A stretch of DNA of 64,000 nt from Escherichia phage Eps7. The notes beneath the pieces were generated by a model, which saw only the letters and a list, made by a program, of their open reading frames with translations, was not told the origin of the DNA and searched no databases. The position numbers and the translations under genes were made by a program. Shown here in pieces: positions 1 to 64,000 of this stretch (its first letter is position 1; each line of letters begins with the position of its first letter). The stretch lies in the sequence record NC_010583.1. One strand, written 5' to 3'.

Positions 1-106
1 TGTTATCGTTACACACCGTGACTATTTTATTTTTATTGTTAGGCAACTTTTAATTTGTCGATGAATTGTTGCGGAGTGGTACTATATTCCGCGCGTTCTT
101 CCTCGG

Positions 107-772
107 TCATACCTTCCCAACACATTTTAAACGTTCGGCTAGGAATTGATAATCGTTATCATCATCTAACGATTCATCAATAAAGGTTTCACCGATCAAT
201 GTTACGCCGATTGATAGGATATCGTTAACGGCTTGAGCGTCCAGCGTTTTAAATCCAGCACTTGCCGCCGCTGATAATACACCTTTATGATCATCAATCA
301 TTGTAAAATCAGCGTTCGGGTATAGCTGTTTAAACAGTTCAAAGTAATAAGATTTATATACAGCGTCTTTGCTGTGATATATTTCGCTAACCTTATCCGC
401 TTCAAAGTATTTATGTAATGTATCGCGGGAAAATACGCGAATATTACTATTTCCGCGCCCTCGCAAGCCTTGTTTGCGTAAATAAAAATAATCGCTTTTA
501 GACATTAAGCGCGCGGTACAAATAATATTTAAAGTATTTGCATCATTCATACATTGGCGCATATATTCAACCAATGGCAATAAAGAATCTTGCATAATTA
601 AATCATGTTTGCAGGCTTCGCGGGAATACTTAACTAAATTTAAATTCCCATTATCATCAAAACAAGGCGCTACACGGTGCATTGAATTAATGATTGTCCC
701 GTCTAAATCCCAAATCATAACGCGGGAAATATGCGGAAAAGTGCGGGTAATATTCATGTTAACTTGATTCAT
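107..772 (-). CDS. dmp: HAD-family 5'-deoxyribonucleotidase (Dmp-like pre-early protein)
   Basis: 221-aa ORF with N-terminal HAD motif WDLDGT; first gene of a T5-type pre-early block. Confidence 0.6.
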   Translation of the reverse strand: MNQVNMNITRTFPHISRVMIWDLDGTIINSMHRVAPCFDDNGNLNLVKYSREACKHDLIMQDSLLPLVEYMRQCMNDANTLNIICTARLMSKSDYFYLRKQGLRGRGNSNIRVFSRDTLHKYFEADKVSEIYHSKDAVYKSYYFELFKQLYPNADFTMIDDHKGVLSAAASAGFKTLDAQAVNDILSIGVTLIGETFIDESLDDDNDYQFLAERLKCVGKV

Positions 773-855
773 TTATTTGTTTCTCCTGTTAAGGGTAGTT
801 AGTTCAATCTTGCCAGCTAATTATATTAGATTAGCTGGCAATGTTCAATTAACTG

Positions 856-1248
856 TTAGTTAGTGAGGCCATACGCTAGCGCGTCACCGATAAAGCTAAG
901 ATCTTCACCATGTACGCTAGAGCGAATCCCCGCGCAAGTGTAAACCATCGCGCTAGCTTCTGGATTGCAGACCGGACACGGCTTAACAACTGCAAACGCT
1001 AGACCGGATTTAAGCGCATCAATAATAATTGTTTGCACTGTCAAAGTATCAGCGTAAACGCCTTTTGCTTTCGTATGGCTTGCCACTTTGCCGGTATCAT
1101 AAGCAAAGGTAGTAACCTGCAAAGCGTCGTTATAATTCAGCAAATCAAAATTAACTTGCCCCGCCTCGACGTGATAACGTTCACCATTAGAATAAACTAG
1201 AACGATGGAAGAAGTAGCGCGATCAAAAGGAATGTTTTGGTTTTTCAT
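856..1248 (-). CDS. hypothetical pre-early protein
   Basis: 130-aa ORF in compact same-strand array; CPVC motif; no recognisable domain. Confidence 0.45.
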   Translation of the reverse strand: MKNQNIPFDRATSSIVLVYSNGERYHVEAGQVNFDLLNYNDALQVTTFAYDTGKVASHTKAKGVYADTLTVQTIIIDALKSGLAFAVVKPCPVCNPEASAMVYTCAGIRSSVHGEDLSFIGDALAYGLTN

Positions 1249-1280
1249 GTTTATGACTCCAGATTATTTAATTACGGGAT

Positions 1281-1559
1281 TTATTGAAAAAATACATTTA
1301 AAGATAAATCAGTTTTACGAAAATATGTTTCGTCGCCGTCTTTCCTTTCTTGATTAAGGTAATCGCCTGTCATTACCTGAATAGAATCTTTTCCGAAAAA
1401 GATCATATTTTCGCCAATATTACTATCCCATACGGCATACATTCCCGCGTACATTCCACGGGTAACTAAATAAACGCAACTATCAAAAGACATTTCAGAC
1501 CATGCAATATCTTCTAAACAATTGCTATCAGGGATAGATATATTAATTTTACTAGCCAT
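1281..1559 (-). CDS. hypothetical protein
   Basis: 92-aa ORF in same-strand array. Confidence 0.4.
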   Translation of the reverse strand: MASKINISIPDSNCLEDIAWSEMSFDSCVYLVTRGMYAGMYAVWDSNIGENMIFFGKDSIQVMTGDYLNQERKDGDETYFRKTDLSLNVFFQ

Positions 1560-1611
1560 TTAATAAACCTTTTATTAATGGCGGTATATTTCAACCGCCG
1601 ATTAAATTTAA

Positions 1612-3277
1612 TTATGCAAAGAATTTACCGTTTTTGAAGTCAATCAAAGTACGTTGCCCGTTTGCATAGGTAATTAAATGCGTTTGCGTCCAGCTTGACG
1701 CGCCCACGTTGTAGCCCATATCAAGCGACCCCGCCACGCCAGCGGTATAAACGCCGCCGTAAATGCTAGCCGTATGAGTATGACCAGTGTTAAGGCGTCC
1801 CAACTTTTTAAACTGCTTAGGATTGCCCCGACTGCCGTTAATGCCATTGTGACCATGTACGCCGCATTCAATGCCAGCGATTTTAAACGACTGGTCAGTA
1901 GTCAGGAAAATAGCGTTAAATTCGCAACCTGCGACACTACGCAAGGCGTAATCTAGCACGTTAAAAGTATCATCCTTTTCAGCAATAGCGGCGTATATAG
2001 CAGCGTTTAGACGGTGATACAATTCCGCGTTTGCGGGATCGTCTTTAATGTTAGCGTTACGATCATCTAACCAGCGGGATAAAGCTAAATCATGGTTAGA
2101 TTCAACAATGATTGTTTGAGAAAAATCACGCTCCATTGATTCTAATACGCGTCCAGTGTCGATAAGATCATCTAGAACCTTGTCACGTCCTGCGGCGTAC
2201 TGTTTAGCAAGGAATACACCACTAGCGCGGTTGTGATGGTTACGCGATGTAAAATCATGCACATCATGAATAAACTGATATTTAGGCTTGAGAATATCAA
2301 GCAAGCTGTTTTCACTAGCCCATGAAGCAACGGCGCATTCATCATCTAGTTTTTCGGCGTGAATATCGCCATATTGCAAGCCTAGAACATGATCGGACGT
2401 TTCAAAACATCCGGTGGGCATAGCGCAAACATTCAAATCATAGAACATTCCGCTTTCATCCATTGTTTCAAGCTGGCGGCAATAAAATTCTCCGTCGTCG
2501 TCAAATTCTACCAGCAAAGCACCGTAATTATGCAGCGCCTCGGCTTTTTGACCTGCTTTCTGCTGAATGTAGTTTTTAAGCGTAGCCGTTCCGGTTGAAT
2601 ACATACGGCGCACTACTTCACCTTTTAACGCTGGCACACTTTCAGCGGTAATTTTAGCGTGACCAATTGCCAGACCTTCAATATTAAAGCCGTGGCGGTT
2701 TCTGCGAATCCTGAAAGCGGATAGTCTGCCGTTGGTAACACGTTAATTTCAGCCATGAAAGCAAAACGGCGATTATTTAAAAATACGTTTTTCTCGCAAA
2801 TATATTTATTAAATGCGGGATCGTATTTAATGCCTTCGTTACCTTCTCCATTCTGGAAGCCGTTTTTATTGTAAATGAATTTACTAACCAGCAATTCACC
2901 GCCGATATATTCAGCGAATTTTTCCAGACTTGCTAAAAAGTTTTTATGCGGGAGGAAGTATTATTTTGAATCGACGTTAGAATAAAACGGCGACCGGATT
3001 TAACTTCCCACTGTTCCACGGTACTAGAAACAATCCCCGCCGCTTCTGGGCGATCATCATTTTTAATCGCCTTTTCAGCTTTTGCCGCTTTCGGTTTCGC
3101 TGGCTTGTTTGCTTCCAGCCAATCACAAATCGCGGTGGAATGTTTCGTTGTATCGTAAACAGCTTTTGAAATATCGTCGCAAACTTCTAATTTAGTAGCG
3201 CGCAAACGCTTACCATAGAAATTAAAATCAGCGGCCATTTTCAGAATTTGAGCTTGTTTTTCTGCGGAAATATTCAT
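1612..3277 (-). CDS. A1: A1-like pre-early protein with metallophosphoesterase domain; reading frame interrupted twice
   Basis: three consecutive same-strand ORFs (2933..3277, 2625..2894, 1612..2637) totalling ~545 aa; GVHGH and GHTHT phosphoesterase-like motifs in the C-terminal piece; ORF ends look out of frame. Confidence 0.55.
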
Positions 3278-3386
3278 AACTAATTCAACTCCTATAAAGG
3301 GATAAAGATTAAAGCTGGCAATATTGCCAAATATAACGCCTTGCCTGAAGTGAGGACAATTTAAAAGGCGTTATAATTTGCAACAT

Positions 3387-3611
3387 TTAATTAATCGGCA
3401 TTAAACTAGAACAAAAGCCAAATACAATGCCAATTGTAAGAAAGATAATTGACAGATATTTTTGAATGTTCGCGTTTTTGCGGAAATTATTTGCGGCGTA
3501 AACGTTATTAATTCCAATTATTGCCAGAATTGACCTCGTATAATTCAGAATAAAAGCGGCGGCAATAATAAATAAACCTAAAATAAACGCTTCGCTAGGA
3601 TAAAAGATCAA
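3387..3611 (-). CDS. small membrane protein (two predicted TM helices)
   Basis: 74-aa hydrophobic ORF. Confidence 0.4.
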   Translation of the reverse strand: MIFYPSEAFILGLFIIAAAFILNYTRSILAIIGINNVYAANNFRKNANIQKYLSIIFLTIGIVFGFCSSLMPIN

Positions 3612-3661
3612 GATTATTCTCCTTTAAGGGTTAGCGGGGAATATTCCCCGCTAGTTAAAAT

Positions 3662-4078
3662 TTATTCACCTGCGGCCTGTTTTACTTCCTCCGCTACGCC
3701 TAACAATTGCGCTACAGCTTCCAGCGTTTCAAGTTTAGCACTTTCAAGGCTTGCCAGATCGTCGGCATCTTTTACGATACCTGAATCAATAGCGTGTTTA
3801 GCGATGACGCGCACATAGTGAGCTTTACGGACACTAGACCCGCCGCCAACTTTACGCGGTTTATCGCTTTTCTGATAGGCTTTTGCACTGGTCAATTTAG
3901 AACGTACAGACACCGGACTTGCAGCGCCAACGGCGGCGGCAATTTCTTTCAAGCCGTCACTATTCGCAAACTCAATCCCGCTTTTAGCGACCATTTCAGA
4001 ATACATAGAAACAGCTTTTTCGGTGTTTTCTTCGTTCCAAGAGAATTTTGCGGTTTTTTCGGTTTTAACGTTAGACAT
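3662..4078 (-). CDS. hypothetical pre-early protein (possible A2-like DNA-binding protein)
   Basis: 138-aa ORF, Lys/Ala-rich, directly downstream of A1-like gene region; assignment by position only. Confidence 0.4.
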   Translation of the reverse strand: MSNVKTEKTAKFSWNEENTEKAVSMYSEMVAKSGIEFANSDGLKEIAAAVGAASPVSVRSKLTSAKAYQKSDKPRKVGGGSSVRKAHYVRVIAKHAIDSGIVKDADDLASLESAKLETLEAVAQLLGVAEEVKQAAGE

Positions 4079-4177
4079 AATTTAATACTCCATTCAATTA
4101 TTAATTAAGGGATTATGATTAACTAATGTTAATCCATATATTCCCCATATTTCAGGGGAATATAAAGTTAGCACTAA

Positions 4178-4429
4178 TTAGCTAATAGCTTGCCATTTAT
4201 CATCTTTCTGAATGATCTTTACAACGTCGCCGGATTTAACGCGAACATTATAAATTGGCTTGCCGTGGTTACTGCGTTCCGTTTCCGCATAGACCGCTTC
4301 AATTTTATCGAAAGGATCTAGCGCCGCACCTTTAATACGTTCGGCTTTTCCGGTTAATTCATCCGTTTTAGTAACGAAAGGAATAAATACAGATTGACCT
4401 ACTTTCGGCGCGGTAATAACGTTTTGCAT
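4178..4429 (-). CDS. hypothetical protein
   Basis: 83-aa ORF ending the minus-strand pre-early block. Confidence 0.4.
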   Translation of the reverse strand: MQNVITAPKVGQSVFIPFVTKTDELTGKAERIKGAALDPFDKIEAVYAETERSNHGKPIYNVRVKSGDVVKIIQKDDKWQAIS

Positions 4430-4563
4430 TTTTAATACTCCGGTTTATTGGGGATTATTCCACAATAGCGCCTCGATACTTTGAAACGCTATTAGATTAT
4501 AATCCGCTAGGAGTTAGCCTAAACATTACCGTTTTTCCAAATTGTTAAAGAGCAGTTACTACG

Positions 4564-4872
4564 GGGAACATCTTAAAACCTATCGGCTAGCGTGTCAAGC
4601 GTTTTTTAAACTTTTTTCGATTTGATGTGAGTTATATAAATCAATCATTATATTACGCCACACCATTTCCAGACCTTGCTGCTTACCTTTCTTGTATTGC
4701 TTGAATCTGTATTTTACAGATCGTTGCGCTACTGTCAACAAATTTTTTTGTTCTGCTATCTAATGCGCTAGCAGGTTTCGCACTAATCACTAAAGCGTTT
4801 TTTGATTTGATCATTATCGTCGATTCCTTATAATGTATAAGTTTACCGCCGATAGGCTTTAAGATGTTCCCT
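4564..4872. repeat. 24-bp inverted repeat pair (GGGAACATCTTAAAACCTATCGGC / reverse complement) separated by ~260 bp
   Basis: 4564-4587 and 4849-4872 are reverse complements with one mismatch; lies in 1.5-kb non-coding region. Confidence 0.7.
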
Positions 4873-5520
4873 AGTTTTTAAAGAGCATGGCGGTAAACTT
4901 CCCCGCCGTGTAATCTTGCGTTTCGTTTCCGTCCCGCCGTCCTACGAGATAAATAATAGCAAATTGAGCGAAAGAGACAAGCGTAATTTTGTAAAGAAGT
5001 GTAAAGACAAACGCCACCGCACCACGTCCAGCGGCGCACTAAATTTAATGAAACGGGCGCGCGAATAACACCAAAACAACCATTTTAGCAAGTAATTTTT
5101 TCATTTATATCTGCTCTAGGGTACTTGACAAAATCTAAAATCCTCGTGGTGAGGTTTTCTCGGTGTACCCCTTATGATTGCCTATCTTTTCCTTTGATGC
5201 GCTTAGAATCGCTTACAGAGCGTTTTAGACCCTGTTAATAACTTATACAAAAAGCAAAAAATGAAATTTAATGAGTTATCCACTTGATTTTTCAAAAAAG
5301 TATTTTCTGCTGTTATTTTTCATTGACAAATAAGTTTAGACGTGCATTGATTGGTTAGCAGACTAACAATCGCTAGGATGATAATCACGCTGGTGGATTG
5401 TAACAGCCGAAACAGTTAGCAGACTATTAATAATCTAAAAACCTATTAGCCAACTAACTATTTCATATTATATAATATACTTATAAATTAAAGAGAAATA
5501 ATAACTATAAGAAACTATCG

Positions 5521-5655
5521 GCTAAGTGAGAACCACTATCATTTAGGTTATTCACAAAGTTATCCACAGCACTTTTTGACTTGACACAATAAGCAACATT
5601 TTGGCGACTTATCCACAGACTTATATACAGGTTATCCTACTGTATAAATATACAG
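5521..5655. repeat. left arm of ~135-bp imperfect inverted repeat carrying DnaA-box-like 9-mers and a 7-bp-arm palindrome
   Basis: reverse complement of 9781-9914 aligns with 5521-5655; TTATTCACA, TTATCCACA x2 at 5548-5617; CTGTATAAATATACAG at 5640-5655. Confidence 0.7.
5548..5617 (+). promoter_or_regulatory. cluster of three DnaA-box-like sites (TTATNCACA)
   Basis: TTATTCACA 5548-5556, TTATCCACA 5560-5568 and 5609-5617. Confidence 0.5.
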
Positions 5656-5905
5656 GGTAGAATGGTAGCAGTAACAACCGCAATCAAATTTAAGCGGTCT
5701 AAAACGCGCTACACGGCGTTTTCTCACTGCTGCCCTTATTATAATAAAGCCTTGTGTACGCTTACAGAGAGCTAGAAATAGAAAAACGCGCGGCTATCAT
5801 AAAAACAAGCGTTAGGCAAGGAATAAAAAACCTTTTCTTTTTTCTTGCCCCTAACAAACAAATATCTATATCATTCACTCACCGATTAACGATGGAGACA
5901 AAGAA

Positions 5906-6907
5906 ATGTCTACTGTAAGAATTGCAGTACCAGCAAACGCAACTATTGTTAAAGGTAGTTTGCGCAACCTGCTAGATGGTAGTAGTGCGGCAAGTATTCA
6001 GCACACCGCCGCAATGGTTGAAAAAATTCACGAGGATATTTTAGATAATAATGATACTCATTATTCAGTCGATGATTTCACGCTATTACTAGACCAGACA
6101 AGGGCGCTAGTAATTTTCAACCGTGATTATCACATTTTCCGTAACAGTCGGGGAACTGATATTGATTTTATCATTGTTGGTTATAGTGAATCCAATAATG
6201 GTTACATTGCGCGATTATATAACGTGCAAGAAAAAGAGCAGGTAACAGCAACAAAAGTAAATAATATCCGGCTGGATAGTGTCGGATCGTTATTAAATAG
6301 TATCTGGCGTGAATTATCCTCAAGCTATAAAGGTGCGGATAGTGACGCAATCGAAACAACTGGCGTATTGTGTTTTGAAAAGTCAACGGGTAACATGTTG
6401 ATCCCTAACGATTATTTAGAGTATGGGAATGAATCAAACGTTGCAAATGCTGGATTTACACTTTTACCGCTTGACAATGTAACAAAACAGGCTGTACAAT
6501 CTCAAACTTCAAGCGCAAATGCGCAAACTACTGAAAATAAAGGAAATATTATGTCTAAAGTATCTTCTATCGTTGCCGCTAATAAATCCGCCGTTGTAAA
6601 CGCTGCTAAACTGGAAGCGGGTAAAATTGCACTGACTCAAATCACAAAAGTAGCGGCGAAAAAAGCGCCGTTTATGATTAAAGGTTATATCGATACGCCG
6701 ATTGGTCGTGTAGTGATTGCTAACCTGTTAAGCGTAGCAGTTGACCAGTACGCCCCGACTAATCAGAAAGCGAAAGCGATAGCAGGCGCGGCAATGGAAG
6801 CGGCAATGTTGGAAATGGTACAGAGTTTCAATATTGCTGAAATGATCGATGAAATGGTAAAAGGCATTGACATTTCTACCTTTACCCAAAACACCGAAAC
6901 AGAATAA
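5906..6907 (+). CDS. hypothetical protein
   Basis: 333-aa ORF with GGAGA RBS; first gene of plus-strand cassette. Confidence 0.6.
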   Translation: MSTVRIAVPANATIVKGSLRNLLDGSSAASIQHTAAMVEKIHEDILDNNDTHYSVDDFTLLLDQTRALVIFNRDYHIFRNSRGTDIDFIIVGYSESNNGYIARLYNVQEKEQVTATKVNNIRLDSVGSLLNSIWRELSSSYKGADSDAIETTGVLCFEKSTGNMLIPNDYLEYGNESNVANAGFTLLPLDNVTKQAVQSQTSSANAQTTENKGNIMSKVSSIVAANKSAVVNAAKLEAGKIALTQITKVAAKKAPFMIKGYIDTPIGRVVIANLLSVAVDQYAPTNQKAKAIAGAAMEAAMLEMVQSFNIAEMIDEMVKGIDISTFTQNTETE

Positions 6908-6915
6908 TAATTACT

Positions 6916-6938
6916 AGCGGGGATTATTCCCCGCTTTA
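6916..6938 (+). terminator. hairpin AGCGGGG-N6-CCCCGCT with short T tract
   Basis: stem-loop immediately after stop of 5906..6907. Confidence 0.4.
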
Positions 6939-6973
6939 CTATTTCCCTGTTAATTGTTAGGAGACTAGTTATT

Positions 6974-7282
6974 ATGCAACTAAATCAAATCATGTTAGCG
7001 CAATTAGCCGAAAAAATGCCGAATAGCCCACATGTTAATTATTCGGACAATCAAAGCAATATTCCTATATGGGAAAAGCAAGGCCGTCCCTTTTTATGGG
7101 AACATGTAGAAAGCGCGAATAATTATCATGCTTTCTTTGATCGTGGTTATGGCTGGCTATGTATTTTTGTAGACGAAACTTTGCTGGATTATGGAATGGA
7201 TGAAATAGTCCGTGATGACGTAATTTTCTTAAATAAAGGATTTTACAGTGTAGCAAATTCTCTTTATTTCCCCGCTAATTAA
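6974..7282 (+). CDS. hypothetical protein
   Basis: 102-aa ORF preceded by TAGGAG RBS. Confidence 0.5.
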   Translation: MQLNQIMLAQLAEKMPNSPHVNYSDNQSNIPIWEKQGRPFLWEHVESANNYHAFFDRGYGWLCIFVDETLLDYGMDEIVRDDVIFLNKGFYSVANSLYFPAN

Positions 7283-7295
7283 TAGGAGTCTAGTT

Positions 7296-7790
7296 ATGTC
7301 AGAAGAAAAATATGGCTTTTCTCTAGAAAGTGTGAATGAAGCTGAACACGATATGATCGTTTTAGTTGATTGTCATACTGGCTATTGCGGGGAGGGCTGG
7401 ACGGAGGAACATTTTGTTCCCGCTGGCTGTGATCTGGACGCTTTCGCAAACGAACACGCATATGATAATGCTTCTCGTTTCGGTAGCGATGGGGAAGAAG
7501 ATGAAGAAACAGGGGAATGGATTGAAAATGATAATGTATATGCGAGTCTTTATCATTATCAATTGAGTAAGTCCGGTACTTATGTAAACGGCGGCGATCC
7601 TATTAATACCATTATGAAACTAATTATTAAACACGGTGGCGCGGAAATAATTGGTAACAAGGCGTTATTATACGCAAACCGATTAAAACAGCTTGTTTAT
7701 ATTCCTAATAATTCCCGTTGGGATGAATATGCCGTTTTACAGAAAGAATTAAAACGCTGTTTCAACATTGAAGCATTAGAAATAGTCTGA
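7296..7790 (+). CDS. hypothetical acidic protein
   Basis: 164-aa ORF preceded by TAGGAG RBS. Confidence 0.55.
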   Translation: MSEEKYGFSLESVNEAEHDMIVLVDCHTGYCGEGWTEEHFVPAGCDLDAFANEHAYDNASRFGSDGEEDEETGEWIENDNVYASLYHYQLSKSGTYVNGGDPINTIMKLIIKHGGAEIIGNKALLYANRLKQLVYIPNNSRWDEYAVLQKELKRCFNIEALEIV

Positions 7791-7806
7791 TGTAAAGTTT
7801 TGTAAA

Positions 7807-7833
7807 GGTCGCCTATTATGGCGGCCTTTTTTG
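7807..7833 (+). terminator. rho-independent terminator-like hairpin plus T6
   Basis: GGTCGCC-loop-GGCGGCC followed by TTTTTTG. Confidence 0.55.
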
Positions 7834-7897
7834 TTATAATGCCTTTACACCGAAACGGTGGATTGAAAATTTTCCCTGATTTCTAGGAGGCGTTAAA

Positions 7898-8125
7898 ATG
7901 GTACATTCATCATCTTCTGCAATTTTTAATGGTATGGAATGGGTATCCGTTCCCGCTATTATCAGCGTTATGGTTTCTGAATTTGGGATTGGTAAAACTT
8001 ATATCACCATTCAGGAACTTTATGACAATGACAAGATTGACCAGCAAACGGCGGGCTTTTTGCTGGATGAATTAAAAGCTAACCACTGTACCAAAAAGCA
8101 AGCGGCAAAAATTGTTTTAATGTAA
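7898..8125 (+). CDS. hypothetical protein
   Basis: 75-aa ORF with CTAGGAGG RBS. Confidence 0.45.
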   Translation: MVHSSSSAIFNGMEWVSVPAIISVMVSEFGIGKTYITIQELYDNDKIDQQTAGFLLDELKANHCTKKQAAKIVLM

Positions 8126-8171
8126 TTATTAAAGGGGATATATTATCCCCTAATTTCTAGGAGCTAATAAA

Positions 8172-8321
8172 ATGGTTATTTTTAGATCTATTCTGGCTAG
8201 TATCTTGGGCGCTATTTTATCGCTGTTTGTAATAGCTTTCGGCGTTCACGTGGTTATTATTGGAGCAGGTATCGCGGGGTTTTCTTACTTGTTAGGCTGT
8301 ATGACTGGTAAAGGGGAATAA
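8172..8321 (+). CDS. small membrane peptide (49 aa)
   Basis: ORF below track threshold; CTAGGAGC RBS; hydrophobic. Confidence 0.4.
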   Translation: MVIFRSILASILGAILSLFVIAFGVHVVIIGAGIAGFSYLLGCMTGKGE

Positions 8322-8324
8322 AAA

Positions 8325-8537
8325 ATGTTAAAGAATATTTCCCTTGCCCGTTCTAAAGGTTTTAAGCTGGTGGATGTTAACACGTTTGAGCGTCCAGATT
8401 GTAAAATCGAATATGTAGCACGCAACAAAAACGCTTTCCGTGTTACTGAAAAGAAATTTGACAAGCGCGGAAATTTGGTAGCCGAAACGGTTAAACACTT
8501 TGCCACCTTTTACGCTGCTTTTCGTGGGGTATTATGA
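8325..8537 (+). CDS. hypothetical protein
   Basis: 70-aa ORF. Confidence 0.45.
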   Translation: MLKNISLARSKGFKLVDVNTFERPDCKIEYVARNKNAFRVTEKKFDKRGNLVAETVKHFATFYAAFRGVL

Positions 8538-8658
8538 AAACTTTATTTTCTATTTTGCTCGGTGCTGCTGGTGGCTTTATTGCTACCTACTTAAAGTGAT
8601 CCTGCACTGTTAGGAGTTTATTCGATTTGTTTTGGCTATTTGCTAGGGAGGTTGGCAG

Positions 8659-9003
8659 ATGGTAATTTATGAGGGCAATCGCTTTATTACTAATTGCCGT
8701 CCGGCATTATTAGCAAACTATTTAAATCAGCTTTCACCAGTTTATAAAGGCGTAGTTAATATCTATGAGGGCAAAGCACATTATAAAATTTCTGCCGTTG
8801 TCGCCCGTGAACTAGCGTTTCAATTTTTAACTTTTGGGTCTTGTGACGTTCAGGTTATGGGGGAAGCGTTAATAGCGGAAAATGAAAATGAATTTATTGA
8901 CATTTTCCGCAAAGTATGTACGGAGCGCCTGATTATGAAAGGCGCGTATATTCAATCAACCGCTGAAAGTATTGAAACAGCGTTTCGAAAGGTGGCGCAA
9001 TGA
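8659..9003 (+). CDS. hypothetical protein
   Basis: 114-aa ORF with GGGAGG RBS. Confidence 0.55.
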   Translation: MVIYEGNRFITNCRPALLANYLNQLSPVYKGVVNIYEGKAHYKISAVVARELAFQFLTFGSCDVQVMGEALIAENENEFIDIFRKVCTERLIMKGAYIQSTAESIETAFRKVAQ

Positions 9004-9200
9004 CTAAAGATGAAGCACTAGAAAAAATGAAACAAGGTTTCAAAGTTAGTAATCAATATTTTACTAGCGATGAATTTTTGTACATGAAAGAAAACGGCGT
9101 GATCATGTCAGAAGATGGTTACAATTTTAATGATTGGTTTTTCAATATTCGCAAGGGTGAGGAATGGAAGCTAGACGGTTGGAGCGTCTACCGTGAATAG
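9000..9200 (+). CDS. hypothetical protein
   Basis: 66-aa ORF, ATGA overlap with upstream gene. Confidence 0.5.
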   Translation: MTKDEALEKMKQGFKVSNQYFTSDEFLYMKENGVIMSEDGYNFNDWFFNIRKGEEWKLDGWSVYRE

Positions 9201-9326
9201 CTGGTGGCGTAAAACGCAAAGTCACAAATCTAATAATACCGCTGGGAAACATTCCCAGCGTTTACGATTTGGTAATGGCTTTACAATGATATTGATAATC
9301 ATTCTCATTCTAGGAGCGATGGCGTT

Positions 9327-9422
9327 ATGAGACTATATATTTTCGTGGGTAATATTAAGCCTGCTAATGATCCCAACGGTGGCGACAATATCCGCCGCTA
9401 TTTTCAACAATACATCTATTAA
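9327..9422 (+). CDS. small hypothetical peptide (31 aa)
   Basis: ORF below track threshold preceded by CTAGGAGCG RBS. Confidence 0.3.
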   Translation: MRLYIFVGNIKPANDPNGGDNIRRYFQQYIY

Positions 9423-9437
9423 TAACGGGGCGTTACT

Positions 9438-9632
9438 ATGAGTGATAAAATTGTTATTAGTAAAACTAGTGTTACCGTGGATACATTCTATGTAGAAGAT
9501 ACAAAAGAAAACCGCGCAATTTGTGAGAATCAAGAGTATGACAAACTTATATATGATGAGTATGGTTACTACACTAATCTAGTAGATTCCTACGGTGAAA
9601 GCGTAGAGTTCTCCCATCAAATACCGGACTAA
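9438..9632 (+). CDS. hypothetical protein
   Basis: 64-aa ORF; last gene of plus-strand cassette. Confidence 0.5.
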   Translation: MSDKIVISKTSVTVDTFYVEDTKENRAICENQEYDKLIYDEYGYYTNLVDSYGESVEFSHQIPD

Positions 9633-9638
9633 TAATAA

Positions 9639-9668
9639 CGGGGCGCAACTATCGGCCCCGCCTTTTCT
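9639..9668 (+). terminator. GC-rich hairpin followed by T-rich tract
   Basis: CGGGGC-loop-GCCCCG then CCTTTTCT after last cassette gene. Confidence 0.5.
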
Positions 9669-9780
9669 GGCCTTCCTCAAATTTCCCATTATTAAAATAC
9701 CTCCTCCAAAAATAAACGCGTTAGGATGCGTTACAGAGCGTTTTAGAGCTATATTAGAGTTATTCACCACGCAGGAATAC

Positions 9781-9914
9781 TGTATAAATATACAGTAGAA
9801 TAACCTGTTGATAAGTCTGTTGATAACGCCTCAAAATCACTAGGATTTTGTCAAGTCAAATCGTGCTGTTAATAAACCTGTGGATAACTTAAATAACAGT
9901 GTTTCTCACTTCGC
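9781..9914. repeat. right arm of ~135-bp imperfect inverted repeat (DnaA-box-like sites, palindrome)
   Basis: CTGTATAAATATACAG 9781-9796; TGTTGATAA x2 (9807-9827) and TGTGGATAA 9879-9887; reverse complement matches 5521-5655. Confidence 0.7.
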
Positions 9915-10100
9915 TTTCTAAATGCGACTCATTCTCATTATGCGACTCATTCGTACTCAACTCTGTAAAGGATAACCATTCTCATTCCGCTTTCTAAGTG
10001 TGAATCATTATCATTCGCATTCAACTTCTCAAATGCGAATCAATCTCATTATCATTCGCATTTCGGCAGGCAGGGCATTTTCATTTTGCCCTGCGCTTTT

Positions 10101-10698
10101 GTGCAAATCCGACATTTGCCCCCACGGATTACGTGCCAGCGTGCATGTGCGAATCCGACAATTTTGTGTGTGAAACCGATGGGAAATATTTTTTATATGT
10201 GCGAATCCGACAATGAATTTTCCTAAAAACTCCAGCAATCAGCAACTGCGATGCAATCCAGCTGGATTCACTAGAGTATGTGCAAATCCGACATGAGTTT
10301 ATTTGTGCAAAACCGACAAGATTTTTGTGACTTCGATGAGAGGGTGTGTGATTGTGTGGGTTTGGGGAGAAGTGCGAATCCGACGAGGTTTTTGGGAGGA
10401 ACTATGGAGGGTGCAGCTGTAGTGGTGCTTCAGCACCGGTTTGCTGCGTTTTTGGGGATAATGTGGGATGTTTTGGCTAGAATTGAGATTAGTGGAGATA
10501 AAGCGAAATTTTTATTAGCAAAATGGGGCAAAATCGCTTGACAAGTGAAAATTCCTGTGGCTCCAAAAACTCAGGCAATCAAGGGCCTTCGGCCCGAAAT
10601 AATGCTGCTATTTTCAGGAGAGTATGTGTTCATGAAAACTTAGGCAATTGTGCAAATCCGACCATAAATTTCTAGAAACACAATGTGCAAATCCGACA
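10101..10698. repeat. dispersed array of about 8 copies of 14-bp motif GTGC(A/G)AATCCGACA
   Basis: copies at 10101, 10147, 10199, 10280, 10305 (variant), 10372 (variant), 10650, 10685; irregular spacing; non-coding. Confidence 0.75.
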
Positions 10699-10741
10699 GT
10701 AATTTCCAGAAATGTGTTTTCAAAAAAATGTTGTCTAGAAA

Positions 10742-10814
10742 TAACCGCCCTCCCTATAACCGCCCTGTATAGGAAACCGCCCTAGGATATCTATAGTAGG
10801 TGAGAAACTGCCCT
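10742..10814. repeat. short direct repeats AACCGCCCT x3 plus AACTGCCCT
   Basis: 10742-10750, 10758-10766, 10775-10783, 10806-10814. Confidence 0.6.
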
Positions 10815-11232
10815 AGAATGCGTGAGAAACAGATTTAAAGTTTGATGTAAACTCTAGAGTTAGTGCTCAACTATTCCTAGAAACTTAGGAGTCTAGAGGA
10901 AAGTGTTGTGCCATCCTAGCAGATGAGCGGCAACAGGTGTATCATCTTGAACATAAATATTGCCTTTAAATATTTATAAGGTAAATAAAAGTAAATATAC
11001 CCCCATTTCATGAGAGTTAGCCCCTCTAGGCGCGTGCGATTTGATACATCCTCCTGAGTCTCGGGGAGGAAGAACAATTGACGAGAACCTGCAAGCAGAA
11101 CCGTCATCAAGTGTTTTCCTACGAGGAATGATGTAAATCTACGGCCTAGAGGTAAAAACAAGTTGATGTTTTTAATCTATGAGATTATTATAACATGCAG
11201 CTCAAATAATGTCAAGAAGATTTTATTAACAT

Positions 11233-12267
11233 TTATACATCGTGATTGACTTTGAGTATGACTCCCTTCGATGCCATGAAAAGGAATGTTGCTAAGTAAG
11301 ATGACTCGGAGTTTAGCGCAGAATAATCTACACTTCCTCTAGGTCTAGTTTCTTGTTTAGTGTCAAGAATTGTTGATATATCAAACTTAACAAAGTTAGC
11401 AATCTTTCTAGCTTGCTCGGGATCACGTAAGAGTTCATAATGCGCTGCATTTAGAATATTAGTGGATTCAATTACATCATCATTAATTATACTTAGATGA
11501 ACCTGCGCAAGTATCGAGACAATCCCTAGCTTTAACTCAGATACAGAAGAATAAGGTGGTTCTACTTTCTTTGTAAGTCTAGGAAGATGATCATATTTAC
11601 ATTGTTTTTGTGGAATCATCAGAATGTTGGGATAACATTCTAAACATGACTTTGCATTTCCTTCTTTAAAATGTGGGAGTTCTTTATCAGCAAAGACATG
11701 GAATGAATCTGCTGAGAATCCTTTAATAGTAGGGTCAACAGTTTGAATCAGACGACGTAGACTAATGTATGAAGGAGCTAATGTAACTTCTTCTGCATCT
11801 TTATTATACTTGGGCTGTCCACTAGCATTAATATATGCAGGATAAAACTCTGCACAAAATGCTATTGCATGTGCCTCTAACTCATTAAGCTGAGAAACAC
11901 ATTTTCCATTACAAGCTCTAGCTAATTTAATAATCTCTGCTAAATTCTTTTTTTATACTCATATATAATCATCCGGTCTGGGTTTAAGTTCTGTTATTGA
12001 TTTTGCTGAGGGCTCTAACTTAATCCATGTAAATCCTAGCTGTTCTGATAGGTGAGAGATATTTCTAGGTGTTATCTTTATATCTGGAGGTAATTTAAAT
12101 ACTAGGTCTTTAAGTAACTTCATATCATCTGAACCAATGAAGAGAATATACTGCATTTCATCTCTTAGTTCATATTCAGATTCACTCAGGGAGCTAACAC
12201 CAGCAGTAAATTTATTGAGTTGGGCCACTTTGCAGCGACCCACGGTAAACTGAGTAATTATATCCAT
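11233..12267 (-). CDS. hypothetical protein(s); coding continuous 11233-11952 but no canonical start, upstream ORF 11959..12267 ends 6 nt before an A7 run
   Basis: ORFs 11233..11619 and 11959..12267 with an open stop-free frame between them; possible indel at homopolymer 11946-11952. Confidence 0.4.
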
Positions 12268-12878
12268 TAACGACCTCTAGCCTTATCTGCATCAATAGCT
12301 TCGAATACTTTCGTTAACATTTCTTCAAGCTCTCCATCTTTGCTAGGGTTGCTCAGATGAATAGTATATGAGTTCCTAGAAACTCCGGAGTCTTCCTGTG
12401 CTCCGCGATCTTTAGCAAAACTCATCATTGTAACACCAGCTTTGTTCCACTCATCTACGTTAGACGCTTCCCCAAACTTATATGACTGTGTACTATTTAC
12501 TATACCACCACACTTAATATTGTGCATATCCGACATTAATCTTTTATCAGAATTATTTAACATCGTGATTGGTCCAGACTGCCACGGATCTCGAATAGTC
12601 ACTGGAGTACTAGGGCGGTTCACCTCAGTCTTCACAAGTTTGTATCCAGCATCGATTAGTGAATTAATCAGATTATCAGCCGGGATGCGAGCCGTGCCAA
12701 AGATCTTACGAGCATTCATAAGTTTAGCCTGAAACTCTTTGCAAGCCTGAAGATCAATGTGCAAAAACGACAGCTGCATAGATTTAAACTGTACTGTAGC
12801 AGTCAGATCTTTAAAGCTGTAATCCCATGTATCGAGTTCATGATCTGCAACTACTTTAATGGTTTGTTGTGTAAACAT
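12267..12878 (-). CDS. hypothetical protein
   Basis: 203-aa ORF. Confidence 0.5.
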   Translation of the reverse strand: MFTQQTIKVVADHELDTWDYSFKDLTATVQFKSMQLSFLHIDLQACKEFQAKLMNARKIFGTARIPADNLINSLIDAGYKLVKTEVNRPSTPVTIRDPWQSGPITMLNNSDKRLMSDMHNIKCGGIVNSTQSYKFGEASNVDEWNKAGVTMMSFAKDRGAQEDSGVSRNSYTIHLSNPSKDGELEEMLTKVFEAIDADKARGR

Positions 12879-13063
12879 TATCTATTCTCCAGTTTATCTA
12901 ACAGCTTACGAGCTGCGATATTGTGTTGTTTAATTTCTCTGTTAAGAATCTCGTTCTCACAGTTTAACTCTAGATTCTTAGTATTAAGACGACTGCAGAT
13001 CAGTATCAAGCCTAGAATAGTTAAGAGGGATACGCCAAGTATTATTAGTAATAAGGTTTCCAT
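12878..13063 (-). CDS. small membrane protein (N-terminal TM, coiled-coil tail)
   Basis: 61-aa ORF; resembles neighbouring 13063..13296. Confidence 0.45.
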   Translation of the reverse strand: METLLLIILGVSLLTILGLILICSRLNTKNLELNCENEILNREIKQHNIAARKLLDKLENR

Positions 13064-13296
13064 TATTTGATTCCCATGTAACGTTTAAGATAAACAATGA
13101 AGTCTTCCGCTGTATGTTCTAGGCTACCTTGAGCCACGAATAACTTGAGAGACTCACGTTGTAATTTAAGAGTAGCTATCTCGCCACGTAACTTCACGTT
13201 ATCGTCAATAATCTTATTAGCTTCACGAGTCTTGTGCACAGCAGTGTTAATGGCAAAGACTAATACGATTGCTAAGATAATTAATACATATTCCAT
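13063..13296 (-). CDS. small membrane protein (N-terminal TM, coiled-coil tail)
   Basis: 77-aa ORF; similar architecture to 12878..13063. Confidence 0.45.
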   Translation of the reverse strand: MEYVLIILAIVLVFAINTAVHKTREANKIIDDNVKLRGEIATLKLQRESLKLFVAQGSLEHTAEDFIVYLKRYMGIK

Positions 13297-14067
13297 TAGT
13301 TACTCCATATTAGCATCCAGCTCTTGTCGAACGTGGCTGCTCTATTAATTAATTCGCCCATGGAGACGTTATTGTCGTCTATGGCTTCTTGTATAAACTC
13401 TTTACCAAAATCATCCAGTAGGTATTCTGTACCATTTATAATAATCTTATACAGGGTTGGGACTAAAGGATGTTGATGATTAAGTGGGTTCTCATTAACA
13501 GTTATCTCATTCCTTCCCCACGTCGTCTTGAACAGTTTGTGGGAGAGTAGAGCTAATGGGTTTGACCAGACTACGTACTCCATCTTTCTTTAACTCCTGT
13601 TTTAACTTTTGATCTTTATTATACCAAATTATGTGCTCGCCGTCAACTACAAATTTGTGGAAAGGTGCCGGTACGGTGTACACTCCATATTCTGTTAAGC
13701 GTGTCACAACTTTATGAGCACACAATCGGCAACCATGTCCTTCTAAGTGAGACCGTGCAGTTTGCAAGAAGTAACCATCGTGATCTGGACAATAGATCTC
13801 AACCTGCTGTTGCATCGTTCTATATTTAACTCTTTCATACCCAAAGAACTTACCATGTGCTTCAACAGCTCTTCTGATAAAGATAAGATTAAGTGCATCC
13901 TGTTGAAAGTCTGGATGAAGTTGTTTGAGCTTAGTTCTATTAATAGATCCATTTGATTTAGTGAATCTATTTATGGGGAATTGTAATGCTTCCTCATAAA
14001 GTAATTCGTTTATTTTATCTCTCATGCTAAATAGTCTCACAGTTAAGATAGAAGCATTCGTAAGCAT
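13296..14067 (-). CDS. hypothetical Cys/His-rich protein (possible zinc-binding nuclease-like), two overlapping frames
   Basis: ORFs 13507..14067 and 13296..13583 overlap; motif CPDHDGYF...HLEGHGCRLC. Confidence 0.35.
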
Positions 14068-14230
14068 ACTCCGTATATTCTTTATCTTGTAATAGATAGT
14101 TAGCCTGATCTTCTGGTACTCCAGCAGCTAATAATTGTTGTTTATTAGGCTTTTCAGCGAATACCTTTACGAAGTACATTCCCTCTTGATTGTACTCATT
14201 TATATCTCTAGTAAGAACATATACTTGCAT
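14027..14230 (-). CDS. hypothetical protein
   Basis: 67-aa ORF. Confidence 0.4.
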   Translation of the reverse strand: MQVYVLTRDINEYNQEGMYFVKVFAEKPNKQQLLAAGVPEDQANYLLQDKEYTEYAYECFYLNCETI

Positions 14231-14286
14231 TTGTAATTTCCTTGATACACGAAAGGCCAGAACAATTAAGTCCTGGCCTCTAGAAA

Positions 14287-14709
14287 TTAGGTAGCGTCAA
14301 TGCTCACTAAATCCGTTATAAATTCACCTGATTCCATAGGGATAGAGATCGCAGGATCACATTCACAGGAGGTTATCCATTCGTCCCATTTACTATCAAG
14401 TAAAGAGATAAAGCTATCAGGACTTCCTCTTTCTTTATACCTAGCTAAATATTCTTCTTTTAGCTCTCGTTCTGGATAAAGCAGAATAAAATCTATTCCA
14501 GCAGCATGAAGGGCATCCCGTACTTCTTTATGGCTAGAAACTAAGATCAGTTTACCTTCTTCTATAGCTTGTGAAATGTGCTCAATATAGTTCGCTGGAA
14601 AGTTATCCTTCGGGAACTTAGAAGAATCTGAATCTAGTACACGTGGAAAACACCTAGTAAAGTAAGTCTTACCACACCCTGGAAAAGCAGATATAACGTT
14701 AAATTGCAT
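14287..14709 (-). CDS. P-loop NTPase / nucleotide kinase-like protein
   Basis: 140-aa ORF with Walker A AFPGCGKT near N-terminus. Confidence 0.5.
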   Translation of the reverse strand: MQFNVISAFPGCGKTYFTRCFPRVLDSDSSKFPKDNFPANYIEHISQAIEEGKLILVSSHKEVRDALHAAGIDFILLYPERELKEEYLARYKERGSPDSFISLLDSKWDEWITSCECDPAISIPMESGEFITDLVSIDAT

Positions 14710-14719
14710 AATTATTTCC

Positions 14720-15082
14720 TTAGTGAAGTTGCTTGCCGTTTAAGGCCATATCAGCAGTTTCTAGAAGAGATTCAGTAATCTCACGAGATACTGAATACTC
14801 ATTAATTGCATGGCGACGTTTATAAGCATAGGCATTAACAACCAGATCTACAGCACCAAGAACATCTTGAACAGTAACTTCTTCACCATTATCAATCTCT
14901 TCCTGAGTAATGTCCATTAACTGGCCAACTGCCATTAAGAGACCAATAAGATCTGCTGTTTCACCTGCAACGATTGGGTCAACATGGTCTGTAGTAAGAT
15001 CGAAGGCATGATTAACAATATCTCGACCTTCTAGAGTACCTTCCTCAATCCGCTTCTCCAACTGCTTCATCTGCTCTAGCAC
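14720..15082 (-). CDS. hypothetical acidic protein
   Basis: 120-aa ORF. Confidence 0.45.
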   Translation of the reverse strand: MLEQMKQLEKRIEEGTLEGRDIVNHAFDLTTDHVDPIVAGETADLIGLLMAVGQLMDITQEEIDNGEEVTVQDVLGAVDLVVNAYAYKRRHAINEYSVSREITESLLETADMALNGKQLH

Positions 15083-15513
15083 TGGATTTTTTCTTTTGTG
15101 TCATGATAAAGATTTCCTGTATCAGTTGGAAGGAATGCCGATTGTGCCTTCGGCGGATGTTGTTTTGCAATCCAGTTGAGGATCAGTACACGGCTAGGAA
15201 CGATATCAGTATTATACCAGAAGTCATGAACCCAATGTCGTGCATCTTCGAACTTACCGAATTTATATGCTTTCTTAAACAATTCAAAACCAAAACAGTC
15301 AGGTGCAAAATCTACATCACGATAAGGAATTACCTTAGAACCTGTGAGATCTTGGATAGCTGCATTAATTTCTGTGTGGGAGTATTTCGACTCATGGAAT
15401 GTATTGAAGAAGCGATAATTGAAGCGTCCATTTGTTTCGACAAACAACTGAATGAATAAATCATTAAATTGTCCATCAAACCAGTAATTCTGTAATCTTT
15501 GCAGTGCTGTCAT
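15076..15513 (-). CDS. hypothetical protein
   Basis: 145-aa ORF. Confidence 0.5.
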   Translation of the reverse strand: MTALQRLQNYWFDGQFNDLFIQLFVETNGRFNYRFFNTFHESKYSHTEINAAIQDLTGSKVIPYRDVDFAPDCFGFELFKKAYKFGKFEDARHWVHDFWYNTDIVPSRVLILNWIAKQHPPKAQSAFLPTDTGNLYHDTKEKIQC

Positions 15514-15710
15514 TTACGAACTCCATTAATTGCTGCGATAACGCCTTCATACATGAAGGGAAGAACTTGTGAAACGTGGAAATCTTGAATTGTCCAGCCC
15601 GCTTCTTGATACATAATGTTAATGATTGCACAACTTAACATAAAAGCGGGTAGAATTATAAAGTAATCCCACGTTGCTTTCTGCAAGTTAGGGTTATAAA
15701 AATTAATCAT
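15510..15710 (-). CDS. small membrane protein
   Basis: 66-aa hydrophobic ORF. Confidence 0.4.
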   Translation of the reverse strand: MINFYNPNLQKATWDYFIILPAFMLSCAIINIMYQEAGWTIQDFHVSQVLPFMYEGVIAAINGVRK

Positions 15711-15810
15711 CTATTTTTAAGTCTCCGTATTACTTTGGCCTGCTCAACGATTATGAAAATGGCAACCACTAAACCGAAGATTAGGATTGCCATAACAGTT
15801 GTTAAATCAA

Positions 15811-16143
15811 TCAAGGTAGACGCCAAACGTAATGGGCTGTCCAAAGTGTTTCTGGTTCATCGTCATGATGCATCACTAAGGACTCTGGAGAATAACTATT
15901 AGCTAGTTCTTTACGAACCATCTCACGTTCTTCACCAGTTTCAATATTTTTAACAATCACTTTCATATTAAGAGGAGTTAACTCAGAAAGCGGTCGCCAT
16001 AAATCTTCCAGATCTGTTTTAGTTTTATTCTGGATAGATTGAAGGACTTCTAGTGTCTGGGGGTCTACGTTAATAAACCCACGTTCAGTAACAAAACCTA
16101 GAAACTCGTCCAGCAGGGTTAATTCACTAAAATTAAGCTTCAT
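15811..16143 (-). CDS. hypothetical protein
   Basis: 110-aa ORF. Confidence 0.5.
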   Translation of the reverse strand: MKLNFSELTLLDEFLGFVTERGFINVDPQTLEVLQSIQNKTKTDLEDLWRPLSELTPLNMKVIVKNIETGEEREMVRKELANSYSPESLVMHHDDEPETLWTAHYVWRLP

Positions 16144-16378
16144 CTTTCAGAATATCCTCGATCATGTCAGAAGATTGCTGTAGTTCGTCTACAATGCGTT
16201 TAACGTCAGTTTTTGTCACTTTACCAGCCAACATCGTGAACAGCATTGCAACGATGATGATAGGAACTGGCAGAACAAACAGTGCTACTTTACCAACGTT
16301 CTTCGGGGTCCAGGTATGATACTTAGTAACCAGAACACCAACAATAACCAGATAAAAAGCTAAGATAATTAACATCAT
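16133..16378 (-). CDS. small membrane protein
   Basis: 81-aa ORF with TM segments. Confidence 0.45.
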   Translation of the reverse strand: MMLIILAFYLVIVGVLVTKYHTWTPKNVGKVALFVLPVPIIIVAMLFTMLAGKVTKTDVKRIVDELQQSSDMIEDILKDEA

Positions 16379-16656
16379 TTCTTAATCTCCGTGATTACCT
16401 GAGCGCGCAGGACTTTAATAGGAAGTTTAGTGTTACCAACAAGAGTTTCAATATTCGTTAGCTTTTCTTTAAGAAGATCTGAACGTCTTTGCGTGTCCTC
16501 AATATCTTTCTCAGCAGCTATATACTTTTCCCATAGTGCATTGTTGGTGGCCTTCATTGCTTCCATATTTTTATTAGCATTAATAATACCAATGATTCCA
16601 CCAATTGCTGCTAAAGTCGTGAGAACCAGTAATCCAATTAAAATTTCTGTAATCAT
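16375..16656 (-). CDS. membrane-anchored coiled-coil protein
   Basis: 93-aa ORF, N-terminal TM. Confidence 0.45.
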   Translation of the reverse strand: MITEILIGLLVLTTLAAIGGIIGIINANKNMEAMKATNNALWEKYIAAEKDIEDTQRRSDLLKEKLTNIETLVGNTKLPIKVLRAQVITEIKK

Positions 16657-17060
16657 TTAAATACTCCATTAGCACACCACATGGATGGTGGGACTTCTTC
16701 TACATTTCCATAAAATTTGATCTTAAATAAGACACTACCTTTATTTTGGCAGAAAATCTTTCCTTCCTCTACCATAATTTTTGCTTGATTTGTGTCACCA
16801 GATCTTAAAACATCTATTACTGTAACCCCTGTAAATCTGGAGAATTGTTCATCAGCATATTCACCTTGTTGACGGTGTCTCTGCTCCATTTCCATGGCTG
16901 CTTTCTTTGCCTCTTCCCATTTATCCTTATGCTGAGTTGGGGCTTCCTTAACTTCTACTTTATCACGCTGGTTAAGCATGAAATCGGTAACACCGAGTGT
17001 GATAGCTAGAGAGACTAGGGCATTCAGCCCTAGTACAAGTAAGAATTTTCCGTTAGTCAT
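16653..17060 (-). CDS. membrane-anchored protein
   Basis: 135-aa ORF, N-terminal TM. Confidence 0.5.
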   Translation of the reverse strand: MTNGKFLLVLGLNALVSLAITLGVTDFMLNQRDKVEVKEAPTQHKDKWEEAKKAAMEMEQRHRQQGEYADEQFSRFTGVTVIDVLRSGDTNQAKIMVEEGKIFCQNKGSVLFKIKFYGNVEEVPPSMWCANGVFK

Positions 17061-17311
17061 TATTTCTTACCTTTTAGTTGCTTAACTTCACGCTCAAAAG
17101 ATGCTGCACGACGTTCGGCGGTTGCCTGATGCTCTTTCGCAAAACGTACTTCCTGTTTAGCGAGGTTGAATGCCATAGCATTCTTGTTCAGAGAATCATA
17201 CATCTTTTTCATTGCCGGAATAGACATCTTCATGAGCTGACCTTCAAAACCCTGCATATCGAGGAGAATTGCCAGAACGTTAGCCATTTCAGTTTTAGTC
17301 ATGTTTTCCAT
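17060..17311 (-). CDS. hypothetical protein
   Basis: 83-aa ORF 35 nt downstream of promoter -10. Confidence 0.5.
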   Translation of the reverse strand: MENMTKTEMANVLAILLDMQGFEGQLMKMSIPAMKKMYDSLNKNAMAFNLAKQEVRFAKEHQATAERRAASFEREVKQLKGKK

Positions 17312-17345
17312 TAGAATTTCCTCTCTCTCATTAATTTATGAACTT

Positions 17346-17375
17346 ATTATACAGAATTTTAAAGACTAAAAGCAA
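17346..17375 (-). promoter_or_regulatory. sigma70-type early promoter (-35 TTGCTT, -10 TATAAT on minus strand)
   Basis: plus-strand ATTATA 17346-17351 and AAGCAA 17370-17375, 18-bp spacer, A/T-rich upstream. Confidence 0.6.
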
Positions 17376-17392
17376 CTGAATTTTTTAATTAC

Positions 17393-17824
17393 TTACCAAT
17401 CGTTAATGAAACCTGAGAACTCAGAAGCAAATACTAGCTCAAATTTCTCAGCAATTTCAGGGTGATCTTTACAGATCAGTTCAATGCACTTCTCAGGTTC
17501 CATACCATCTTCCTCAGGATCACCGTAATACTTGTCCCAAAGATCATCAGGAATAACTTGCTCAGCTAGATCTTGGAAGTTCACTAACTGATAGCGTGGA
17601 GTATCCTCATTAATAAAGATCTCATGCAATTCCTCAGATACTTCTCCCTTATAATCGGAAATTAGCAGAGCATTGCAAGCAAAACATTCCCACATCATCA
17701 AACGCTCAGAAATCGGGTTCGATTTGTCTTGAACATAGGACTGAAAGACTGCCTTAAAAGTAGCTTTAACTTGCTCAAACTTATCTGCTGTTGCGATTAA
17801 AAGTGCTTTATCAATCTTTTGCAT
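17393..17824 (-). CDS. hypothetical protein
   Basis: 143-aa ORF. Confidence 0.5.
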   Translation of the reverse strand: MQKIDKALLIATADKFEQVKATFKAVFQSYVQDKSNPISERLMMWECFACNALLISDYKGEVSEELHEIFINEDTPRYQLVNFQDLAEQVIPDDLWDKYYGDPEEDGMEPEKCIELICKDHPEIAEKFELVFASEFSGFINDW

Positions 17825-17854
17825 TTTGATTCCTTCTCATCTAATTATAAAGTA

Positions 17855-17883
17855 ATTATACAGAAAACTAAGCATTTTAGCAA
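17855..17883 (-). promoter_or_regulatory. sigma70-type early promoter (-35 TTGCTA, -10 TATAAT)
   Basis: ATTATA 17855-17860, TAGCAA 17878-17883, 17-bp spacer. Confidence 0.6.
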
Positions 17884-17987
17884 ATGTAAAGTTTTAAAAT
17901 AAAAGGCCTAAGCCTAGGCCCGTAAAGAAAGAGATAAGAACTACTATCCCTATTGCTATAAATATCTCACGAGCCATGCCATCAAAA

Positions 17988-18503
17988 TCAAACATTGATA
18001 TCTCCCCTCAATACCGCTGCCACATCTTCATCGATTTGGAGTACTTCACCAGTAGTACAGTTAACCACTTTATCATAGCTTGTGAATTTGCCAGACACAA
18101 TATCCTCTAGAGGAATAGGAGTCTTGCTCATCTCAAAAGAGACGTTGATATAACGTGGGTCACGCACAGAATTAGTATGCACATGTCCGTGAATGTTTAG
18201 CCTACCACGAAGTTCTGCTTCATGCAATGGACAATGTGACAGCCAAAACTTCTTGCCACCACCTGTTTGCTTACCTAGAGCCTGAATATCATCATAAACG
18301 TCTATAAGATCTTTAATATGCAGACCCTGACGCTCAGCATCGTGGTTTCCCATAATTAGTTGGTTAGGCACGTTGTGGATAACCGACTTCAACTTGGCCA
18401 ACCCTTCTCGCCCCACGGCACTATCTCCTAGCAGCACAAGTTTTGTACGCTTGCCAATGTGCTTGGACAAAGTATCTAGGATATACTCATCGTGCTCTTT
18501 CAT
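17988..18503 (-). CDS. calcineurin-like metallophosphoesterase
   Basis: 171-aa ORF with GDSAVGRE, GNHD and GHVH motifs. Confidence 0.6.
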   Translation of the reverse strand: MKEHDEYILDTLSKHIGKRTKLVLLGDSAVGREGLAKLKSVIHNVPNQLIMGNHDAERQGLHIKDLIDVYDDIQALGKQTGGGKKFWLSHCPLHEAELRGRLNIHGHVHTNSVRDPRYINVSFEMSKTPIPLEDIVSGKFTSYDKVVNCTTGEVLQIDEDVAAVLRGDINV

Positions 18504-18576
18504 GTTCTTAAACCAGGGGCGAAAACGAAGAATCCCTGGGTGGTCTAAGTGGAGTTCACTCCAGAATTTAACTTCA

Positions 18577-18783
18577 TTATTTATTCCTTACACATGTGGA
18601 TATAATAGTATAACTATCGTAGAATATACCTTTTGTGAGTCCAATTTGAATACTGGAATAATCTAGCTCACCTCCAGCTACATCACATAAGTGTTTTGTA
18701 TCTTCTGCAGTAAATCTCATATTATCGTCGTAAGAATCACATCCAGCTAACAGCAATGTAGATAAGAATACCAGCTTTTTCAT
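18577..18783 (-). CDS. small lipoprotein
   Basis: 68-aa ORF with lipobox-like signal MKKLVFLSTLLLAGC. Confidence 0.5.
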   Translation of the reverse strand: MKKLVFLSTLLLAGCDSYDDNMRFTAEDTKHLCDVAGGELDYSSIQIGLTKGIFYDSYTIISTCVRNK

Positions 18784-19082
18784 TAATACCTCTTTTTAGT
18801 TAACCAATACATATGGTGCTCATATTGATAGCGATTCCACTTATCTTTAAATTCATCCATATGATTAAAGATATGTTTGGCTAAATCGTTAGCATTCTCT
18901 AGTGTTTTAGCGTAAAGTTTTACTGGTTCGCCATTCTCATACGAGATAATAATAAAGAGCCTATTATCTTCTTCAAATGCGGGGGATATAGATCGTATCC
19001 CCTCAACATCAATAAAGCCAGCCCAGCCTAGAGACTCAAAGTTACAATACTTAGTAATTGTTGGTATAATAGGTTTTTCCAT
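18783..19082 (-). CDS. hypothetical protein
   Basis: 99-aa ORF. Confidence 0.5.
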   Translation of the reverse strand: MEKPIIPTITKYCNFESLGWAGFIDVEGIRSISPAFEEDNRLFIIISYENGEPVKLYAKTLENANDLAKHIFNHMDEFKDKWNRYQYEHHMYWLTKKRY

Positions 19083-19960
19083 TACAGAATCCTCTGTACA
19101 CCACAGCTATCATTTTTATCTGTGGTAAATGTCATGATCTTACCGGCTTCATCATTAACTTGCGCAACCGTCAACTGCCCGTTGAAAACACCGCCAGTAT
19201 CGAGATAAACACGGTTCTTATACAGAATTGGGTAAGGAACACCAGTGTGTCCGTGGAATACGAAATCCACATTCTCAACTTCTGGTACTTCCACAGTCAA
19301 TTCATCTTTAAATCCCGCATAACGCTGGAAGTATGGATGCTCCGCACCTTGTTTAGACAGATGAAAACCAATTTCTTGAATTACATCACGATCCCATAGA
19401 TACGGCTCAATGTAATAGCTAGGATGATCATTAGGATCATTTTCACTTGCAGCGATATGATCAATAATATCATCCCAATTAGGTGTATGTACATCGAATC
19501 CAGCATCTTTATACTGAAACGGTATTCCGCCATGAACAACACCGTATTTCTTGCCACGATGGAGTACGGTCATGAATACAGGCATTTTAGCTGCCATATC
19601 TTCTGCGATACCTTTAATTGTATCGGTATCCATATCATTCATTGCCCACATCCCTCCATTATACATCCAGTTGGCATAGTCACCCGCAATCATAAACTGA
19701 TCATGGTTGCCACGAACGCTACGGAAGCGTGGGTTATATAAGAATTTGGCTAGGACCTGTAAGTTCTGCGGGCCACGGTCAATTAAGTCGCCAACACAGA
19801 CAACATAGTCACGCTTTTCTTTATATCCTGCTAGTTTAAGAGCATCTTCCAGCATATCATTACAGCCGTGAATATCTCCTACGAAGAACAGGTTAACATC
19901 GTCTGGTACTACTAACATTTCGTGCAGGTTAAATTCTTTTTTCATTATCGAGTCATCCAA
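19082..19960 (-). CDS. serine/threonine protein phosphatase (PPP family, lambda-phosphatase-like)
   Basis: 292-aa ORF with GDIHG, GDLIDRG and GNHD motifs. Confidence 0.8.
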   Translation of the reverse strand: MDDSIMKKEFNLHEMLVVPDDVNLFFVGDIHGCNDMLEDALKLAGYKEKRDYVVCVGDLIDRGPQNLQVLAKFLYNPRFRSVRGNHDQFMIAGDYANWMYNGGMWAMNDMDTDTIKGIAEDMAAKMPVFMTVLHRGKKYGVVHGGIPFQYKDAGFDVHTPNWDDIIDHIAASENDPNDHPSYYIEPYLWDRDVIQEIGFHLSKQGAEHPYFQRYAGFKDELTVEVPEVENVDFVFHGHTGVPYPILYKNRVYLDTGGVFNGQLTVAQVNDEAGKIMTFTTDKNDSCGVQRIL

Positions 19961-20325
19961 TTAGTGTGTTTTTCAGCTTCTGTATCATTTGGCTCAAAGA
20001 CAACGTGACAGTCTACTACTTCCCAGAAAGATTGACGGATGATAGCATTTTGTTCTGCAATATCCAATCCTTCCCATTCTTCAAGTGTTTCTAGATCTGT
20101 ATCAACTTCGGTATCACAGCCCACCAGCCCCAAAGTAACAACAATAGTAACACGGCCTTCACGTTCTTCGGGATAAACTTCAGCATATTCCCAAGCAGCC
20201 TGTTCAACATAGTATTCTTGCTCCGATTTAGACAAAGAGTTATACTTTTCTTCTGTGATTCCCATCTCTACAGCACGAGTACCACAGACCACGTTGTTAT
20301 GTATTATAAGATATGCGTAATTCAA
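19945..20325 (-). CDS. hypothetical acidic protein
   Basis: 126-aa ORF 32 nt downstream of promoter. Confidence 0.5.
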   Translation of the reverse strand: MNYAYLIIHNNVVCGTRAVEMGITEEKYNSLSKSEQEYYVEQAAWEYAEVYPEEREGRVTIVVTLGLVGCDTEVDTDLETLEEWEGLDIAEQNAIIRQSFWEVVDCHVVFEPNDTEAEKHTNWMTR

Positions 20326-20356
20326 TGTGATACTCCCCTCATCAATTTATACATAT

Positions 20357-20386
20357 ATTATATCAAAATTTTTAGTCAGAAAGCAA
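20357..20386 (-). promoter_or_regulatory. sigma70-type early promoter
   Basis: ATTATA 20357-20362, AAGCAA 20381-20386, 18-bp spacer. Confidence 0.6.
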
Positions 20387-20390
20387 GTAA

Positions 20391-20419
20391 TAAAAAACCC
20401 AGATCAGCTAAGATCTGGG
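20391..20419 (-). terminator. rho-independent terminator
   Basis: CCCAGATC-AGCTAA-GATCTGGG stem-loop followed on minus strand by T6. Confidence 0.65.
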
Positions 20420-20428
20420 TTAGATTTA

Positions 20429-20719
20429 TTAATCTTCTGGATTATCTTCCAGGAAGTTTTTGATTGCGTCATGCATAGTTTCTTTACGAAGTTGACGACC
20501 AATCAGAATGTGGTTGGCTTCCACACGACCATTAGGGAGACGATCTGCTAGAACTACTACAGGAACCTGACGAACGCCAAATTTCTGCATAAGTTCTGCA
20601 TTATCAGTCTCTTTATGAACTTCTAGACTGTAGTCCTGTACTACTTTATCGAATACAGGCTCGAACATTTTGCACGGATTGCAGGTAGATCCCTTTAATA
20701 GATATACTAATTTACTCAT
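20429..20719 (-). CDS. thioredoxin/glutaredoxin-like protein
   Basis: 96-aa ORF with CNPC redox motif near N-terminus. Confidence 0.6.
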   Translation of the reverse strand: MSKLVYLLKGSTCNPCKMFEPVFDKVVQDYSLEVHKETDNAELMQKFGVRQVPVVVLADRLPNGRVEANHILIGRQLRKETMHDAIKNFLEDNPED

Positions 20720-21122
20720 GTTTATTAACGGCCTCCAAAAATGCCTTCATTACTTTTACTGTTGCAGTGCTAAGATCTAAGGTAGCACCTAAGCACTCAG
20801 ATACAGCAGCCTGATAAGGGGCTTTTAGCCTGCCTTCCGGTACTTGTACTTTCTTATAGGTTTTCTTTTTGACTTTATCCAGCATCGTTTCAAGAACATT
20901 GAGAGGCAACTTCTGACCTTCAATATTCACGCCAAGCTCTTCCATTAGCATGGTATTTAAGTCAATACGAGTAAGTTTCTTGCCCTTGCTAGACATACGA
21001 ATTCCCGCCTTTTTCTCAAGTTTTGCACGCTCTGGTGAATCGAGGTCACGTAATGCGATGTTCAATTCATACGGAGCCATATTGTAATGGTTAGCCATCT
21101 GAGTGTAGTAACGATCTGACAT
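20712..21122 (-). CDS. hypothetical protein
   Basis: 136-aa ORF. Confidence 0.5.
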   Translation of the reverse strand: MSDRYYTQMANHYNMAPYELNIALRDLDSPERAKLEKKAGIRMSSKGKKLTRIDLNTMLMEELGVNIEGQKLPLNVLETMLDKVKKKTYKKVQVPEGRLKAPYQAAVSECLGATLDLSTATVKVMKAFLEAVNKHE

Positions 21123-21203
21123 TTGTGAAACTCCTCTGATTCAATTTATACAAATATTATATAAAAATTTACAGCGGACAGAGAAGTCAACTACTTTTTT
21201 ATA

Positions 21204-21620
21204 TTAATGTGCTTGATGTGGGAATCTCTTCCTAACTAGGTACATTGTTATTGGATATATTGAATACATAAGTATAGGGGAGAAAAGGGTGAAATAAGCC
21301 GTGACTCCCCCAGCTAACATCAGTGGTATCAATGCTAGAGTAAGGGCCATAAGAATCATACCGAATGAGACAGCCAGGGCTACTGTTATGCAGTTCTCTA
21401 ACTCCATCCAAAGCCAACAATATTTCGTATTTCTCTGGCAGTTGCATTTGCAAACGCCGAATGTGCCCATAATTATATACTCTAGCCCATGAACGACTTT
21501 CTTTAATGTGTCATTTTGGGTAACTAGTGCGACAACCGTAAGAATTATCATTAAAATGAAAACTACTAGGCTTATCTTCCATATTCCTAGTAACATCATG
21601 GTGAATAGTTCTGCAAACAT
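21204..21620 (-). CDS. multi-pass membrane protein
   Basis: 138-aa ORF with several hydrophobic segments. Confidence 0.5.
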   Translation of the reverse strand: MFAELFTMMLLGIWKISLVVFILMIILTVVALVTQNDTLKKVVHGLEYIIMGTFGVCKCNCQRNTKYCWLWMELENCITVALAVSFGMILMALTLALIPLMLAGGVTAYFTLFSPILMYSIYPITMYLVRKRFPHQAH

Positions 21621-21695
21621 GGCTTTCTCCTATCATTAAGTTTTTAAAGCCCCCTTTGCTTTAAAAGGCGGGAATTACCCCACCTTGATTTATTA

Positions 21696-22110
21696 TCAGA
21701 CTAATTCTACGTGACCACCGTCGTAAGTACCACGATCGATCTCATCATGATAATCACCAGAACTATTCCAGTCGGCACCAAAACGAAGTTTGACACCAAG
21801 TTCCTTACCAGCTTGTTCAAAAGCCTTCTTAACAGCCCAAAATGCTTCCAGATCTTTCCAATCAATCTTACCATTAATATATGGTGCAAAATCGATAGCG
21901 TCTCCAGTTACATGCTTACTTTTGCTAGGGTCTTTCAAAAATGAAGTACCATTAGCAATGTTTTGGGCACTTTGTGCTACTGTACGAATACCTTGTACGA
22001 TTGTGAAATCATATGGGGATAGTTCTAAAGCCCTACGAGCTACCTTTTGTAGCTCGGGCTTAACAGTTGCTAATTGTTTTTCGTCTTATTTTACCTAAAT
22101 TAAAACTCAT
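21696..22110 (-). CDS. lys: endolysin, L-alanyl-D-glutamate peptidase type; apparent +1 frameshift near 5' end
   Basis: C-terminal 80 aa (HVTGDAIDFAPY...GGHVELV) plus upstream out-of-frame start MSFNLGK; matches recalled T5 endolysin; ATGA overlap with upstream gene. Confidence 0.7.
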
Positions 22111-22761
22111 ATAGATCTACCTAATGATCTTTGCTGCGGTGAGCAAAGCTTTGTTAAGTACTCCTTAAATTGTTCCGAGTCAGCTGTATCTACGGGTTTA
22201 TCCTTCCAGGCAATACCTATGTATCCAGCATAGATATTATTTAGGTTGAAATACGGACAAGTATAGACGTAATTAAAAGTAACGTTCTTAAACGCGGGTA
22301 TATTTGACCCCATATATTTATTTACTTTTACACTTAAATCCGAAGCGTAGTTAAAGCCTTCCAGGTGACGTCTATAAAGTTCAGACGTCTTGTTTACTGC
22401 TTTATCGGCCAAGTCAGCCCTATCCAATTGCGCATTGCTTTCCCATGCAATAATGTTCGAATAATCGTTTATAGCATCGGGTTTATACTTGACTACAAAA
22501 ACAGCATCCGCACCCGTCTGAGAGAAAAGAACCATGCTCTTTTCTCGTGCTACATTAGGAAAGTTATCTATCCTTTGGGTTTGAACATCCTGTAAAACCG
22601 CAGACGTGAGAAGTCTTTAAAAATGACATCACCTCGCTAGTGTTACTTACAAACAAGAAAATAATGACAGCAACTAAGATAGTTAGCAGACGTTTTAGTA
22701 GCGAAGCTGGATCTTTCGCTTCTTGGAGCAGTACCGTTAATAGTTGTAGAAACTTTTCCAC
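22107..22761 (-). CDS. putative holin, frame interrupted
   Basis: ORFs 22564..22761 (N-terminal TM) and 22107..22535 with frame continuity across 22565-22616; coupled to endolysin start. Confidence 0.5.
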
Positions 22762-22785
22762 TTGTAACCTCCTCTAACCATTACC

Positions 22786-22814
22786 ATTATACTAATTCTA
22801 GAGGAAAATTACAA
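22786..22814 (-). promoter_or_regulatory. sigma70-type promoter (-35 TTGTAA, -10 TATAAT) upstream of holin-endolysin
   Basis: ATTATA 22786-22791, TTACAA 22809-22814, 17-bp spacer. Confidence 0.5.
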
Positions 22815-22872
22815 CGTGTTTTTAAAGATCACTTCTGGAGCATAATTTTTTGTCGTTGTCAAGAAGAATTTT

Positions 22873-22908
22873 AGGCAAAAGAAAAGCCAGAGTCGTTAAA
22901 CTCTGGCT
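22873..22908 (-). terminator. rho-independent terminator
   Basis: AGCCAGAG-loop-CTCTGGCT followed on minus strand by T-rich run. Confidence 0.6.
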
Positions 22909-22917
22909 TAAAACTAC

Positions 22918-23517
22918 TTACACTTCTCCATGTTCTTCTGGATGCGGAGCTTGAGCTTTACTATATTGCTCTTTGCGATAATTCGCCAAAATTTCAATAC
23001 GCTTATTGATTTCTTTACTGTTGAGGTAGATATTCTTATTCTCTTTTACCATGTCCTCGATCTCGTCAATAGAGAAGAACGGGAAGTAAACATCGAGCAT
23101 CATATCTTCTACAAACTGGTTGTAAGATTCATAGGCTTTCTTGATTTCTTGACCTTTCTCACAGAATCCGCCAGAGAACGTATGTCCCATAAGCGTAGCA
23201 TGTGGATGTACAACCCAACCGTGGCAAGACAGGAAGATTGTGCAGTAAGCAGAAGCACTAGGACCGAGCAGGTGTCCAATAACCGTTCCACGACAGTTAG
23301 CGATTAGGTTAGATAGTTGTGCAGCAGTATCAACGTAACCACCAGGCCCATTAATCATCAGATTAATTTCATCATCTTCACCAGCCTGCATCAGTATCAT
23401 GGATAGGTCACGATACTCATCCGGTGAGCCTAATTCTTCATCAAAGAAAAAGGTATATTCGTTAGATTGGCGAACAGTGTGAAACAGGTTAGTCTTTTCT
23501 TCTTTCTTATTAGTCAT
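22918..23517 (-). CDS. ClpP-like serine peptidase family protein
   Basis: 199-aa ORF with INGPGG...GHLLGPSASAY pattern resembling ClpP. Confidence 0.55.
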   Translation of the reverse strand: MTNKKEEKTNLFHTVRQSNEYTFFFDEELGSPDEYRDLSMILMQAGEDDEINLMINGPGGYVDTAAQLSNLIANCRGTVIGHLLGPSASAYCTIFLSCHGWVVHPHATLMGHTFSGGFCEKGQEIKKAYESYNQFVEDMMLDVYFPFFSIDEIEDMVKENKNIYLNSKEINKRIEILANYRKEQYSKAQAPHPEEHGEV

Positions 23518-23529
23518 AGTGATCCTTAA

Positions 23530-24282
23530 TTATCCAACTAGTGGTTCTAGCTCTAAGTCACAGAAGTGGTACACATCGGTACGAAGTGCATCAAGTCCGT
23601 TGAAGGTATTCTCAAATTTATGAGAAATGTATTTTTCAGGAATACCGCTTTCAGACGGATGATCTGTCTCGATGCGATACTTATTAGTAATACCAGATTC
23701 AACCTTAATAAGCATGGAATCCATATCTAGAGTATTGGTTTCCATGATTAGCTCTCCCTCATTGGGGAAACGCACATCGGTAACGATTGCGACGTCTGGG
23801 TCGTCTTTATCGATGGATTGCTCCAGAATTATGAGCCAAATGCGTTCATGCACCAGCTGCCTTCCTAACTCAGTACCTACAAGCTGTAGCATTTTTCTTG
23901 GGGAGATAAATACGCTATACAGCGCATCATCAGCTTGCCCAATTAACTGCTGAGGATCAAGGTATTTTCCTTCAAAAATCGGCCAAACGTACGAGAAGTC
24001 CTCAAACTTATCGATACCATACTTAAACCATACGTCTCTAGCTCGCTCCAATTGAGATTGTGTGACTGTAAACCATTGGTCAATCTCTTTTCCCCTGCGC
24101 TCTCCCAGAAACTCTGGAGTTACCCCGAGGATTACGGATGCAAGTTCGTAAACGGGTTTAGCAAAACTGTAACGACGGGATAAACACGTTGGGAACGTGT
24201 CATTACACCAGTCAATCATTAATTCTGCAACGGTATCTTTTCCCGCACCAGCCTCACCATGTAAACCGACTAATACTGACAT
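23530..24282 (-). CDS. deoxynucleoside monophosphate kinase-like P-loop protein
   Basis: 250-aa ORF with N-terminal GEAGAGKDT Walker A, similar in layout to phage dNMP kinases. Confidence 0.6.
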   Translation of the reverse strand: MSVLVGLHGEAGAGKDTVAELMIDWCNDTFPTCLSRRYSFAKPVYELASVILGVTPEFLGERRGKEIDQWFTVTQSQLERARDVWFKYGIDKFEDFSYVWPIFEGKYLDPQQLIGQADDALYSVFISPRKMLQLVGTELGRQLVHERIWLIILEQSIDKDDPDVAIVTDVRFPNEGELIMETNTLDMDSMLIKVESGITNKYRIETDHPSESGIPEKYISHKFENTFNGLDALRTDVYHFCDLELEPLVG

Positions 24283-24635
24283 TAATCTTTCCTATTTGTA
24301 ATGGGTGGATAGTAAACTAAGCAACGTTTTTCTTGTAAATCTTGACGATAGAAGCAAACCATACCGGTCAGTCGTGAAATGTAAGAGTAAACTGCTTCCT
24401 CGCATTTTGCTTTTGCATTCCAATCTTTGTAAGGTACAACAACTACTACGCCATCTTCACCATTTGTAGCTAATTTCTTTTCGAATTTGAAATCAAAGCT
24501 ACACGGCTGAAGTCCTTTAGGCCAGTCAACATGAGCTTGTTTTAACTCATGGGATGGCTCCGGTTTTATTTCTTCTGCACAGCCTGTGATTGTGATTGCG
24601 GCTGCGAGCAGTACTCCAAGTTTCCAGTTAAACAC
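24282..24635 (-). CDS. lipoprotein (candidate outer-membrane spanin subunit)
   Basis: 117-aa ORF with lipobox ITGC; overlaps upstream TM/coiled-coil gene. Confidence 0.45.
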   Translation of the reverse strand: MFNWKLGVLLAAAITITGCAEEIKPEPSHELKQAHVDWPKGLQPCSFDFKFEKKLATNGEDGVVVVVPYKDWNAKAKCEEAVYSYISRLTGMVCFYRQDLQEKRCLVYYPPITNRKD

Positions 24636-25015
24636 GCTAATCTTTCCTCGAACTCTTTATTCTGCTTTTTAGCAATTAATGTTACCAATCCAGGCTTTGC
24701 AGCGATAACATCTTGACGACTAAGAGCTTTATCTAACTGCTTAATCTTTTTGTCTAGATCTGCTTGCGAAATATTATTCATTGTGAAATACTGGTTCATT
24801 CGAGTCTCACGAAGTTCACTCTCAGTTTTCACTTTATTAAGAGAAGTCTCTAGAGTGGAGATCTTTTTAGTCGCAACTGCAAGATCTCCCGCTAAAGTTT
24901 CAACCTTATTTACTAAATGATAAGCACCGAATCCGATACCTATCGCAAGACCAGCTCCCAGGATATACCACTTACCTTGCCATATTCCTGAAAGAAGTTT
25001 TTGTATCAAATCCAT
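24566..25015 (-). CDS. N-terminal TM coiled-coil protein (candidate inner-membrane spanin subunit)
   Basis: 149-aa ORF; TM helix then heptad-rich region; 3' end overlaps lipoprotein gene. Confidence 0.45.
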   Translation of the reverse strand: MDLIQKLLSGIWQGKWYILGAGLAIGIGFGAYHLVNKVETLAGDLAVATKKISTLETSLNKVKTESELRETRMNQYFTMNNISQADLDKKIKQLDKALSRQDVIAAKPGLVTLIAKKQNKEFEERLACLTGNLEYCSQPQSQSQAVQKK

Positions 25016-25670
25016 GTGCTGCTAACCTGTCTTTATCTGATACGGTAATCATATCAGGCTCACCAGTTCCTAGTACACCGAAGATATACTGTTCGAGAAC
25101 TTGGTGTAAACGGTATAAGTTACTTTCAATTTCCTGCCACGGAATACCTGACTGATGGAAACGAATGTTTGTCTGAATTACGAAGTTACGAACATCATCG
25201 TTATCGTTCTTCTTAATACCTTTCACATATGCAATTGGTACGCGCAGTTCAGATAAGATACGTTCTGCTTTAGGTTTTGCTTCAACCAACATATCTCGCA
25301 TGGTTTCACGAACATCACCACGATTCTTGTCTAGTAAGTAAGAACGGGCATGTAATCCCATTTCTTCCATTTTATCAAATACAGCATCGATGTTGAACGT
25401 TTTGAAACTGAATGCCGGATGCCAGCAGGACAGCTCATGTAACCAGTAAACTTCACCTGCAATAAACAGCGGATTTACTGAGTATTCGAAATCACCACGG
25501 AAGGATAAGGAACCTTCACGAAACACCTGACGATTATGAACAATATTCTTTTCTACATCGTCGGTTACTTTTACTAGCAGCTCTTCAGTTTTACGCTCCC
25601 AGACACGATCTGGATCAAATAAACTATTCTGCAAATCGTATACATCATTGAACTTTGAAATGATTCTCAT
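24972..25670 (-). CDS. hypothetical protein
   Basis: 232-aa ORF 32 nt downstream of promoter. Confidence 0.55.
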   Translation of the reverse strand: MRIISKFNDVYDLQNSLFDPDRVWERKTEELLVKVTDDVEKNIVHNRQVFREGSLSFRGDFEYSVNPLFIAGEVYWLHELSCWHPAFSFKTFNIDAVFDKMEEMGLHARSYLLDKNRGDVRETMRDMLVEAKPKAERILSELRVPIAYVKGIKKNDNDDVRNFVIQTNIRFHQSGIPWQEIESNLYRLHQVLEQYIFGVLGTGEPDMITVSDKDRLAAHGFDTKTSFRNMAR

Positions 25671-25701
25671 AAATTATCCTTTTGCCTCAATCTATAAACA
25701 T

Positions 25702-25730
25702 ATTATATAATACTTGTGGCGTCTGAGCAA
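25702..25730 (-). promoter_or_regulatory. sigma70-type early promoter
   Basis: ATTATA 25702-25707, GAGCAA 25725-25730, 17-bp spacer. Confidence 0.55.
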
Positions 25731-25816
25731 CTGAAATTTTATTACAAAAAATAGCCCAGCCTGCAATTTTGCGACTGGGCTTTGTCATTATTATTCTTGC
25801 TAGGAGGTGATTATCA

Positions 25817-26206
25817 TCACTCTTGTTTACTTAATTCTCTAGCACGACGTAGCGATCCAGCGGTTCTCCATAGTTTAATGTCGTCAATAACTTCTTTGTA
25901 AGGAGCAATAGTAAGACCTAGCGGTCCTGCTACCAACAGTCCAAAGAAACCAATTACACGCATGTATAGCAAGCATTCTTTGGGAGTCATTGACTGGACA
26001 GCCTGCCTTTCCTCATCACTGTCGAACTCGTATTCTTGATCGTCTAAACGTAGGTACTTAATAAACCATTCAGCAGAATATTCATCCAGATGACTAATAA
26101 CTGCAATAGCATAGCCTAAACCAATAATAAACCATGCTGCTACAATGAATAAAATAAAGCTCATGATATCTCCAGTTAAAGTTGAGGTCCGCGACCAACT
26201 CACCAC
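25817..26206 (-). CDS. membrane protein
   Basis: 129-aa ORF with TM segments. Confidence 0.5.
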   Translation of the reverse strand: MVSWSRTSTLTGDIMSFILFIVAAWFIIGLGYAIAVISHLDEYSAEWFIKYLRLDDQEYEFDSDEERQAVQSMTPKECLLYMRVIGFFGLLVAGPLGLTIAPYKEVIDDIKLWRTAGSLRRARELSKQE

Positions 26207-26280
26207 TTACCGCACTAAGGGGCACGACTCCCTTATCCGTAACAGTTGCAGGTGACGCAACTCGGTCCTACGCGAGTTCT

Positions 26281-26565
26281 TTACTTGCTCTGCATTTCAG
26301 CACGGAATTTTTTCATCTTACGAGTTTTACGGAAGAAGAAATAAGTAGCTACTGGCCCGAACAAGGTGTCCATAATAAGCATACCTGACATGATGAATTT
26401 GAACATCTTTTCATCGTCAAATTCTGCTAATTCTGGTGGACGATATTTGTTTATAACATAAAGAATAACATCTTTATTTTTAGAGATATACAGATCATCA
26501 ATCAGACTGTAAATCGCGACAACTGCACCAATAACAAACCACAAAGCAAATGGAGAGATAATCAT
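26281..26565 (-). CDS. small membrane protein
   Basis: 94-aa ORF. Confidence 0.45.
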   Translation of the reverse strand: MIISPFALWFVIGAVVAIYSLIDDLYISKNKDVILYVINKYRPPELAEFDDEKMFKFIMSGMLIMDTLFGPVATYFFFRKTRKMKKFRAEMQSK

Positions 26566-26855
26566 TTAAGATCCTTTTCATCAATTAGAATAGTAACAAA
26601 CAATGGTACACAACCTGGGCACAAATCTTTACCAAACTTTTCCATTACATCCCAAAGTGGTAAGGTAATCATATCATTCTTAACTCTAGGATCTGTATAC
26701 TCAGCTATTCGTTTATTTGCAAAATCAGTAGCTAAATCTGAGTTATGCTCGTAGCTATAATCAGTCCAGAATTTAGTATGATCATTTCTAAGATACTCTA
26801 GTACAGCATCAGTTGCTGGAATCTGAACTAGACTGTTGAGATTTAGCTCTTTCAC
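26562..26855 (-). CDS. hypothetical protein
   Basis: 97-aa ORF. Confidence 0.5.
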   Translation of the reverse strand: MKELNLNSLVQIPATDAVLEYLRNDHTKFWTDYSYEHNSDLATDFANKRIAEYTDPRVKNDMITLPLWDVMEKFGKDLCPGCVPLFVTILIDEKDLK

Positions 26856-27306
26856 GTTCTTCTCTCCGACGTTTGCGTTCCTTCATCATGTGGGCTGCTA
26901 CAACCTCATGATAGTAATCGTTAATGTTACCTTCAGGTAAGAAATGTTTAATCGTTTCTAGCTGACAGATAACACGGTAAAGATGTTTATTTGGCAAACA
27001 TAATTTCATGCCCATAACAAATCCAGAGAAACCTGGAACACTGAACGTGGGTTGGGCTTCTACGTTGCCCTCGGGATTGATACTAAGTTCAATCGAGATA
27101 CCCATTTTCATACTATAAAGCTGACAACCCTCACCATTACCAAATCTTGACCAAACAGTAAAGTCCTCATCGATTTGATCTTGGATTTCTTCAATTGCAA
27201 GTTTAATTCTAGGATCTAAATTAGTCATCTTCACCTTCAAAGTCGCAATCATAACGACAAGTAAACGAATCGGAATTGTTAGAATGTTGAGTAGTGATTT
27301 CACCAC
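26809..27306 (-). CDS. hypothetical protein
   Basis: 165-aa ORF. Confidence 0.5.
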   Translation of the reverse strand: MVKSLLNILTIPIRLLVVMIATLKVKMTNLDPRIKLAIEEIQDQIDEDFTVWSRFGNGEGCQLYSMKMGISIELSINPEGNVEAQPTFSVPGFSGFVMGMKLCLPNKHLYRVICQLETIKHFLPEGNINDYYHEVVAAHMMKERKRRREERERAKSQQSSSDSSN

Positions 27307-27520
27307 GTTTGCTAACAGTAACAGCCGGAGTAGAGAAGTTTTTATTAGTATAGATCTCTACTTTGCCATTACGTTCTTTAATATCACGCACTTTACCATA
27401 TTCGGTGGTAATACCGTTCTGCTGAACTTTAATATTACCATTTTTCATAGAAACTTTGGTGGATGCCAGAGAACCGAAACTAACTGCTGAAATTACTAGA
27501 GCAATAATAAGTTTACGCAT
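27221..27520 (-). CDS. secreted protein (signal peptide)
   Basis: 99-aa ORF with N-terminal signal-like MRKLIIALVISAVSFGSLAS. Confidence 0.5.
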   Translation of the reverse strand: MRKLIIALVISAVSFGSLASTKVSMKNGNIKVQQNGITTEYGKVRDIKERNGKVEIYTNKNFSTPAVTVSKRGEITTQHSNNSDSFTCRYDCDFEGEDD

Positions 27521-27794
27521 AATGCAACTCTCTTAGTTTATTCGTGATAGCCTGTAGTACGCCTTCTCGACTAGTATCTATAGTTACACCGATAGAGTCT
27601 CCAGTCACATACACTTTACACCTATTAGGGCCTTCACTAATTATTAATGCCACTGTAGTTATATTTATAGAACAGTCCTTATAATTAGAAGTTCTAAAGG
27701 TAACGAAAGGAGAACAGAAATTACTCATCTTCATCCTCCTCCTTACAGTCACGGCATACATCATAATCATTGAAAGAATGTTCGTGAGCTTCAC
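27513..27794 (-). CDS. hypothetical protein (start uncertain)
   Basis: 93-aa ORF; probable true start at internal Met near 27731. Confidence 0.35.
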   Translation of the reverse strand: MKLTNILSMIMMYAVTVRRRMKMSNFCSPFVTFRTSNYKDCSINITTVALIISEGPNRCKVYVTGDSIGVTIDTSREGVLQAITNKLRELHYA

Positions 27795-28002
27795 ACCACC
27801 AAGAACAAGAATCGCACAAGAAAATTTCTGTTTTCTCTATTGCCTGTCCAAGCAGTTCGTCTGCTTCATCTTCTGTGATTTTCAAACTACAAACATCAGC
27901 AATACGTTTAACAATCATTCTGCCTGCTTCATGATAGGACATACAAGTCCCAACAACATCATGCTCAAGAACATGGACAGCGCAGTCTAAGCGAGTTTTC
28001 AT
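27721..28002 (-). CDS. Cys-rich acidic protein
   Basis: 93-aa ORF with several CxxC pairs. Confidence 0.5.
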   Translation of the reverse strand: MKTRLDCAVHVLEHDVVGTCMSYHEAGRMIVKRIADVCSLKITEDEADELLGQAIEKTEIFLCDSCSWWCEAHEHSFNDYDVCRDCKEEDEDE

Positions 28003-28032
28003 TTCAAAGCCCTCTCATCAATTTATATAAAT

Positions 28033-28061
28033 ATTATACCAAGAAAAGAGGGTTTTAGCAA
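28033..28061 (-). promoter_or_regulatory. sigma70-type early promoter
   Basis: ATTATA 28033-28038, TAGCAA 28056-28061, 17-bp spacer. Confidence 0.6.
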
Positions 28062-28078
28062 ATGAATTATTTACGAAA

Positions 28079-28447
28079 TTAGTCGTAGCACCACCATAAT
28101 CCACGCTTACGCAGATCATGATCGCGATTATAGTCGTAATTTTCTGGATCTTTCATCACATGATGAAGTTCACGACGGTTTCCCTGACGAACCATTTTGT
28201 TAGAATGCCACTTAACGTTCCTACTAACAGAATCCCACCAGTGCCCATCTTTCTTCTCGTTACGGATGATATTTTCCTGAATCTCCTTCTCAATTTCATC
28301 CCAAGTTTTTAGCCCATGCTTCATTGGATCGAACTTGATAATACTTCCACTGTTTACCATCCCTATCCGTGTAGATATACGGAATACGGATATTAGTGCT
28401 ATGAAAGTTATAAGTAGAACGATGTGCATCACGCCAGTGACGATCAC
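28079..28447 (-). CDS. membrane-anchored protein
   Basis: 122-aa ORF with N-terminal TM. Confidence 0.5.
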   Translation of the reverse strand: MIVTGVMHIVLLITFIALISVFRISTRIGMVNSGSIIKFDPMKHGLKTWDEIEKEIQENIIRNEKKDGHWWDSVSRNVKWHSNKMVRQGNRRELHHVMKDPENYDYNRDHDLRKRGLWWCYD

Positions 28448-28533
28448 CAGATTGTTTACGATATGTACGGCTCATATTACCTCCATTAAGTCTTTTAAAT
28501 TAACTTAATGTGGACGAACTTCAAAATATAACA

Positions 28534-28719
28534 TTAGTAATTTCCGTTGTCGTTGTATACTACCCCACTGCTAGGGAGTTCTTCTACTGTCACATTCTCG
28601 AACTCTATAGAACTTCTATGGTTTCTAGCCAGTTCGATTGCTTCTTCCGCAGTTTCCGCAACAACAATAGCTGTACCACCTAACCACAGGCCGCTATAGT
28701 TCACTTTAAAAATTTTCAT
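28534..28719 (-). CDS. hypothetical protein
   Basis: 61-aa ORF. Confidence 0.4.
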   Translation of the reverse strand: MKIFKVNYSGLWLGGTAIVVAETAEEAIELARNHRSSIEFENVTVEELPSSGVVYNDNGNY

Positions 28720-28783
28720 TTCGAAAATCCTATATACAAGAAAACCCCAGACTACTTATTCAATAGCTGGGGTTTGTTATTAA

Positions 28784-29077
28784 TTAACCTTCACCGAAAC
28801 CTACGAAGCCATCAAATTCATCATTTGAAATACCTTCGCCATATCCGATAATCAGTTCAGTCGATTCCATCTTTTTAATCTCCGAGATTTTCATGCCTGC
28901 TTTACTATTCTTATAGTATTTGCGAGGATTCCCACACATCCAACAAGAACAGATGCAAGGAGTGGTAGTGATAATGCCTAACCGCTTAGGACTTTCTTCG
29001 TGTGGGAAGACTGTCCAATACTTCTTGCGATTGTTTTTCACACGTTGCCGATGATGGCGTCTTAATGCTCGATCCAC
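28784..29077 (-). CDS. Cys-rich hypothetical protein
   Basis: 97-aa ORF. Confidence 0.5.
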   Translation of the reverse strand: MDRALRRHHRQRVKNNRKKYWTVFPHEESPKRLGIITTTPCICSCWMCGNPRKYYKNSKAGMKISEIKKMESTELIIGYGEGISNDEFDGFVGFGEG

Positions 29078-29158
29078 ACATTTCTCCTAAAACTTGGGAG
29101 ATAAATGGAGTTTGCTCGACTACTTTGCGTAGCTGGGAGAAATCGTATCCAAACCCCA

Positions 29159-29527
29159 TTATATCGCCTGAGTAAATGTACGACTAATAACGTCGTTCTG
29201 TTGTTCACGCGTCAGTGCATTAAATCGAACAGCATAGCCAGAGACACGAATGGTCAACTGAGGGTATTTTTCAGGATGTTTCTGTGCATCCAAAAGCTGA
29301 TCACGACTTAACACATTGACATTTAGGTGCTGACCTCCCTCGACCTGAGGAATTACTTCAACATCTACGATGCGAAAGGCTTCAGGATCAAAGTGAGGTG
29401 TGATACCTTCTAGATCTTCAACTAGAACTTTTTGTTTAAGTTCACCATCTTTAGAGTATAATTGAATGATCTGATTGTCATGAACAAGGTTAATTACGCC
29501 GGATTTAAGGTTTTGGTACGCTTTCAT
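29159..29527 (-). CDS. hypothetical protein
   Basis: 122-aa ORF. Confidence 0.5.
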
Positions 29528-29710
29528 TAGATCTCCCTGATGTTAGAATTTGGCTCAGCTTTTTGTTAACCCAGAAGCAAGATAAAAACTGGGAGGCAGG
29601 CTGTTTATTAAGTGAATACCCGATAATCGCTCGTAGTCCGGCTTGTGGATTGATAGTCCCATTCAGTTTAATAAACACAGAGATCTGGCACAAAGGCCTG
29701 ATCTTATCTT

Positions 29711-29787
29711 TGGTAGTTAGTAGTGGATTTGAACCACTGTAGTCGCTCCGTATGAAGGAGGTGCATAACCTCTCTGCCAACTAACTA
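29711..29787 (-). tRNA. tRNA with anticodon CAT (Met or Ile-lysidine type)
   Basis: manual fold: acceptor TAGTTAG/CTAACTA, T-arm GGTTCAAATCC, anticodon loop TTCATAC, encoded CCA. Confidence 0.6.
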
Positions 29788-29883
29788 TTATGTTTTACTA
29801 GACTAAGTAAGTATTCTTTATACTCTTTAGACCAATTAGTCTTTTTTAAACTTTCCTGGACGCATAGTCTTACTTCCTAAATT

Positions 29884-29960
29884 TGGTACTCCGGGAGGGA
29901 TTTAAACCCCCGATCTCTCGGTTATCAGCCGAGTGCTTTAGATCGCTAAGCTACCGAAGC
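29884..29960 (-). tRNA. tRNA-Ile (GAT)
   Basis: manual fold: anticodon stem CTCGG/CCGAG, loop CTGATAA, T-loop TTTAAAT, encoded CCA. Confidence 0.6.
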
Positions 29961-29961
29961 A

Positions 29962-30165
29962 TTAACATTTAATTGCAGAACGTTTACCATTTCTAGGCGC
30001 ACCTGGAAGTCGTGCACGTTCTGCCATTCTTCGCTTAATCTTTGGGATATTTTCTAGTGTTTGTTCTTCAGGCTTAATACCTGAAACACTACACCACTGA
30101 TTACCATCCCATGCGGTAATGATCATAACACCATTACCCATAATCTTTTGTGAAGTAATTCTCAT
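29962..30165 (-). CDS. hypothetical protein
   Basis: 67-aa ORF. Confidence 0.4.
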   Translation of the reverse strand: MRITSQKIMGNGVMIITAWDGNQWCSVSGIKPEEQTLENIPKIKRRMAERARLPGAPRNGKRSAIKC

Positions 30166-30458
30166 TATAACAACTCGTCTAAGTAAGAGGTATACTGGTA
30201 TTTAGCTTCACCAGTTTTATCTACTTCGACTTCTGTTCTAGGTACTTTTCGTACCAGACCGTGAATCATCTTATATTGAATAGATTTAGATGGTTCGTGA
30301 TCTTTAGGAAAGACCTGCTTAACTGTAACTACTTTAAATCCCTCACGTGGTGTTAGTACAACAACTTGATCACCTTCTTTGATTTTCCAAGACTCAGGAA
30401 ATTCATAAGTGTAGCGTTGACCACCGGTAAGGAATATAACAGAAAGATAACGTTTCAT
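30165..30458 (-). CDS. hypothetical protein
   Basis: 97-aa ORF 32 nt downstream of promoter. Confidence 0.5.
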   Translation of the reverse strand: MKRYLSVIFLTGGQRYTYEFPESWKIKEGDQVVVLTPREGFKVVTVKQVFPKDHEPSKSIQYKMIHGLVRKVPRTEVEVDKTGEAKYQYTSYLDELL

Positions 30459-30489
30459 TTGGTTTTCCTCTCATTAATTTATATAAACA

Positions 30490-30518
30490 TTATATCAAGA
30501 AATAAGAGGAAAGGCAAA
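30490..30518 (-). promoter_or_regulatory. sigma70-type early promoter (-35 TTGCCT)
   Basis: ATTATA 30490-30495, AGGCAA 30513-30518, 17-bp spacer. Confidence 0.55.
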
Positions 30519-30533
30519 TGAATTTTTAAATTT

Positions 30534-30608
30534 GGTGCTCCCACCAGGAATCGAACCCGGTTCAGATGCTTACAAGGCAACTGCATCGCCAGCAATGCTT
30601 TAGGAGCA
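30534..30608 (-). tRNA. tRNA-Thr (TGT)
   Basis: manual fold: T-arm CCGGGTTCGATTCCTGG, anticodon loop CTTGTAA, encoded CCA. Confidence 0.6.
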
Positions 30609-30774
30609 ATAAACCCGTTATTTCAACGGGATTTCTTTTTCAAATACAGGAGACTTATCAGACATTACTGTCATAGCCAACTGCTGTAGAAATTCGAATG
30701 AGAGTTTTAAACGTTCTTCGCCCAACTCAACCTCAACGCGCTTCATTCGTTTATCTACCTTTATCTTTAGATTA

Positions 30775-30996
30775 TCAGCCATCTTCGGGTTCTCTTTGCT
30801 CAGCTATTGCTAGCCAGTCTGGTAAAAGAAACTTAGTACGAAATTCTTCATATGTTTCTTCCGGATGAAAGCTATAGCCTTGCTTTTCATCATTTAATAA
30901 AACCGAACCGTCTTCCTGCTCATAAGCTCGGTATGTTTCACCAATAATTAAAACTCGCCTATTAGGGTTTTTATTACGAAACTCAAAAACGTCCAT
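30775..30996 (-). CDS. hypothetical protein
   Basis: 73-aa ORF. Confidence 0.5.
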   Translation of the reverse strand: MDVFEFRNKNPNRRVLIIGETYRAYEQEDGSVLLNDEKQGYSFHPEETYEEFRTKFLLPDWLAIAEQREPEDG

Positions 30997-31011
30997 AACG
31001 TTTCCTTAAAT

Positions 31012-31086
31012 TGGTGCGGGATACGAGAGTCGAACTCGTGTCTACTGGTTGGAAGCCAGTTATTCTAGCCACTGAACTAATCACGC
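31012..31086 (-). tRNA. tRNA-Gly (TCC)
   Basis: manual fold: anticodon stem ACTGG/CCAGT, loop CTTCCAA, T-loop TTCGACT, CCA. Confidence 0.65.
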
Positions 31087-31092
31087 ATAAAT

Positions 31093-31168
31093 TGGCTGGA
31101 GAAGGAGGAATCGAACCTACCATTAACGGAGTCAAAGGCCGTTGTGCTAACCGTTACACTACTCTCCA
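31093..31168 (-). tRNA. tRNA-Gln (TTG)
   Basis: manual fold: U1-A72, discriminator G, anticodon loop CTTTGAC, T-loop TTCGATT, CCA. Confidence 0.6.
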
Positions 31169-31174
31169 AGTATT

Positions 31175-31250
31175 TGGCTGGGATGCCACGGATCGAACGT
31201 GGAACCTTCGGAGTCAGAGGCCGACGATCTGCCAATTGATCTACATCCCA
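31175..31250 (-). tRNA. tRNA-Gln (CTG)
   Basis: manual fold: U1-A72, discriminator G, anticodon loop CTCTGAC, D-stem GATC, CCA. Confidence 0.6.
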
Positions 31251-31258
31251 ATAATTTT

Positions 31259-31459
31259 TTATTCTTCAGGAACCGTGGCTATTGGATCTGGTTCTTCTAG
31301 ACGTTTACCATTATGATCGACACGAATAATGCCACAACCTTCACAGATTACAACAGCACCATAGCCTTCTTTAACTTCGGCTTCTGTAATCAGACCAGAT
31401 AAATCACCAGTATCTTTGCCCCACATATCAATAGAGCATTCTTTGCAGAAATCAGCCAT
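31259..31459 (-). CDS. zinc-ribbon-like small protein
   Basis: 66-aa ORF with CxxC...CxxC. Confidence 0.5.
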   Translation of the reverse strand: MADFCKECSIDMWGKDTGDLSGLITEAEVKEGYGAVVICEGCGIIRVDHNGKRLEEPDPIATVPEE

Positions 31460-31483
31460 ATTTTATTTCCTATTTAAGTTAAT

Positions 31484-31558
31484 TGGTGCATCCTCAGGGA
31501 ATCGAACCCCGATCGTAAAGTTCGTAGCTTTACATTCTTTCCGTTGAAATAAGGACGC
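31484..31558 (-). tRNA. tRNA-Arg (ACG)
   Basis: manual fold: anticodon stem TAAAG/CTTTA, loop CTACGAA, T-loop TTCGATT, CCA. Confidence 0.6.
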
Positions 31559-31564
31559 AATATT

Positions 31565-31641
31565 TGGGGTGGCTAGTGGAATTCGAATCCACATAGGCCT
31601 GATTCACAATCAGGATCATTAACCAATTATGATATAGCCAC
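31565..31641 (-). tRNA. tRNA-His (GTG)
   Basis: manual fold: anticodon stem CCTGA/TCAGG, loop TTGTGAA, T-loop TTCGAAT, CCA. Confidence 0.7.
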
Positions 31642-31960
31642 AATTGAAATCTCTAGTTATCCCTTTCGGAGGGGCTAAAGGGCGATACCCATTCTAAAGA
31701 CTTCAATTGTGGCGGCTCTCCGAAACTCATCACACTAACAACTAGTTGATTACTTCTGGATTCTCGCCCAGAAAATTCTCTAGAAAGGTGCACCGTTACT
31801 CTTTGAGCCATTAATGTATCAAGAAGCAGAAGGACTTGAACCTTCACGAGATAGACCATTTATCTCAGCCTCGTTTTCGGGTATCTTATGAGGAGTGGAT
31901 GTTCCCCTTACGCCCTTTAGGAAGCCCCGTCTACCGATTCCGGCATACTTCAAGAATTAT
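31642..31960 (-). other. unresolved tRNA-like / structured RNA region
   Basis: ORF-free; contains Leu-tRNA-like D-arm GGAATCGGTAGAC and a T-arm GAAGGTTCAAGTCCTTC without clean acceptor pairing or CCA. Confidence 0.3.
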
Positions 31961-32164
31961 TTAAAACTTGTAACCTTCGGGAACCTTATCCTTAACACCA
32001 ATATACTCAGCTTGGATGTAATAATCAGGTACATGATCTTTTGGCAGATTCTTGTTAGTATCATGAACCTCAGCTCTAGCTTCTTCTTCAGAATCAAAAC
32101 CACGATACCAGATTTCACCACCCCAGCCACGTTCACTTTCGGTATACTTAACAATGTGTTTCAT
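31961..32164 (-). CDS. hypothetical protein
   Basis: track ORF 31961..32215 trimmed to internal Met so it does not overlap tRNA. Confidence 0.4.
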   Translation of the reverse strand: MKHIVKYTESERGWGGEIWYRGFDSEEEARAEVHDTNKNLPKDHVPDYYIQAEYIGVKDKVPEGYKF

Positions 32165-32182
32165 AAGGTTTTCCTTATTAGT

Positions 32183-32272
32183 TGGAGGAAGGTAATGGAG
32201 TCGAACCATCACCATATCGCTACAGCGGGCAGGTTTTCAAGACCTGTTACATACCACTATGTCCTACCTTCC
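32183..32272 (-). tRNA. tRNA-Ser (TGA), long variable arm
   Basis: manual fold: acceptor GGAAGGT/ACCTTCC, anticodon stem CAGGT/ACCTG, loop CTTGAAA, CCA; 90 nt. Confidence 0.65.
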
Positions 32273-32279
32273 AGTTGTT

Positions 32280-32370
32280 TGGCGGAAGAAGAGAGATTCG
32301 AACTCTCAAGCCGTTTTACCAGTCAGCCACTTTCCAAGCGGTTTTCGTCACCTAATCGATTTGCTCTTCC
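32280..32370 (-). tRNA. tRNA, long-variable-arm class (anticodon unresolved, possibly Ser-GGA)
   Basis: perfect T-arm GAGAGTTCGAATCTCTC, acceptor GGAAGAG/TTCTTCC, CCA; 91 nt. Confidence 0.5.
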
Positions 32371-32544
32371 GTAGATCTCAGGATTAAATCATAAACTTCA
32401 TTAGCGGATACTGGAAGTATGAGATTATACATCTTTTGGTCATACCTCTGACCATACTCTATAAACACATACTCTTTAGTTAATGTATTAACAGCTAACC
32501 AGATATCAGTTATAGGAGTTTTCATCATGAGTTAATCCAATGTT

Positions 32545-32625
32545 TGGTAGGGATGGAGGGACTCGAACCCACACCCGAAGACTAGAATCTAAATCTAGCG
32601 CGTCTGCCAATTTCGCCACATCCCC
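32545..32625 (-). tRNA. tRNA-Leu (TAG)
   Basis: manual fold: anticodon stem CTAGA/TCTAG, loop TTTAGAT, extended variable region, CCA. Confidence 0.6.
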
Positions 32626-32632
32626 ATTTTAT

Positions 32633-32851
32633 TTAGTTAGAAATAAATAATAATCCCGCAACAATGGAACCTACGCCACTGAACACCATTATCAGCATAG
32701 CTTCTAAGCTGATAAAGCGGACAGTATATGGAGCGCCCCAAGAATAATCAGTAAAGAAAGTTTTCTTTTCTTTAGCTAAATCTTTAACAGTTCTAAAATA
32801 GATAGCTAGTGCTAAAGCTGCAAGAACTATAGAGGCTGCTAAGAATACCAT
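32633..32851 (-). CDS. small membrane protein
   Basis: 72-aa ORF with two hydrophobic segments. Confidence 0.45.
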   Translation of the reverse strand: MVFLAASIVLAALALAIYFRTVKDLAKEKKTFFTDYSWGAPYTVRFISLEAMLIMVFSGVGSIVAGLLFISN

Positions 32852-32870
32852 ATTATTTCCTTAATTTGTT

Positions 32871-32946
32871 TGGTGGAGTCACTCAGAATTGAACTGAGTT
32901 CCACTGCTTGCAAGGCAGTAAGTTTAACCAAATAACCTATGACCCC
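32871..32946 (-). tRNA. tRNA-Ala (TGC)
   Basis: manual fold: G3-U70 pair, anticodon stem ACTGC/GCAGT, loop CTTGCAA, CCA. Confidence 0.6.
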
Positions 32947-32952
32947 GAATTT

Positions 32953-33031
32953 TGGTGGAGAATAACGGAATCGAACCGTTCTGATGTCCTCGGTGCAAGC
33001 GAGGTGTCCACTCCATGCAGACCCATTCCCC
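32953..33031 (-). tRNA. tRNA with anticodon TGC (second Ala-like copy)
   Basis: manual fold: G3-U70, anticodon stem CCTCG/CGAGG, loop CTTGCAC, T-arm AACGGTTCGATTCCGTT, CCA. Confidence 0.5.
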
Positions 33032-33040
33032 AAAATTTAT

Positions 33041-33304
33041 TTATTCTCTATACATATCGAGAACAGTTGCTACAATCTGAGCTTCTAGCCTAGCAATATC
33101 TTTATTCACTATATCAGATTCTACTACTAAGTGATTATATATTGCTTCAGTTTTAGCAAGATCTACATCAGATAGTTTATTAAGACTATTATAATACTTA
33201 GCATTATTGCAACGTTTCTTCATATCGGAAACTCGTTTATGGAGTGTTCTTTGTTGATAACGTTGTGACATTAGTTTCTTAGCCATATCTTTCAGATCAA
33301 ACAT
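33041..33304 (-). CDS. hypothetical protein
   Basis: 87-aa ORF with AGGAAT RBS. Confidence 0.5.
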   Translation of the reverse strand: MFDLKDMAKKLMSQRYQQRTLHKRVSDMKKRCNNAKYYNSLNKLSDVDLAKTEAIYNHLVVESDIVNKDIARLEAQIVATVLDMYRE

Positions 33305-33548
33305 GGATATTCCTTCTAGTTTACTAAGGCTATTAGCTCGGTGTGCGTATTACCCTCAGACATTAGCCAGTAGAGGATAATCGCTCTTCACAAACCCGAT
33401 ACACTATTCAGTTGCCGCTGAATCTAGCGGACTAATCTAGAACTTCTCCCGAGTCGTAGGGATCGTGCTTTTTTGGCAGCCAGTCCTAGGTCGAGCTAAT
33501 ACCTTAGTGAACTTTGATGAGGATTTCTCCTCATCAATTTATATAAAT
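33305..33548 (-). ncRNA. candidate structured leader / small RNA
   Basis: 245-nt ORF-poor transcribed segment between promoter and next start codon; long-range complement TAAGGTATTAGCTCG vs CGAGCTAATAGCCTTA; local hairpins. Confidence 0.3.
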
Positions 33549-33577
33549 ATTATAACAAGAAATTAAGCATCAAGCAA
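33549..33577 (-). promoter_or_regulatory. sigma70-type early promoter
   Basis: ATTATA 33549-33554, AAGCAA 33572-33577, 17-bp spacer. Confidence 0.6.
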
Positions 33578-33929
33578 GTACATTTTTAGCGATTTCTTGT
33601 AGTTCCTTAACGTCGCTAACGAAAAGGTAATCAGAGCTTCCAGAGTGCATACTCTGCATAACCACACCACCATCCGGTGCATCTTCTTTCAGTGTGATAC
33701 CTAACCAGAACTCGGCAAAACTAGGTGTTACCTCACCTTGACTTGCCTTGAACACATCGCCTTCTGTGATCTCTTGACCAGTGGAGAGTCCCATGTATGG
33801 TACGTTCAGATCAATATCTTTGTAGAACTCAGCTAGATCTTGCTCGAAATCCCAACCTTTAGAGATAGCGAACTCCATTGTTACATGACCGAAATAGCCT
33901 TGAACCTTGCTTGATAATTGCATTTGCAA
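33570..33929 (-). CDS. hypothetical protein
   Basis: 119-aa ORF. Confidence 0.5.
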   Translation of the reverse strand: MQMQLSSKVQGYFGHVTMEFAISKGWDFEQDLAEFYKDIDLNVPYMGLSTGQEITEGDVFKASQGEVTPSFAEFWLGITLKEDAPDGGVVMQSMHSGSSDYLFVSDVKELQEIAKNVLA

Positions 33930-33948
33930 TTCCTTATTTTGAGTTAAT

Positions 33949-34022
33949 TGGTACTCGGTGATAGAATCGAACTATCGCAACCGCCGTGTAAAGACGGGGT
34001 TCTCCCATTAAACTAACCGAGC
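33949..34022 (-). tRNA. tRNA-Val (TAC)
   Basis: manual fold: T-arm GATAGTTCGATTCTATC, anticodon stem CCGTC/GGCGG, loop TTTACAC, CCA. Confidence 0.6.
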
Positions 34023-34026
34023 AATT

Positions 34027-34104
34027 TGGTGGATTGCCTGGGATTCGAACCCAGAACTGACGGATTAAAGGTCCGCTACTCTTATCCAGTTGAGCTAGCA
34101 ATCC
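34027..34104 (-). tRNA. tRNA-Lys (TTT)
   Basis: manual fold: anticodon stem GCGGA/TCCGT, loop CCTTTAA, T-arm CTGGGTTCGAATCCCAG, CCA. Confidence 0.6.
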
Positions 34105-34490
34105 AATTTTTCTACTAATAATTTAAAAGCATCTAGTACAGGTACTTCAAACCATTCTCCAGATACTCTATAATCTTTAAGAAGATTATGTAATTCTTTC
34201 TCTGTACGTCTTTTATCCGACGAAAATCTGAAATGGTATAGCTTGTAGTCTCTATTAGGTGAATAAGTTTGATAACTTGTTAACCTCTCATTCACATCTA
34301 TAGTCATACCTATTTTATACATGCCTGGCCATGCTGGATTACCAATTACATATACAAAACCTTCCGTTATAGGTATTTTATGCTCCCTTTTATACTTTAA
34401 GAGATTTAAGGCTGCCATTCGATAACAGAATCTAAACTCTGAAGTTTTTAACTTACCTTCTTTACCTGAAATTTCGTTATATTTGCTCAT
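34095..34490 (-). CDS. T5orf172-type (GIY-YIG-like) domain protein
   Basis: 131-aa ORF with YVIGNPAWPGMYKIGMT...RL...Y pattern; 3' end overlaps tRNA by ~10 nt. Confidence 0.5.
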   Translation of the reverse strand: MSKYNEISGKEGKLKTSEFRFCYRMAALNLLKYKREHKIPITEGFVYVIGNPAWPGMYKIGMTIDVNERLTSYQTYSPNRDYKLYHFRFSSDKRRTEKELHNLLKDYRVSGEWFEVPVLDAFKLLVEKLDC

Positions 34491-34744
34491 ATAAGCTCTT
34501 ATGAGCTTATCATCTATAATGAAGTTATCAGGAAGGTTTAAGGCAGCTAAAAACTTTATTAATTAGCATAGACTTCCTTAATAGAATAAACTTTTAAGTT
34601 AAGGTGATTAATACCAAATTCCGCCATCACTTCGTTTTCATCTTTACCGTAATGGGCTAGTGGATACTTCTTACGATCTTTGCTAGAACGTAGATCACTT
34701 ACTTTTAAACGAAATAATTTCATTTCGAAATCCTTCTATTAAAT

Positions 34745-34822
34745 TGGAAGCGGGTGCAGGAATCGAACCTACCTCTTTCTAGCTTATGAGACTAGCGATC
34801 TCTACCAGAGATCTAACCCGCA
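34745..34822 (-). tRNA. tRNA-Met (CAT), possibly initiator type
   Basis: manual fold: unpaired 1-72, anticodon loop CTCATAA, T-loop TTCGATT, CCA. Confidence 0.55.
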
Positions 34823-34828
34823 ATTGTT

Positions 34829-34907
34829 TGGTCTCCGTGGGAGGATTTGAACCCCCCGACCCTATCGCCCCAAACGAAACGCTCTGGCCAAACTGAGCTA
34901 CACGGAG
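34829..34907 (-). tRNA. tRNA-Pro (TGG)
   Basis: manual fold: acceptor CTCCGTG/CACGGAG, anticodon loop TTTGGGG, T-loop TTCAAAT, CCA. Confidence 0.55.
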
Positions 34908-34938
34908 AATATTCTTTGTTAACTCACTTTATAAATAT

Positions 34939-34967
34939 ATTATACAGAGAATTAAGCTAAATAGCAA
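34939..34967 (-). promoter_or_regulatory. sigma70-type early promoter upstream of tRNA pair
   Basis: ATTATA 34939-34944, TAGCAA 34962-34967, 17-bp spacer. Confidence 0.6.
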
Positions 34968-35212
34968 CTACATTTTTAATAAATTTACTTATTAGGTAAG
35001 TCACCGAGCTATCAACTCATGCTAGCGAAAGTTTGCGAGACCTTCTTTAAGTACTAGAACACACCCGCCGATGTGTCGGACTTACTTAATAAGTAAACTT
35101 TCGTTTACTTACACCTACCTGGTCGGGAGGATTTTCAGCGACTAGAACCGGCCGGAAACTCATCGCCTTGTTTATCTAGGAGTCCGTTCTCTAGGAAGCA
35201 GAAACCTAAATT

Positions 35213-35287
35213 TGGTGCGGTCGGAGGGAATCGAACCCTCAACTTCTGGTTGGCAACCAAAAAATTATACCTTTTAACTACGAACGC
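35213..35287 (-). tRNA. tRNA-Gly (GCC)
   Basis: manual fold: T-arm GAGGGTTCGATTCCCTC, anticodon stem TTTGG/CCAGA, loop TTGCCAA, CCA. Confidence 0.6.
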
Positions 35288-35302
35288 ATAATAAGTCAAT
35301 CT

Positions 35303-35440
35303 AGGCAGGACTTGAACCTGCTATCACTTGTGCGGATTTACGAGAACCATTCTTTCACTCGAATCGAACGAGCTTCTACCCTCGGCAAGCTGGTGTCCCC
35401 TCTCCACCACGCTAGAATGATAATTAATGCCTGCTCCTTT
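35303..35440 (-). other. unresolved tRNA-like region (two T-arm-like motifs, no encoded CCA)
   Basis: GCAGGTTCAAGTCCTGC and GCTCGTTCGATTCGAGT motifs; acceptor stems could not be paired by hand. Confidence 0.3.
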
Positions 35441-35500
35441 GAATCAAGAAGTCCACCCCGGACTTTGGGTCTTTGCAGTACATCACGCTGCTCTGATGTT

Positions 35501-35576
35501 TGGTACACCCACTAGGACTTGAACCTAGAACCCTCCGCTTAAGAGGCGGTAGCTCTAACCATTGAGCTATGGATGT
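35501..35576 (-). tRNA. tRNA-Lys (CTT)
   Basis: manual fold: T-arm CTAGGTTCAAGTCCTAG, anticodon loop CTCTTAA, CCA. Confidence 0.55.
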
Positions 35577-35652
35577 ATTATTATGTTTTGCAGTGCTCTA
35601 AATATAGACACTTCCCACGCGGTGGTTATCTATACCAGCGTCCTGCAAAAAT

Positions 35653-35729
35653 TGGCGCGACCGATGGGATTCGAACCCACATTTTCTCCCGTGACAGGGG
35701 AGTACCATTACCAAGCCAGCCCCGATCGC
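35653..35729 (-). tRNA. tRNA-Asp (GTC)
   Basis: manual fold: anticodon stem CTCCC/GGGAG, loop CTGTCAC, T-loop TTCGAAT, discriminator G, CCA. Confidence 0.65.
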
Positions 35730-36025
35730 ATAATTTATTTACTCAGTTTTGAGTTTTTCGATAGCTTCCTCAACCTCTTTTAGAGCTTCACGACGGGCAT
35801 TCTGTTGCTGCATATCTTGAATTAATGTCAGTTTTTGTTTTTAATTTCTTGATCCCAAACCTTAATATTATTAATCAGACTATCACGATCAGCTTCTAGT
35901 CGAGCAATTGCACGAGTTGTCATATCTATTTCCTCAGTTATTAATGAAAATGGTATCTGTGACTGAATTCAATATCAGTAATGATAGCTGGTTGGCTACC
36001 GGTTTACTTAACTCTACACAGAATA

Positions 36026-36108
36026 TGGCGGGCCGTGTAGGATTCGAACCTACGTTGTCTTTCGACATGGATTAACAGTCCACCGCCAAACCGCTTGGCT
36101 AACGACCC
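36026..36108 (-). tRNA. tRNA-Asn (GTT) with enlarged variable region
   Basis: manual fold: anticodon arm GTGGACTGTTAATCCAT, T-arm GTAGGTTCGAATCCTAC, CCA; 83 nt. Confidence 0.55.
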
Positions 36109-36115
36109 TAAAATT

Positions 36116-36191
36116 TGGACGACCGCATGAGATTCGAACTCACATAAGGAGGTTTTGCAGGCCTCCGCCTAAGCCATTCAGCCAACGGTCG
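36116..36191 (-). tRNA. tRNA-Cys (GCA)
   Basis: manual fold: anticodon loop CTGCAAA, discriminator U, T-loop TTCGAAT, CCA. Confidence 0.55.
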
Positions 36192-36369
36192 AGTTATCTT
36201 GCTTTTCGAGATTAGTAAACTCTAGATCTTTAGAATGTCCTATAGATCTAGCATAATAGCCATCTCCAGCATCATAGCCTGACTTACCACACTCACACAT
36301 CTTAAACTCTCTATAACGAGTGAAAATATGTTCAGAACCACAACACTTAAATTTAACTAACATTTTCAT
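36178..36369 (-). CDS. zinc-ribbon-like small protein
   Basis: 63-aa ORF with CC...CxC; 3' end overlaps tRNA by ~14 nt so stop may be misplaced. Confidence 0.4.
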   Translation of the reverse strand: MKMLVKFKCCGSEHIFTRYREFKMCECGKSGYDAGDGYYARSIGHSKDLEFTNLEKQDNSTVG

Positions 36370-36590
36370 TTAACACGCTCCGGTAAATCTTCGAGTTTAT
36401 ATTGAGTAGCCACATTAGCAGCATCTAGTAACAAACCCATATGTTTAAGAATCCTAGTGATAGCTTCGCCTTCTGCTTCTTCTACAAAAGTGCGTAGTTG
36501 AATGAAGTCAATACCACCATCCATACCAGAGAAAATGTTAAGTAAGCGAAGCATTACCAGCTTACGTTCTTTTAATTCTTGTTCTGCCAT
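36366..36590 (-). CDS. hypothetical protein
   Basis: track ORF 36366..36608 trimmed to Met 30 nt downstream of promoter -10. Confidence 0.5.
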   Translation of the reverse strand: MAEQELKERKLVMLRLLNIFSGMDGGIDFIQLRTFVEEAEGEAITRILKHMGLLLDAANVATQYKLEDLPERVK

Positions 36591-36619
36591 GTTGCTTCTC
36601 CAGTTCAATTTATGTAATA

Positions 36620-36648
36620 ATTATACAGAACTTTAAGGATTTAAGCAA
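36620..36648 (-). promoter_or_regulatory. sigma70-type early promoter
   Basis: ATTATA 36620-36625, AAGCAA 36643-36648, 17-bp spacer. Confidence 0.6.
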
Positions 36649-36928
36649 CTACATTTTTCAGAAATTTGATGCCTTTCTTTTTCTTCTTATACTTCCACGT
36701 TAATGGATTCTGTCGATTATGAACGCTTGAGATCTTTGTCTCGTCAAATTTCTTCAATACCATGTAATCACACGCCAACTGCTCTAGTGGAATGGTTTCT
36801 CCATCAAAAGCATAAACATAAGGCTGTTGACTAGCACGATAATGATAGACTTTGTTAACTCTACGTTTCAGCGACTTATCCGCGCAGTAAATAAAGAAGT
36901 TTTCAGGATGCATCAGCATCTCCTTCAA
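36641..36928 (-). CDS. hypothetical protein
   Basis: 95-aa ORF directly downstream of tRNA. Confidence 0.45.
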   Translation of the reverse strand: MKEMLMHPENFFIYCADKSLKRRVNKVYHYRASQQPYVYAFDGETIPLEQLACDYMVLKKFDETKISSVHNRQNPLTWKYKKKKKGIKFLKNVVA

Positions 36929-36930
36929 AT

Positions 36931-37005
36931 TGGTGCAACCTGTACGTAACGATCGTACCTCTTCTCCTTTTCAGGGAGACGCTAATCCATCTCAGCTAAA
37001 GTCGC
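36931..37005 (-). tRNA. tRNA-Phe (GAA)
   Basis: manual fold: anticodon stem TCTCC/GGAGA, loop CTGAAAA, CCA; atypical T-loop. Confidence 0.5.
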
Positions 37006-37011
37006 AAATAT

Positions 37012-37088
37012 TGGCAAACCTACTAGGACTCGAACCTAGACCGTACGGTTTTGGAGACCGACATGCTGTCCAGTAACACTCTAGGAAT
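37012..37088 (-). tRNA. tRNA-like, anticodon probably CCA (Trp); acceptor stem imperfect
   Basis: T-arm CTAGGTTCGAGTCCTAG, anticodon arm CGGTCTCCAAAACCG, CCA end; 5' acceptor pairs poorly. Confidence 0.4.
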
Positions 37089-37096
37089 GCAGAAAT

Positions 37097-37173
37097 TGGC
37101 GTCCTGTGCGGGGATCGAACCCGCAAATCCTACCTTGAAAGGGTAGTGACTTTACCAGTTTGTCTAACAGGAC
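37097..37173 (-). tRNA. tRNA-Glu (TTC)
   Basis: manual fold: acceptor GTCCTGT/ACAGGAC, anticodon stem CTACC/GGTAG, loop CTTTCAA, CCA. Confidence 0.7.
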
Positions 37174-37180
37174 TTAAATT

Positions 37181-37271
37181 TGGTGTTGGATGATGGAGTC
37201 GAACCACCCGAGACCCTTCCGAGTCGGCAGATTTACAGTCTGCTTCGCTACCTCTACGATACTAATCCAAC
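37181..37271 (-). tRNA. tRNA-Tyr (GTA), long variable arm
   Basis: manual fold: anticodon stem GCAGA/TCTGC, loop CTGTAAA, 91 nt, CCA. Confidence 0.65.
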
Positions 37272-37396
37272 ATATTTGAATGAAAAATAAGTCGGTTAAA
37301 CTCAAGGTGGAATATTTCAGGAAATCCTGACTTTACCCCTAAAAGCAACTCGCTTAGTTACTTCTCATTCAGATATGTTTTCCAAATTAGATAACT

Positions 37397-37426
37397 ATTA
37401 TATCAAGTTTTGAAGGACTGAGCAAG
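37397..37426 (-). promoter_or_regulatory. sigma70-type promoter overlapping a hairpin
   Basis: ATTATA 37397-37402, AGCAAG 37421-37426; inverted repeat CTGAGCAAG...CTTGCTCAG 37418-37450. Confidence 0.45.
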
Positions 37427-37461
37427 TCAAATTTTAAAGAACTTGCTCAGTGCTATATCAG

Positions 37462-37737
37462 TTACTCGAAGCTAGGAGTGACACTCAGTTTGAATGGAAG
37501 CTCGAACACTTCTTCATAATCATCATTGAGCGTAATTACACGACCTTCTAGCTTAGTCATGGTGATTTCGATATCAGCCTCTGCATCAGGAGCCATACCA
37601 GCTTCCACACATTTAGCTTTGACTTCCGGCAGAAGTTCTACATCGTAGAAATAAAGCCATTCAATCTCACCTTCCCAGCCACCCCAGGATTTACAAACAG
37701 CACTTTCAACACCAGTTGCAGTAACACGTTTTGACAT
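37462..37737 (-). CDS. hypothetical acidic protein
   Basis: 91-aa ORF 31 nt downstream of promoter. Confidence 0.5.
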   Translation of the reverse strand: MSKRVTATGVESAVCKSWGGWEGEIEWLYFYDVELLPEVKAKCVEAGMAPDAEADIEITMTKLEGRVITLNDDYEEVFELPFKLSVTPSFE

Positions 37738-37767
37738 TCGTTAACTCCTTCATCAATTTATATAACT

Positions 37768-37797
37768 ATTATAGCAGAAATCTTAAGTAAAAAGCAA
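37768..37797 (-). promoter_or_regulatory. sigma70-type early promoter
   Basis: ATTATA 37768-37773, AAGCAA 37792-37797, 18-bp spacer. Confidence 0.6.
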
Positions 37798-37827
37798 GTA
37801 CATTTTTAAAATTTCTGCTTGGAGGAG

Positions 37828-38034
37828 TTAAACTCCTGATTCTTCAGCCAGATCAAGCCCAACCAACGTGATTGCCATAATAGCCGCGCCATGTTCTTTC
37901 TCTCCTAGCTCTTTGGCTTGAGTGAGAATATTTAGGAACTGCTTTTGAAAATCTGCAACTTCTTCTGTCATGCCTGCTTCAGCAATAATTCCTTTCAGCA
38001 TAAAGCGTTGTGCCGTAATTTCAGGATTAGCCAT
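37828..38034 (-). CDS. hypothetical protein
   Basis: 68-aa ORF. Confidence 0.45.
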   Translation of the reverse strand: MANPEITAQRFMLKGIIAEAGMTEEVADFQKQFLNILTQAKELGEKEHGAAIMAITLVGLDLAEESGV

Positions 38035-38185
38035 TTATTATCTCCAGTTATTTAGAATGTAAGCCAAACTTAGGATCATAGCGATCGTAAGTCGTACCAT
38101 TAGTTGAAGCCTTGATGCTATGAAAACGACAGTACATAAATTTACGTAGTGCTTTCTTAATAGCTTTCATTTTATTTCCTTAATT

Positions 38186-38262
38186 TGGTAGGGGTGGTGG
38201 GATTCGAACCCACAAAACCTGAATTTTAAGTCCAGTACCTATGCCAATTCGATTACACCCCC
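38186..38262 (-). tRNA. tRNA with anticodon TAA (Leu-type) but short variable arm
   Basis: manual fold: T-arm GTGGGTTCGAATCCCAC, anticodon stem CTGGA/TTCAG, loop CTTAAAA, CCA; D-arm irregular. Confidence 0.45.
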
Positions 38263-38270
38263 ATGTAATC

Positions 38271-38608
38271 TTAGCGAATCTCTAAACCCTGGAAATATCG
38301 AGGGAATGGAGAGCCAACTTCAAAATTGATGCCCCAATTAAGTTCAACGAGTTCAGATTTATTAAGATCTAGGCCATTACCTTCAAAGATATAGCCGTAA
38401 ACCGCAGGGAACATAGCTGCTAGATCTTCCATATCGGAATGAGCATTGTGTTCTTCACGGAACTGCTCAACTCTTCAATAGAACTTTTCTAGGAGACTCA
38501 GGTACGATGAACGTTACCACATCAGTAGAATCATCGGTACGATACACCGTAGCTTGGAACAAGCCAACACCTAAAAGGTTTATTGCCGGAGTAGTAAAAA
38601 TATCCATC
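38271..38608 (-). CDS. hypothetical protein, frame interrupted near 38470
   Basis: two adjacent protein-like frames (MDIFTTPAINLL... and ...EQFREEHNAHSDMEDL...) each below track threshold. Confidence 0.35.
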
Positions 38609-38794
38609 TTAGCCTCGCTCAATGTCTAGACAAATTGCATATTCAGGGTTGATACCAGTACCTTTACATGTAGGACATTCCCATTCTCTACAGAAAATAT
38701 CCCCAGGTTCTGCATCATCCTGCCTACCACTACCATGACAGTCCTTACACCGACATTCTTCTAATGCTTTCTTCATTTCATAGAATCTAGACAT
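38609..38794 (-). CDS. zinc-finger-like small protein
   Basis: 61-aa ORF with CxxC...CxxC. Confidence 0.5.
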   Translation of the reverse strand: MSRFYEMKKALEECRCKDCHGSGRQDDAEPGDIFCREWECPTCKGTGINPEYAICLDIERG

Positions 38795-38811
38795 ATAGTC
38801 TCCTAGTTAAT

Positions 38812-38889
38812 TGGTGGCTCCCGGAGGATTCGAACCTACCTACCTTTCGCTTATGAGGCGACGGCTCATACCAAATGAGCTTGAGAACC
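38812..38889 (-). tRNA. tRNA with anticodon CAT (third CAT tRNA)
   Basis: manual fold: D-stem GCTC/GAGC, anticodon loop CTCATAA, T-loop TTCGAAT, CCA. Confidence 0.55.
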
Positions 38890-38894
38890 AAATT

Positions 38895-38988
38895 TGGAGG
38901 AAGATGCCAGATTCGAACTGGCACACCGTGTCTCCACAGCTACTGGCTGTTTAGCAAACAGCTCCCTTACCTTTAGGGTTAATCTTCC
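38895..38988 (-). tRNA. tRNA-Ser (GCT), long variable arm
   Basis: manual fold: acceptor GGAAGAT/ATCTTCC, anticodon loop TTGCTAA, T-arm GCCAGTTCGAATCTGGC, 94 nt, CCA. Confidence 0.6.
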
Positions 38989-39002
38989 GAATTTATGAAT
39001 AT

Positions 39003-39031
39003 ATTATACAGAAAATTTCGGCATTAAGCAA
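39003..39031 (-). promoter_or_regulatory. sigma70-type early promoter upstream of tRNA pair
   Basis: ATTATA 39003-39008, AAGCAA 39026-39031, 17-bp spacer. Confidence 0.6.
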
Positions 39032-39039
39032 GTGAAATT

Positions 39040-39336
39040 TTACTGAACATTGCACTGATATACTTGTTTGATACGTGTCACTGACTTCTTAGTTGGGTTG
39101 ATAGAAGAACCCTGCCACCAACGTGATTCTGAGCTGAGAACAGCCCCAGGAACAGCTTGTTCTTTTGGCAGAACAATATCAAAACACTGTTCACCCATAT
39201 TATCTTTAATGTGCGACCAAATGTCTAGAGTAAATCGTTCTAGCTTATTACAAACTTGAACTTGACAAAGTTCCTGTTGTGGAGCAGCAAATACAGAAGT
39301 AGATACTAGAGTCAATGCAAGTACAATGCGTTTCAT
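39040..39336 (-). CDS. secreted/periplasmic protein (signal peptide)
   Basis: track ORF trimmed to MKRIVLALTLVSTSVFA start; MREESNM prefix is a leader artefact. Confidence 0.5.
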   Translation of the reverse strand: MKRIVLALTLVSTSVFAAPQQELCQVQVCNKLERFTLDIWSHIKDNMGEQCFDIVLPKEQAVPGAVLSSESRWWQGSSINPTKKSVTRIKQVYQCNVQ

Positions 39337-39366
39337 ATTTGATTCCTCTCTCAAATTTATAAATAT

Positions 39367-39394
39367 ATTATACAGAAATTTTCTATATAAGCAA
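39367..39394 (-). promoter_or_regulatory. sigma70-type early promoter
   Basis: ATTATA 39367-39372, AAGCAA 39389-39394, 16-bp spacer. Confidence 0.55.
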
Positions 39395-39411
39395 GGTAAA
39401 AATTTATGTAT

Positions 39412-39434
39412 ATAGCCCTCTAAGCGAGGGCTAT
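39412..39434 (-). terminator. hairpin ATAGCCCTC-loop-GAGGGCTAT downstream of pnuC-like gene
   Basis: perfect 9-bp stem; T-rich tract is weak. Confidence 0.4.
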
Positions 39435-39441
39435 AACTACT

Positions 39442-40134
39442 TTATTTGTTAACGCGTACAAAGTATCCTTTATAGGCTCCCATAATAGAGTTACCTAAGA
39501 ATACTAGCCACATTGCTAGGATTGCATAAGATGCACCTGTAGATTGAGCAGTTACAAGCCAAATGTACACAGTACCAATGTTAATAGCAATCCAAATCAG
39601 CCATTGTTCAGCATATTGTTTGACCATAAGCCACATAGCAATCACACTACCTACCGCAGTAAATGCATCCAACATTGGGAATGGATCAGCCGTAGTAGCA
39701 AGGAAACTACCATAACCTAACGTGGCTACTGCTAAAATCCCTAGAGTCAGCAAAGCTTGAGCTTTTGTCAGAACTTTAGTTGGAACATCCGGCAGATTAC
39801 TTGGCTTATTTTTATGCCATAAGTACATTCCATAAAACTGCATAGGAACGTAGTATAGCAGGTTTAGTGCAGCGTTACCATAAAGATCTGCGTTTAAAGC
39901 TGTAATACCATATGTAAGAACACCCACTAAGCCCCAAATATAGTTGGAAACACGTCCTTTTGCAACCAGAATAACACAAACCACATTGGTTATTGCAGTA
40001 GCCCAATCTAGAGCTGTACCATTATAGTTTGCTAAACTAATAAAGGCGACTGCTATAAACAGCCACAGATATTCCAGAGGTTTCCAGTTTTTAAAGTCAT
40101 TTACGAGATAGTTAGTCATATTAAAACTCTCCAA
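39442..40134 (-). CDS. pnuC: PnuC-like nicotinamide riboside transporter
   Basis: 230-aa multi-TM ORF overlapping the end of the NadR-like gene; size and topology typical of PnuC. Confidence 0.55.
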   Translation of the reverse strand: MESFNMTNYLVNDFKNWKPLEYLWLFIAVAFISLANYNGTALDWATAITNVVCVILVAKGRVSNYIWGLVGVLTYGITALNADLYGNAALNLLYYVPMQFYGMYLWHKNKPSNLPDVPTKVLTKAQALLTLGILAVATLGYGSFLATTADPFPMLDAFTAVGSVIAMWLMVKQYAEQWLIWIAINIGTVYIWLVTAQSTGASYAILAMWLVFLGNSIMGAYKGYFVRVNK

Positions 40135-41176
40135 AGATAAAGTGATGAATCAGCCAGTCTACTGCGTTTACTGCTTCGTCCATACGAACTTTGTAGTCCG
40201 GAGAGTCGATGTAAACAGTACGCCCTTCAGGGAACTGATTTGGAAATTCTTTCTTCATCTGCTCGAACAGTTCAGAAGTAATTGAACGATCGGAGTTAAT
40301 ACGTAAACCATCATCTACCCACTTGACAGTAGGCGCTAGAACAATTACTAAATCGTAATGTTCTTCTTTTGCAATTGCTGTAACCACAGGGTTCTTACTA
40401 TGTTCATAAAGTCTGTGGTAGAACTCAGTAATAAAAGCATTTGTATCCACAAACATGATCTTATTTGCAGTACGTTTTGCTTCAAACTCTAGCTCTTTGT
40501 GTCTGAACGCAATTTTACTATAGTCTTCGCTGGTAAGCAGATTTTCGTTACCAACTAGATCAACTTCACAATACGTTCGGCCATATTCTTTTACCCACGA
40601 AGTGTTGTATAGCTTCGCAAGGTATTTTGTTAAAGTAGTCTTTCCTGAGCTTTCAGTCCCAATGATTACAACCTTACGCACGTAATCTTTACGAACTACG
40701 CTAGGAAGAAACTCCCAATACTTCATAAGATCATTACGAATCATTGTAGCTGAGATTGGAACACGAGTCCGATCAGAATCTACAATATAATGACCAAACT
40801 TCGGCAGATATTTCTTATATTCTGCATCATAGTCTAGTTCGCTAGAGAAAATGGTGATCTCAGGCAAATGTCCGTAATTTTCATTAAGGATTCTAGCATA
40901 TTCCGGCCAACCATTCGGATATTCAGGAATATCATCTTCAATAATGTACTCTACCGAAATGTGCTCAATATCCGCGTAAGTTTGTTCTAACCAACGAAGT
41001 CGATTCTTTAACTGTAATACTTCCTGATCACGTGTGTTCTGCTTATCCAGCCAACGATTATCATGACTAACTACAACAATAACTCGTTCACACATAGTTG
41101 CTGCTGTGTTTATTAGGTTAATATGACCACGCGTTAATGGCGCGAACTTACCAATTACTAGACCAGTCTTAATCAT
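40121..41176 (-). CDS. nadR: NadR-like bifunctional NMN adenylyltransferase / ribosylnicotinamide kinase
   Basis: N-terminal nucleotidyltransferase motif GKFAPLTRGHINLI and C-terminal Walker A GTESSGKTT; start trimmed to MIKTGLV. Confidence 0.65.
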   Translation of the reverse strand: MIKTGLVIGKFAPLTRGHINLINTAATMCERVIVVVSHDNRWLDKQNTRDQEVLQLKNRLRWLEQTYADIEHISVEYIIEDDIPEYPNGWPEYARILNENYGHLPEITIFSSELDYDAEYKKYLPKFGHYIVDSDRTRVPISATMIRNDLMKYWEFLPSVVRKDYVRKVVIIGTESSGKTTLTKYLAKLYNTSWVKEYGRTYCEVDLVGNENLLTSEDYSKIAFRHKELEFEAKRTANKIMFVDTNAFITEFYHRLYEHSKNPVVTAIAKEEHYDLVIVLAPTVKWVDDGLRINSDRSITSELFEQMKKEFPNQFPEGRTVYIDSPDYKVRMDEAVNAVDWLIHHFIFGEF

Positions 41177-41205
41177 ATTTGATTCCTCTCTCAAATTTAT
41201 AAATA

Positions 41206-41234
41206 TATTATACAGAGAATTTAGCGTTCAAGCA
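41206..41234 (-). promoter_or_regulatory. sigma70-type early promoter
   Basis: ATTATA 41206-41211, AAGCAA 41229-41234, 17-bp spacer. Confidence 0.6.
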
Positions 41235-41390
41235 ATCGAATTTTTAAACTTTTTAGTGGAAAAATCTCAAGGCATTTAGTGGTAGCACGTTGTTGCTACA
41301 ATAATAGTATATGTATTACTAAAGTAAATAAAGAATTAAATACTAAAGACCTTAGTTGAATAACTTATGGGCTTTTCTTTTGCCTTAAAT

Positions 41391-41427
41391 ACAGAAAAGC
41401 CCGCGCTCTCGGAGGAAACGCGGGCTT
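41391..41427 (-). terminator. rho-independent terminator
   Basis: AGCCCGCG-loop-CGCGGGCT stem followed on minus strand by TTTTCT. Confidence 0.65.
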
Positions 41428-41450
41428 GGTTCGAAGATTACGTGTAACTA

Positions 41451-42395
41451 TTACTTGTTACGCATATCCATGATCATTTGACCATCGTAGCCAGTACCAA
41501 CAACAGTCTGCGGTACACCACCTTGTATTTTTCAGCACGAAGCATTTCAAACTTCCAGCTGCTTCCAACGAATCATTTCAGGAGTAATGGTACGTTGCAG
41601 CGCGGCGTTAGCTTCAGCTTCTTTCTTAGCTGCGTACAGTTTAGCATCTGCGTCACGTTCGTTAGCTACTGCCATGTTTTCACGAGCAGAACGATCAGCT
41701 TCAGCTTGCTTAACTTTCTGCTGTGCTTCTTGTTCAACACGAGCCAATTCAGCTTTAGCGGCGTTAACTTGTTCTTCACGAACTTTTGTGTTTTGTACCT
41801 GTTCCATGATTACAGGTGGCAGAGTAATATCCTGAAGGAATACTTGCTTAACCGTGTAACCATAAGGACGCGCGTACTCTTCTACTTCTTGCTGAATAGC
41901 AGTTTGCAGTTGAGCCTGAATCTTAGCGTCGAACAGATCTTGTGCTTTTGGTACAGACTTACCAAACTCACGAATCGTAGATAGCATCTTCTCTTCAACG
42001 TACTTGTTCAGAGCTTGATCCTGAGTACCTGCGTTAACACGGTTCATAGGAGCTTTAGCACCATCAAACTGCAACATAACGGTAATGTCAACAGTGGACT
42101 TAAACTTATCCTGGCTAGGAACCTGAAGTTTATCCAGTTTCATGGAAATATCTTTCGTACTAAAAGTATCAAAAGAAGCAAATGGGTTAACAATATGGAA
42201 GCCTGGCAATACAGGATTAGGGCTAACTTTACCCAGGAAGGTTTGGGTCTTAACAGTACCATCCTGAACAACTGTGTAGGAATTGAGAGCCAGAATAAGA
42301 GCGCCAAGACCAACTACAGCACCAACACCCCAACGTTTGATAGTGCGAATTACTTTTTGCTCAGAAGTCAGTTCTTTAGTGTTTTTAGTAAACAT
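41451..42395 (-). CDS. SPFH/band-7 (stomatin/prohibitin-like) membrane protein, C-terminus frame-shifted
   Basis: 282-aa ORF with N-terminal TM and long Gln/Ala coiled-coil region; protein-like frame continues to stop near 41451. Confidence 0.5.
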
Positions 42396-42406
42396 ATATT
42401 TCCTTA

Positions 42407-42607
42407 TTATTTAGAAGAGTTAGCTACTACAGTTACTTTAGTTGCAGAAATAAACAGGCTAGCATCCACAGCAAATTCAGGAGCTTTGATATCTCCATTA
42501 TGAAATATGACTATACCGGAGACTACTTCAAATGCTAGTGCTGTAACATCGGTGGTATTTACTTGTGAATGTTCACCTACTACTTTTACTATATATCGTG
42601 TTTTCAC
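42407..42607 (-). CDS. hypothetical protein
   Basis: 66-aa ORF downstream of tRNA. Confidence 0.45.
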   Translation of the reverse strand: MKTRYIVKVVGEHSQVNTTDVTALAFEVVSGIVIFHNGDIKAPEFAVDASLFISATKVTVVANSSK

Positions 42608-42633
42608 TTTATTTTCCTAGCAGTTAATAAAAT

Positions 42634-42708
42634 TGGCCGAGGTGACAGGATTCGAACCTGCATAAAGGAATTTAGAAGACTCCTGCCTATCCCTTAGACT
42701 ACACCCCG
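42634..42708 (-). tRNA. tRNA-Arg (TCT)
   Basis: manual fold: acceptor CGGGGTG/CACCTCG, anticodon stem GGAGT/ATTCC, loop CTTCTAA, T-arm GCAGGTTCGAATCCTGT, CCA. Confidence 0.6.
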
Positions 42709-43805
42709 TTTAGGTATTTTTAAGAACTCTTATAAAAGCTCTTAAAGATACCCGACGGTAGGTAGGGTCAGCCCCCTCAGATTAAGCTCTGCAGCCCTTC
42801 CGTCAGACAATATCTTCCAGTTTAAGTCAGGGTGACTTTGTGGTTATGTTCTCCGTATGTGAAGAACTCGGTTAGGCTTAGGTCATGACTCCCAGCCTAC
42901 TGCTGCCACTCAACAGGAATTATCGCGAATTACCTGTACTATTGGGCACCATTAGTGACATCTCTCATGTCAGCGTTTCCCACTCTCATATTCACGCGGT
43001 CTGTTAGAATCGCACCTCCGATTTTCGATGCGAAGCTGGATGCCTAGTCTCAGGTTAAACGGGGCACACACTAGGCAGTGATCCCGAGTTCCGAGTTTGG
43101 TTGAGGCCGTCAGGTTTCCTCGTGGTTTAGCTGTTTCGATTCTAACCTAATACTGATCAGGTGGCGTACCTCCTGAACCGTCATAGTATGTACTCCAGCA
43201 GCGAATGCTTATCCGGTATAAGCCCGAGTTATCCGATTCTTTCCAGAAGGAGCAGTAAAGCTCAATGTCAGCCTGTGAGCATCTGGCAGTGTTATCACAT
43301 AAGTCAGTTCGACACCCCACATTTTAGTGCCTGGTAGATCCCGAATGAAGCCCTCAGTCGTTAGACCTCCATCATTCATCAAAGATTTACGCTACCCACT
43401 ATTCGATGGACAATCGCCGCATTGTGGTATACATACGTTTTCACTTGCATCCTAGACGGGTCAGCGTTGAAAGTTATATGGGTTTCTCAAGCCCAACCTT
43501 CAGTCTTCTACCCCTGGGACACGCACCGTATTTCACACTGTGCCTAGCTCCTGTTGAGACCCATCGTTTTGTATAAATTAGAGAAGAGTTTAGAGGAGAG
43601 GTTTCAGACGCCTCATTTTACAAGAAGTCTCGAACCTATATTCGTTACTCTAGTCACTTGGCCGGATATACCGGACTGGACTCGGAACTCTAACAGGTGA
43701 TCATTCTTAACCCACCGACTCTATTCAGTGTCAGAAGCTATCACTAGGTGAATCGCTAAAGCTCACTCAGCGTAATCGGCTCGCTGTTCTCTAATTTATG
43801 AATCT
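42709..43805 (-). other. ~1.1-kb ORF-free, G+C-elevated segment transcribed from an early promoter (candidate large non-coding RNA or foreign insert)
   Basis: no ORF of 60 codons or more in six frames; sampled G+C ~45-52 percent versus ~30-40 percent in flanks; promoter at 43806-43834 points into it. Confidence 0.4.
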
Positions 43806-43834
43806 ATTATACAGAATTTTGGAACGTTTAGCAA
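43806..43834 (-). promoter_or_regulatory. sigma70-type early promoter reading into the ORF-free segment
   Basis: ATTATA 43806-43811, TAGCAA 43829-43834, 17-bp spacer. Confidence 0.6.
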
Positions 43835-43842
43835 ATCAATTT

Positions 43843-44286
43843 TTAATTAAATTCGCCAGCAACCTGAGCAGCAATGCCACCATCGTAACGACCAGGAAAC
43901 TCTTCCTTAATCGCTTTCATCAGCATACCCTTTGTAATCCCAGGATTCAACTTAACTAATTCTGCAAAGTATTTGCGAATCTCAGAATCAGATAACTGAG
44001 GCGGCAGATACTGTTGTAGCCATTTGTTCAGTATATATTCATACTGAGCAGACTGCAAGCTATAATTATCAAGGTCTTGACCGTGAAGTTTAGCTTTTGT
44101 CTGATTAATGCTTTTCAGTTGAGCTTTTAGATAAGATACAAACTGTTCAGAAGTAATGAAGTCTTTATCAACACGCTGAAGATCTCCGATTATAGTCTGG
44201 TAGCTTTTAGCTACTTCTTTATCAGAACCATCAACCTTAGATTCCTGCAAAGCCCTACGCAAAACATCTAGAATATTCTCTTCCAT
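43843..44286 (-). CDS. GatB/YqeY-domain-like protein
   Basis: 147-aa ORF; recalled resemblance of C-terminal region to YqeY family; TAATG overlap with upstream small ORF. Confidence 0.45.
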   Translation of the reverse strand: MEENILDVLRRALQESKVDGSDKEVAKSYQTIIGDLQRVDKDFITSEQFVSYLKAQLKSINQTKAKLHGQDLDNYSLQSAQYEYILNKWLQQYLPPQLSDSEIRKYFAELVKLNPGITKGMLMKAIKEEFPGRYDGGIAAQVAGEFN

Positions 44287-44456
44287 TATTTAATTCCCAG
44301 TGCTTGGTTAAAAGATTGTTCTGTCATAACTGCCGAGACTTTAGCGAAATCAAACTTCTTAGGGTTTGTAGTAATTTCAGCAACGTTAGTAGTTTTAACT
44401 GTTTTCGTAGTACGGATACCACGAGTATTAACACCAATAATTACAACTGATTTCAT
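44286..44456 (-). CDS. small hypothetical protein (56 aa)
   Basis: ORF below track threshold, 32 nt downstream of promoter. Confidence 0.4.
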   Translation of the reverse strand: MKSVVIIGVNTRGIRTTKTVKTTNVAEITTNPKKFDFAKVSAVMTEQSFNQALGIK

Positions 44457-44487
44457 ATTTCGCTTCCTCTCATTAATTTATGAAAGT

Positions 44488-44516
44488 ATTATACAGAAAT
44501 TTAAGGCTTTAAGCAA
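44488..44516 (-). promoter_or_regulatory. sigma70-type early promoter
   Basis: ATTATA 44488-44493, AAGCAA 44511-44516, 17-bp spacer. Confidence 0.6.
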
Positions 44517-44524
44517 TCGAATTT

Positions 44525-44992
44525 TTAAGTTTTCTTAACCACAGGCTTGTAGAACGTATGGCCTTGAATCTTCGTTGTTTTCTTAAACTTCTTTGTCCAG
44601 TACGGTTTATCTTTACCACTATGGAAGTATAACGCTCCATGTGTTGGATCTTGTGGTAAATCAACGTAGTATATCACTCTAGCTAAATTCTTAGCAACTT
44701 GCCAAGCCTCATCGGTTTTATCAACTTTTGGTCTCTTGGCCACCCAAGAGAACTGGTTAGACTGATATACTACTTTACAGTAAGAATCAGGAAAGTACCA
44801 GAGTTAACACGGTTTTTTAGTAACCTGTGCAACTGCGATCATTCCTTTAGTGCCCTCACCTCGTGCTTCGAAGTAGATATTTTTTGCAATGCAATCAATC
44901 TGCTTTGAGTCGTAGGTCGCATGACTATTGAAGCTATAGGTTAGGGCAGCTATTAAAAGCAAAGCTGCCTTCATTTTATTTACTCCGGCCAA
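44525..44992 (-). CDS. SleB-like cell wall hydrolase with signal peptide, frame interrupted
   Basis: ORFs 44804..44992 (signal peptide, NIYFEARGE) and 44525..44743 (HGALYFHS); intervening frame reads VNSGTFPDSYCKVVYQSNQFSW. Confidence 0.5.
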
Positions 44993-45297
44993 TCGTACTC
45001 AATACGATTAGGGCTTTCTTGATACCCTTCGTCTAAGAGATCATTACGCATGGTCTCTTTAGCTACTGGGTTCGAGGTTACTAGTACCACTTTCTTGGGT
45101 CTCTGACCAAATTCTAGGAGTAAACGAAGAATTTGATAACCTTCCATACCATCTACAGCCAGATCGTTATCCATATAAACGAAATGACCTGTGGTATCGG
45201 TTTTATTCAGAAACTCAATAGCGGCTTCGGGGGTTCGAATGATAATGTCCATTCCATGAAGGTTACGTACATCATCAATCAGAATATGAAAAATCAT
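44980..45297 (-). CDS. receiver (REC/CheY-like) domain protein candidate
   Basis: 105-aa ORF with ILIDD ... YMDNDL ... VVLVTS ... K spacing resembling response-regulator receiver domains. Confidence 0.4.
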   Translation of the reverse strand: MIFHILIDDVRNLHGMDIIIRTPEAAIEFLNKTDTTGHFVYMDNDLAVDGMEGYQILRLLLEFGQRPKKVVLVTSNPVAKETMRNDLLDEGYQESPNRIEYDWPE

Positions 45298-45327
45298 AAT
45301 AGCCTCGTCTCATCAATTTAAAAATAT

Positions 45328-45356
45328 ATTATACAGAAAACTAAACTAATTAGCAA
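45328..45356 (-). promoter_or_regulatory. sigma70-type early promoter
   Basis: ATTATA 45328-45333, TAGCAA 45351-45356, 17-bp spacer. Confidence 0.6.
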
Positions 45357-45736
45357 ATACATTTTTAAATTGAGAGACTAGTAAACCGATAAACAGCCTA
45401 GAGGCGCCACAGGCCATATCTTATGAGCCATGTACCTTTGATCTAGGGTTTGAATCATCAACGAATACTTTGCATCTTTTAGCTTTAGAAGGTTAGAAGT
45501 TTGAGTTCTTTTAACTTTTCAGCTTTCATACTTGAGCGTTGATCTTTGAAGTTGTGTTGGTACTACCAACGACCGTTTTTACAGTTCAGCTTAAGAGGCT
45601 GGTGTAATAAACATAATCTCCAATAGATTATACTTTATAGTATGGTCAGCGGTCTTATTTAACCTCGTATTTCAACCGCTGCTGCGAGGTAAGATGCTTG
45701 GGCTTTCGTCTACCGATTTACTAGTCTTTTAAATTA

Positions 45737-46375
45737 TTACTCTACTTCGATGAAAGTAGAGGCGTTGGACTCAGACAGAACAAAGTCAACGTTAGTTGCA
45801 AAGTCCTGGTATTCTTCGTCGTGTTGCTTGATCAGCTTTTCTAGCTCCAGCGGATCGATCAGGAACGGAGTGTTCTTGAGTTCCAGCAGGTTAAGCTGCA
45901 TCTTAACTTCATCCTCGGAAGTCTTCTTGTCGCGGGTAGCCATGGTATCCTGCAGACGCTCATACTTGGCGTCAAACTGAGCCTTCTGAGTGTTAAACTT
46001 AACAGTAGCAGCATGGAACTGCTTACGCATGTTAGCCAGCAACTGAGCTTTGAGTTCCATAGAACGCTTAGCTTCGATTGCTTCCGCAACAGTCATAGAG
46101 CGAGAACCGATCTCTACAACAGTTTCAGCATTGCTCTTGATCAGCGCAGCTTTCAGCTGATCACGCTGGGACATCATATCCAGCAGAGACTGGAAATCAG
46201 TCTTAATACGAGTAGACAGAGCATCTACTTCGATTGCAGCGCCAACGACAACTTGGTTCTTGTCCTTACCTTCACCAACAGCGATCAAAAGCTGTTGTTC
46301 AGTAGCTTTACGGATTTTAGCTTCCAGAGACTTGATAGTTGCCAGAGCACGAGTTTTAGAGATACGAGTAGTCAT
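45737..46375 (-). CDS. coiled-coil hypothetical protein
   Basis: 212-aa ORF, G+C-richer than neighbours. Confidence 0.55.
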   Translation of the reverse strand: MTTRISKTRALATIKSLEAKIRKATEQQLLIAVGEGKDKNQVVVGAAIEVDALSTRIKTDFQSLLDMMSQRDQLKAALIKSNAETVVEIGSRSMTVAEAIEAKRSMELKAQLLANMRKQFHAATVKFNTQKAQFDAKYERLQDTMATRDKKTSEDEVKMQLNLLELKNTPFLIDPLELEKLIKQHDEEYQDFATNVDFVLSESNASTFIEVE

Positions 46376-46429
46376 TATTTGCTTCCTTATATGAAGTTTG
46401 AGATTTGAATTTGTTTTAAAAACGGTCTA

Positions 46430-46612
46430 TTACAGACCGATTGCCAGCATAGTGCGCAGAACAGTATCAGAACTGTTATCAATATTCGGATTGGCGCGAT
46501 TCAGCACGTTAAAGATTTTCTGGATGCCGGACTGACGCTCAGCCATACGACGCAGACCCAGGTTACGTTTTGCTACTTTACCATTTTTACGGACGTTTTT
46601 AGATACTGGCAT
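46430..46612 (-). CDS. small basic protein
   Basis: 60-aa ORF. Confidence 0.4.
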   Translation of the reverse strand: MPVSKNVRKNGKVAKRNLGLRRMAERQSGIQKIFNVLNRANPNIDNSSDTVLRTMLAIGL

Positions 46613-47385
46613 AATTATTTTCCTTTTGTTGTTCTCTCAAATTTATGAATATATTATACAGAATTTGGAGCTGAAAGCAAATCAAATTTTGATTTTTTTC
46701 GATCATGATGGCTACACAATAACTTTCAACTAAAGCATCGAATGCGGGATCATGTTTCACTGGATAGATTCCATAACGAATGGTATCCATCTTTTCCATT
46801 TTAGCTTTTGCCCAGCTAGCACCTTCGGCTTCTAGATCTTTATAGCTATAACCAGCTTGCATCCACTGATTACGGAAAGATCGAACGTTACCTAAGTTCC
46901 AGAATTTCCACGGAACTATTTCTTCATGGGTTCCGGCATGGAACGTATTTGCAGAGTAGATTGTCATATCAAACTCTGGGCCATTGCCGTAATACAGAGC
47001 ATTATCTCCTAGAGACAATTCCATAATGTTCTGAGCCATAGAGAAGGCAGCATAATTAGAGCCTACGTCATTAGTGCAGTGATGCTTACCATCACGGAAG
47101 GCAATCAGTTTAGGATTACGACCATTTAGAGCCTCCATAATATGGAGCGCAGATGGACTGTTTTTTAGCTTGATCCATCCAGAATGCAATAGTAGAGGCA
47201 GTTACCTTAGCACCCGCATTAAGCTGATCTTGAACGTCTAGAGTAACGAATACCAGATCAGGATCTTTATCAATTCCGTGCATCGCTACAAAAGCGAAAG
47301 AAGGCATTGCAATATGAGTAGTACCGCAATTTCCTGGAGTACCTAGAGATTCAATGTCCAGCATACCAAAGGGCTTGAATTTCAT
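46599..47385 (-). CDS. putative exonuclease-like protein, frame interrupted
   Basis: ORFs 47116..47385 (MLDIESLG acidic motif) and 46599..47189 overlap; 3' end of downstream piece runs into promoter. Confidence 0.4.
46653..46680 (-). promoter_or_regulatory. sigma70-type early promoter
   Basis: ATTATA 46653-46658, AAGCAA 46675-46680, 16-bp spacer. Confidence 0.55.
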
Positions 47386-47415
47386 AATTATGTCCTTTAT
47401 TGTTGTAGAAAACTA

Positions 47416-47628
47416 TTAAAGAGCTGTCTCTTTAATAGACTCCCACTGTTTGGGGTCTTTCAGAGGAAGTTCCTCTTCTTCAAACAGGTCTGTTCCATTT
47501 TCACTAACATCCCAGTTTTCTTCCATGATTTCTTCTAGAAGCTCATGTTTAGAAAGACGAGTGTAGTCTCTAGCAGACTTGTGAGTGCTAGCACGGTTAA
47601 AATCATTCTTTGCAACGAAGTTACGCAT
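47416..47628 (-). CDS. hypothetical protein
   Basis: 70-aa ORF. Confidence 0.45.
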   Translation of the reverse strand: MRNFVAKNDFNRASTHKSARDYTRLSKHELLEEIMEENWDVSENGTDLFEEEELPLKDPKQWESIKETAL

Positions 47629-47669
47629 AGTTTCTCCAAATAAGAGGGGCTTTCGCCCCCTGATTTAAA

Positions 47670-47885
47670 TTACTTGCCCAGCAGTTTAAGGATATTTTCC
47701 TTAATAGTTTGAGCAGATTTTTCACTCTTATTGGTTTCAGCCAGTTTCAGAGCGAGTTCTTCCTGCTGTTTCTGAATATCAGCAGCAGTTTTCTGGTCAG
47801 CTTCAATACGAGCTTGAAGTTCATCAGTAATAGTGGTAAAGGAAGCAACGATTTCAGTAACGGAACGTGGTTTCTTAGAGAACAT
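47670..47885 (-). CDS. coiled-coil small protein
   Basis: 71-aa ORF. Confidence 0.45.
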   Translation of the reverse strand: MFSKKPRSVTEIVASFTTITDELQARIEADQKTAADIQKQQEELALKLAETNKSEKSAQTIKENILKLLGK

Positions 47886-47946
47886 AAAAATATCCTTAAT
47901 TAGTCAGAGAAAGAGTTAGTATATGGGGCTTTCGCCCCATCAATCA

Positions 47947-48462
47947 TTACTTCGCTTTACGCTTACGAGTAGGTTTAGCGGATTTACGATCAGAAGCACC
48001 AGTAAACTTAATACCGATACCGTAGCACAGAGCGCGAACGTTGTCACGGCTATACTCTACACCGAAAATATTCGGTTTAACGGAGCCAAACTGTCCACGG
48101 GATTCACGCATTACGTCAGCCATTGGCTTACGCTTCTGATTGACTGCTTTTTCGTAGTCTTTCAGAGCCATACCGTTGCGGGCGAACATCTCAGCACCGC
48201 CGTTAAAGCTCAGAGTTACCGGTACAGACTTATGACCTTCACCCTTGATGAACACAACCTGCTTAGCAGTTGCGCGAGTAGAGTTCTTGGCCTTCGGCTT
48301 CTGGCGAACCGGAGCCGCAGACTTCAGGGCAGTCTGAGCCTGAGCATCAGTAGGATGCTTACGCAGATGACGTTCCAGACGAGCCTTACGATTGGCTTCG
48401 GTCTGAGCGAAAGTTTTAACTGCCGGAGCTGCCTGAGTTTTTGCGTTTTTCTGCTTAGCCAT
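47947..48462 (-). CDS. basic (Lys/Ala-rich) protein, possible nucleic-acid binding
   Basis: 171-aa ORF. Confidence 0.55.
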   Translation of the reverse strand: MAKQKNAKTQAAPAVKTFAQTEANRKARLERHLRKHPTDAQAQTALKSAAPVRQKPKAKNSTRATAKQVVFIKGEGHKSVPVTLSFNGGAEMFARNGMALKDYEKAVNQKRKPMADVMRESRGQFGSVKPNIFGVEYSRDNVRALCYGIGIKFTGASDRKSAKPTRKRKAK

Positions 48463-48500
48463 TATTTGTTTTCCTTTTTGTTGATCAATTTATGAGATAT

Positions 48501-48529
48501 ATTATACGAAATTTTGAAGCGTTTAGCAA
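48501..48529 (-). promoter_or_regulatory. sigma70-type early promoter
   Basis: ATTATA 48501-48506, TAGCAA 48524-48529, 17-bp spacer. Confidence 0.6.
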
Positions 48530-48545
48530 ATGAATTTTTTAAAAA

Positions 48546-48824
48546 TTATCTGCCGATCATCTTAGCTTGTTCCTCACTGGAAACGTACTGATAACCACCC
48601 TTATTGTATGCAGGAGCAGTACACAGTTTCTTACGCTCAATTTCTTCTTGAGCCTTGCGTTCCCTTTCGGCTAACTCTTCATCTAGGTAAATTAGACGTT
48701 GCTCCGGAGGTGGTGGAAGCCTAGTTTCTGGCTCACCAATATTTGCCTTTCTGATCTGACGCGGAGATTGTGCGCGTTTTCTCAAAGGTTTAAATCCTAA
48801 TGAATTTGAGTTGTAAATTCGCAT
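48546..48824 (-). CDS. hypothetical protein
   Basis: 92-aa ORF. Confidence 0.5.
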   Translation of the reverse strand: MRIYNSNSLGFKPLRKRAQSPRQIRKANIGEPETRLPPPPEQRLIYLDEELAERERKAQEEIERKKLCTAPAYNKGGYQYVSSEEQAKMIGR

Positions 48825-48851
48825 AAAGCCCTCCTCACTTTCAATACGAAT

Positions 48852-48880
48852 ATTATACTAAATTAGAGGGCTTTAAGCAA
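48852..48880 (-). promoter_or_regulatory. sigma70-type early promoter
   Basis: ATTATA 48852-48857, AAGCAA 48875-48880, 17-bp spacer. Confidence 0.6.
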
Positions 48881-48900
48881 GTGAATTTTTAATTTATTTA

Positions 48901-49389
48901 TTACATCTCAGCAAGTTCTTGCTCAGTAATTACAGTATTGCATAGAGCATCAACTTCTTCATTACCACGAATACCTGAGTGACCTTTAACCTTAACAAAG
49001 GTTGGATTGGTATCATGGAAGTTAATATACTGTTGAGTTAGTTTAAATGCTTCTTGCCAGAGTTCTAGATTAAGAGGAGTTTCACCATCTCCCTTCTTCC
49101 AGCCTTTCTTCTGCCAAGACCACATCCAGCTTTCCATACCATTTTTGCAGTAAGCAGAATCAGTGTAGATAATTACTGGACGATTATCTTTCTTAGTAGA
49201 CCAACGAAGAACTTCTACAATTGCAGTAAGTTCCATTTCGTTATTAGTAGTTTTAGGGCTGAAGCCAGATTTAGAGCCAATACGATCATCATTATCATTA
49301 TAGACAACGAATCCCCACGCACCTAAACCAGGATTGCCTTTACATGCACCATCTGTATATATGTGGAAAACCGACATTATTTGCTCCAA
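48901..49389 (-). CDS. rnhA: ribonuclease HI
   Basis: 162-aa ORF with YTDGAC.GNPG, TNN.MEL, DS.Y and HSG..GNE.VD motifs. Confidence 0.8.
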   Translation of the reverse strand: MEQIMSVFHIYTDGACKGNPGLGAWGFVVYNDNDDRIGSKSGFSPKTTNNEMELTAIVEVLRWSTKKDNRPVIIYTDSAYCKNGMESWMWSWQKKGWKKGDGETPLNLELWQEAFKLTQQYINFHDTNPTFVKVKGHSGIRGNEEVDALCNTVITEQELAEM

Positions 49390-49646
49390 TCAATTTCAAG
49401 CCAAAAACCTTCACGCTGTTCATACTTAGCTTCTACAACATAACCTAGTTTGCTAAGTTTTTGCATGACGCTATTTCTAGCGTTTTCTGAGTATTCAGTT
49501 AATCCCTGGATGTGACAGTTAAATTCTTTATCTTTAATAGCTTTGTCAATCTCTACGGCAATAAGTGATTCTAGGTCAATTACTTCCTTTTTAATGCTAG
49601 CAATAGTATTTTGTTTTGCTTCTAAAGCAGATAAAAGAATAGACAT
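49377..49646 (-). CDS. hypothetical protein
   Basis: 89-aa ORF. Confidence 0.5.
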   Translation of the reverse strand: MSILLSALEAKQNTIASIKKEVIDLESLIAVEIDKAIKDKEFNCHIQGLTEYSENARNSVMQKLSKLGYVVEAKYEQREGFWLEIDWSK

Positions 49647-49648
49647 AT

Positions 49649-50227
49649 TTATTCTCCAATTACTAAAACATCATGTTGGGAAGATACACCACACATATAA
49701 TCTGCACAATGCGTAAAAGCCAGATCAATGATTTCAAATATATCATCTACATCTAAATCTGTGGCTCGACAATCCGCAATAGCTAAACCTGTACGAATAC
49801 TGGAAAGTACATCTTCTCCTCCACAGCCTACACCGGCATATTCAACTTCTAGAATAGAAGCATTAGATTGGAAAATAAAGATTCTTCCTTTGTAGAGCAT
49901 AATAAATTGTCCCAGATTAGGTTCAGCATATTTTTCATTTTTCTTTTCGCCAAAATCTTTCTGGTTAAACATATCACGTAATTTAGGTACTATTTCCGTA
50001 TATAAATATTTATCATCGGAAATATCTGCTAAACGTGGTGGTACAGTAAAGCTATGCTCTAGTAATTGTCCCATGTAGAAGGAACTAGTGTATCCGAAGT
50101 ACAAATCATCAGAGATTTTGAATACTTTCGGATTTTTAACCAGCAGTTTCGTATAGCCATTAGAACCCATACGATCACCAGCTAAGTATACTTTATCTTT
50201 ATATTTAAATGCTACTATGGCTGTCAT
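49649..50227 (-). CDS. Ntn-hydrolase (HslV/proteasome-like) family protein candidate
   Basis: 192-aa ORF starting MTAIVAFKYKDKVYLAGDRMGSNG, resembling HslV N-terminus. Confidence 0.45.
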   Translation of the reverse strand: MTAIVAFKYKDKVYLAGDRMGSNGYTKLLVKNPKVFKISDDLYFGYTSSFYMGQLLEHSFTVPPRLADISDDKYLYTEIVPKLRDMFNQKDFGEKKNEKYAEPNLGQFIMLYKGRIFIFQSNASILEVEYAGVGCGGEDVLSSIRTGLAIADCRATDLDVDDIFEIIDLAFTHCADYMCGVSSQHDVLVIGE

Positions 50228-50257
50228 TATTAAATCCTTCTGTCAAATTAGAAGTAT

Positions 50258-50286
50258 ATTATATTTGAATTTCACTCAGTAAGCAA
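50258..50286 (-). promoter_or_regulatory. sigma70-type early promoter
   Basis: ATTATA 50258-50263, AAGCAA 50281-50286, 17-bp spacer. Confidence 0.6.
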
Positions 50287-50325
50287 ATGAAATTTAAATA
50301 TAATAGCCCCGAAGGGCTATTTGAA

Positions 50326-50679
50326 TTAGATTATAATCAAGATTATTAGGGCGTATGTCAGATAATGCAGTAACTGATCAAATCCTAAAGCTATCCAAAA
50401 CTTAGCATCGCTTATAGCATATTTACAGCGTTGTGCTTTCCAATAATCTATAATAAAGTGTAGAATTAATTCCATAATAGCTAAAGCTATAGACATTCCT
50501 GGTGATGTGAATAGGATTAGAATTGCAAATGTTAATCCAGCATGTACTAGCGAATGGGTTAATAATGGAAGTTTCCACCCTATTTTATGCGTCTTTCTTA
50601 GCATATATGGTGTTTGGAGTGGATAATCGGCCATAAAATGTTTTAGAAAGAATATGACAAATAATAGTATAATTAACAT
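50326..50679 (-). CDS. multi-pass membrane protein
   Basis: 117-aa hydrophobic ORF. Confidence 0.45.
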   Translation of the reverse strand: MLIILLFVIFFLKHFMADYPLQTPYMLRKTHKIGWKLPLLTHSLVHAGLTFAILILFTSPGMSIALAIMELILHFIIDYWKAQRCKYAISDAKFWIALGFDQLLHYLTYALIILIII

Positions 50680-50682
50680 ATG

Positions 50683-51537
50683 TTACACCGTAAATGGATA
50701 TGCAATAGCAGGATGGTGTTCATAGCCACGAACAGTAAAATCATCCTTACTTACCCACGTTAATACATCATCCAAAGTTCTAATATTTGGATTGATTTCT
50801 AAAGTAGGAGGTGCAAAAGGTTCACGATCGAATTGCTTGTGCTCCATCAGAACATTATACTGATCTTCATAGATATGAAGATTAATAATCTTTTGACGAG
50901 CAATACCTGGCTTAAGACCTGTAATCTGTGCCATAATAGCTAGAAGTGCATAGCATTGCACCATATTAAATACTTGGCCCAGCAAGAAATCATTAGACCT
51001 CTGGAAAGAGTTTAGGTATAGTGTATCACCTAAAATAGAGAATTGATGGGTATGCATACACGGACGTAGGCATCCTTTACGAAATTCCCCACGGGTTCCA
51101 AAAGTTAAAATTTCTCCACGATCGTCAATCCCTCTTTTCAAATTATGATAGACTTTGGCTAACTGATCAAATACCATACCATCAGAATTAGTCCAATGAC
51201 GTCCTTGAACACCATAGACTCGTCCCATATCATCCTCGCCTTTACGGAATGGATTACCTAGCCAGGCAATATTTTCATTTGCATTAGCATTCCATGTATT
51301 AACACCAATAGCGCGGAATTGTGCTGCTGAGTCGTACCCACGGAGATATCCGATCATTTCCATTATTGCTTGTTTAGCAAATGCTTTACGAGTAGTTACT
51401 AGCGGCAGTTCTCCTGCTCCTACGTTAAAGGTAAAGTCTGCATCAATAATGGTTAGGCAACGAACCCCTGTTCTAGGATTCGTTACCCATACACCCTCTT
51501 CAAGAATACGTTTTCCAGTTTCAATATATTGCTTCAT
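50683..51537 (-). CDS. thyA: thymidylate synthase
   Basis: 284-aa ORF with catalytic-Cys region [10 protein letters not shown]; adjacent to DHFR and RNR genes. Confidence 0.8.
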
Positions 51538-52062
51538 TTAAATATCACCAATTCTTGTAAGAATGAAAGCGTTTTATCTGCATTCTGTCCTGCCACATAG
51601 TCCATTCTAGTTGCCATTGAATTATAAGTAATATGATGATGCAGATGTACATCAGCAGATAATGGTGTGGCTGAAGTAATAGTAGAGATATACGCCATAT
51701 CTAGATGATTTTTTGACATACATTTCAAGAAGCAGAGTTGCTCCCCCTAATACTACAGTTACCTCTTCCTTGAGAAAATCAGGCAGACGGTATCCAATGT
51801 TGCTTATGCGTGTAGCTGATCTTATAGAGTTCGGTAGTGGTCTATTTGCATAAATAAATAGGTCAGAATCTCCTAGTATTCTTTTTTGCAGAGTCTCAGG
51901 GAATGCTAACCAAGTTCCTGCTCCTACAATAATATTGTCAGGTGCCAGAGAATCCAATGTAGCATAGAAGATATCTAGTTCTTCTTTGAAAGAACCCCAG
52001 GGGAGCTTACCATTGAGGCCGAACTCCCCATTCGGCCCAGTTGCATAGATTGCTGCTATCAT
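51534..52062 (-). CDS. dihydrofolate reductase, frame interrupted near 51700
   Basis: N-terminal MIAAI...GKLPW DHFR motif; two overlapping frames 51652..52062 and 51534..51728. Confidence 0.6.
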
Positions 52063-53207
52063 TAGAACATATCCTCAAATTCGTTGCCAAGATCTTTCAG
52101 AGTATCAGCAGATGTTTCTGTTACTTGACCTACACGATACGCTGCGCCAATCTGAATCTCTTGCGGAGCAGGTTGTAAAGATGTAGTATCCAACCAGTTC
52201 ATAATCCACGGAATAGGGTTCTTAGTAATTACAGGTAAGTGGCTTGGCCATTCTACACCAATGTGCATAAATGCGTTACGTCCTACAAAGTAAAGGTATT
52301 CTTCAAGCAGTTCTGCGTTCAAACCAATCAGACTGCGGCCTTTAAAGATAAAGTGGCCCCATTCAATCTCAGTTTTCAGAGTTTTTAGGAGTTGTGTTGG
52401 TGCTTTAGCTAATGCTTCATCTACCAGATCTTTATCAAATTGCTGGAACATAATCTGGATGATAGCTTTAGACATTTGAGTATGTAGAGCTTCATCTTTA
52501 GCGATTAATTGCAGGTTCTTAGCAATACCTTGCAGAATATCGTTCTCTGCTAGAGCAAAGGTACATGCAAAGGATGCGTAGAACTGCATTGCTTCCAGAC
52601 CGTAGATTGCAAAGTAAGCATCTAACAGCTTAGCCTGAGTTTCACGTTTAACTTCAGGGAACTCAGTTTCTGGATAAGTATTATCACCACGATGATCACG
52701 TACTGCAAGGAAATACTGACCTAACAGATACAATTCATCAAACAGTTCAACAGAATCTGCGATACGTGCAAATGCTTCTTGGTTTTTAGTTACAGAATCA
52801 ATAAATTCTGCTGGATCAGTCAGAACGTTACGAATAATATTACTATACGCACGGCTGTGCAGATCTTCGAAGTAGCTCCACTGCTTGAGCATACCCTCCA
52901 ATTCAGGACGGCTTACAAGCGGCATAATAGCTGCTTCAGGAGCACGGCTAATGAAAGAATCTGTTTGGGTCTGCCATGCTAAGTTCAGGAGAGTAATTTC
53001 CTGAATATCACGCGGAAGGTTTGGCCATTGTTTCTTATCGGCTTCCAGACTGATTTCAGTTTCAGTCCAAAATTGAGAACGTTGCAGAAGTGCTAGACGC
53101 TCAAGTTCAGGATGTGCTACACGAACGTAATCTGCGATACCAAGAGAATCGCCCAGGAAAAGGTCAGCGTTAGTATGATCCCAATTCAGGTTTAGTAAAG
53201 TAGTCAT
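52062..53207 (-). CDS. nrdB: ribonucleotide reductase small subunit
   Basis: 381-aa ORF with ferritin-like DEALH region; sits between DHFR and nrdA. Confidence 0.75.
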   Translation of the reverse strand: MTTLLNLNWDHTNADLFLGDSLGIADYVRVAHPELERLALLQRSQFWTETEISLEADKKQWPNLPRDIQEITLLNLAWQTQTDSFISRAPEAAIMPLVSRPELEGMLKQWSYFEDLHSRAYSNIIRNVLTDPAEFIDSVTKNQEAFARIADSVELFDELYLLGQYFLAVRDHRGDNTYPETEFPEVKRETQAKLLDAYFAIYGLEAMQFYASFACTFALAENDILQGIAKNLQLIAKDEALHTQMSKAIIQIMFQQFDKDLVDEALAKAPTQLLKTLKTEIEWGHFIFKGRSLIGLNAELLEEYLYFVGRNAFMHIGVEWPSHLPVITKNPIPWIMNWLDTTSLQPAPQEIQIGAAYRVGQVTETSADTLKDLGNEFEDMF

Positions 53208-53238
53208 TGATTTTCCTCTTTCTCACTATTTCAGGAAT

Positions 53239-53267
53239 ATTATAGCAAATCTGGTAGCGATTAGCAA
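53239..53267 (-). promoter_or_regulatory. sigma70-type early promoter upstream of nrdB
   Basis: ATTATA 53239-53244, TAGCAA 53262-53267, 17-bp spacer. Confidence 0.6.
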
Positions 53268-53273
53268 GTAAAA

Positions 53274-53756
53274 TTATAAACTATCAAGCTCCAATAGTTT
53301 AGCATCGCGCCATTCTATAGCATCCTCTAATTCTTTAAATGTTTTAGTATGTTTTACACCTTTCCTAGCTATTTGGACTTGATAAGATCCACTTGCTTTT
53401 TGGTGTATATTTTTAATACCTAACTTATTGTCCTTATGTGCTCCAACGTTCTTTCCATTACTAAATCTGTTAGAGGCTAGTAAATTAATTGCTCTATTAT
53501 CATGACGTATTCTATTATCATGATCTACTTCTTTTGGGATGTACCCATGCGTAATATAGAATGCTAGGATATGTGCGTAGTATTTTGTACCTCTTACCTG
53601 CATTACTATGTATCCTGAGCATTTTTCCAAAGAGCCTGCCTCTTTGCCTGCAAACTTAGTATTAAATGATTTATCTTCTCTAGGTTTGTGGGTAAAGATT
53701 CCGGTTTCTGGATTATAGTCAAATAACTCAGCTATTTCTTTGTATTTTTCTTCCAT
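53274..53756 (-). CDS. HNH homing endonuclease
   Basis: 160-aa ORF with HNH motif EVDHDNRIRHDNRAINL; located between nrdA and nrdB. Confidence 0.7.
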   Translation of the reverse strand: MEEKYKEIAELFDYNPETGIFTHKPREDKSFNTKFAGKEAGSLEKCSGYIVMQVRGTKYYAHILAFYITHGYIPKEVDHDNRIRHDNRAINLLASNRFSNGKNVGAHKDNKLGIKNIHQKASGSYQVQIARKGVKHTKTFKELEDAIEWRDAKLLELDSL

Positions 53757-53811
53757 AATCTAAAATTACAGCCATTATAGGCCTAATAAAGGGGCTTTCG
53801 CCCCTTATTTA

Positions 53812-56204
53812 TTATAATTGACAACCACCAGATGCGCATCCAGCAGCAGCTTCCTCTCCTGCACCTCCACCATTTTCAGTGTTGAAGTTTGCATAATAAA
53901 AGGTTTTCCAACCGTACTTAACAGCAGTCATAAAGTCACGAACTACTACTGGGCCGGGAATGATTTCATTCTCGAACTTGGTGTAGTCATAGTACATATT
54001 CGTACTGATAGACTGGCTGAAGAATTTCTGCATGGTTGCTACCCATTTGATCCACTCGATACGATCTACATCATAAGCCAGTTTATAGCTCATTAATGTA
54101 TCCCAATCAGTTGCACCTGGAGCAATTGCAATTACTTTATTAACTGCACTACCCTTGATAGATACGATCTTACGGGGCGGTTCGATAGAGTTAGTAACAC
54201 CTAGCAGTACAGAGGAACTTTCACCTGGCATCTGAGCAGTCAGAACAGAGTTGCGCATACCATATTTCAGAATATCTGCACGCAGAGATTCCCAATCCAT
54301 TTCTAGACCTACAGTTACCAGTTCATCAACAGTTTTCTTGTACGTGTCGATTACCAGAGTTCCTTGCGAAGGCTTAGTACGATTAAACCAGTCACATGCA
54401 CCTTGTTCTTTAGCCAGACGTACAGAGGCTTTATGTAGGAAGTAGGACAGCTTTTCAGCTTCACGGTGAATCCAGTTACGTGCTTCAACACCTTCGTAAG
54501 CCAAACCTTCTGCTGCCATTGCACCTGCTGCGTTCATCAGACCAATACCAACGTTACGACGTTTCTTAGCCGTGTACTTCCATAGTTGGGAATGGGTAAT
54601 CCTGAATCTCGATGATTGTATCAACGAATTTCAGAAGGATGTAGCAAGTTTTCTCCCATTCAGCCAGAGATTCCATGCGGCCTAGTACAACACCACCTAA
54701 GTTACACAGAGATACTTCACCAATATCTTCTGGACGCATATCGTCTAACTGATCTTGGGTTTTATACAGTTCCGTAACGTGATGGAATGGACGGGTGGCT
54801 GAGTAATTCAACACAAAAGGGTTGGTCATACGAATCGGGTCAAGGAAGTTACCATGACGGTTAGATTCACCAATGTGATGAGCATACATACGCCCTGTTT
54901 CCATACGGATACGTAACCAAGTATCTAGGATTTCTTTTGCAGAGATTCTAGGAGCTGCTGGAATTGTTTTTCCTTCGTGGTCGATCTTTGTAAGAGAAGC
55001 CACACGTTTCTCCGCTGCCACGTAGATTTCTTCAAACTTAGCCTCATCTTCACCATAAAACGCTTCATGAACTTCTGGTGCGTAGAAGTAGGACATTAGC
55101 GTAATATCTTCGTTTTTCAGGTAACGTTTTAACAGAAGGTTGTTAAAGCTCAGAGAATAATCCATCTTATCGATTTTATTCTCGTCTGTAGCACGTTGCT
55201 GCTTAACCTGCATCAACTGAATGATTTCAGGATCGAAGTATGGATAAGACACAGTAGCAGAACCGCCACGGGTTTGCTGAGTGTTAGCTTTTACTGATCG
55301 GTCAATGTGTCGATAATATGGCAGTTTTCCGGAATGCGGGAATGCCCCATTTCGCACCGGATCAGCAATTGATCGGCTTTCAAGATGATACCCGATTCCC
55401 GCTCTGGCTGCGACCATTTTGAAGACGATGTGCTCGGCTGTGTCGATTGAATCCAGCGTGTCAGTGGAATCCACGAGACAGCAACTAGCAAATCCACGGT
55501 CACTAGAGCGCAGGCCAACCAGTGGCGGCGTAGGAACGTTGATTTTGTGGAGCGACATTGCATTGTAGAGGTCGATTGCATCTAGGATTGTCCAGTTAGG
55601 TTGAGATAACATCGCCATTGCCATACCCATGTAGGCAAACTGCGGGGTTTCATAAATTTCACCAGTTGCAATATTACGACGAGAATACTTGTCGAAGAAC
55701 TGTTTCAGTCCACCACTGGTGAATAAACGATCGCGATCATGATCAATAACTTGGTTCAGAGCGTCAAACTGATCATCGCTAATCCATGCACTCATGTCTT
55801 CCCAGCGCCAACACGAACCATATGATCGTGGAAGAAACGCAGAGAAGGGGTTCAAAGGAATCATATAGGCGTTTACGCATCTGCGCAAGACGTAATTCCT
55901 TTGCTACAGTATCATATGCTGGGTTGTCTTTGATAAGACCTTCAGCGGCTTTAATTAACACATCTTGGAGGGTATCGGAATCTACAACACCTTTTGGTAG
56001 ATTTTTCTGGGCAGACATAACGACGGCAGACCAACTTACGTCAGTTGCTTTACATGCCCATGCAGCCCAATCATTGAGTTTTTCAGGAGCAAAGTCCTGA
56101 ACAGTACCGTCACGTTTAATTACTTTTTCAATACTATGGCTCATTGGGGTTTCCTTTTTGTAGTTATCAGGATTTAGGAAATATTCTACTTTGTTTTGGG
56201 TCAT
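53812..56204 (-). CDS. nrdA: ribonucleotide reductase large subunit, frame interrupted twice
   Basis: three consecutive ORFs (55779..56204 with ATP-cone VIKRDGT, 54566..55888, 53812..54624 ending in Cys-rich tail); breaks near 55800-55880 and 54570-54620. Confidence 0.75.
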
Positions 56205-56267
56205 TATGCAAGTACAATTTTACAGATAAAAAGAGCCCGGATATTTTCATACCCAGGCTCGTCTGTC

Positions 56268-56510
56268 TTACCATTTAAGTTTATCGGTTATATCAATTAG
56301 CTTCTGTTGTATTTCTCGGTTGAAGAGAATATCTACAGAAGTACTTAGTTCATTATAGTTGAAAGGCCGATTTGGATTAGAGGCTACAATTTTCCACGCT
56401 AGGGTAGTCTTAGGACTTTCTTCCCCTTCCTTACGTGTAATCATGTTAGCAGCACTCAGTGAAGTACGGTGGATCTTAGTTTTGCGGTGCAGATGTACGA
56501 CGTTTCCCAT
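56268..56510 (-). CDS. hypothetical protein
   Basis: 80-aa ORF. Confidence 0.45.
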   Translation of the reverse strand: MGNVVHLHRKTKIHRTSLSAANMITRKEGEESPKTTLAWKIVASNPNRPFNYNELSTSVDILFNREIQQKLIDITDKLKW

Positions 56511-56511
56511 A

Positions 56512-56845
56512 TTACACCTTCCCCATATCCTTAAAGATATCGTAGAATGCTTTAGACTCCGGTGAGCGAACGTTGTCGATCAGTTCGATCATAGAGAAAG
56601 GAGAGTTTTCGTACTTCTCATAGACTTCCATAAGAAGTGCTAGACCTGAATCACCCTTGATGTCTTTCTGAGCTATATCCCCACAGATAATTAAACGACA
56701 ATCTTGTCCTACACGAGTCAGGAGACAGATCATTGCTTCAACGGAGATATTCTGAGCTTCATCGACAATTACATAGGAGTTGTTGAATGTTGCCACGCTT
56801 TCTTGAACCATTGCGGTTCTCTCTTTTTTGACGTGCTTTTCCCAT
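56512..56845 (-). CDS. PhoH-like P-loop ATPase fragment (Walker B only)
   Basis: VIVDEAQN and CGDIAQKD motifs; probable start MGKARQKRE upstream with frame shift at an A6 run. Confidence 0.45.
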
Positions 56846-56918
56846 AAATAACACTCCTATAGTGTACTTCGCTAACAGAGGATCAACAAAAAGATCTTGT
56901 TTATCAACTTACAAATAT

Positions 56919-56947
56919 ATTATACCAATATATGCGGGAGAAAGCAA
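56919..56947 (-). promoter_or_regulatory. sigma70-type early promoter
   Basis: ATTATA 56919-56924, AAGCAA 56942-56947, 17-bp spacer. Confidence 0.55.
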
Positions 56948-57138
56948 CTACAATTTTAAATAAGCCTATGATATTGCATTTAAATAAAAAATTTGCTTGC
57001 TTTTATTGGGAGATGTATGGTACTAGATAATCATTTTATATCGCGTACACGGGCGCGTGATTATACTATTTTTAATAGAGGTTGGCAAATAAAATTTTTT
57101 GACCCAGATCAATTTACAGAATGTTATAGTAAAATATT

Positions 57139-57168
57139 GTTGACATCCGCCTTCGAATGAGTTATAAT
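57139..57168 (+). promoter_or_regulatory. consensus sigma70 promoter (TTGACA-17-TATAAT) upstream of nrdD
   Basis: TTGACA 57139-57144, TATAAT 57163-57168; GGAGG RBS before ATG 57198. Confidence 0.65.
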
Positions 57169-57197
57169 AGTAGTCTTAGTTAGAGAAGGAGGGTATA

Positions 57198-59072
57198 ATG
57201 AATCGCAATGAAGAACTAAAATATAAAGGAATGCAGTCCTTAATTCGAAACTGCAAAGAAATTATCGAAGGTTCAGCAGATGAAGAGCTGCTGTTTAATA
57301 ATGCCAATAAACCCTCAGAACGTTTCCCTACACAAAGGGATATGCTTGCAGGGGAATTGAGTAAATATCTGATTCTGGAAGAAATGCCAATACAGATTCG
57401 AAATGCTCACATGATTGGTGATATTCACTTCCATGATGCTGATTACGCTGCGTTAGGTATGACTAACTGTTGCCTGGTTGCTTTGGAAGATATGTTGAAG
57501 AATGGTATGAAGGTTGGTAATGCTGAAATCAGTACACCAAACTCTATTACTACTGCGGCTGCTATTACAGCTCAGATTATCACTCAAGTTAGCTCCCATC
57601 AGTATGGTGGTACTTCTGTAGACCGATTAGATGAAGTATTGGCTCCTTATGTTCGTAAGTCTTACGATAAGAATCATGCGTTTGCAAAGCGTTGGACTAA
57701 GGATGAAGCCAAAGCATCTGTAATGGCTACGGAAATGACTGAGAAAGAAGTGTACGATGCCTGTCAAGGTCTAGAATATGAAATCAATACGATGTTCAAC
57801 TCTAATGGTCAGAGTCCATTTATTACCTTTGGGTTTGGTCTAGGAACTTCTTGGGAAGCACGTCTTGTACAGAAAGCAATCCTAGAAGTGCGTATGGATG
57901 GTTTGGGTATCAATAAACGTACTGCTATCTTCCCTAAACTGGTATTTGTTCTGCGAGATGGCGTAAACATGAAGCCTGGAGATGTCAACTACGATATCAA
58001 GAAGTTGGCTATGAAGTGTACTGCCGAACGTATGTATCCTGACTATATCAGCTATGATAAGGTTGTAGAAGTTACGGGAGACTACAAAGTCTCTATGGGC
58101 TGTCGTTCATTCCTGGCTGCTGCGGAAGATGGTGAAACTTCTGGTCGTAACAACTTAGGCGTTGTTTCCGTAAACCTTCCTCGAATCGCTATCGAAGCGG
58201 AAGGAAATATTGATCTATTCTTCGATCTGCTTGAGCTGCGTGTGGATACCGCGTTAAAAGCATTGGAGTGGAGAGTTGATCGCTTAAAATACATTCAAGC
58301 TAACGCTGCGCCCATCCTCTATATGTCAGGAGCCTTTGGATTACGTCTGGGGCCAGATGAATATGTATTTGATCATTTCTACAAGCGTGCTTCTGTATCC
58401 CTAGGATATATTGGCTGCCACGAAATGTTGCAGCTCATGTTTGGTAAAGATGTTGATACAATGTCTGAGTCTTGTATCAAGTTCGTTCAACGTGTGTTAC
58501 AATACATGCGTGATCGTGCTGATCAGAAGAAGGAAGAGACTCAATTAGGGTATAGTCTGTATGCTACACCATCTGAATCTCTATGTGATCGCTTCTGTCG
58601 TCTAGATCGTGAGTATTTCCCAGAGCATGAAGATATTCTGGCTAAAGGATATTACACTAACTCTCATCACCTTGATGTGGAGCGTAAGGTTGCTCCAAAT
58701 GTGAAGTTTGATTATGAGTCTAACTTTACTCCTATTGCTTCTGGTGGGTGCATTTCCTATGTGGAATTACCCGATATGAAACGATTCCCAGATGCGCTGG
58801 AATGGGTTATTAACTATGCTGCAAGTAAGGTTCATTACTTCGGTATTAATACTCCAGTAGACTCCTGTGGGGAATGTGGGTTCTTGGGTGAGACTATAGC
58901 TTCTGAGGATGGTTTCAAATGCCCTATTTGTGGCAACCATGACCCTGAGACTCTTGAGGTAACTCGTCGAGTTTGTGGATATCTTGGAAATCCAGGTGCT
59001 CGTCCGTTTAACCCAGGCAAACAGCATGAGGTAATGGGTCGAGTGAAACATCAGGACATTCGCGCTAAATAA
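57198..59072 (+). CDS. nrdD: anaerobic ribonucleoside-triphosphate reductase
   Basis: 624-aa ORF ending with glycine-radical motif RVCGYLG and CPICG zinc-ribbon. Confidence 0.8.
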   Translation: MNRNEELKYKGMQSLIRNCKEIIEGSADEELLFNNANKPSERFPTQRDMLAGELSKYLILEEMPIQIRNAHMIGDIHFHDADYAALGMTNCCLVALEDMLKNGMKVGNAEISTPNSITTAAAITAQIITQVSSHQYGGTSVDRLDEVLAPYVRKSYDKNHAFAKRWTKDEAKASVMATEMTEKEVYDACQGLEYEINTMFNSNGQSPFITFGFGLGTSWEARLVQKAILEVRMDGLGINKRTAIFPKLVFVLRDGVNMKPGDVNYDIKKLAMKCTAERMYPDYISYDKVVEVTGDYKVSMGCRSFLAAAEDGETSGRNNLGVVSVNLPRIAIEAEGNIDLFFDLLELRVDTALKALEWRVDRLKYIQANAAPILYMSGAFGLRLGPDEYVFDHFYKRASVSLGYIGCHEMLQLMFGKDVDTMSESCIKFVQRVLQYMRDRADQKKEETQLGYSLYATPSESLCDRFCRLDREYFPEHEDILAKGYYTNSHHLDVERKVAPNVKFDYESNFTPIASGGCISYVELPDMKRFPDALEWVINYAASKVHYFGINTPVDSCGECGFLGETIASEDGFKCPICGNHDPETLEVTRRVCGYLGNPGARPFNPGKQHEVMGRVKHQDIRAK

Positions 59073-59079
59073 TGAATCA

Positions 59080-59113
59080 GCCAGATCGCTAGTCGATCTG
59101 GCTTTTATTTTAT
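59080..59113 (+). terminator. rho-independent terminator after nrdD
   Basis: AGCCAGATCG-CTAGT-CGATCTGGCT followed by TTTTATTTT. Confidence 0.7.
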
Positions 59114-59141
59114 TTGCTTTCGAGCTAAAACTTATGTATAA

Positions 59142-59453
59142 TTGATTTATAAATTTGAGAGGAGAAAGACTATGAGCAAATTGCTTCCGAAAGTAGATGT
59201 TTCCCATCTTGGAGAGCCTAGTGAAGAACGTAAGGCTCTTGATTGGCTAGGTGGATTTGATTATCGTCGTGTTGTTGCAACATGGAATACTGGTAAGGTT
59301 AAAAAATTTCGTGTGCATTATGTTGGCAAAGATAAGTGGCTCTGGATCGATTATGAAGAATCGAAGGGATCTACTAAGGCTGTAAAAGTCTATCGTATGA
59401 ATGGGTATTATTATGCTCATTGTGATAAGAATGAATTTACAGTACAGAACTAA
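59142..59453 (+). CDS. hypothetical protein
   Basis: 103-aa ORF with GAGAGG RBS; lacks CxxxCxxC so not an NrdG activase. Confidence 0.5.
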   Translation: MIYKFERRKTMSKLLPKVDVSHLGEPSEERKALDWLGGFDYRRVVATWNTGKVKKFRVHYVGKDKWLWIDYEESKGSTKAVKVYRMNGYYYAHCDKNEFTVQN

Positions 59454-59462
59454 GGAACAAGA

Positions 59463-59666
59463 ATGAAGAACGTAAGACATCTTAAATATCGCTTAATTTA
59501 CAACGGACGTATGGAAACAGAAGATCTAGCTCAGCTAGCGATCAATTCAGATGAAGTTACGGTTCGTGCTTTATCTATTGAGAAGCTGCGTGCTTCTTAC
59601 GAAAATCGTATTATGGAACTGGAGGAGAAACTGTATGGACTTCTTGAATCAGAATCTAAAAAATAA
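59463..59666 (+). CDS. hypothetical protein
   Basis: 67-aa ORF. Confidence 0.45.
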   Translation: MKNVRHLKYRLIYNGRMETEDLAQLAINSDEVTVRALSIEKLRASYENRIMELEEKLYGLLESESKK

Positions 59667-59829
59667 TCTAGAAAACATGCTTATGGAGCAGTGGAACTCT
59701 GGGTATAATGCTGGGGTGGCTACTTGTATTGCGGGGTTGGATATGCTTATTAAGCAAGAAAAGGTACGTCCAGAAGAAGCAATTCTACTCCAAAATATCA
59801 TCGAAGGATTCAAGCAAGGAATCGTATAA
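59635..59829 (+). CDS. hypothetical protein
   Basis: track ORF 59551..59829 trimmed to Met after GGAGGAG RBS. Confidence 0.45.
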   Translation: MDFLNQNLKNNLENMLMEQWNSGYNAGVATCIAGLDMLIKQEKVRPEEAILLQNIIEGFKQGIV

Positions 59830-60643
59830 TGCGTAGACTAATCGTTGTTAGTGGTGCAGGTTTGAGTGTAGATAGTGGTGTTCGTGCTTTCCGTACTGAT
59901 ACTGCTAGTGGTAAAGCGTTGTGGGATGATTATGACCTAGAAGAGGTATGTAATATTCATGCCTTTCGTGGTAATTTTACCATAAAACTCATATGTTTTA
60001 CAACAAACGTCGTGAAGAGTTACAAACTGTTGAACCTAACCTAGCTCATTTGCGTATTGGTGAATGGTATAAACGGTATCCAAATCAAGTGGTAAACCTT
60101 ACTACCAATGTTGATGATCTAATCGAACGTGCTGGAGTGCCGAGAGAAGATATACTCCATATTCATGGATATCTGAAAGAAATTATTGTAGAGCATGCGT
60201 TCGACCAGACACGTGATGTTATTGATATTGGGTATAGTTCTATTGATCCAGATGACTTTGATTGGGTTAAACCTAACGTTATCTTCTTTGGTGAGGTTGC
60301 TCCTGCCTATAAAACAATGTATGAGGTTTTTGATGGTATCACCAGTCATGATATGATCATCATTGTTGGGTGCTCTAACCAAGTAATTAACTTCTACTGG
60401 GAGCTATTTCCTGTTCTGAATCTTACTGCTGCAAAACTTATGGTAGTTAACTATTACGATAGTGCAGTAGCTATGGAACCAGGCTATCAGGGCATGACTC
60501 GTAGTGAAATGTATCAGTTAGAAGAACGTGGTATTCCTTACTGGAGTAAAGGTGCTGTGGATGCCTTTAGTGATCCCGATTTTATTGCTCGTGTGGAAGC
60601 TCATCTAGAAGGTAAACCCTATGTTCAACAAAAGCATGTGTGA
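59829..60643 (+). CDS. Sir2-family (sirtuin-like) protein, frame interrupted near 60000
   Basis: N-terminal VVSGAGLSVDSGVRAFR and downstream TTNVDDL...HIHG resemble sirtuin motifs; two overlapping frames. Confidence 0.5.
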
Positions 60644-60803
60644 TCTTTTAGTGTGGCCGGATGGTAGTTGGTGCTACCGTTTCGAATTTGCTACCGATGA
60701 TTTCTCATGGAAGAGTGATGATTTCTGTGTTATCTATGAAGATACAGCAGAATGGAAAGAGTTCCTTATTAAGGAGGGAGAATATGGTGAAGAAGATTTT
60801 TAA
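60621..60803 (+). CDS. small acidic protein
   Basis: 60-aa ORF. Confidence 0.4.
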   Translation: MFNKSMCDLLVWPDGSWCYRFEFATDDFSWKSDDFCVIYEDTAEWKEFLIKEGEYGEEDF

Positions 60804-60969
60804 GGGTATCTGGAAAGGTCTAGTATGGTTTGTCAACCTAATCGGTATGATTACCATTTATTCTCTGTTCCTATCTGTTATGTGGGGTAAAGGTGAATTG
60901 AAGGTTCCAGTTCCTTTTACTGATGAAGTTAAAGTCTGGACGTGGGATGCTACTGGTGGAAATAAGTAA
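60784..60969 (+). CDS. small membrane protein
   Basis: track ORF 60661..60969 trimmed to Met after AGGAGGGAG RBS. Confidence 0.45.
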   Translation: MVKKIFKGIWKGLVWFVNLIGMITIYSLFLSVMWGKGELKVPVPFTDEVKVWTWDATGGNK

Positions 60970-61462
60970 TACTCCTATAATTTTCCTGGATATTGATGGG
61001 GTGCTCAATTCGAGCATCTCTCACCATCATGCTCCAGATAGTGAAAAGCTATTCTTTGGTAGTGATTGGGTTTATAAGCCATTACTCCAGGCTTTTCAGA
61101 ACTTCCTTAAACCTTCTCCAATAATGATTGTTGGGGTATCTTCATGGTTTTCTGTACGAAACGAGATGGAGAACGTCCAGAGTATGACCGGGCTCGGTTT
61201 GATCGATCGTTTTCTTGGTACAACAGATTTTACTGGTGGCGGTTTATCTCGTGGTAATTCTGTCTTACGTTTCGTAGAAAAACATAAGCTCAAGCATTGG
61301 TGCGTCCTAGATGATGCTGGTGCTATGATGTATCAATTTCCTACTGTTATTGTAAATGGCAGGACTGGAATAAACCTTCAAGATTTAAATGCTATCAGCT
61401 ATATGCTGGAGTTTAGTCCAGATCTTGAAATGTGTAAGGCTCTTCAGAAACTCAAGGTGTAA
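60947..61462 (+). CDS. HAD-like hydrolase
   Basis: FLDIDGVLN motif near N-terminus; start chosen to avoid overlap. Confidence 0.5.
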   Translation: MLLVEISNTPIIFLDIDGVLNSSISHHHAPDSEKLFFGSDWVYKPLLQAFQNFLKPSPIMIVGVSSWFSVRNEMENVQSMTGLGLIDRFLGTTDFTGGGLSRGNSVLRFVEKHKLKHWCVLDDAGAMMYQFPTVIVNGRTGINLQDLNAISYMLEFSPDLEMCKALQKLKV

Positions 61463-61464
61463 AT

Positions 61465-61893
61465 ATGTTCGATAATCTTTTCATGAAAGAGGTAAACCCT
61501 ATGCTCCTCAACTTCTGGCGATCTCTCCCTGATGGTATGTATAATGAAACCATCAATCTGCTCAAGATTTGGTGTGAGAATAACGATATCTTCTTATCCT
61601 TTAAAGGCCCACTAGAGGAAGCTCCGTGTATTGGAGTTAGCGTGGATTTAGGGGAGGGAGTAGAAGAGATTGTAGACTGGAAAGAACTAGATGAAATGGG
61701 TCTGGTTTTTGCCTTGAACCATAAGCTGTTTATGCCTGCAAATCACCGTCTTATTGTAAACTATCGCACTGGTGAAGCTCCTGCTTTCCAGGTAAATGAA
61801 CGGGAGGGCTGGTCATATTCGCCCGAAGAAGTAAATGAGGGGATTCAGAAACTTCGTCGTTTCGGGTATATGATCCCAGGTTTAACTGCTTAA
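61465..61893 (+). CDS. hypothetical protein (tandem paralog A)
   Basis: 142-aa ORF; shares W.EL..MGL..ALN...F.P......R...TGE. ... PGL pattern with next gene. Confidence 0.5.
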   Translation: MFDNLFMKEVNPMLLNFWRSLPDGMYNETINLLKIWCENNDIFLSFKGPLEEAPCIGVSVDLGEGVEEIVDWKELDEMGLVFALNHKLFMPANHRLIVNYRTGEAPAFQVNEREGWSYSPEEVNEGIQKLRRFGYMIPGLTA

Positions 61894-61902
61894 GGAGGCA
61901 GA

Positions 61903-62298
61903 ATGGAACAAGTATTTTGGCGTCAGATAGATCCTAGTTTGGTAGAGCGTGCTGAGGGGCTCCTTGCACGTTGGTTGGGGGTTGACAAGGTTAGTGTAAC
62001 ATTTCCGTTTACTTCTGTAACAGACCCTAGTGTAGGTGTCTTTGTGGACGAAGATGAAGATGATGGTTGGGAAGCTGACTGGAATGAATTGTCCAGTATG
62101 GGCTTGATTGTTGCCCTCAACTTCTCTATATTCCACCCACGTGGTTTAGCTATTACACGTGATCCCGAAACCGGTGAATCCCCTTATCTTTTGCAAGTAG
62201 AAGATGATATTTGGGAGTACACCGAAGATATTCTCGAAGAAGCTAAAGGTCAATTAAATCGCATTGGGATCTATGTTCCAGGCCTAAATGATGATTGA
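61903..62298 (+). CDS. hypothetical protein (tandem paralog B)
   Basis: 131-aa ORF similar to 61465..61893. Confidence 0.5.
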   Translation: MEQVFWRQIDPSLVERAEGLLARWLGVDKVSVTFPFTSVTDPSVGVFVDEDEDDGWEADWNELSSMGLIVALNFSIFHPRGLAITRDPETGESPYLLQVEDDIWEYTEDILEEAKGQLNRIGIYVPGLNDD

Positions 62299-62322
62299 TT
62301 TTCATTAGTCCAATCCTGATTA

Positions 62323-62349
62323 CCGAGTCATTTTGGCTCGGTTTTCTCT
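62323..62349 (+). terminator. rho-independent terminator
   Basis: CCGAG-loop-CTCGG followed by TTTTCTCTG. Confidence 0.55.
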
Positions 62350-62390
62350 GTGCTCAAAGACACTGATAGCACCTTACGGAAAAATTTTAC

Positions 62391-62419
62391 TTGCAGGATG
62401 GTCAAAATCTTGATATAAT
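62391..62419 (+). promoter_or_regulatory. sigma70-type promoter (TTGCAG-17-TATAAT) on plus strand
   Basis: TTGCAG 62391-62396, TATAAT 62414-62419, A-rich upstream. Confidence 0.5.
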
Positions 62420-62916
62420 ATTTATATTGAATTGAGAGACATTAGTAAAAATTGATTTTGCTAATTTTTCTTGTTTACAATCCGCAATACGGAACAGTTA
62501 GGCTGCCCCATTAAGGGTTGTTTTAACTATTACTAGTGTTTATACTGCATTAGTTAATTATCAATTAAGTGATCTGCGTACCCTGAATTCGGAAAGGTAA
62601 ATCCAAACCGTGCATATTTAGCTCGTTATATAGGCAGAGCTTTATATGGGGGTGCGAACGAAAAGAGCAGCGAATGGTGACACGTCCAGTAGCCACCTAC
62701 CAATAGGATAGTGAGGGCAATCAGAATCGGCTTAGCGGCCAATGACCTAGGTTCTGATCTGGATAAGAGTTAAGAGAGCGCAGCACTGAGGTATGATAAC
62801 TTATTCATACTGCTTGATGATGATTAATGTTTGTGTAAATGGTAGTAATAGTTGTTCTATTCTTTTGAATAGTCCTAAAGAAAGATATTCGAATAACCAA
62901 CATAGGAGTATTGTTG

Positions 62917-64000
62917 TGTTCTCAATCCTACAAGGTCACGCAGGATTTTCCAGAGATAAAGCTACTGGCATCTGGAAAGAGATCAAAGTGGAAGATTACA
63001 CCTTTGCAAAGCGATTCTCTAAAGAGCATCCAGAAGGTAAACCAGCTTCCATGCCCTTCAAATTTGATGTACTTGAAGAACTTGACCCGCAAAACCTTGC
63101 TGAAATGTTACCTATCATGCGTCGTCTTACCAAAGACCCGCATATTGTAGCTATTCGTGGTAAATGTTTAGCCCCAAAAGATAATGTGCGTCGTACCAGG
63201 GGAAACTTTAACGTATCCAATCCTAGTCATATTATTGCTATGGACGTGGATGGTATTGTAGATACTGGTGGCTATGACAAGTTTAATCTTGTTGGCATGG
63301 CACGTCATATTATTAAGATGTTGAATAGTATTAGTGAGGATATGTTTCCTCTTGATGCAGGGTTTATTGCCCATGCATCGTCTTCGGCTGGATTAAAACC
63401 AGGTATCCGAATGCACTTAATGCTAGAATCTAATGTCAAGGTAACGCAGGGACAGTTAAAGTTCTTATTTACATCTATCAATGATAGTAGTAAGCAAAAG
63501 TACGGCTTTGATATTGCTGACTTAGCTTATTATTCTTCTGTTCAGCTTCACTATTTCGCAGATCCCTTATTTGATGATGGTATAGTCGATCCGTTTAAAG
63601 CGGAGAATAAACCACGTCTTGTGTATGTTAAGGGTTCGAAGGTAAATCTACCTAATAACCTAGTTGACTTTGAAACAACTAGAGGTGAGTTTAAAGAAGA
63701 GTTCTACTCCTTACTTGACCAAATTAAAGGCAAGAAGGCTGCATCTGATAAAGTGGAAGAAACCATCAGCGAACTAGAAGAAGCTGAGGATGGAGTGTAC
63801 CTGCGTATTATTCCAAAACTTTATCACAGAGCGTTAGAAGATGGTGTTGACTTTACGTGGTTAGAACGTGAAATTAAACCAGCTTTATCTGAGTATATTG
63901 CGACTAAAGATAATAGTCGTAATATTCAAGATTACTTTAATAACGGTCGTAAGCAGGCTCTCAAAGCCTTTGTAAATAACTCCAAACGTGAGATTCCACC
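62917..64000 (+). CDS. partial ORF running off window end; possible replication (primase-like) protein
   Basis: GTG start after AGGAG RBS; open frame of ~360 codons to window end; function guessed from position only. Confidence 0.4.

What the first reader, a model, noticed from the sequence alone, without database searches (positions are those of the whole stretch)
18577..18783. Small early lipoprotein
The 68-aa ORF has a lipoprotein signal (MKKLVFLSTLLLAGC) and sits among early genes next to phosphatases. Small phage lipoproteins can block the phage receptor to prevent superinfection.
Basis: inference. Interest (0 to 1): 0.35.

Follow-up and report, generated by a model that had tools for sequence, protein, structure and literature searches.

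The report
Small conserved lipoprotein of T5-like phages

Summary
Window 18577..18783 (minus strand) encodes a 68-aa prolipoprotein with a Shine-Dalgarno site. It sits in an early operon of an EPS7-type Epseptimavirus (T5-like) between two phosphoesterase-family genes. The gene is under purifying selection (dN/dS 0.06-0.17). It belongs to a tiny family found only in T5-like phages, always just downstream of the Ser/Thr phosphatase. The lipobox Cys, two further Cys and a Gly are invariant. AlphaFold predicts one helix plus a beta-hairpin, with no structural relative.

The receptor-blocking interpretation is not supported. The same-species genome PSa2 already carries a canonical Llp/Cor-family blocker next to its receptor-binding protein. 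BtuB-using SPC35 and FhuA-using T5 lack this gene. Asp at +2 (28 of 35 distinct family sequences) predicts retention in the inner membrane, away from outer-membrane receptors.

The public label "Rz-like spanin" also fails. A complete overlapping spanin pair lies at 24282..25015, and no i-spanin partner is adjacent.

My best guess, at low confidence, is an accessory periplasmic factor tethered to the inner membrane that protects or excludes after adsorption. Ordinary to mildly interesting.

The parts
18577..18783 (-). CDS of the 68-aa prolipoprotein (stop codon 18577..18579)
   Evidence: PHROG 6073 E 1.2e-26. The exact protein is EPS7 ACB97479.1. dN/dS 0.06-0.17.
18742..18783 (-). Signal peptide, residues 1-14 (MKKLVFLSTLLLAG), removed by signal peptidase II
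   Evidence: Read from the sequence. The lipobox is conserved in every homologue.
18739..18750 (-). Lipobox L12-A13-G14-C15; Cys15 becomes the lipidated N-terminus
   Evidence: Cys15 is invariant in alignment A3. Lipobox consensus as quoted in PMC6139136.
18580..18741 (-). Mature 54-aa lipoprotein. Asp16 is the +2 residue. A variable linker covers residues 16-22. The conserved core (residues 23-68) holds Cys33 (18685..18687) and Cys64 (18592..18594).
   Evidence: Alignment A3. AF2 model with pLDDT 84-91 over residues 30-68: helix 26-35, strands 38-51 and 56-66. +2 tally D28/N5/K2.
18789..18794 (-). Shine-Dalgarno AAGAGG, 5 nt before the ATG
18783..19082 (-). 99-aa ORF of unknown function, translationally coupled (TAATG at both ends). 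It shares the low-GC insert with the lipoprotein gene.
   Evidence: No Pfam, NCBIfam or PADLOC hit. GC 34% against 41-44% in the flanks. Absent next to the lipoprotein in SP01 and My1.
19082..19960 (-). NinI-like Ser/Thr phosphatase, the conserved upstream landmark of the family
   Evidence: A Metallophos gene lies upstream of every family member examined.
17988..18577 (-). Phosphoesterase gene. Its ATG overlaps the lipoprotein stop codon. In this window a 1-nt deletion at about 18573 shifts the frame after codon 2.
20303..20331 (-). Sigma-70-like promoter (ATCACA-17-TATAAT, 10/12), just after a terminator-like hairpin at 20396..20421. Probable start of the operon.
   Evidence: T5 has an annotated promoter and terminator at the homologous position. 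This is a consensus match only.
17904..17921 (-). Terminator-like hairpin with a T-run. Probable end of the operon.
   Evidence: consensus match only
24566..25015 (-). CONTEXT, not part of the unit: the phage's i-spanin (T5.045 homologue)
   Evidence: PHROG 739 E 3e-38. The T5 spanin family, which includes EPS7, is listed in PMC6139136.
24282..24635 (-). CONTEXT, not part of the unit: the phage's o-spanin lipoprotein (T5.044 homologue), overlapping the i-spanin gene
   Evidence: PHROG 812 E 4e-30. Lipobox ITGC with Ala at +2.

Best explanation
This is a genuine accessory gene of T5-like phages (Demerecviridae).

Shown or directly read from the sequence. The gene is co-transcribed and translationally coupled with the phosphatase genes. 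It encodes a 68-aa precursor with a type II (lipoprotein) signal peptide. The mature product is 54 aa and lipid-anchored at Cys15. It has a short variable tether (residues 16-22) and a strongly conserved core of about 45 residues, predicted as one helix packed on a beta-hairpin. The core carries two invariant cysteines.

Inferred. The two cysteines form one intramolecular disulfide, made in the periplasm. Because residue +2 is Asp with no basic neighbour (CDSYDD), the enterobacterial Lol system should leave the protein on the periplasmic face of the INNER membrane.

It is not the phage's spanin and not its receptor-blocking Llp. Both of those are encoded elsewhere.

Proposed function (speculative). 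It is an early-made envelope protection or exclusion factor acting after adsorption. It would bind a periplasm-exposed target at the inner membrane, for example the channel-forming tail proteins or DNA-entry step of a superinfecting phage. That would exclude competitors regardless of which outer-membrane receptor they use, complementing the receptor-specific Llp.

My confidence by step: real lipoprotein about 0.9; not a spanin about 0.85; not the cognate receptor blocker about 0.8; inner-membrane location about 0.6; post-adsorption exclusion mechanism about 0.25-0.3.
For: Real, constrained gene: RBS, TAATG coupling and intact ORF; dN/dS 0.06-0.17, with changes concentrated in the signal peptide and tether while the core is nearly invariant.

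Family restricted to T5-like phages at one syntenic position. An exhaustive HMM search of 1.8 billion representatives found only about 8 true relatives. A profile search added 3 more. Every context examined has the gene 0-3 genes downstream of the Metallophos phosphatase in T5-like contigs.

Invariant Cys15, Cys33, Gly38 and Cys64.

The AF2 core is confident: pLDDT 84-91 over residues 30-68.

Asp+2 occurs in 28 of 35 distinct family sequences, although the surrounding tether is hypervariable. Asp+2 is the enterobacterial Lol-avoidance signal (PMC6469965). By contrast the phage's o-spanin has Ala at +2, and the Llp/Cor proteins have Ser, Val or Thr.

Accessory character: absent from T5 and SPC35, replaced by another gene in S124, and low in GC.

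The spanin and Llp roles are already filled.

Early timing would suit exclusion, as for Llp.
Against: There is no functional evidence of any kind, and no homology or fold match to any characterised protein.

The +2 residue is Asn in 5 sequences and Lys in 2. These should go to the outer membrane in E. coli, so the anchoring membrane may not matter or may differ between hosts.

The Asp+2 rule is not absolute, and here +3 is Ser rather than the strongest Asp/Glu/Gln.

Localisation, lipidation and the disulfide are predictions only. I could not inspect model coordinates to check the Cys-Cys distance.

T5 and most Tequintaviruses do well without the gene, so any function is dispensable.
Confidence: 0.3

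Rival explanations
1. Receptor-jamming lipoprotein in the outer membrane. It would be a second blocker that works like Llp but is unrelated in sequence. It would bind the periplasmic face of BtuB or of another TonB-dependent transporter, to block the phage's own receptor or the receptors of competing phages and colicins.
For: It has the same design as Llp: about 55-60 mature residues, a lipid anchor and two conserved Cys for one disulfide. It is made in the early region. T5-like phages can carry extra Cor-like lipoproteins away from the RBP gene, for example S124 orf96 in the tRNA region. Seven of 35 family sequences have Asn or Lys at +2, which is compatible with the outer membrane. All receptor-typed carriers seen here use BtuB.
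Against: A canonical Llp/Cor gene already sits beside the RBP in PSa2, Stitch and S114-S133. There is no similarity to Llp/Cor beyond the signal peptide. Asp+2 in 80% of sequences predicts the inner membrane. BtuB-using SPC35 lacks the gene. It is conserved in Pectobacterium phage My1, which has a different host.
Confidence: 0.15
2. Outer-membrane spanin subunit (the current RefSeq/PHROG label 'Rz-like spanin'). It would pair with an inner-membrane spanin to fuse the membranes at lysis.
For: PHROG 6073 is labelled 'Rz-like spanin' and RefSeq propagates this, including for EPS7 itself. It is a small lipoprotein on the same strand, 3 kb from holin and endolysin. Lipoprotein genes are rare in phages and are usually spanins.
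Against: A complete overlapping i-/o-spanin pair exists at 24282..25015 (PHROG 739/812). It is the curated spanin of EPS7, Stitch, My1 and T5 in PMC6139136. My1 also has both. No type II membrane protein is adjacent: the neighbours are a soluble 99-aa protein and phosphoesterases. Asp+2 would keep it out of the outer membrane. The mature protein has no proline, a folded core, and no similarity to the T5-type o-spanin (BLASTP E 13). Center for Phage Technology annotators left it as 'hypothetical' in Stitch, Seabear and Sw2 while reporting an overlapping spanin pair in the related phage Sepoy.
Confidence: 0.05
3. Lysis-timing regulator. Tethered to the inner membrane, it would bind the periplasmic domain of the T4-T-type holin (or the endolysin) and delay lysis, which would make it an antiholin-like function.
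For: These phages have a Phage_holin_T holin with a large periplasmic domain. The lysis genes sit in the same early region, so lysis must be held back for most of the cycle. An Asp+2 lipoprotein would be in the same membrane as the holin.
Against: T5 and SPC35 have the same holin type but lack the gene. It is not adjacent to the holin. There is no resemblance to T4 RI or to any PDB structure. No lysis inhibition is reported for these phages in the papers read.
Confidence: 0.1
4. Another envelope role unrelated to exclusion or lysis. Examples are an inhibitor of a host periplasmic enzyme, of an envelope-stress sensor or of a membrane-associated defence system, or a fitness factor seen only in natural hosts.
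For: It is an orphan family with a compact binding-type domain and no catalytic motif. It sits in a variable, low-GC slot where different lineages carry different accessory genes. That pattern is typical of host-interaction or counter-defence cargo.
Against: No positive evidence. No PADLOC or other family hit. Small phage lipoproteins with known roles are almost all spanins or exclusion proteins.
Confidence: 0.25

Closest known systems
T5 Llp / Cor family of superinfection-exclusion lipoproteins (PHROG 1119; T5.158, UniProt Q38162)
   Same: A small phage lipoprotein of about 54-61 mature residues. It has a classic lipobox, two conserved Cys in the mature part (Llp has one intramolecular disulphide), sits in a virulent T5-like phage, and is expected to be made early.
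   Different: No sequence or profile similarity beyond the signal peptide, and no PHROG 1119 hit. Not adjacent to the receptor-binding gene. Asp+2 (inner membrane predicted) against Ser, Val or Thr (outer membrane). It coexists with a true Llp/Cor gene in the same genomes. The predicted fold (one helix plus a hairpin) matched no viral model outside its own family.
Two-component spanin o-subunit (lambda Rz1; T4 PseT.2 / T5.044 family, PHROG 812)
   Same: A small phage lipoprotein with conserved periplasmic cysteines, on the same strand and within a few kb of the lysis genes. The public label is 'Rz-like spanin'.
   Different: No partner i-spanin gene beside it. The genome has its own complete pair. 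It has Asp+2 and no proline. No similarity to the T5-type o-spanin.
Ltp of Streptococcus phage TP-J34 (lipoprotein that blocks DNA injection at the cytoplasmic membrane); recalled from my own knowledge, not tested here
   Same: If the best explanation is right, this is the closest functional analogue: a phage lipoprotein tethered to the outer face of the cytoplasmic membrane that excludes after adsorption.
   Different: Ltp comes from a temperate Gram-positive phage and is larger, with repeat helix-turn-helix-like domains. No homology is claimed. This is a resemblance of concept only.
Enterobacterial inner-membrane lipoproteins with the Asp+2 Lol-avoidance signal (e.g. AcrA, NlpA)
   Same: Cys-Asp at +1/+2 with no adjacent basic residue.
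   Different: The +3 residue is Ser or Pro rather than the most common Asp/Glu/Gln. The mature domain is unrelated. Localisation is untested.

Membership tests
Bacterial-type lipoprotein (signal peptidase II substrate) | Positively charged n-region, hydrophobic h-region, lipobox [LVI][ASTVI][GAS]C within about 15-25 residues of the start | tested here: met
   MKK / LVFLSTLLL / LAGC, with Cys at residue 15. The lipobox is conserved in all 35 distinct family sequences. UniProt rule-based name is 'Lipoprotein'.
Bacterial-type lipoprotein (signal peptidase II substrate) | Actual lipidation and globomycin-sensitive cleavage | not testable with these tools
   Needs labelling or globomycin experiments. 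LipoP and SignalP were not available either.
PHROG 6073 / Demerecviridae phosphatase-linked small lipoprotein family | Profile match over the whole protein and the syntenic position downstream of the Ser/Thr phosphatase | tested here: met
   E 1.2e-26 over residues 1-68. Synteny seen in SP01, My1 and four metagenomic T5-like contigs.
o-spanin (Rz1-like) | Cognate i-spanin gene (type II inner-membrane protein) embedded, overlapping or adjacent | tested here: not met
   The neighbours are a soluble 99-aa ORF and phosphoesterases. The real overlapping pair is at 24282..25015.
o-spanin (Rz1-like) | Outer-membrane sorting (no Asp at +2) | tested here: not met
   Asp+2 in the window and in 28 of 35 family sequences. 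The rule is as stated in PMC6469965. This is a prediction only.
o-spanin (Rz1-like) | Mature-domain similarity to a recognised o-spanin family | tested here: not met
   BLASTP against the window's o-spanin gives E 13. No Pfam hit. The only link is the PHROG 6073 label, whose origin I could not trace.
o-spanin (Rz1-like) | Required for outer-membrane disruption at lysis | not testable with these tools
   Needs complementation or deletion experiments.
Llp/Cor superinfection-exclusion lipoproteins (PHROG 1119) | Homology of the mature domain | tested here: not met
   hhalign of A3 against A5 aligns only the 18 signal-peptide columns. hmmscan against PHROGs gives no hit to 1119, whereas T5 Llp and the PSa2 blocker hit it at 1e-19 and 1e-23.
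Llp/Cor superinfection-exclusion lipoproteins (PHROG 1119) | Gene adjacent to the receptor-binding protein gene | tested here: not met
   The gene lies in the early region about 90 kb from the RBP locus. PSa2 has RBP 107215-108996 and blocker 109080-109346. T5 has oad and llp adjacent.
Llp/Cor superinfection-exclusion lipoproteins (PHROG 1119) | Two conserved Cys forming an intramolecular disulphide | tested here: inconclusive
   Cys33 and Cys64 are invariant. They lie on the helix and on strand 2 of the model. The bond itself was not verified.
Llp/Cor superinfection-exclusion lipoproteins (PHROG 1119) | Blocks adsorption by inactivating the receptor | not testable with these tools
   Needs adsorption and plating-efficiency assays.

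The most novel reading that the evidence does not exclude
The family is the first inner-membrane-anchored exclusion lipoprotein of a virulent Gram-negative phage. From the periplasmic face of the inner membrane, it would bind the incoming tape-measure or channel proteins (pb2-like) or another shared DNA-entry step. It would thereby exclude all T5-like competitors whatever their outer-membrane receptor. That would make it a Gram-negative functional analogue of the Gram-positive Ltp lipoprotein, and a second exclusion layer alongside Llp.
Probability: 0.15. Interest if true: 0.6.

Novelty: new variant of a known kind. Interest (0 to 1): 0.3.

Why it matters
The practical value is an annotation correction. 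RefSeq and PHROG call this gene 'Rz-like spanin' in well over a hundred T5-like therapeutic or biocontrol phage genomes, including EPS7 itself. The evidence here says that label is very probably wrong, because the true spanins are a different pair.

On the biology, the gene is a compact, strongly conserved orphan lipoprotein. Its predicted inner-membrane anchor is unusual for a phage lipoprotein. If it proves to be a post-adsorption exclusion factor, it would show that T5-like phages layer a receptor-independent exclusion on top of Llp. That is relevant to designing phage cocktails, where co-administered T5-like phages could exclude each other. If it has another envelope target, it is a small and tractable probe (54 residues, one disulfide) for that target.

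Tried and rejected
Family libraries. Pfam, NCBIfam and PADLOC gave nothing beyond signal-peptide-level noise: BSAP-5i at E 0.04 and entericidin A at E 0.15, both over residues 4-33.

PDB by sequence. A profile search gave only signal-peptide matches with E > 0.1.

Spurious hits. Two apparently significant hits in the 1.8-billion-protein search, P0010 (1262 aa) and P0011 (940 aa), are perfect tandem-repeat proteins whose scores are summed over repeats. They also 'hit' Sybindin, AlwI and other unrelated families with no single stretch passing. I rejected them as artefacts.

u-spanin. Rejected because there is no C-terminal transmembrane segment (sequence).

Module with the 99-aa ORF. Rejected because SP01, My1 and the metagenomic relatives have the lipoprotein without it.

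Correlation with receptor type. All receptor-typed carriers use BtuB, but nearly all Epseptimaviruses do, and BtuB-using SPC35 lacks the gene. So this gives no usable signal. H8 (FepA) could not be checked because its accession is not in the collection.

Literature. Searches found no paper on this protein. One search on Lol rules was wasted on poorly chosen terms.

Full report
WHAT IS THERE.

The ORF exists as described, on the minus strand at 18577..18783. It starts with ATG and encodes 68 aa: MKKLVFLSTLLLAGCDSYDDNMRFTAEDTKHLCDVAGGELDYSSIQIGLTKGIFYDSYTIISTCVRNK. A Shine-Dalgarno AAGAGG lies 5 nt upstream. The start codon overlaps the stop of a 99-aa ORF as TAATG. Its own stop overlaps the ATG of the next gene the same way, so the genes are translationally coupled.

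The window is an Epseptimavirus, a T5-like phage of the Demerecviridae. It is 99.2% identical over 8 kb to Escherichia phage PSa2, which belongs to species Epseptimavirus EPS7. The exact protein is deposited for phage EPS7.

The gene sits between a NinI-like Ser/Thr phosphatase (19082..19960) and a phosphoesterase (17988..18577). A sigma-70-like promoter at 20331..20303 and terminator-like hairpins at 20421..20396 and 17921..17904 bracket a five- to six-gene unit. T5 has an annotated promoter and terminator at the homologous upstream position. 'Early' therefore rests on synteny with the T5 early region, not on any measurement.

IS IT MORE THAN CHANCE?

A lipobox-like N-terminus is not rare by composition. 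My heuristic finds 2 such ORFs in the real window (this one and the o-spanin). It finds 0.52 +/- 0.74 in first-order Markov resamples of the window, and 41% of those have at least one.

Conservation is what carries the case. dN/dS is 0.06-0.17 between Epseptimavirus alleles. Amino-acid changes are concentrated in the signal peptide and in residues 16-22, while residues 23-68 are almost invariant. The lipobox Cys is invariant in relatives down to 35% identity.

THE FAMILY.

An exhaustive profile search of 1.8 billion representative proteins found only about eight true relatives. A word-indexed profile search of 5.8 billion added three more. tblastn finds the gene in 145 of 50,697 phage records. 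About 200 records carry an Epseptimavirus-type phosphatase, so most but not all Epseptimaviruses have it.

The carriers are nearly all Epseptimaviruses, plus the Tequintavirus SP01 and the Pectobacterium phage My1. The My1 relative DU_PP_V also has a family member.

In every context examined the gene lies zero to three genes downstream of the Metallophos phosphatase in a T5-like early region. Those contexts are SP01, My1 and four metagenomic contigs of up to 114 kb.

The slot itself is variable. In T5 and in SPC35 the two phosphoesterase genes abut, with nothing between them. In S124 an unrelated 122-aa gene occupies the slot. In the window the 99-aa ORF plus the lipoprotein gene form a block of 33-34% GC between flanks of 41-44%. 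This is an old but dispensable accessory gene.

ANATOMY OF THE PROTEIN.

Invariant positions are the lipobox Leu12 and Cys15, then Cys33, Gly38 and Cys64. Asp28, Gly37 and Ile47 are nearly invariant.

With the 14-sequence alignment, AlphaFold2 gives a mean pLDDT of 76.7, and 84-91 over residues 30-68. The predicted fold is a helix (26-35) followed by a long beta-hairpin (38-51 and 56-66). Cys33 lies on the helix and Cys64 on the second strand. I infer an intramolecular disulfide but could not measure it.

The mature protein is acidic (9 acidic against 5 basic residues) and has no proline.

SORTING SIGNAL.

The mature N-terminus is Cys-Asp-Ser-Tyr-Asp-Asp. In Enterobacteriaceae, Asp at +2 without adjacent basic residues is the Lol-avoidance (inner-membrane retention) signal. 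It is strongest when followed by Asp, Glu or Gln (PMC6469965).

Across 35 distinct family sequences the +2 residue is Asp in 28, Asn in 5 and Lys in 2. Positions +3 to +8 vary freely. By contrast the phage's own o-spanin has Ala at +2, and three Llp/Cor proteins have Ser, Val and Thr.

I therefore predict that the window's protein stays on the periplasmic face of the inner membrane. The Asn and Lys variants, and the known leakiness of the rule, keep this at roughly 0.6.

In T5-like phages the receptor-blocking lipoprotein is encoded next to the receptor-binding protein gene. It acts from the outer membrane on the periplasmic face of the receptor (PMC9586334).

PSa2 has exactly such a gene: 109080..109346, with the signal MKKLLAIVVAAVVLTGC, matching PHROG 1119 'Cor superinfection exclusion protein' at E 1e-23. 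It lies beside the RBP gene. Published work reports Llp genes in Stitch and in S114/S116/S126/S133. All of these also carry the present gene.

A profile-profile comparison of this family with Llp/Cor aligns only the 18 signal-peptide columns.

Presence of the gene follows lineage rather than receptor. It is absent from FhuA-using T5 and from BtuB-using SPC35, and present in BtuB-using Epseptimaviruses and in a Pectobacterium phage.

The cognate-receptor role is therefore already taken, and the gene meets none of the family's defining features apart from being a small lipoprotein with two cysteines.

TESTING THE DATABASE LABEL (SPANIN).

PHROG 6073 is labelled 'Rz-like spanin', and RefSeq applies that name to this gene in EPS7, SB13, Stitch, My1 and many others.

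The window, however, has a textbook overlapping spanin pair. The i-spanin is at 24566..25015 (PHROG 739, E 3e-38). The o-spanin lipoprotein is at 24282..24635 (PHROG 812, E 4e-30). These are homologues of T5.045 and T5.044. The curated spanin census lists this pair as the spanins of T5, EPS7, Stitch, SPC35, DT57C and My1 (PMC6139136). My1 carries both the pair and the small lipoprotein.

The present gene has no type II membrane protein next to it. It has an Asp+2 that would keep it out of the outer membrane, no prolines, and no similarity to the T5-type o-spanin.

The original Center for Phage Technology annotations leave it 'hypothetical' in Stitch, Seabear and Sw2. The same group reports 'an overlapping spanin pair' for the related phage Sepoy. 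The label most probably arose from lipoprotein-signal similarity, though I could not trace its origin.

WHAT IT MOST LIKELY DOES.

Nothing here measures function, so this part is inference. After spanins, the only well-established role of small lipoproteins in Gram-negative phages is superinfection exclusion.

Four features point to a dispensable envelope-level protection or exclusion factor that acts at the inner-membrane face of the periplasm, after adsorption:
- an early-operon position;
- a compact domain that looks like a binding domain, held on a tether of about 8 residues;
- a predicted inner-membrane anchor;
- coexistence with a receptor-specific Llp.

A plausible target is the DNA-entry step of superinfecting phages. 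I put this at about 0.3.

The rivals are an outer-membrane receptor jammer for another transporter (0.15), a lysis-timing regulator acting on the T-type holin (0.1), an unrelated host-envelope modulator (0.25) and a spanin (0.05). The Asn and Lys +2 variants remain unexplained under the inner-membrane model.

VERDICT.

The public 'spanin' label is probably wrong.

This is an uncharacterised orphan family of modest interest. Its main distinguishing feature is the predicted inner-membrane sorting, which is unusual for a phage lipoprotein.

Noticed in passing
window 18573 (phosphoesterase gene 17988..18577, minus strand): There is a 1-nt deletion in an A-run at codon 2: ATG-AAGTT here against ATGAAAGTT in SB13, SP01, LVR16A, STG2 and PSa2. 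The reading frame from the overlapping ATG stops after 10 codons. The remaining ORF (ATG at 18503) lacks the N-terminal metal-binding 'HLDH' motif. This is either a sequencing error or an inactivated gene.
   Followed up: partly
window 21696..22761 (endolysin and holin), also 15087, 22084, 22608, 22611: Compared with the 99.2%-identical PSa2, the window has 11 small indels in 8 kb, several of them inside genes. The endolysin ORF appears as only 80 aa, and the holin is split into 142-aa and 65-aa ORFs. Relatives have 137-aa and 218-aa genes. This looks like homopolymer or sequencing errors in an older record rather than biology.
   Followed up: partly
window 18783..19082 (minus strand): A 99-aa ORF with no family hit shares the low-GC (34%) insert with the lipoprotein gene and is translationally coupled to it. 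It is not found beside the lipoprotein in SP01, My1 or the metagenomic relatives. Its function is unknown.
   Followed up: partly
L014 (Salmonella phage S124) 14045..14272 and 4280..5224: S124 carries a second Cor/Llp-like 75-aa lipoprotein inside the tRNA region, and a 314-aa gene annotated 'lipoprotein', both away from the RBP locus. T5-like phages may therefore carry several accessory envelope lipoproteins. The S124 feature annotated as 'receptor blocking protein' (44219..44530) does not translate to a lipoprotein on the annotated strand.
   Followed up: no
window 20265..20325 (minus strand): The 126-aa ORF listed from a TTG at 20325 starts inside the predicted promoter (-35 at 20331, -10 at 20303). 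The ATG at 20265, which gives the 106-aa protein annotated in SB13, is the more likely start of this DUF7167 gene.
   Followed up: no
window 17894..17995 (minus strand): A 33-aa hydrophobic ORF (MFDFDGMAREIFIAIGIVVLISFFTGLGLGLLF) overlaps the end of the phosphoesterase gene and the terminator-like hairpin. It is annotated as a gene in SB13. It may be a small membrane peptide or only an annotation artefact.
   Followed up: no
protein database: Identical copies of the lipoprotein are filed under Salmonella enterica genome assemblies (e.g. EDY0344171.1, ECT4067518.1). This presumably reflects T5-like phage contigs within bacterial assemblies, through contamination or a carrier state.
   Followed up: no

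What the first reader, a model, noticed from the sequence alone, without database searches (positions are those of the whole stretch)
24282..25015. Candidate two-component spanin pair separate from holin-endolysin
A 149-aa protein with N-terminal TM helix and coiled-coil region overlaps by ~70 nt a 117-aa lipoprotein (lipobox ITGC). This overlapping arrangement is typical of inner- and outer-membrane spanin subunits. The pair lies ~2 kb from the holin-endolysin genes.
Basis: inference. Interest (0 to 1): 0.4.

Follow-up and report, generated by a model that had tools for sequence, protein, structure and literature searches.

The report
T5-family overlapping spanin gene pair

Summary
On the minus strand, a 149-aa ORF (24566..25015) overlaps by 70 nt a 117-aa ORF (24282..24635). 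The first has an N-terminal membrane helix and a heptad-repeat helix. The second has a lipoprotein signal, lipobox ITGC, Cys19.

The window is a T5-like Epseptimavirus, 99.9% identical here to Escherichia phage PSa2. The two proteins are 91% identical to T5 T5.045 and T5.044. They fall in the same PHROG families (739, 812) as the T4 spanins PseT.3 and PseT.2. Many GenBank records already call them i-spanin and o-spanin. Kongari et al. 2018 list a "T5 family" of overlapped spanins with this same 70-bp overlap, including EPS7.

The lipobox Cys and the two C-terminal Cys are invariant across 19 homologues down to 19% identity. The C-terminal pair aligns with T4 PseT.2 C87/C98, which are essential for lysis.

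Like T4, the pair sits in a different transcription unit from holin and endolysin, which start about 1.5 kb (holin) and 2.2 kb (endolysin) away.

Function is inferred from homology. I found no direct experiment on T5-family spanins.

Side note: holin, endolysin and A1 are frameshifted in this window, probably through sequence errors.

Verdict: interpretation supported, already known, low interest.

The parts
24566..25015 (-). i-spanin gene (149 aa), homologue of T5 T5.045 and T4 PseT.3
   Evidence: ORF. phrog_739 'Rz-like spanin' at 3e-38. 91% identical to T5.045. 29% identical to T4 PseT.3, E 3e-06.
24911..24967 (-). Predicted N-terminal transmembrane helix of the i-spanin (residues 17-35, YILGAGLAIGIGFGAYHLV)
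   Evidence: Best 19-residue Kyte-Doolittle window, mean 1.55. Aligns with the PseT.3 membrane helix.
24821..24910 (-). Heptad-repeat (coiled-coil) helix of the i-spanin periplasmic domain (residues 36-65)
   Evidence: The a/d positions are V L L A I L L V, and 0 of 1000 shuffles reach the score. The low-confidence single-sequence AF2 model is all-helical.
24608..24634 (-). i-spanin C-terminal Cys motif CLTGNLEYC (C128, C136), encoded inside the overlap
   Evidence: CxTG(N/D)xxxC is present in all 5 T5-type i-spanins aligned. It is absent from T4 and PEi26 PseT.3.
24566..24635 (.). 70-nt overlap of the two genes. It encodes the i-spanin C-terminus in one frame and the o-spanin signal peptide in another.
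   Evidence: T5 and IrmaTschudi have the same 70-nt overlap, as published for T5 (PMC6139136).
24282..24635 (-). o-spanin gene (117 aa precursor, 99 aa mature lipoprotein), homologue of T5 T5.044 and T4 PseT.2
   Evidence: ORF. phrog_812 at 4.2e-30. 29% identical to T4 PseT.2, E 5e-08. Homologues carry Pfam PF26831 Phage_T4_Spanin. The AF2 model (pLDDT 84.5) matches o-spanin/PseT.2 models in BFVD.
24642..24649 (-). Shine-Dalgarno sequence GAGGAAAG, 6 nt upstream of the o-spanin GTG start
   Evidence: Read directly from the sequence.
24579..24635 (-). o-spanin lipoprotein signal peptide (residues 1-19) ending in lipobox ITGC (24579-24590). Cys19 is the lipidated residue and Ala is at +2.
   Evidence: Pattern match. 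Cys19 is invariant in 19 homologues and none has Asp at +2.
24321..24356 (-). o-spanin C-terminal motif CFYRQDLQEKRC (C94, C105). It aligns with T4 PseT.2 C87 and C98.
   Evidence: Alignment to T4 PseT.2. Both Cys are invariant. C87 and C98 are essential for lysis in T4 (PMC6139136).
22884..22909 (-). Terminator-like hairpin that ends the transcription unit containing the spanin genes (232-aa gene, i-spanin, o-spanin, dNMP kinase, Clp-like protease)
   Evidence: T5 has an annotated terminator at the equivalent place.
22786..22814 (-). Sigma-70-like promoter (10 of 12 matches) just upstream of the holin gene, starting the separate holin-endolysin unit
   Evidence: T5 has an annotated promoter at the equivalent place.
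22107..22761 (-). T-type holin gene, split here by a 2-nt deletion into ORFs of 65 aa and 142 aa (context, not part of the pair)
   Evidence: PF11031 matches on both pieces. Alignment to IrmaTschudi and PSa2.
21696..22110 (-). T5 Lys-type endolysin gene, frameshifted here by +1 nt near codon 8 (context)

Best explanation
The two genes encode the two-component spanin of a T5-like (Epseptimavirus) phage.

Shown from sequence and homology:
- The 149-aa product is an inner-membrane protein with one N-terminal membrane helix and a mostly helical, coiled-coil-forming periplasmic domain.
- The 117-aa product is made as a lipoprotein precursor. By the standard pathway it is cleaved and lipidated at Cys19. 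Because it has Ala rather than Asp at +2, the Lol system should send it to the outer membrane.

Inferred from work on lambda Rz/Rz1 and T4 PseT.3/PseT.2:
- The two periplasmic domains bind through their C-terminal parts, forming a bridge across the periplasm that is caged by the peptidoglycan mesh.
- Once holin and endolysin have destroyed the wall, the complexes are free to cluster and change shape. They fuse the inner and outer membranes, which removes the last barrier to release of progeny.
- Disulfide bonds between conserved periplasmic cysteines are expected to stabilise the complex. The candidates are C94 and C105 in the o-spanin, and probably also C45-C78 in the o-spanin and C128/C136 in the i-spanin.

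The pair is transcribed with nucleotide-metabolism genes, separately from holin and endolysin. This is the arrangement in T5, and T4 likewise keeps its spanin genes apart from its holin and endolysin.
For: Profile matches to spanin families: phrog_739 at 3e-38 and phrog_812 at 4.2e-30. T4 PseT.3 and PseT.2 hit the same families at 5.6e-37 and 3.1e-41.

Direct BLASTP to T4 PseT.3 gives E 3e-06 and to PseT.2 gives E 5e-08. The second alignment pairs MVCFYRQDLQEKRC with MICYYRQELKEDKC.

Both proteins are 91% identical to T5 T5.045 and T5.044, annotated as Rz-like spanins. Near-identical phages annotate i-spanin and o-spanin at this place.

Kongari et al. 2018 (PMC6139136) list a T5 family of i- and o-spanins that includes EPS7, and state that the T5 spanins overlap by 70 bp. 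They show that pseT.3/pseT.2 complement a lambda Rz/Rz1 amber lysogen, and that PseT.2 C87 and C98 are both essential.

In 19 o-spanin homologues down to 19% identity, Cys19, W38, Y85, C94, Y96 and C105 are invariant, and no sequence has Asp at +2.

The gene order (232-238-aa gene, i-spanin, overlapping o-spanin, dNMP kinase, Clp-like protease, T holin, endolysin-sized gene) recurs in metagenomic contigs whose o-spanins are only 35-41% identical (alignment). Their overlaps are 43 and 34 nt. A third, shorter contig (o-spanin 27% identical) keeps only the adjacent pair, overlapping by 14 nt.

The AF2 model of the o-spanin has pLDDT 84.5. It shows a signal helix, a flexible linker, a beta hairpin and a long helix. 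Its best BFVD matches include 'Outer membrane lipoprotein o-spanin', 'Outer membrane lipoprotein Rz1' and 'PseT.2'.

The heptad repeat in the i-spanin beat 1000 of 1000 shuffles.
Against: No experiment on a T5-family spanin was found in the searchable literature. Function rests on homology at 22-29% identity to the tested T4 pair.

The simple hydropathy score of the i-spanin helix (1.55) is just under the conventional 1.6 threshold.

The local Pfam copy gave no significant hit for either protein. The PF26831 label comes only from precomputed annotations on homologues.

The i-spanin structure model is of low confidence (pLDDT 62.8, single sequence).

In this particular window the partner lysis genes, holin and endolysin, are frameshifted. 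If that sequence is accurate, the pathway as a whole would not work.
Confidence: 0.93

Rival explanations
1. The membrane protein and lipoprotein are not lysis proteins. Instead they serve another envelope function, such as superinfection exclusion or receptor blocking, as the T5 lipoprotein Llp does for FhuA.
For: T5-like phages do encode other small lipoproteins. The pair is transcribed with early-type metabolic genes rather than with holin and endolysin. No direct experiment on the T5 pair was found.
Against: Both proteins are homologous to the T4 pair that functionally replaces lambda Rz/Rz1. The two Cys essential for that function are conserved. The two genes always occur as an adjacent i-then-o pair. 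T4 spanin genes are likewise unlinked to t and e.
Confidence: 0.03
2. The 117-aa overlapping ORF is a chance reading frame and is not expressed. Only the 149-aa gene is real.
For: It starts with GTG. Several records, PSa2 among them, do not annotate it.
Against: A strong Shine-Dalgarno sequence lies 6 nt upstream. The profile match is 4.2e-30. Homologues down to 19% identity keep the lipobox Cys and the C-terminal motif. T5 and IrmaTschudi have ATG at the same position. The spanin census reports that gene callers often miss overlapped o-spanin genes (PMC6139136).
Confidence: 0.01
3. In this particular genome the spanin genes are intact remnants of a lysis system that has been inactivated, because holin and endolysin are frameshifted. 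They would then have no function here.
For: There is a 2-nt deletion in the holin gene and a 1-nt insertion in the endolysin gene relative to PSa2, IrmaTschudi and T5. None of 436 related records shares these lesions.
Against: The essential A1 gene is also split, into 341-aa and 114-aa pieces against 555 aa in PSa2. Other genes are shortened too. A phage lacking A1, holin and endolysin could not be propagated, so scattered sequencing or assembly errors are the simpler reading. The spanin genes differ from PSa2 at only 1 position between 24282 and 25015.
Confidence: 0.03

Closest known systems
Phage T5 spanins T5.045 (i-spanin) and T5.044 (o-spanin): the 'T5 family' of overlapped two-component spanins in Kongari et al. 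2018 (PMC6139136)
   Same: Both proteins are 91% identical to the T5 proteins. The 70-nt overlap and the Shine-Dalgarno sequence are the same. The downstream neighbours are the same: dNMP kinase, Clp-like protease, then a terminator and promoter before holin and endolysin. EPS7, the type phage of the species to which the nearest relative of this window belongs, is listed as a family member.
   Different: The o-spanin starts with GTG here and with ATG in T5. T5 has the HNH homing endonuclease gene hegF between the 232-aa gene and the i-spanin. This window has none, and the first ~15 residues of the i-spanin differ.
Phage T4 PseT.3 / PseT.2 spanins (PHROG 739 / 812; Pfam PF26831 Phage_T4_Spanin)
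   Same: The profile families are the same. The i-spanin has a membrane helix followed by a coiled-coil helix and a KPGLV motif. The o-spanin has a lipobox, a W-P motif and a C-terminal CxYRxxLxExxC with both Cys that are essential in T4. In both phages the genes lie apart from holin and endolysin. The holin is also T-type in both.
   Different: Identity is only 22-29%. T4 genes overlap by 4 nt ('separated' class) against 70 nt here. T4 PseT.3 has no Cys, whereas this i-spanin has a C-terminal extension with two. The o-spanin here has an extra Cys pair, C45/C78, that T4-type sequences lack. The endolysin partner is a T5 Lys-type peptidase, not T4 lysozyme.
Phage lambda Rz / Rz1
   Same: The logic is the same two-component one: a type II inner-membrane protein with a coiled-coil periplasmic domain, plus an outer-membrane lipoprotein encoded downstream in a different reading frame. 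T4 homologues of this pair can replace Rz/Rz1.
   Different: No sequence similarity was detected: there were no Pfam Rz or Rz1 hits. Rz1 is wholly embedded within Rz, while here the genes only overlap. Mature Rz1 is short and described as unstructured, while this o-spanin is 99 aa with a predicted hairpin-plus-helix fold.

Membership tests
Two-component spanin (general definition, Kongari et al. 2018) | The i-spanin has a single N-terminal transmembrane helix and a periplasmic domain rich in helix or coiled coil. | tested here: met
   The hydrophobic stretch at residues 17-35 scores KD 1.55, which is borderline and Gly-rich. The heptad repeat at residues 36-65 beat 1000 of 1000 shuffles. The AF2 model is all-helical but low-confidence.
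Two-component spanin (general definition, Kongari et al. 2018) | The o-spanin has a lipoprotein signal with a lipobox Cys and outer-membrane sorting (no Asp at +2). | tested here: met
   LLAAAITITGC with Cys19 and +2 Ala. The Cys is invariant and no homologue has Asp at +2. Lipidation itself cannot be tested here.
Two-component spanin (general definition, Kongari et al. 2018) | The o-spanin gene is embedded in, overlapping or directly following the i-spanin gene. | tested here: met
   The overlap is 70 nt in a different frame. Adjacency is conserved in divergent contigs with overlaps of 43, 34 and 14 nt.
Two-component spanin (general definition, Kongari et al. 2018) | At least one periplasmic cysteine is available for homotypic disulfide links. 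| tested here: met
   There are two Cys in the i-spanin and four periplasmic Cys in the mature o-spanin. Actual bonding was not tested.
Two-component spanin (general definition, Kongari et al. 2018) | The pair is required for outer-membrane disruption. Mutants arrest as spherical cells in Mg2+, and the pair complements lambda Rz/Rz1. | not testable with these tools
   This needs an experiment. It has been shown only for the T4 homologues (PMC6139136).
T5 spanin family (Kongari et al. 2018) | Sequence membership with T5.045/T5.044 and the 70-bp overlapped architecture. | tested here: met
   Both proteins are 91% identical to the T5 proteins. The overlap is 70 nt in the window and in T5. The published description matches.
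T4 PseT.3/PseT.2 family (PHROG 739/812; Pfam PF26831) | Significant match to the family profiles. | tested here: met
   phrog_739 at 3e-38 and phrog_812 at 4.2e-30. The T4 proteins hit the same profiles. PF26831 is precomputed on homologues. The local Pfam copy gave no hit.
T4 PseT.3/PseT.2 family (PHROG 739/812; Pfam PF26831) | Conserved C-terminal Cys pair of the o-spanin (T4 C87 and C98, both essential). | tested here: met
   C94 and C105 align with them and are invariant in 19 sequences.
T4 PseT.3/PseT.2 family (PHROG 739/812; Pfam PF26831) | T4-type details: a Cys-free i-spanin and the separated gene architecture. | tested here: not met
   The i-spanin has C128 and C136 in a C-terminal extension that T4 lacks. 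The overlap is 70 nt against 4 nt in T4. This makes the pair a T5-type subfamily, homologous to but distinct from the T4 type.
Lambda Rz/Rz1 family | Sequence match to Rz or Rz1 profiles and the embedded architecture. | tested here: not met
   There were no Rz/Rz1 Pfam hits at E up to 1. The o-spanin gene extends 284 nt beyond the i-spanin stop.
Unimolecular spanin (T1 gp11 type) | A single protein with both an N-terminal lipoprotein signal and a C-terminal transmembrane helix. | tested here: not met
   The only hydrophobic stretch of the 117-aa protein is its signal peptide: the best 19-residue window is residues 1-19. The C-terminus is polar.

The most novel reading that the evidence does not exclude
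T5-type spanins may use a disulfide layout different from both tested systems.

The o-spanin has an extra Cys pair, C45/C78. In 19 homologues both are present or both absent, never one alone. That pattern suggests an additional intramolecular bond.

The i-spanin carries a conserved C-terminal CxTG(N/D)xxxC motif that T4 PseT.3 lacks. In the window and T5 the motif is encoded wholly inside the gene overlap, opposite the o-spanin signal peptide. The overlap would then be constrained in both frames by functionally important residues. This could explain why the motif and an overlap persist in the T5-type pairs examined.
Probability: 0.4. Interest if true: 0.2.

Novelty: already known. Interest (0 to 1): 0.07.

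Why it matters
It matters little beyond correct annotation. The pair is a textbook-type lysis component already catalogued for T5 and its relatives.

The practical point is that the overlapping o-spanin gene is still missed in many deposited genomes, including the closest relative, PSa2. The GTG start here may contribute to that. Annotation pipelines should therefore look for it explicitly.

The T5 subfamily's extra cysteines would be a modest, testable extension of the disulfide rules worked out for lambda and T4 spanins.

Tried and rejected
- **Pfam scan of both proteins:** only sub-threshold noise. The local copy seems to predate PF26831, which appears only as a precomputed label on homologues.
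- **Sequence search of the PDB with both proteins:** nothing below E 0.07, so no solved relative.
- **Word-indexed protein search with the o-spanin:** only 5 clusters. The exhaustive representative search was needed to reach 20 diverse relatives.
- **Single-sequence AF2 model of the i-spanin:** low confidence, used only for secondary structure.
- **Literature searches for T5.044/T5.045 or essentiality screens covering T5 spanins:** no experimental data. The HIDEN-SEQ preprint covers T4, Bas37 and Bas54, not T5-like phages.
- **Specifically lysis-defective genome:** considered and rejected, because A1 and other genes are also broken.
- **The 68-aa lipoprotein at 18577..18783 as a second o-spanin:** considered and set aside. 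It has Asp at +2 and no membrane-protein partner.

Full report
**Observation**

The ORF list shows two ORFs on the minus strand: 24566..25015 (149 aa, ATG start) and 24282..24635 (117 aa, GTG start). They share 70 nt (24566..24635) in different frames.

The GTG is the first possible start codon after an in-frame stop. GAGGAAAG lies 6 nt upstream of it.

The 117-aa product begins MFNWKLGVLLAAAITITGC. This fits the lipobox pattern and a PROSITE-type lipoprotein rule, with Cys19 and Ala at +2. Only two of the 265 ORFs of at least 50 aa in the window fit that rule.

The 149-aa product has its most hydrophobic stretch at residues 17-35. The Kyte-Doolittle mean is 1.55, which is Gly-rich and just under the usual threshold.

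Residues 36-65 form a clean heptad repeat that none of 1000 shuffles matched.

**What the window is**

The region is 99.9% identical to Escherichia phage PSa2 (Epseptimavirus EPS7 species, Demerecviridae). It matches 447 phage records, nearly all T5-like phages of Salmonella and Escherichia.

Several of these records annotate the two genes as i-spanin and o-spanin, for instance IrmaTschudi bas28_0153 and bas28_0154.

In T5 itself the equivalents are T5.045 and T5.044. They are annotated 'Rz-like spanin', with notes recording similarity to T4 and RB69 PseT proteins.

The window proteins are 91% identical to the T5 proteins.

**Homology to tested spanins**

Both proteins hit PHROG families labelled Rz-like spanin: phrog_739 at 3e-38 and phrog_812 at 4.2e-30. 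T4 PseT.3 and PseT.2, taken from the T4 record, hit the same two families.

Direct BLASTP gives 29% identity for each pair, with E 3e-06 and 5e-08. The o-spanin C-terminus MVCFYRQDLQEKRC lines up with T4 MICYYRQELKEDKC.

A tblastn search also reached a T4-like phage PseT.2 directly.

Kongari et al. 2018 (PMC6139136) report three relevant results:
- pseT.3/pseT.2 complement a lambda Rz/Rz1 amber lysogen, and both PseT.2 C87 and C98 are essential for lysis.
- A 'T5 family' of i- and o-spanins exists (T5, EPS7, SPC35, Stitch and others).
- The T5 spanins overlap by 70 bp.

**Conservation**

An exhaustive HMMER search of 1.84 billion representatives found 20 relatives of the o-spanin.

I aligned 19 sequences, including T5, T4 and a second T4-like phage, with identities down to 19%. 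The invariant positions are:
- Cys19 (the lipobox Cys)
- W38
- Y85
- C94
- Y96
- C105

No sequence has Asp at +2.

C45 and C78 are either both present (14 sequences) or both absent (5, the T4-like ones), and never singly. This hints at an extra intramolecular disulfide in the T5 type.

T5-type i-spanins carry a C-terminal CxTG(N/D)xxxC motif that is absent from T4-type PseT.3. In the window and T5 this motif is encoded inside the overlap.

Contigs encoding o-spanins only 35-41% identical (alignment) keep the same gene order:
1. 232-238-aa gene
2. i-spanin
3. overlapping o-spanin
4. dNMP kinase
5. Clp-like protease
6. T holin
7. an endolysin-sized gene (136-137 aa, no Pfam hit on record)

Their overlaps are 43 and 34 nt. 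A shorter third contig (o-spanin 27% identical) keeps only the adjacent i/o pair, overlapping by 14 nt. Their o-spanins carry the precomputed Pfam label PF26831 Phage_T4_Spanin.

**Structure**

The AlphaFold2 model of the o-spanin, built from a 16-sequence alignment, has mean pLDDT 84.5. It shows a signal helix, a long unstructured linker, a beta hairpin (residues 50-66) and a long helix (69-96). This resembles the published description of PseT.2.

Its best matches among viral predicted structures include proteins named o-spanin, Rz1 and PseT.2.

The single-sequence i-spanin model is low-confidence (pLDDT 62.8) but entirely helical.

No relative has a solved structure.

**Context**

A terminator-like hairpin (22909..22884) follows the Clp-like protease gene. 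A good sigma-70-like promoter (22814..22786) precedes the holin gene. T5 has annotated signals at the equivalent places.

The spanin genes therefore lie in a different transcription unit from holin and endolysin. The holin start is 1.5 kb away and the endolysin start is 2.2 kb away.

This separation is normal. In T4 the spanin genes are also unlinked to t and e, and the holin here is of the T4 T type (PF11031).

**Mechanism**

Shown here:
- the sequence features of a type II inner-membrane protein
- the sequence features of an outer-membrane-sorted lipoprotein
- homology of both to a functionally tested pair
- conservation of the residues essential in that pair

Inferred from the lambda and T4 literature:
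- The two proteins bind through their C-terminal periplasmic parts.
- They span the periplasm while caged by peptidoglycan.
- After endolysin action they fuse the inner and outer membranes.
- Disulfide-linked homodimers are required.

No experiment on T5-family spanins was found.

**Rivals**

A non-lysis envelope role, a spurious overlapping ORF, and an inert remnant of a broken lysis system were each considered and given low weight. The reasons are set out under the rival explanations.

**Side observations**

Holin and endolysin are both frameshifted in this window. Relative to PSa2, IrmaTschudi and T5, the holin has a 2-nt deletion and the endolysin a 1-nt insertion. No other phage record shares these lesions.

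The essential A1 gene is also split. Scattered sequence errors are therefore the likeliest cause.

A second small lipoprotein lies at 18577..18783. It has Asp at +2 and falls in a PHROG also labelled Rz-like spanin, but it has no membrane-protein partner.

**Verdict**

The feature is an already known member of the T5 spanin family. Interest is low.

Noticed in passing
window 21696-22761 (minus strand): Both lysis partners are broken in this window. The T-type holin is split into ORFs of 65 aa and 142 aa by a 2-nt deletion near 22608. The T5 Lys-type endolysin stops after 16 codons because of an extra base near 22088, with clustered substitutions at 22084-22099. None of 436 related phage records shares these lesions.
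   Followed up: partly
window 1612-3277 (minus strand), also 107-772 and 17988-18503: The essential pre-early gene A1 is 555 aa in PSa2 but is split here into 341-aa and 114-aa ORFs by uncompensated indels. The dNMPase-like and phosphoesterase ORFs are also shorter than in PSa2. Frameshift lesions are therefore scattered across the window rather than specific to lysis genes, which points to sequencing or assembly errors.
   Followed up: partly
window 18577-18783 (minus strand): A 68-aa predicted lipoprotein (MKKLVFLSTLLLAGCD...) has Asp at +2, the inner-membrane retention signal in E. coli. It matches phrog_6073, which is labelled 'Rz-like spanin', and some RefSeq records name it so. The upstream 99-aa protein has no membrane helix, so it has no i-spanin partner. 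It occurs in only 145 phage records. The spanin label looks doubtful and its function is unknown.
   Followed up: partly
window 24633-24635: The o-spanin start codon is GTG here, while T5 and IrmaTschudi have ATG at the same position. The change is silent in the overlapping i-spanin frame (GCA to GCG, Ala). The closest relative, PSa2, and several other records leave the o-spanin gene unannotated.
   Followed up: yes
window 24972-25670 and the i-spanin start at 25015: T5 has the HNH homing endonuclease gene hegF between the 232-aa gene and the i-spanin. This window has none. The 232-aa gene (phrog_4243, unknown function) overlaps the i-spanin by 44 nt, and the first ~15 residues of the i-spanin differ from T5.
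   Followed up: no
window 21204-21620 (minus strand): A 138-aa protein of unknown function (phrog_5944) lies directly downstream of the endolysin gene. It corresponds to T5.039, whose T5 record note says it contains four transmembrane domains. It has the same position in T5 and in IrmaTschudi and PSa2. It could be a lysis accessory protein; this was not examined.
   Followed up: no
o-spanin residues 45 and 78 (window 24501-24503 and 24402-24404); i-spanin residues 128-136 (24608-24634): Cys45 and Cys78 of the o-spanin are both present in 14 homologues and both absent in 5, never one alone. T5-type i-spanins share a C-terminal CxTG(N/D)xxxC motif that T4 PseT.3 lacks. This suggests a T5-type disulfide pattern distinct from T4.
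   Followed up: partly

What the first reader, a model, noticed from the sequence alone, without database searches (positions are those of the whole stretch)
29711..42708. About 30 tRNA genes with three CAT anticodons, rare-codon isoacceptors and apparent duplicates
Manual folding finds tRNAs for Ile(GAT), Thr, Gly(TCC, GCC), Gln(TTG, CTG), Arg(ACG, TCT), His, Ser(TGA, GCT, plus one unresolved type II), Leu(TAG, TAA), Ala(TGC, apparently twice), Val, Lys(TTT, CTT), Pro, Asp, Asn, Cys, Phe, Trp (tentative), Glu and Tyr, plus three CAT tRNAs (candidates for initiator, elongator Met and Ile-lysidine). All are on the minus strand, most with encoded CCA, interleaved with small ORFs and promoters. 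Several are atypical: Asn with an enlarged variable region, a Leu(TAA)-anticodon tRNA with a short variable arm, and two Ala(TGC) copies both carrying G3-U70.
Basis: seen in the sequence. Interest (0 to 1): 0.55.

Follow-up and report, generated by a model that had tools for sequence, protein, structure and literature searches.

The report
T5-like phage tRNA gene cluster
This is the well-known tRNA-rich region of a T5-like bacteriophage: 30 phage tRNA genes that supply decoders for codons rare in the host and replace host tRNAs destroyed by bacterial defence nucleases. It is real but already annotated in hundreds of genomes.

Summary
ARAGORN finds 29 tRNA genes, all on the minus strand, at exactly 29711-42708. 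Dinucleotide shuffles of the window gave 1 call in 20 shuffles. Rfam passes 27. All 30 encode CCA and all 20 amino acids are covered.

The window is an Epseptimavirus (Demerecviridae), 97.8% identical to Escherichia phage PSa2, which annotates the same 29 tRNAs. The array is collinear with the T5 tRNA region. It also carries T5-type promoters and homologues of T5's tRNA-like stable RNAs.

The atypical candidates are real:
- The 77-nt Leu(UAA) tRNA with a 5-nt variable loop belongs to a family with compensatory changes in 17 of 20 pairs. That family keeps the E. coli LeuRS identity set.
- The 79-nt Ala(UGC) fails Rfam but covaries in 10 of 23 pairs, with G3·U70 invariant.

The three CAT tRNAs fit elongator Met, an initiator-like tRNA and Ile2, as T5 annotates them. 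The phage tRNAs cover AGA, CUA, AUA and GGA, codons enriched 5-14 fold over E. coli. The tRNA-Tyr is identical to the one shown to defeat retron-Eco7.

Verdict: already known, low interest. Side observations: a C33 tRNA-Lys allele linked to a T5orf172 endonuclease gene, and a tRNA-His gene without an encoded G-1.

The parts
29711..29786 (-). tRNA-Met(CAT), elongator type (T5 tRNAM homologue); anticodon loop UUCAUAC
   Evidence: ARAGORN; Rfam 49.6 bits; T5 annotation; conserved in Klebsiella and Pectobacterium phages
29884..29960 (-). tRNA-Ile(GAT)
   Evidence: 64.7 bits
30533..30607 (-). tRNA-Thr(TGT). It is 72/75 identical to T5 tRNA-Thr with an identical anticodon arm, and has G39 (UAAG) instead of the AriB motif UAAU
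   Evidence: PMC12409363
31012..31086 (-). tRNA-Gly(TCC)
   Evidence: 65.5 bits
31093..31168 (-). tRNA-Gln(TTG)
   Evidence: 50 bits
31175..31250 (-). tRNA-Gln(CTG)
   Evidence: 56.4 bits
31484..31558 (-). tRNA-Arg(ACG); absent from T5
   Evidence: (53.4 bits)
31565..31641 (-). tRNA-His(GTG); C73 is kept but the -1 base is T, so no G-1 is encoded
   Evidence: (59.9 bits)
31810..31954 (-). homologue of T5 'RNA1' (tRNA-like stable RNA), 80.7% identity; holds a GAAGG-UUCAAGU-CCUUC T-arm
32183..32272 (-). tRNA-Ser(TGA), class II, U73
   Evidence: ARAGORN; best Rfam match is the tRNA-Sec model at 40.5 bits, below its threshold; annotated in PSa2, BSP22A and T5
32280..32371 (-). tRNA-Ser(GGA), 92 nt, weak D-arm, G73.
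   Evidence: ARAGORN -ps90; alignment; homologues with changed stems in T5, Pectobacterium and Vibrio phages
32545..32625 (-). tRNA-Leu(TAG), 81 nt, shortened 8-nt variable region; D-arm almost identical to E. coli leuW
   Evidence: (55.4 bits)
32871..32946 (-). tRNA-Ala(TGC), 76 nt, G3.U70
   Evidence: (59.6 bits)
32953..33031 (-). tRNA-Ala(TGC), 79 nt, atypical: G8, 6-bp D stem with 5-nt loop, 7-nt variable loop, G3.U70
   Evidence: ARAGORN; fails Rfam (23.6 bits); present in 404 phage records; covariation in 10/23 pairs, 98.6% of cells paired
33388..33501 (-). homologue of T5 'RNA2H' stable RNA (94.7% over 113 nt)
33523..33598 (-). homologue of T5 promoter P13b (90.8%)
33949..34022 (-). tRNA-Val(TAC)
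   Evidence: 57.8 bits
34027..34104 (-). tRNA-Lys(TTT), allele with C33 (loop CCUUUAA), anticodon stem GCGGA/UCCGU, U36AAUC|C41
   Evidence: (59.9 bits)
34095..34490 (-). 131-aa ORF with T5orf172/MUG113 domain (GIY-YIG-like putative homing endonuclease); overlaps the 5' end of tRNA-Lys
   Evidence: Pfam PF13455 E=2.6e-18 and PF10544 E=4.4e-15; linkage to the C33 allele
34745..34822 (-). initiator-like tRNA(CAT): U1xU72 mismatch, G2C3G4G5G6 acceptor as in E. coli fMet, A11:U24. It lacks the three G:C pairs in the anticodon stem and has U73
   Evidence: (43.6 bits)
34829..34907 (-). tRNA-Pro(TGG)
   Evidence: 47.8 bits
34924..34986 (-). homologue of T5 promoter P13a (93.8%), just upstream of Pro and the initiator-like tRNA; contains TTGCTA-17-TATAAT
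35213..35287 (-). tRNA-Gly(GCC); absent from T5
   Evidence: (54 bits)
35295..35421 (-). homologue of T5 'RNA2' (tRNA-like stable RNA, 89.6%); includes the CCA-less Ala(TGC)-like remnant at 35349-35421
35501..35576 (-). tRNA-Lys(CTT); absent from T5
   Evidence: (64.8 bits)
35653..35729 (-). tRNA-Asp(GTC)
   Evidence: 46 bits
35951..36025 (-). homologue of T5 'RNA3' (putative tRNA-like RNA, 94.5%); acceptor-like stem, ends ACCA, no canonical anticodon loop
   Evidence: z = -2.58
36026..36108 (-). tRNA-Asn(GTT), 83 nt, with an enlarged variable region (GUC-GAAA-GAC), G73
   Evidence: (59 bits)
36116..36191 (-). tRNA-Cys(GCA)
   Evidence: 40.7 bits
36594..36668 (-). homologue of T5 promoter P14b (86.7%)
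36931..37005 (-). tRNA-Phe(GAA), T-loop AUCGUUA (A54/U58 swap); a rare allele
   Evidence: (44.7 bits)
37012..37088 (-). tRNA-Trp(CCA), A1-U72, G73, conserved U2.U71 and U3.U70 mismatches
   Evidence: (36.3 bits)
37097..37173 (-). tRNA-Glu(TTC)
   Evidence: 61.1 bits
37181..37271 (-). tRNA-Tyr(GTA), class II, 91 nt; 100% identical to phage SP15 tRNA-Tyr
   Evidence: (32.6 bits); PMC11555353
37368..37443 (-). homologue of T5 promoter P14a (92.1%), upstream of the Tyr-Glu-Trp-Phe cluster
37742..37816 (-). homologue of T5 promoter P15c (90.7%)
38186..38262 (-). tRNA-Leu(TAA), 77 nt, class-I shape (5-nt variable loop), Leu-type D-arm, A73; absent from T5
   Evidence: (57.4 bits)
38812..38889 (-). 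tRNA-Ile2-like (CAT): A73, U12:A23, C29:G41, A37A38 (T5 tRNAI2 homologue)
   Evidence: (40 bits)
38895..38988 (-). tRNA-Ser(GCT), class II, 94 nt
   Evidence: 48.4 bits
30463..30537 (-). homologue of T5 promoter P11 (88%), downstream of Thr; contains TTGCCT-17-TATAAT with TG
41181..41255 (-). homologue of T5 promoter P15a (96%)
39442..41194 (-). pnuC (NMN transporter) and nadR-like (NMN adenylyltransferase/kinase) genes embedded in the array
   Evidence: Pfam PF04973 E=3e-43; PF13521 and PF01467; PSa2 annotation
41547..42395 (-). SPFH/Band 7 protein gene
   Evidence: Pfam PF01145 E=1.9e-19
42634..42708 (-). tRNA-Arg(TCT), reads AGA/AGG
   Evidence: (49.3 bits)
42709..42984 (-). partial homologue of T5 'RNAX' stable RNA, immediately upstream of tRNA-Arg(TCT)

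Best explanation
The region is the tRNA-rich early region of a T5-like siphovirus (Demerecviridae, Epseptimavirus). It holds 30 tRNA genes covering all 20 amino acids plus an initiator-like tRNA. They lie in short clusters with 4-8 nt spacers, separated by small conserved ORFs, T5-type early promoters and tRNA-like stable RNAs.

Inferred mechanism:
1. Host RNA polymerase transcribes the clusters from the strong phage promoters.
2. Host RNase P and 3' nucleases process the transcripts. CCA is encoded, so it does not need to be added.
3. Host synthetases charge the tRNAs.

The tRNAs then do two things. They raise the supply of decoders for A/U-ending codons that the 39.5% GC phage uses far more than E. 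coli or Salmonella does (AGA, CUA, AUA, GGA, ACA, UUA, GUA, CCA). They also keep translation going when host defence nucleases destroy particular host tRNAs, either because the phage copies are made in excess or because their altered stems and loops are poor substrates. This second role has been shown experimentally for T5 and SP15 homologues: tRNA-Lys/Thr/Asn against PARIS AriB, tRNA-Tyr against retron-Eco7 PtuAB, and tRNA-Lys against PrrC. For this phage it is inferred from sequence identity or similarity.
For: - Identity: 97.8% nucleotide identity over 97% of 29500-43000 to Escherichia phage PSa2. 628 phage records match. PSa2 annotates the same 29 tRNAs in the same order.
- Collinearity with curated T5 (AY543070): tRNAs, promoters and stable RNAs correspond.
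- tRNA calls: 29 by ARAGORN and 27 by Rfam, against 0.05 per shuffled window.
- Function of the atypical members is supported by covariation. Leu family: 17/20 pairs with changes on both sides, 0/500 shuffles reach the observed value. Ala79: 10/23 pairs, 0/500.
- Codon supply: AGA 14x, AGG 9x, CUA 7.4x, AUA 5.6x, GGA 4.9x, ACA 2.5x, GUA 2.4x, UUA 2.3x, CCA 2.2x enriched relative to an E. coli sample. In each case the phage encodes a U34 anticodon (for AUA, the CAU/Ile2-type) that reads the enriched A-ending codon; AGG has no cognate phage tRNA and would be read by Arg(UCU) wobble.
[quoted passage not shown] T5 tRNA-Lys/Thr/Asn neutralise PARIS (PMC11464382; PMC12409363).
- At least five tRNA-Lys(UUU) alleles with different anticodon stems, all unlike E. 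coli's, circulate among relatives without following taxonomy.
Against: - No expression, processing or charging data exist for this particular phage.
- This phage's tRNA-Lys allele (C33, U36AAUC|C41) keeps most of the AriB recognition motif and is untested. Its tRNA-Asn keeps UAAUC|C like the E. coli target. Resistance to PARIS therefore cannot be assumed.
- The T5 record notes that several T5 tRNAs, including Ser2(GGA), did not yield amber suppressors, so some members may be weak or inactive.
- tRNA-His lacks an encoded G-1, a major HisRS determinant.
- E. coli LeuRS failed to charge a Streptomyces type-I tRNA-Leu (PMC6614811).
- The PARIS paper notes that published T5 tRNA abundance versus codon frequency does not directly support pure codon compensation.
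Confidence: 0.9

Rival explanations
1. Pure codon compensation: the tRNAs exist only to match the tRNA pool to the AT-rich codon usage of the phage, with no role against host defences.
For: Every E. coli-rare codon that the phage over-uses (AGA, CUA, AUA, GGA) has a cognate phage tRNA. The anticodon chosen in four- and six-codon boxes is always the U34 form that reads the enriched A-ending codon.
Against: - The set also includes tRNAs for codons the phage does not over-use, or for which there is no codon choice (Met, Trp, GAA 0.98x, UUC 0.93x, AAA 0.80x).
- It has two to three isodecoders with the same anticodon (Ala UGC x2).
- There is strong allelic diversification of anticodon stems in tRNA-Lys.
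- Experiments show T5/SP15 tRNAs are needed specifically on PARIS, retron-Eco7 and PrrC hosts, while tRNA-deletion mutants grow on naive hosts.
Confidence: 0.15
2. Host-shutoff buffering: T5-like phages degrade host DNA and stop host transcription early, so a full phage-encoded tRNA set simply sustains the tRNA pool through the long infection, independent of codon bias or of specific nucleases.
For: The set is nearly complete: all 20 amino acids plus an initiator-like tRNA. It is driven by multiple strong early promoters homologous to T5's. This idea is recalled from the literature on tRNA acquisition by lytic phages, not tested here.
Against: tRNAs are stable relative to a 40-60 min infection. 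Natural T5 deletion mutants lacking 11-17 tRNAs are viable. The idea does not explain the unusual structures or the allele turnover.
Confidence: 0.2
3. Selfish-element driven mosaic: much of the sequence peculiarity and allele turnover of the tRNA genes reflects homing endonuclease activity. Endonuclease genes insert next to tRNA genes and co-convert flanking tRNA sequence, and variant tRNA sequence protects against self-cleavage. On this view the turnover is not selection on tRNA function.
For: - A T5orf172/GIY-YIG-like ORF abuts tRNA-Lys.
- Its orthologue (88-100% aa identity) is found next to the C33 allele in 9 of 10 loci and never next to other alleles.
- 45-48% paralogues sit next to other tRNAs (Asn in T5, Glu/Tyr in BSP22A).
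- T5 carries HNH endonucleases F-TflI, II and IV inside the array.
- Allele distribution ignores genus boundaries.
Against: It explains how alleles spread, not why a 30-gene array is kept. Stems covary so that the cloverleaf is preserved, which shows selection on tRNA function. The two explanations are compatible.
Confidence: 0.3
4. Some of the atypical members are decaying pseudogenes carried along by linkage: the 79-nt Ala, Ser(GGA), C33 Lys, G-1-less His, and the initiator-like tRNA without the 3 G:C pairs.
For: - Ala79 and Ser(GGA) fail default detectors.
- T5 notes record that Ser2(GGA) and several others gave no suppressor.
- True remnants exist nearby (35349-35421, RNA1/RNA2/RNA3 homologues).
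Against: - Ala79 is conserved in 404 records across at least 9 host genera and a second phage family, with 10 compensatory pairs.
- Ser(GGA) keeps a perfect acceptor stem and differs by paired changes from T5 and Vibrio copies.
- C33 is retained in a diverged copy.
- The T at -1 of His is invariant in 8 phages from four host genera while the stems change.
Confidence: 0.1

Closest known systems
tRNA gene region of bacteriophage T5 (GenBank AY543070 / NC_005859; called the 'tRNA-rich region' by Azam et al. 2024, PMC11555353)
   Same: - Same genomic position, between the grcA-like gene and the early region.
- Same strand and same order of shared tRNAs: Met-Ile-Thr-Gly-Gln-Gln-His-Ser-Ser-Leu-Ala-Val-Lys-fMet-Pro-Asp-Asn-Cys-Phe-Trp-Glu-Tyr-Ile2-Ser-Arg.
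- Homologous promoters (P11, P13a/b, P14a/b, P15a/c).
- Homologues of stable RNAs RNA1, RNA2, RNA2H, RNA3 and RNAX.
   Different: - The window has five tRNAs T5 lacks: Arg ACG, a second Ala, Gly GCC, Lys CUU and Leu UAA.
- It lacks T5's HNH endonuclease genes hegA/C/D and RNAI/RNAIII.
- It carries pnuC-nadR inside the array.
- It has different alleles of Lys, Asn, Tyr, Ala, Leu(UAG) and Phe.
Escherichia phage PSa2 (OL770310) and other Epseptimavirus genomes
   Same: 97.8% identity across the region, with the identical 29 annotated tRNAs.
   Different: PSa2 has a 74-nt Ala(UGC) in place of the 79-nt one and a different tRNA-Phe allele. It leaves Ser(GGA) and the T5orf172 ORF unannotated.
Phage T4 tRNA cluster (8 tRNAs) and large arrays in phages such as Vibrio KVP40 or mycobacteriophages (from general knowledge)
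   Same: Clustered phage tRNA genes with short spacers, biased to codons rare in the host and proposed to evade anticodon nucleases (PMC10264068).
   Different: Those are unrelated sequences, and the T4 set is much smaller. T4 counters PrrC by tRNA repair enzymes rather than by a replacement tRNA-Lys.
Type-I (short variable loop) tRNA-Leu of Streptomyces coelicolor and animal mitochondria (PMC6614811)
   Same: Leu anticodon on a class-I cloverleaf with a 4-5 nt variable loop.
   Different: The phage tRNAs keep the E. coli-type Leu D-arm (3-bp stem, 11-nt loop with A14, A15, G18G19 and A20a), U48 and A73. E. coli LeuRS did not charge the Streptomyces type-I tRNA. E. coli tRNA-Leu variants lacking the variable arm are charged (PMC9976931).

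Membership tests
Canonical tRNA (Rfam RF00005 / ARAGORN cloverleaf) | Covariance-model score at or above the gathering threshold (29 bits) | tested here: met
   27 of 30 genes score 32.6-65.5 bits. The exceptions are Ser(TGA), whose best clan hit is tRNA-Sec at 40.5 bits; Ala79 at 23.6 bits; and Ser(GGA), not reported.
Canonical tRNA (Rfam RF00005 / ARAGORN cloverleaf) | Four-arm cloverleaf kept by compensatory changes in homologues (tested for the members that fail or look atypical) | tested here: met
   Ala79: 10/23 pairs changed on both sides, 98.6% of cells paired, 0/500 shuffles. 77-nt Leu family: 17/20 pairs, 96.4% paired, 0/500. Ser(GGA): paired differences from T5, Pectobacterium and Vibrio copies seen by eye only.
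T5-like (Demerecviridae) tRNA-rich region | Nucleotide homology and synteny with annotated T5-like genomes | tested here: met
   628 matching phage records, best at 97.8% identity and 97% coverage. tRNA order is collinear with T5, PSa2, BSP22A, IrisVonRoten and TrudiGerster.
T5-like (Demerecviridae) tRNA-rich region | Interspersed T5-type early promoters and tRNA-like stable RNAs | tested here: met
   Homologues of P11, P13a, P13b, P14a, P14b, P15a and P15c at 87-96% identity. Homologues of RNA1, RNA2, RNA2H, RNA3 and part of RNAX at 80-95%. RNAI and RNAIII were not found.
T5-like (Demerecviridae) tRNA-rich region | Dispensable on naive hosts, required on hosts with tRNA-targeting defences | not testable with these tools
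   Shown for T5 and SP15 in PMC11464382, PMC12409363 and PMC11555353. Not tested for this phage.
Bacterial initiator tRNA (fMet) | Mismatch at 1x72 | tested here: met
   U1xU72 in 34745-34822. E. coli metZ has C1xA72.
Bacterial initiator tRNA (fMet) | Formylase determinants G2:C71, C3:G70, G4:C69, and A11:U24 in the D stem | tested here: met
   The acceptor UGCGGGU/ACCCGCU matches E. coli CGCGGGG/CCCCGCA at positions 2-6. The D stem GAUC/GAUC gives A11:U24.
Bacterial initiator tRNA (fMet) | Three consecutive G:C pairs (29-41, 30-40, 31-39) in the anticodon stem | tested here: not met
   The stem is CUAGU/GCUAG, giving A29:U41, G30:C40 and U31.G39. The discriminator is also U73, not A73. I therefore call it initiator-like rather than a canonical initiator. 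T5 annotates its identical homologue as fMet.
tRNA-Ile2 (CAU anticodon converted to lysidine) | CAU anticodon with the IleRS identity set: A73, U12:A23, C29:G41, A37, A38 | tested here: met
   38812-38889 has all five. E. coli elongator Met has U29:A41.
tRNA-Ile2 (CAU anticodon converted to lysidine) | TilS acceptor determinants C4:G69 and C5:G68 | tested here: inconclusive
   U4:A69 (Met-like) but C5:G68 (Ile2-like). Lysidine formation itself cannot be tested here.
Class II tRNA-Leu | Long variable arm (stem-loop, 10 nt or more) | tested here: not met
   38186-38262 has a 5-nt variable loop. 32545-32625 has 8 nt without a stable stem.
E. coli LeuRS substrate (leucine identity) | A73, A14, A15-U48 Levitt pair, G18G19 placement, A20a (PMC9976931) | tested here: met
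   All are present in both Leu genes, and U8, A14, A15, G18, G19, U48 and A73 are invariant in the 8-sequence 77-nt family. Charging itself was not tested. PMC6614811 reports E. coli LeuRS inactive on a Streptomyces type-I tRNA-Leu.
AlaRS substrate | G3.U70 wobble pair | tested here: met
   Both Ala genes have it. It is invariant in the 9 distinct Ala79 homologues.
HisRS substrate (bacterial type) | Encoded G-1 opposite C73 | tested here: not met
   C73 is present, but base -1 is T in the window and in 7 other Demerecviridae loci. E. coli hisR has G.
Experimentally validated counter-defence tRNAs | Sequence identity to a tRNA shown to rescue phage from a defence system | tested here: met
   tRNA-Tyr is 91/91 identical to SP15 tRNA-Tyr, tested against retron-Eco7. 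tRNA-Thr is 72/75 identical to T5's with an identical anticodon arm. The Lys and Asn alleles differ from the tested T5 and SP15 ones.

The most novel reading that the evidence does not exclude
Some of the odd-shaped isodecoders may be structural escape variants. On this reading they were selected to stay chargeable while becoming poor substrates for tRNA-targeting defence nucleases. The candidates are tRNA-Lys(UUU) with C33, the class-I-shaped tRNA-Leu(UAA/UAG), and the tRNA-Ala(UGC) with a 6-bp D stem.

The C33 tRNA-Lys in particular may travel with the adjacent T5orf172 (GIY-YIG-like) endonuclease gene as a mobile counter-defence cassette. Its C33 could block nucleases that cut at the 33/34 junction (PrrC type). 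None of this allele-specific biology appears in the papers I could search.
Probability: 0.25. Interest if true: 0.5.

Novelty: already known. Interest (0 to 1): 0.15.

Why it matters
The biology, phage tRNA arrays as codon supplements and as countermeasures to tRNA-cleaving immunity, has been an active and well-documented topic since 2023. This array adds another natural combination of alleles.

The parts that could matter:
- An untested tRNA-Lys allele with C33, linked to a putative homing endonuclease.
- A widespread class-I-shaped tRNA-Leu family in enterobacterial phages. This is a natural test of whether E. coli LeuRS really ignores the variable arm.
- A tRNA-His gene without G-1. This is a natural test of HisRS and RNase P rules.

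Tried and rejected
1. A generic sigma-70 and terminator consensus scan of 29000-43500 found 26 promoter-like sites against 35.1 expected, and 11 terminator-like sites against 9.3. It was uninformative. Promoters were mapped instead by homology to annotated T5 promoters.
2. Global identity of the three CAT tRNAs to E. coli metT, metZ and ileY (45-53 identical positions each) does not discriminate them. Identity elements and the T5 annotation were used instead.
3. ARAGORN at -ps80 and -ps70 gives 64 and 251 calls spread over the whole window, which is noise. Only the two extra minus-strand calls at -ps90 inside the array were followed. The plus-strand call at 63228-63301 was dismissed: no CCA, poor stems and outside the array.
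4. MFE z-scores of the RNA1, RNA2 and RNA2H homologues, and of Ala79 and Ser(GGA), are not significant (-0.25 to -0.96). Single-sequence folding cannot judge them, so covariation was used.
5. I considered that Ala79 is a pseudogene. Rejected by conservation and covariation.
6. I considered that C33 is a sequencing error. Rejected: 52 identical GenBank records, a diverged copy that keeps C33, and 5 IMG/VR contigs.
7. I considered that the 77-nt UAA tRNA is not a Leu tRNA. Its D-arm, U48 and A73 match the E. coli Leu identity set.
8. I searched for a U33 version of the same T5-like Lys backbone. It was not found. The U33 form of that anticodon arm sits only on unrelated tRNA-Lys backbones.
9. 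Weak plus-strand Rfam hits to Plastid-ycf2 and similar families are the reverse complements of tRNAs and are meaningless.

Full report
**What is there.** ARAGORN finds 29 tRNA genes in the window. All are on the minus strand, from 29711-29786 to 42634-42708, and there are none elsewhere. The Rfam tRNA model passes its gathering score for 27 of them. Twenty dinucleotide-preserving shuffles of the whole window yielded a single ARAGORN call, so the array is far beyond chance. With a slightly relaxed ARAGORN threshold, two more minus-strand calls appear inside the array:
- Ser(GGA) next to Ser(TGA). With its true 5' end at 32371 it has a perfect 7-bp acceptor stem, G73 and CCA. It is identical to the annotated BSP22A_t010 and homologous to T5 tRNAS2(GGA).
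- A CCA-less Ala(TGC)-like remnant at 35349-35421.

All 30 genes encode CCA. Spacers inside clusters are 4-8 nt. All 20 amino acids are represented.

**Where the window comes from.** The region 29500-43000 matches 628 phage records. The best is Escherichia phage PSa2 (Demerecviridae, Epseptimavirus) at 97.8% identity over 97% of the query. PSa2 annotates the same 29 tRNAs in the same order. The curated T5 record (AY543070) shows the same architecture, with tRNA genes interleaved with small ORFs, named early promoters, homing endonuclease genes and "stable RNAs". BLAST of those T5 features against the window gave:
- Promoter homologues: P11 at 30537-30463, P13b at 33598-33523, P13a at 34986-34924, P14b at 36668-36594, P14a at 37443-37368, P15c at 37816-37742 and P15a at 41255-41181.
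- Stable-RNA homologues: RNA1 at 31954-31810, RNA2H at 33501-33388, RNA2 at 35419-35295 (this contains the Ala-like remnant), RNA3 at 36023-35951, and part of RNAX at 42984-42709.

The small ORFs belong to conserved PHROG families of unknown function. The larger genes embedded in the array are pnuC, a nadR-like gene and an SPFH protein gene. Compared with T5, the window has five extra tRNAs: Arg ACG, a second Ala, Gly GCC, Lys CUU and Leu UAA.

**The three CAT tRNAs.** T5 names the homologues tRNA-Met, tRNA-fMet and tRNA-Ile2.
- The gene at 34745-34822 has a U1xU72 mismatch, the same G2-C3-G4-G5-G6 acceptor sequence as E. coli initiator tRNA, and A11:U24. It lacks the three G:C pairs of the anticodon stem and has U73. 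It is initiator-like rather than canonical.
- The gene at 38812-38889 has A73, U12:A23, C29:G41 and A37A38, as in E. coli tRNA-Ile2. It has U4:A69, not C4:G69.
- The gene at 29711-29786 is highly conserved across Escherichia, Klebsiella and Pectobacterium phages and is the elongator by exclusion.

**The atypical members.**
- *Leu(TAA), 38186-38262.* It has a class-I shape with a 5-nt variable loop and still scores 57.4 bits. It occurs in more than 300 phage records at 95% identity or higher and is annotated there as tRNA-Leu. Equivalent 77-nt tRNAs with UAA or UAG anticodons occur in Escherichia, Pectobacterium, Klebsiella and Vibrio Demerecviridae. On an eight-sequence alignment, 17 of 20 pairs show changes on both sides, 96.4% of cells pair, and no shuffle reaches these values. 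U8, A14, A15, G18, G19, U48 and A73 are invariant. The D-arm is nearly that of E. coli leuW. These are the published E. coli LeuRS identity elements, and E. coli tRNA-Leu variants without the variable arm remain substrates (PMC9976931). However, E. coli LeuRS did not charge a Streptomyces type-I tRNA-Leu (PMC6614811). Leucine identity is likely but unproven.
- *The 79-nt Ala(TGC), 32953-33031.* It fails Rfam at 23.6 bits. It has G8, a 6-bp D stem with a 5-nt loop and a 7-nt variable loop. It is present in 404 records, including a Klebsiella myovirus of another family. Ten of 23 pairs covary, 98.6% of cells pair, and G3.U70 is invariant. It is a real, unusual tRNA-Ala. The two Ala genes are only 59% identical.
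- *Asn.* It carries a GUC-GAAA-GAC mini-arm in the variable region. The allele is shared by several relatives, one of which has a compensatory change in the anticodon stem.
- *Trp.* It keeps two U.U mismatches in the acceptor stem in phages of all four host genera that carry it, while neighbouring pairs covary.

**How it most likely works.** The window's ORFs (12.4k codons) use A/U-ending codons much more than an E. coli K-12 sample (10.6k codons) does. The fold enrichments within amino-acid families are AGA 14x, AGG 9x, CUA 7.4x, AUA 5.6x, GGA 4.9x, ACA 2.5x, GUA 2.4x, UUA 2.3x and CCA 2.2x. In each family the phage encodes the anticodon that reads the enriched codon. This supports the classic codon-supplement role.

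Published experiments on T5 and SP15 show a second role:
- T5 tRNA-Lys, tRNA-Thr and tRNA-Asn neutralise the PARIS nuclease AriB, which cuts host tRNAs at U36AAUC|A41 (PMC11464382, PMC12409363).
- SP15/T5 tRNA-Tyr rescues phage from retron-Eco7. SP15 tRNA-Lys rescues from a PrrC system (PMC11555353).

The window's tRNA-Tyr is 100% identical to SP15's. Its tRNA-Thr has T5's anticodon arm, with UAAG instead of UAAU. Relatives carry at least five tRNA-Lys(UUU) alleles with different anticodon stems, and their distribution does not follow genus boundaries. I therefore take the dual explanation (codon supply plus replacement of nuclease-targeted host tRNAs) as best supported. The counter-defence step is shown for homologues and inferred here. 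Rival or complementary views are pure codon compensation, buffering of host shut-off, and homing-endonuclease-driven mosaicism. They are weighed in the rivals section.

**Novelty.** The array, its gene content and its function are already known and annotated, so the finding itself is ordinary.

**Seen in passing.**
1. This phage's tRNA-Lys(UUU) has C33 (loop CCUUUAA). The allele is identical in 52 GenBank records and in 4 of the 5 IMG/VR contigs that carry its C33 anticodon arm, and C33 is retained in a diverged copy. The U33 form of the same anticodon arm occurs only on unrelated tRNA-Lys backbones. The allele tested against PrrC in the literature is a U33 one.
2. A 131-aa T5orf172/MUG113 ORF (34095-34490) abuts the tRNA-Lys gene. 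Its orthologue accompanies the C33 allele in 9 of 10 loci and none of 6 loci with other alleles.
3. The tRNA-His gene has T, not G, at position -1 in all eight Demerecviridae loci examined, while E. coli hisR has G-1.

These are leads rather than results. I found no paper addressing them in the searchable library.

Noticed in passing
34027-34104 (-): tRNA-Lys(UUU) has C at the near-universal U33 position (loop CCUUUAA). The allele is identical in 52 GenBank phage records and in 4 of the 5 IMG/VR contigs that carry its C33 anticodon arm, and C33 is kept in the diverged slur09 copy. The U33 form of the same anticodon arm occurs only on unrelated tRNA-Lys backbones. The allele keeps U36AAUC|C41, so it is only partly changed at the AriB site.
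   Followed up: partly
34095-34490 (-): A 131-aa T5orf172/MUG113 (GIY-YIG-like) ORF overlaps the 5' end of tRNA-Lys. Its orthologue (88-100% aa identity) lies next to the C33 allele in 9 of 10 loci and next to none of 6 other Lys alleles. 45-48% paralogues sit beside other tRNAs in T5, BSP22A and a Klebsiella phage. It is unannotated in PSa2.
   Followed up: partly
31565-31644 (-): The tRNA-His gene has T, not G, at position -1 while keeping C73. The same is true in all 8 Demerecviridae loci checked (Escherichia, Salmonella, Pectobacterium and Vibrio phages). E. coli hisR encodes G-1.
   Followed up: partly
31810-31954, 33388-33501, 35295-35421, 35951-36025, 42709-42984 (-): Homologues of T5 stable RNAs RNA1, RNA2H, RNA2, RNA3 and part of RNAX. 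RNA3 ends in ACCA with an acceptor-like stem but no 7-nt anticodon loop. RNA1 holds a T-arm and a CUCAUAA motif. RNA2 contains a CCA-less Ala(UGC)-like remnant.
   Followed up: partly
37012-37088 (-): tRNA-Trp keeps U2.U71 and U3.U70 mismatches in the acceptor stem in Escherichia, Salmonella, Klebsiella and Pectobacterium phages, while pairs 6-67 and 7-66 covary.
   Followed up: no
36931-37005 (-): The tRNA-Phe T-loop is AUCGUUA (A54 and U58 instead of T54 and A58), shared with several relatives. The window's Phe allele differs from that of its closest relative PSa2 and is identical in only 6 of 441 matching records.
   Followed up: partly
32183-32272 and 38895-38988 (-): Ser(UGA) and Ser(GCU) have U73 rather than the G73 of E. 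coli tRNA-Ser (E. coli value recalled, not checked here), while Ser(GGA) has G73.
   Followed up: no
L017 (Klebsiella phage vB_KpnM_Seu621, Vequintavirinae): The 79-nt atypical tRNA-Ala(UGC) is also present, at 91.6% identity, in a 143-kb myovirus of a different family, next to Arg and Leu tRNAs. This suggests tRNA exchange between phage families.
   Followed up: no
29159-29527 (-): A glycyl-radical (GrcA-like, PF01228) gene lies just downstream of the array. The pnuC-nadR NAD-salvage genes and an SPFH protein gene lie inside it (39442-42395).
   Followed up: no
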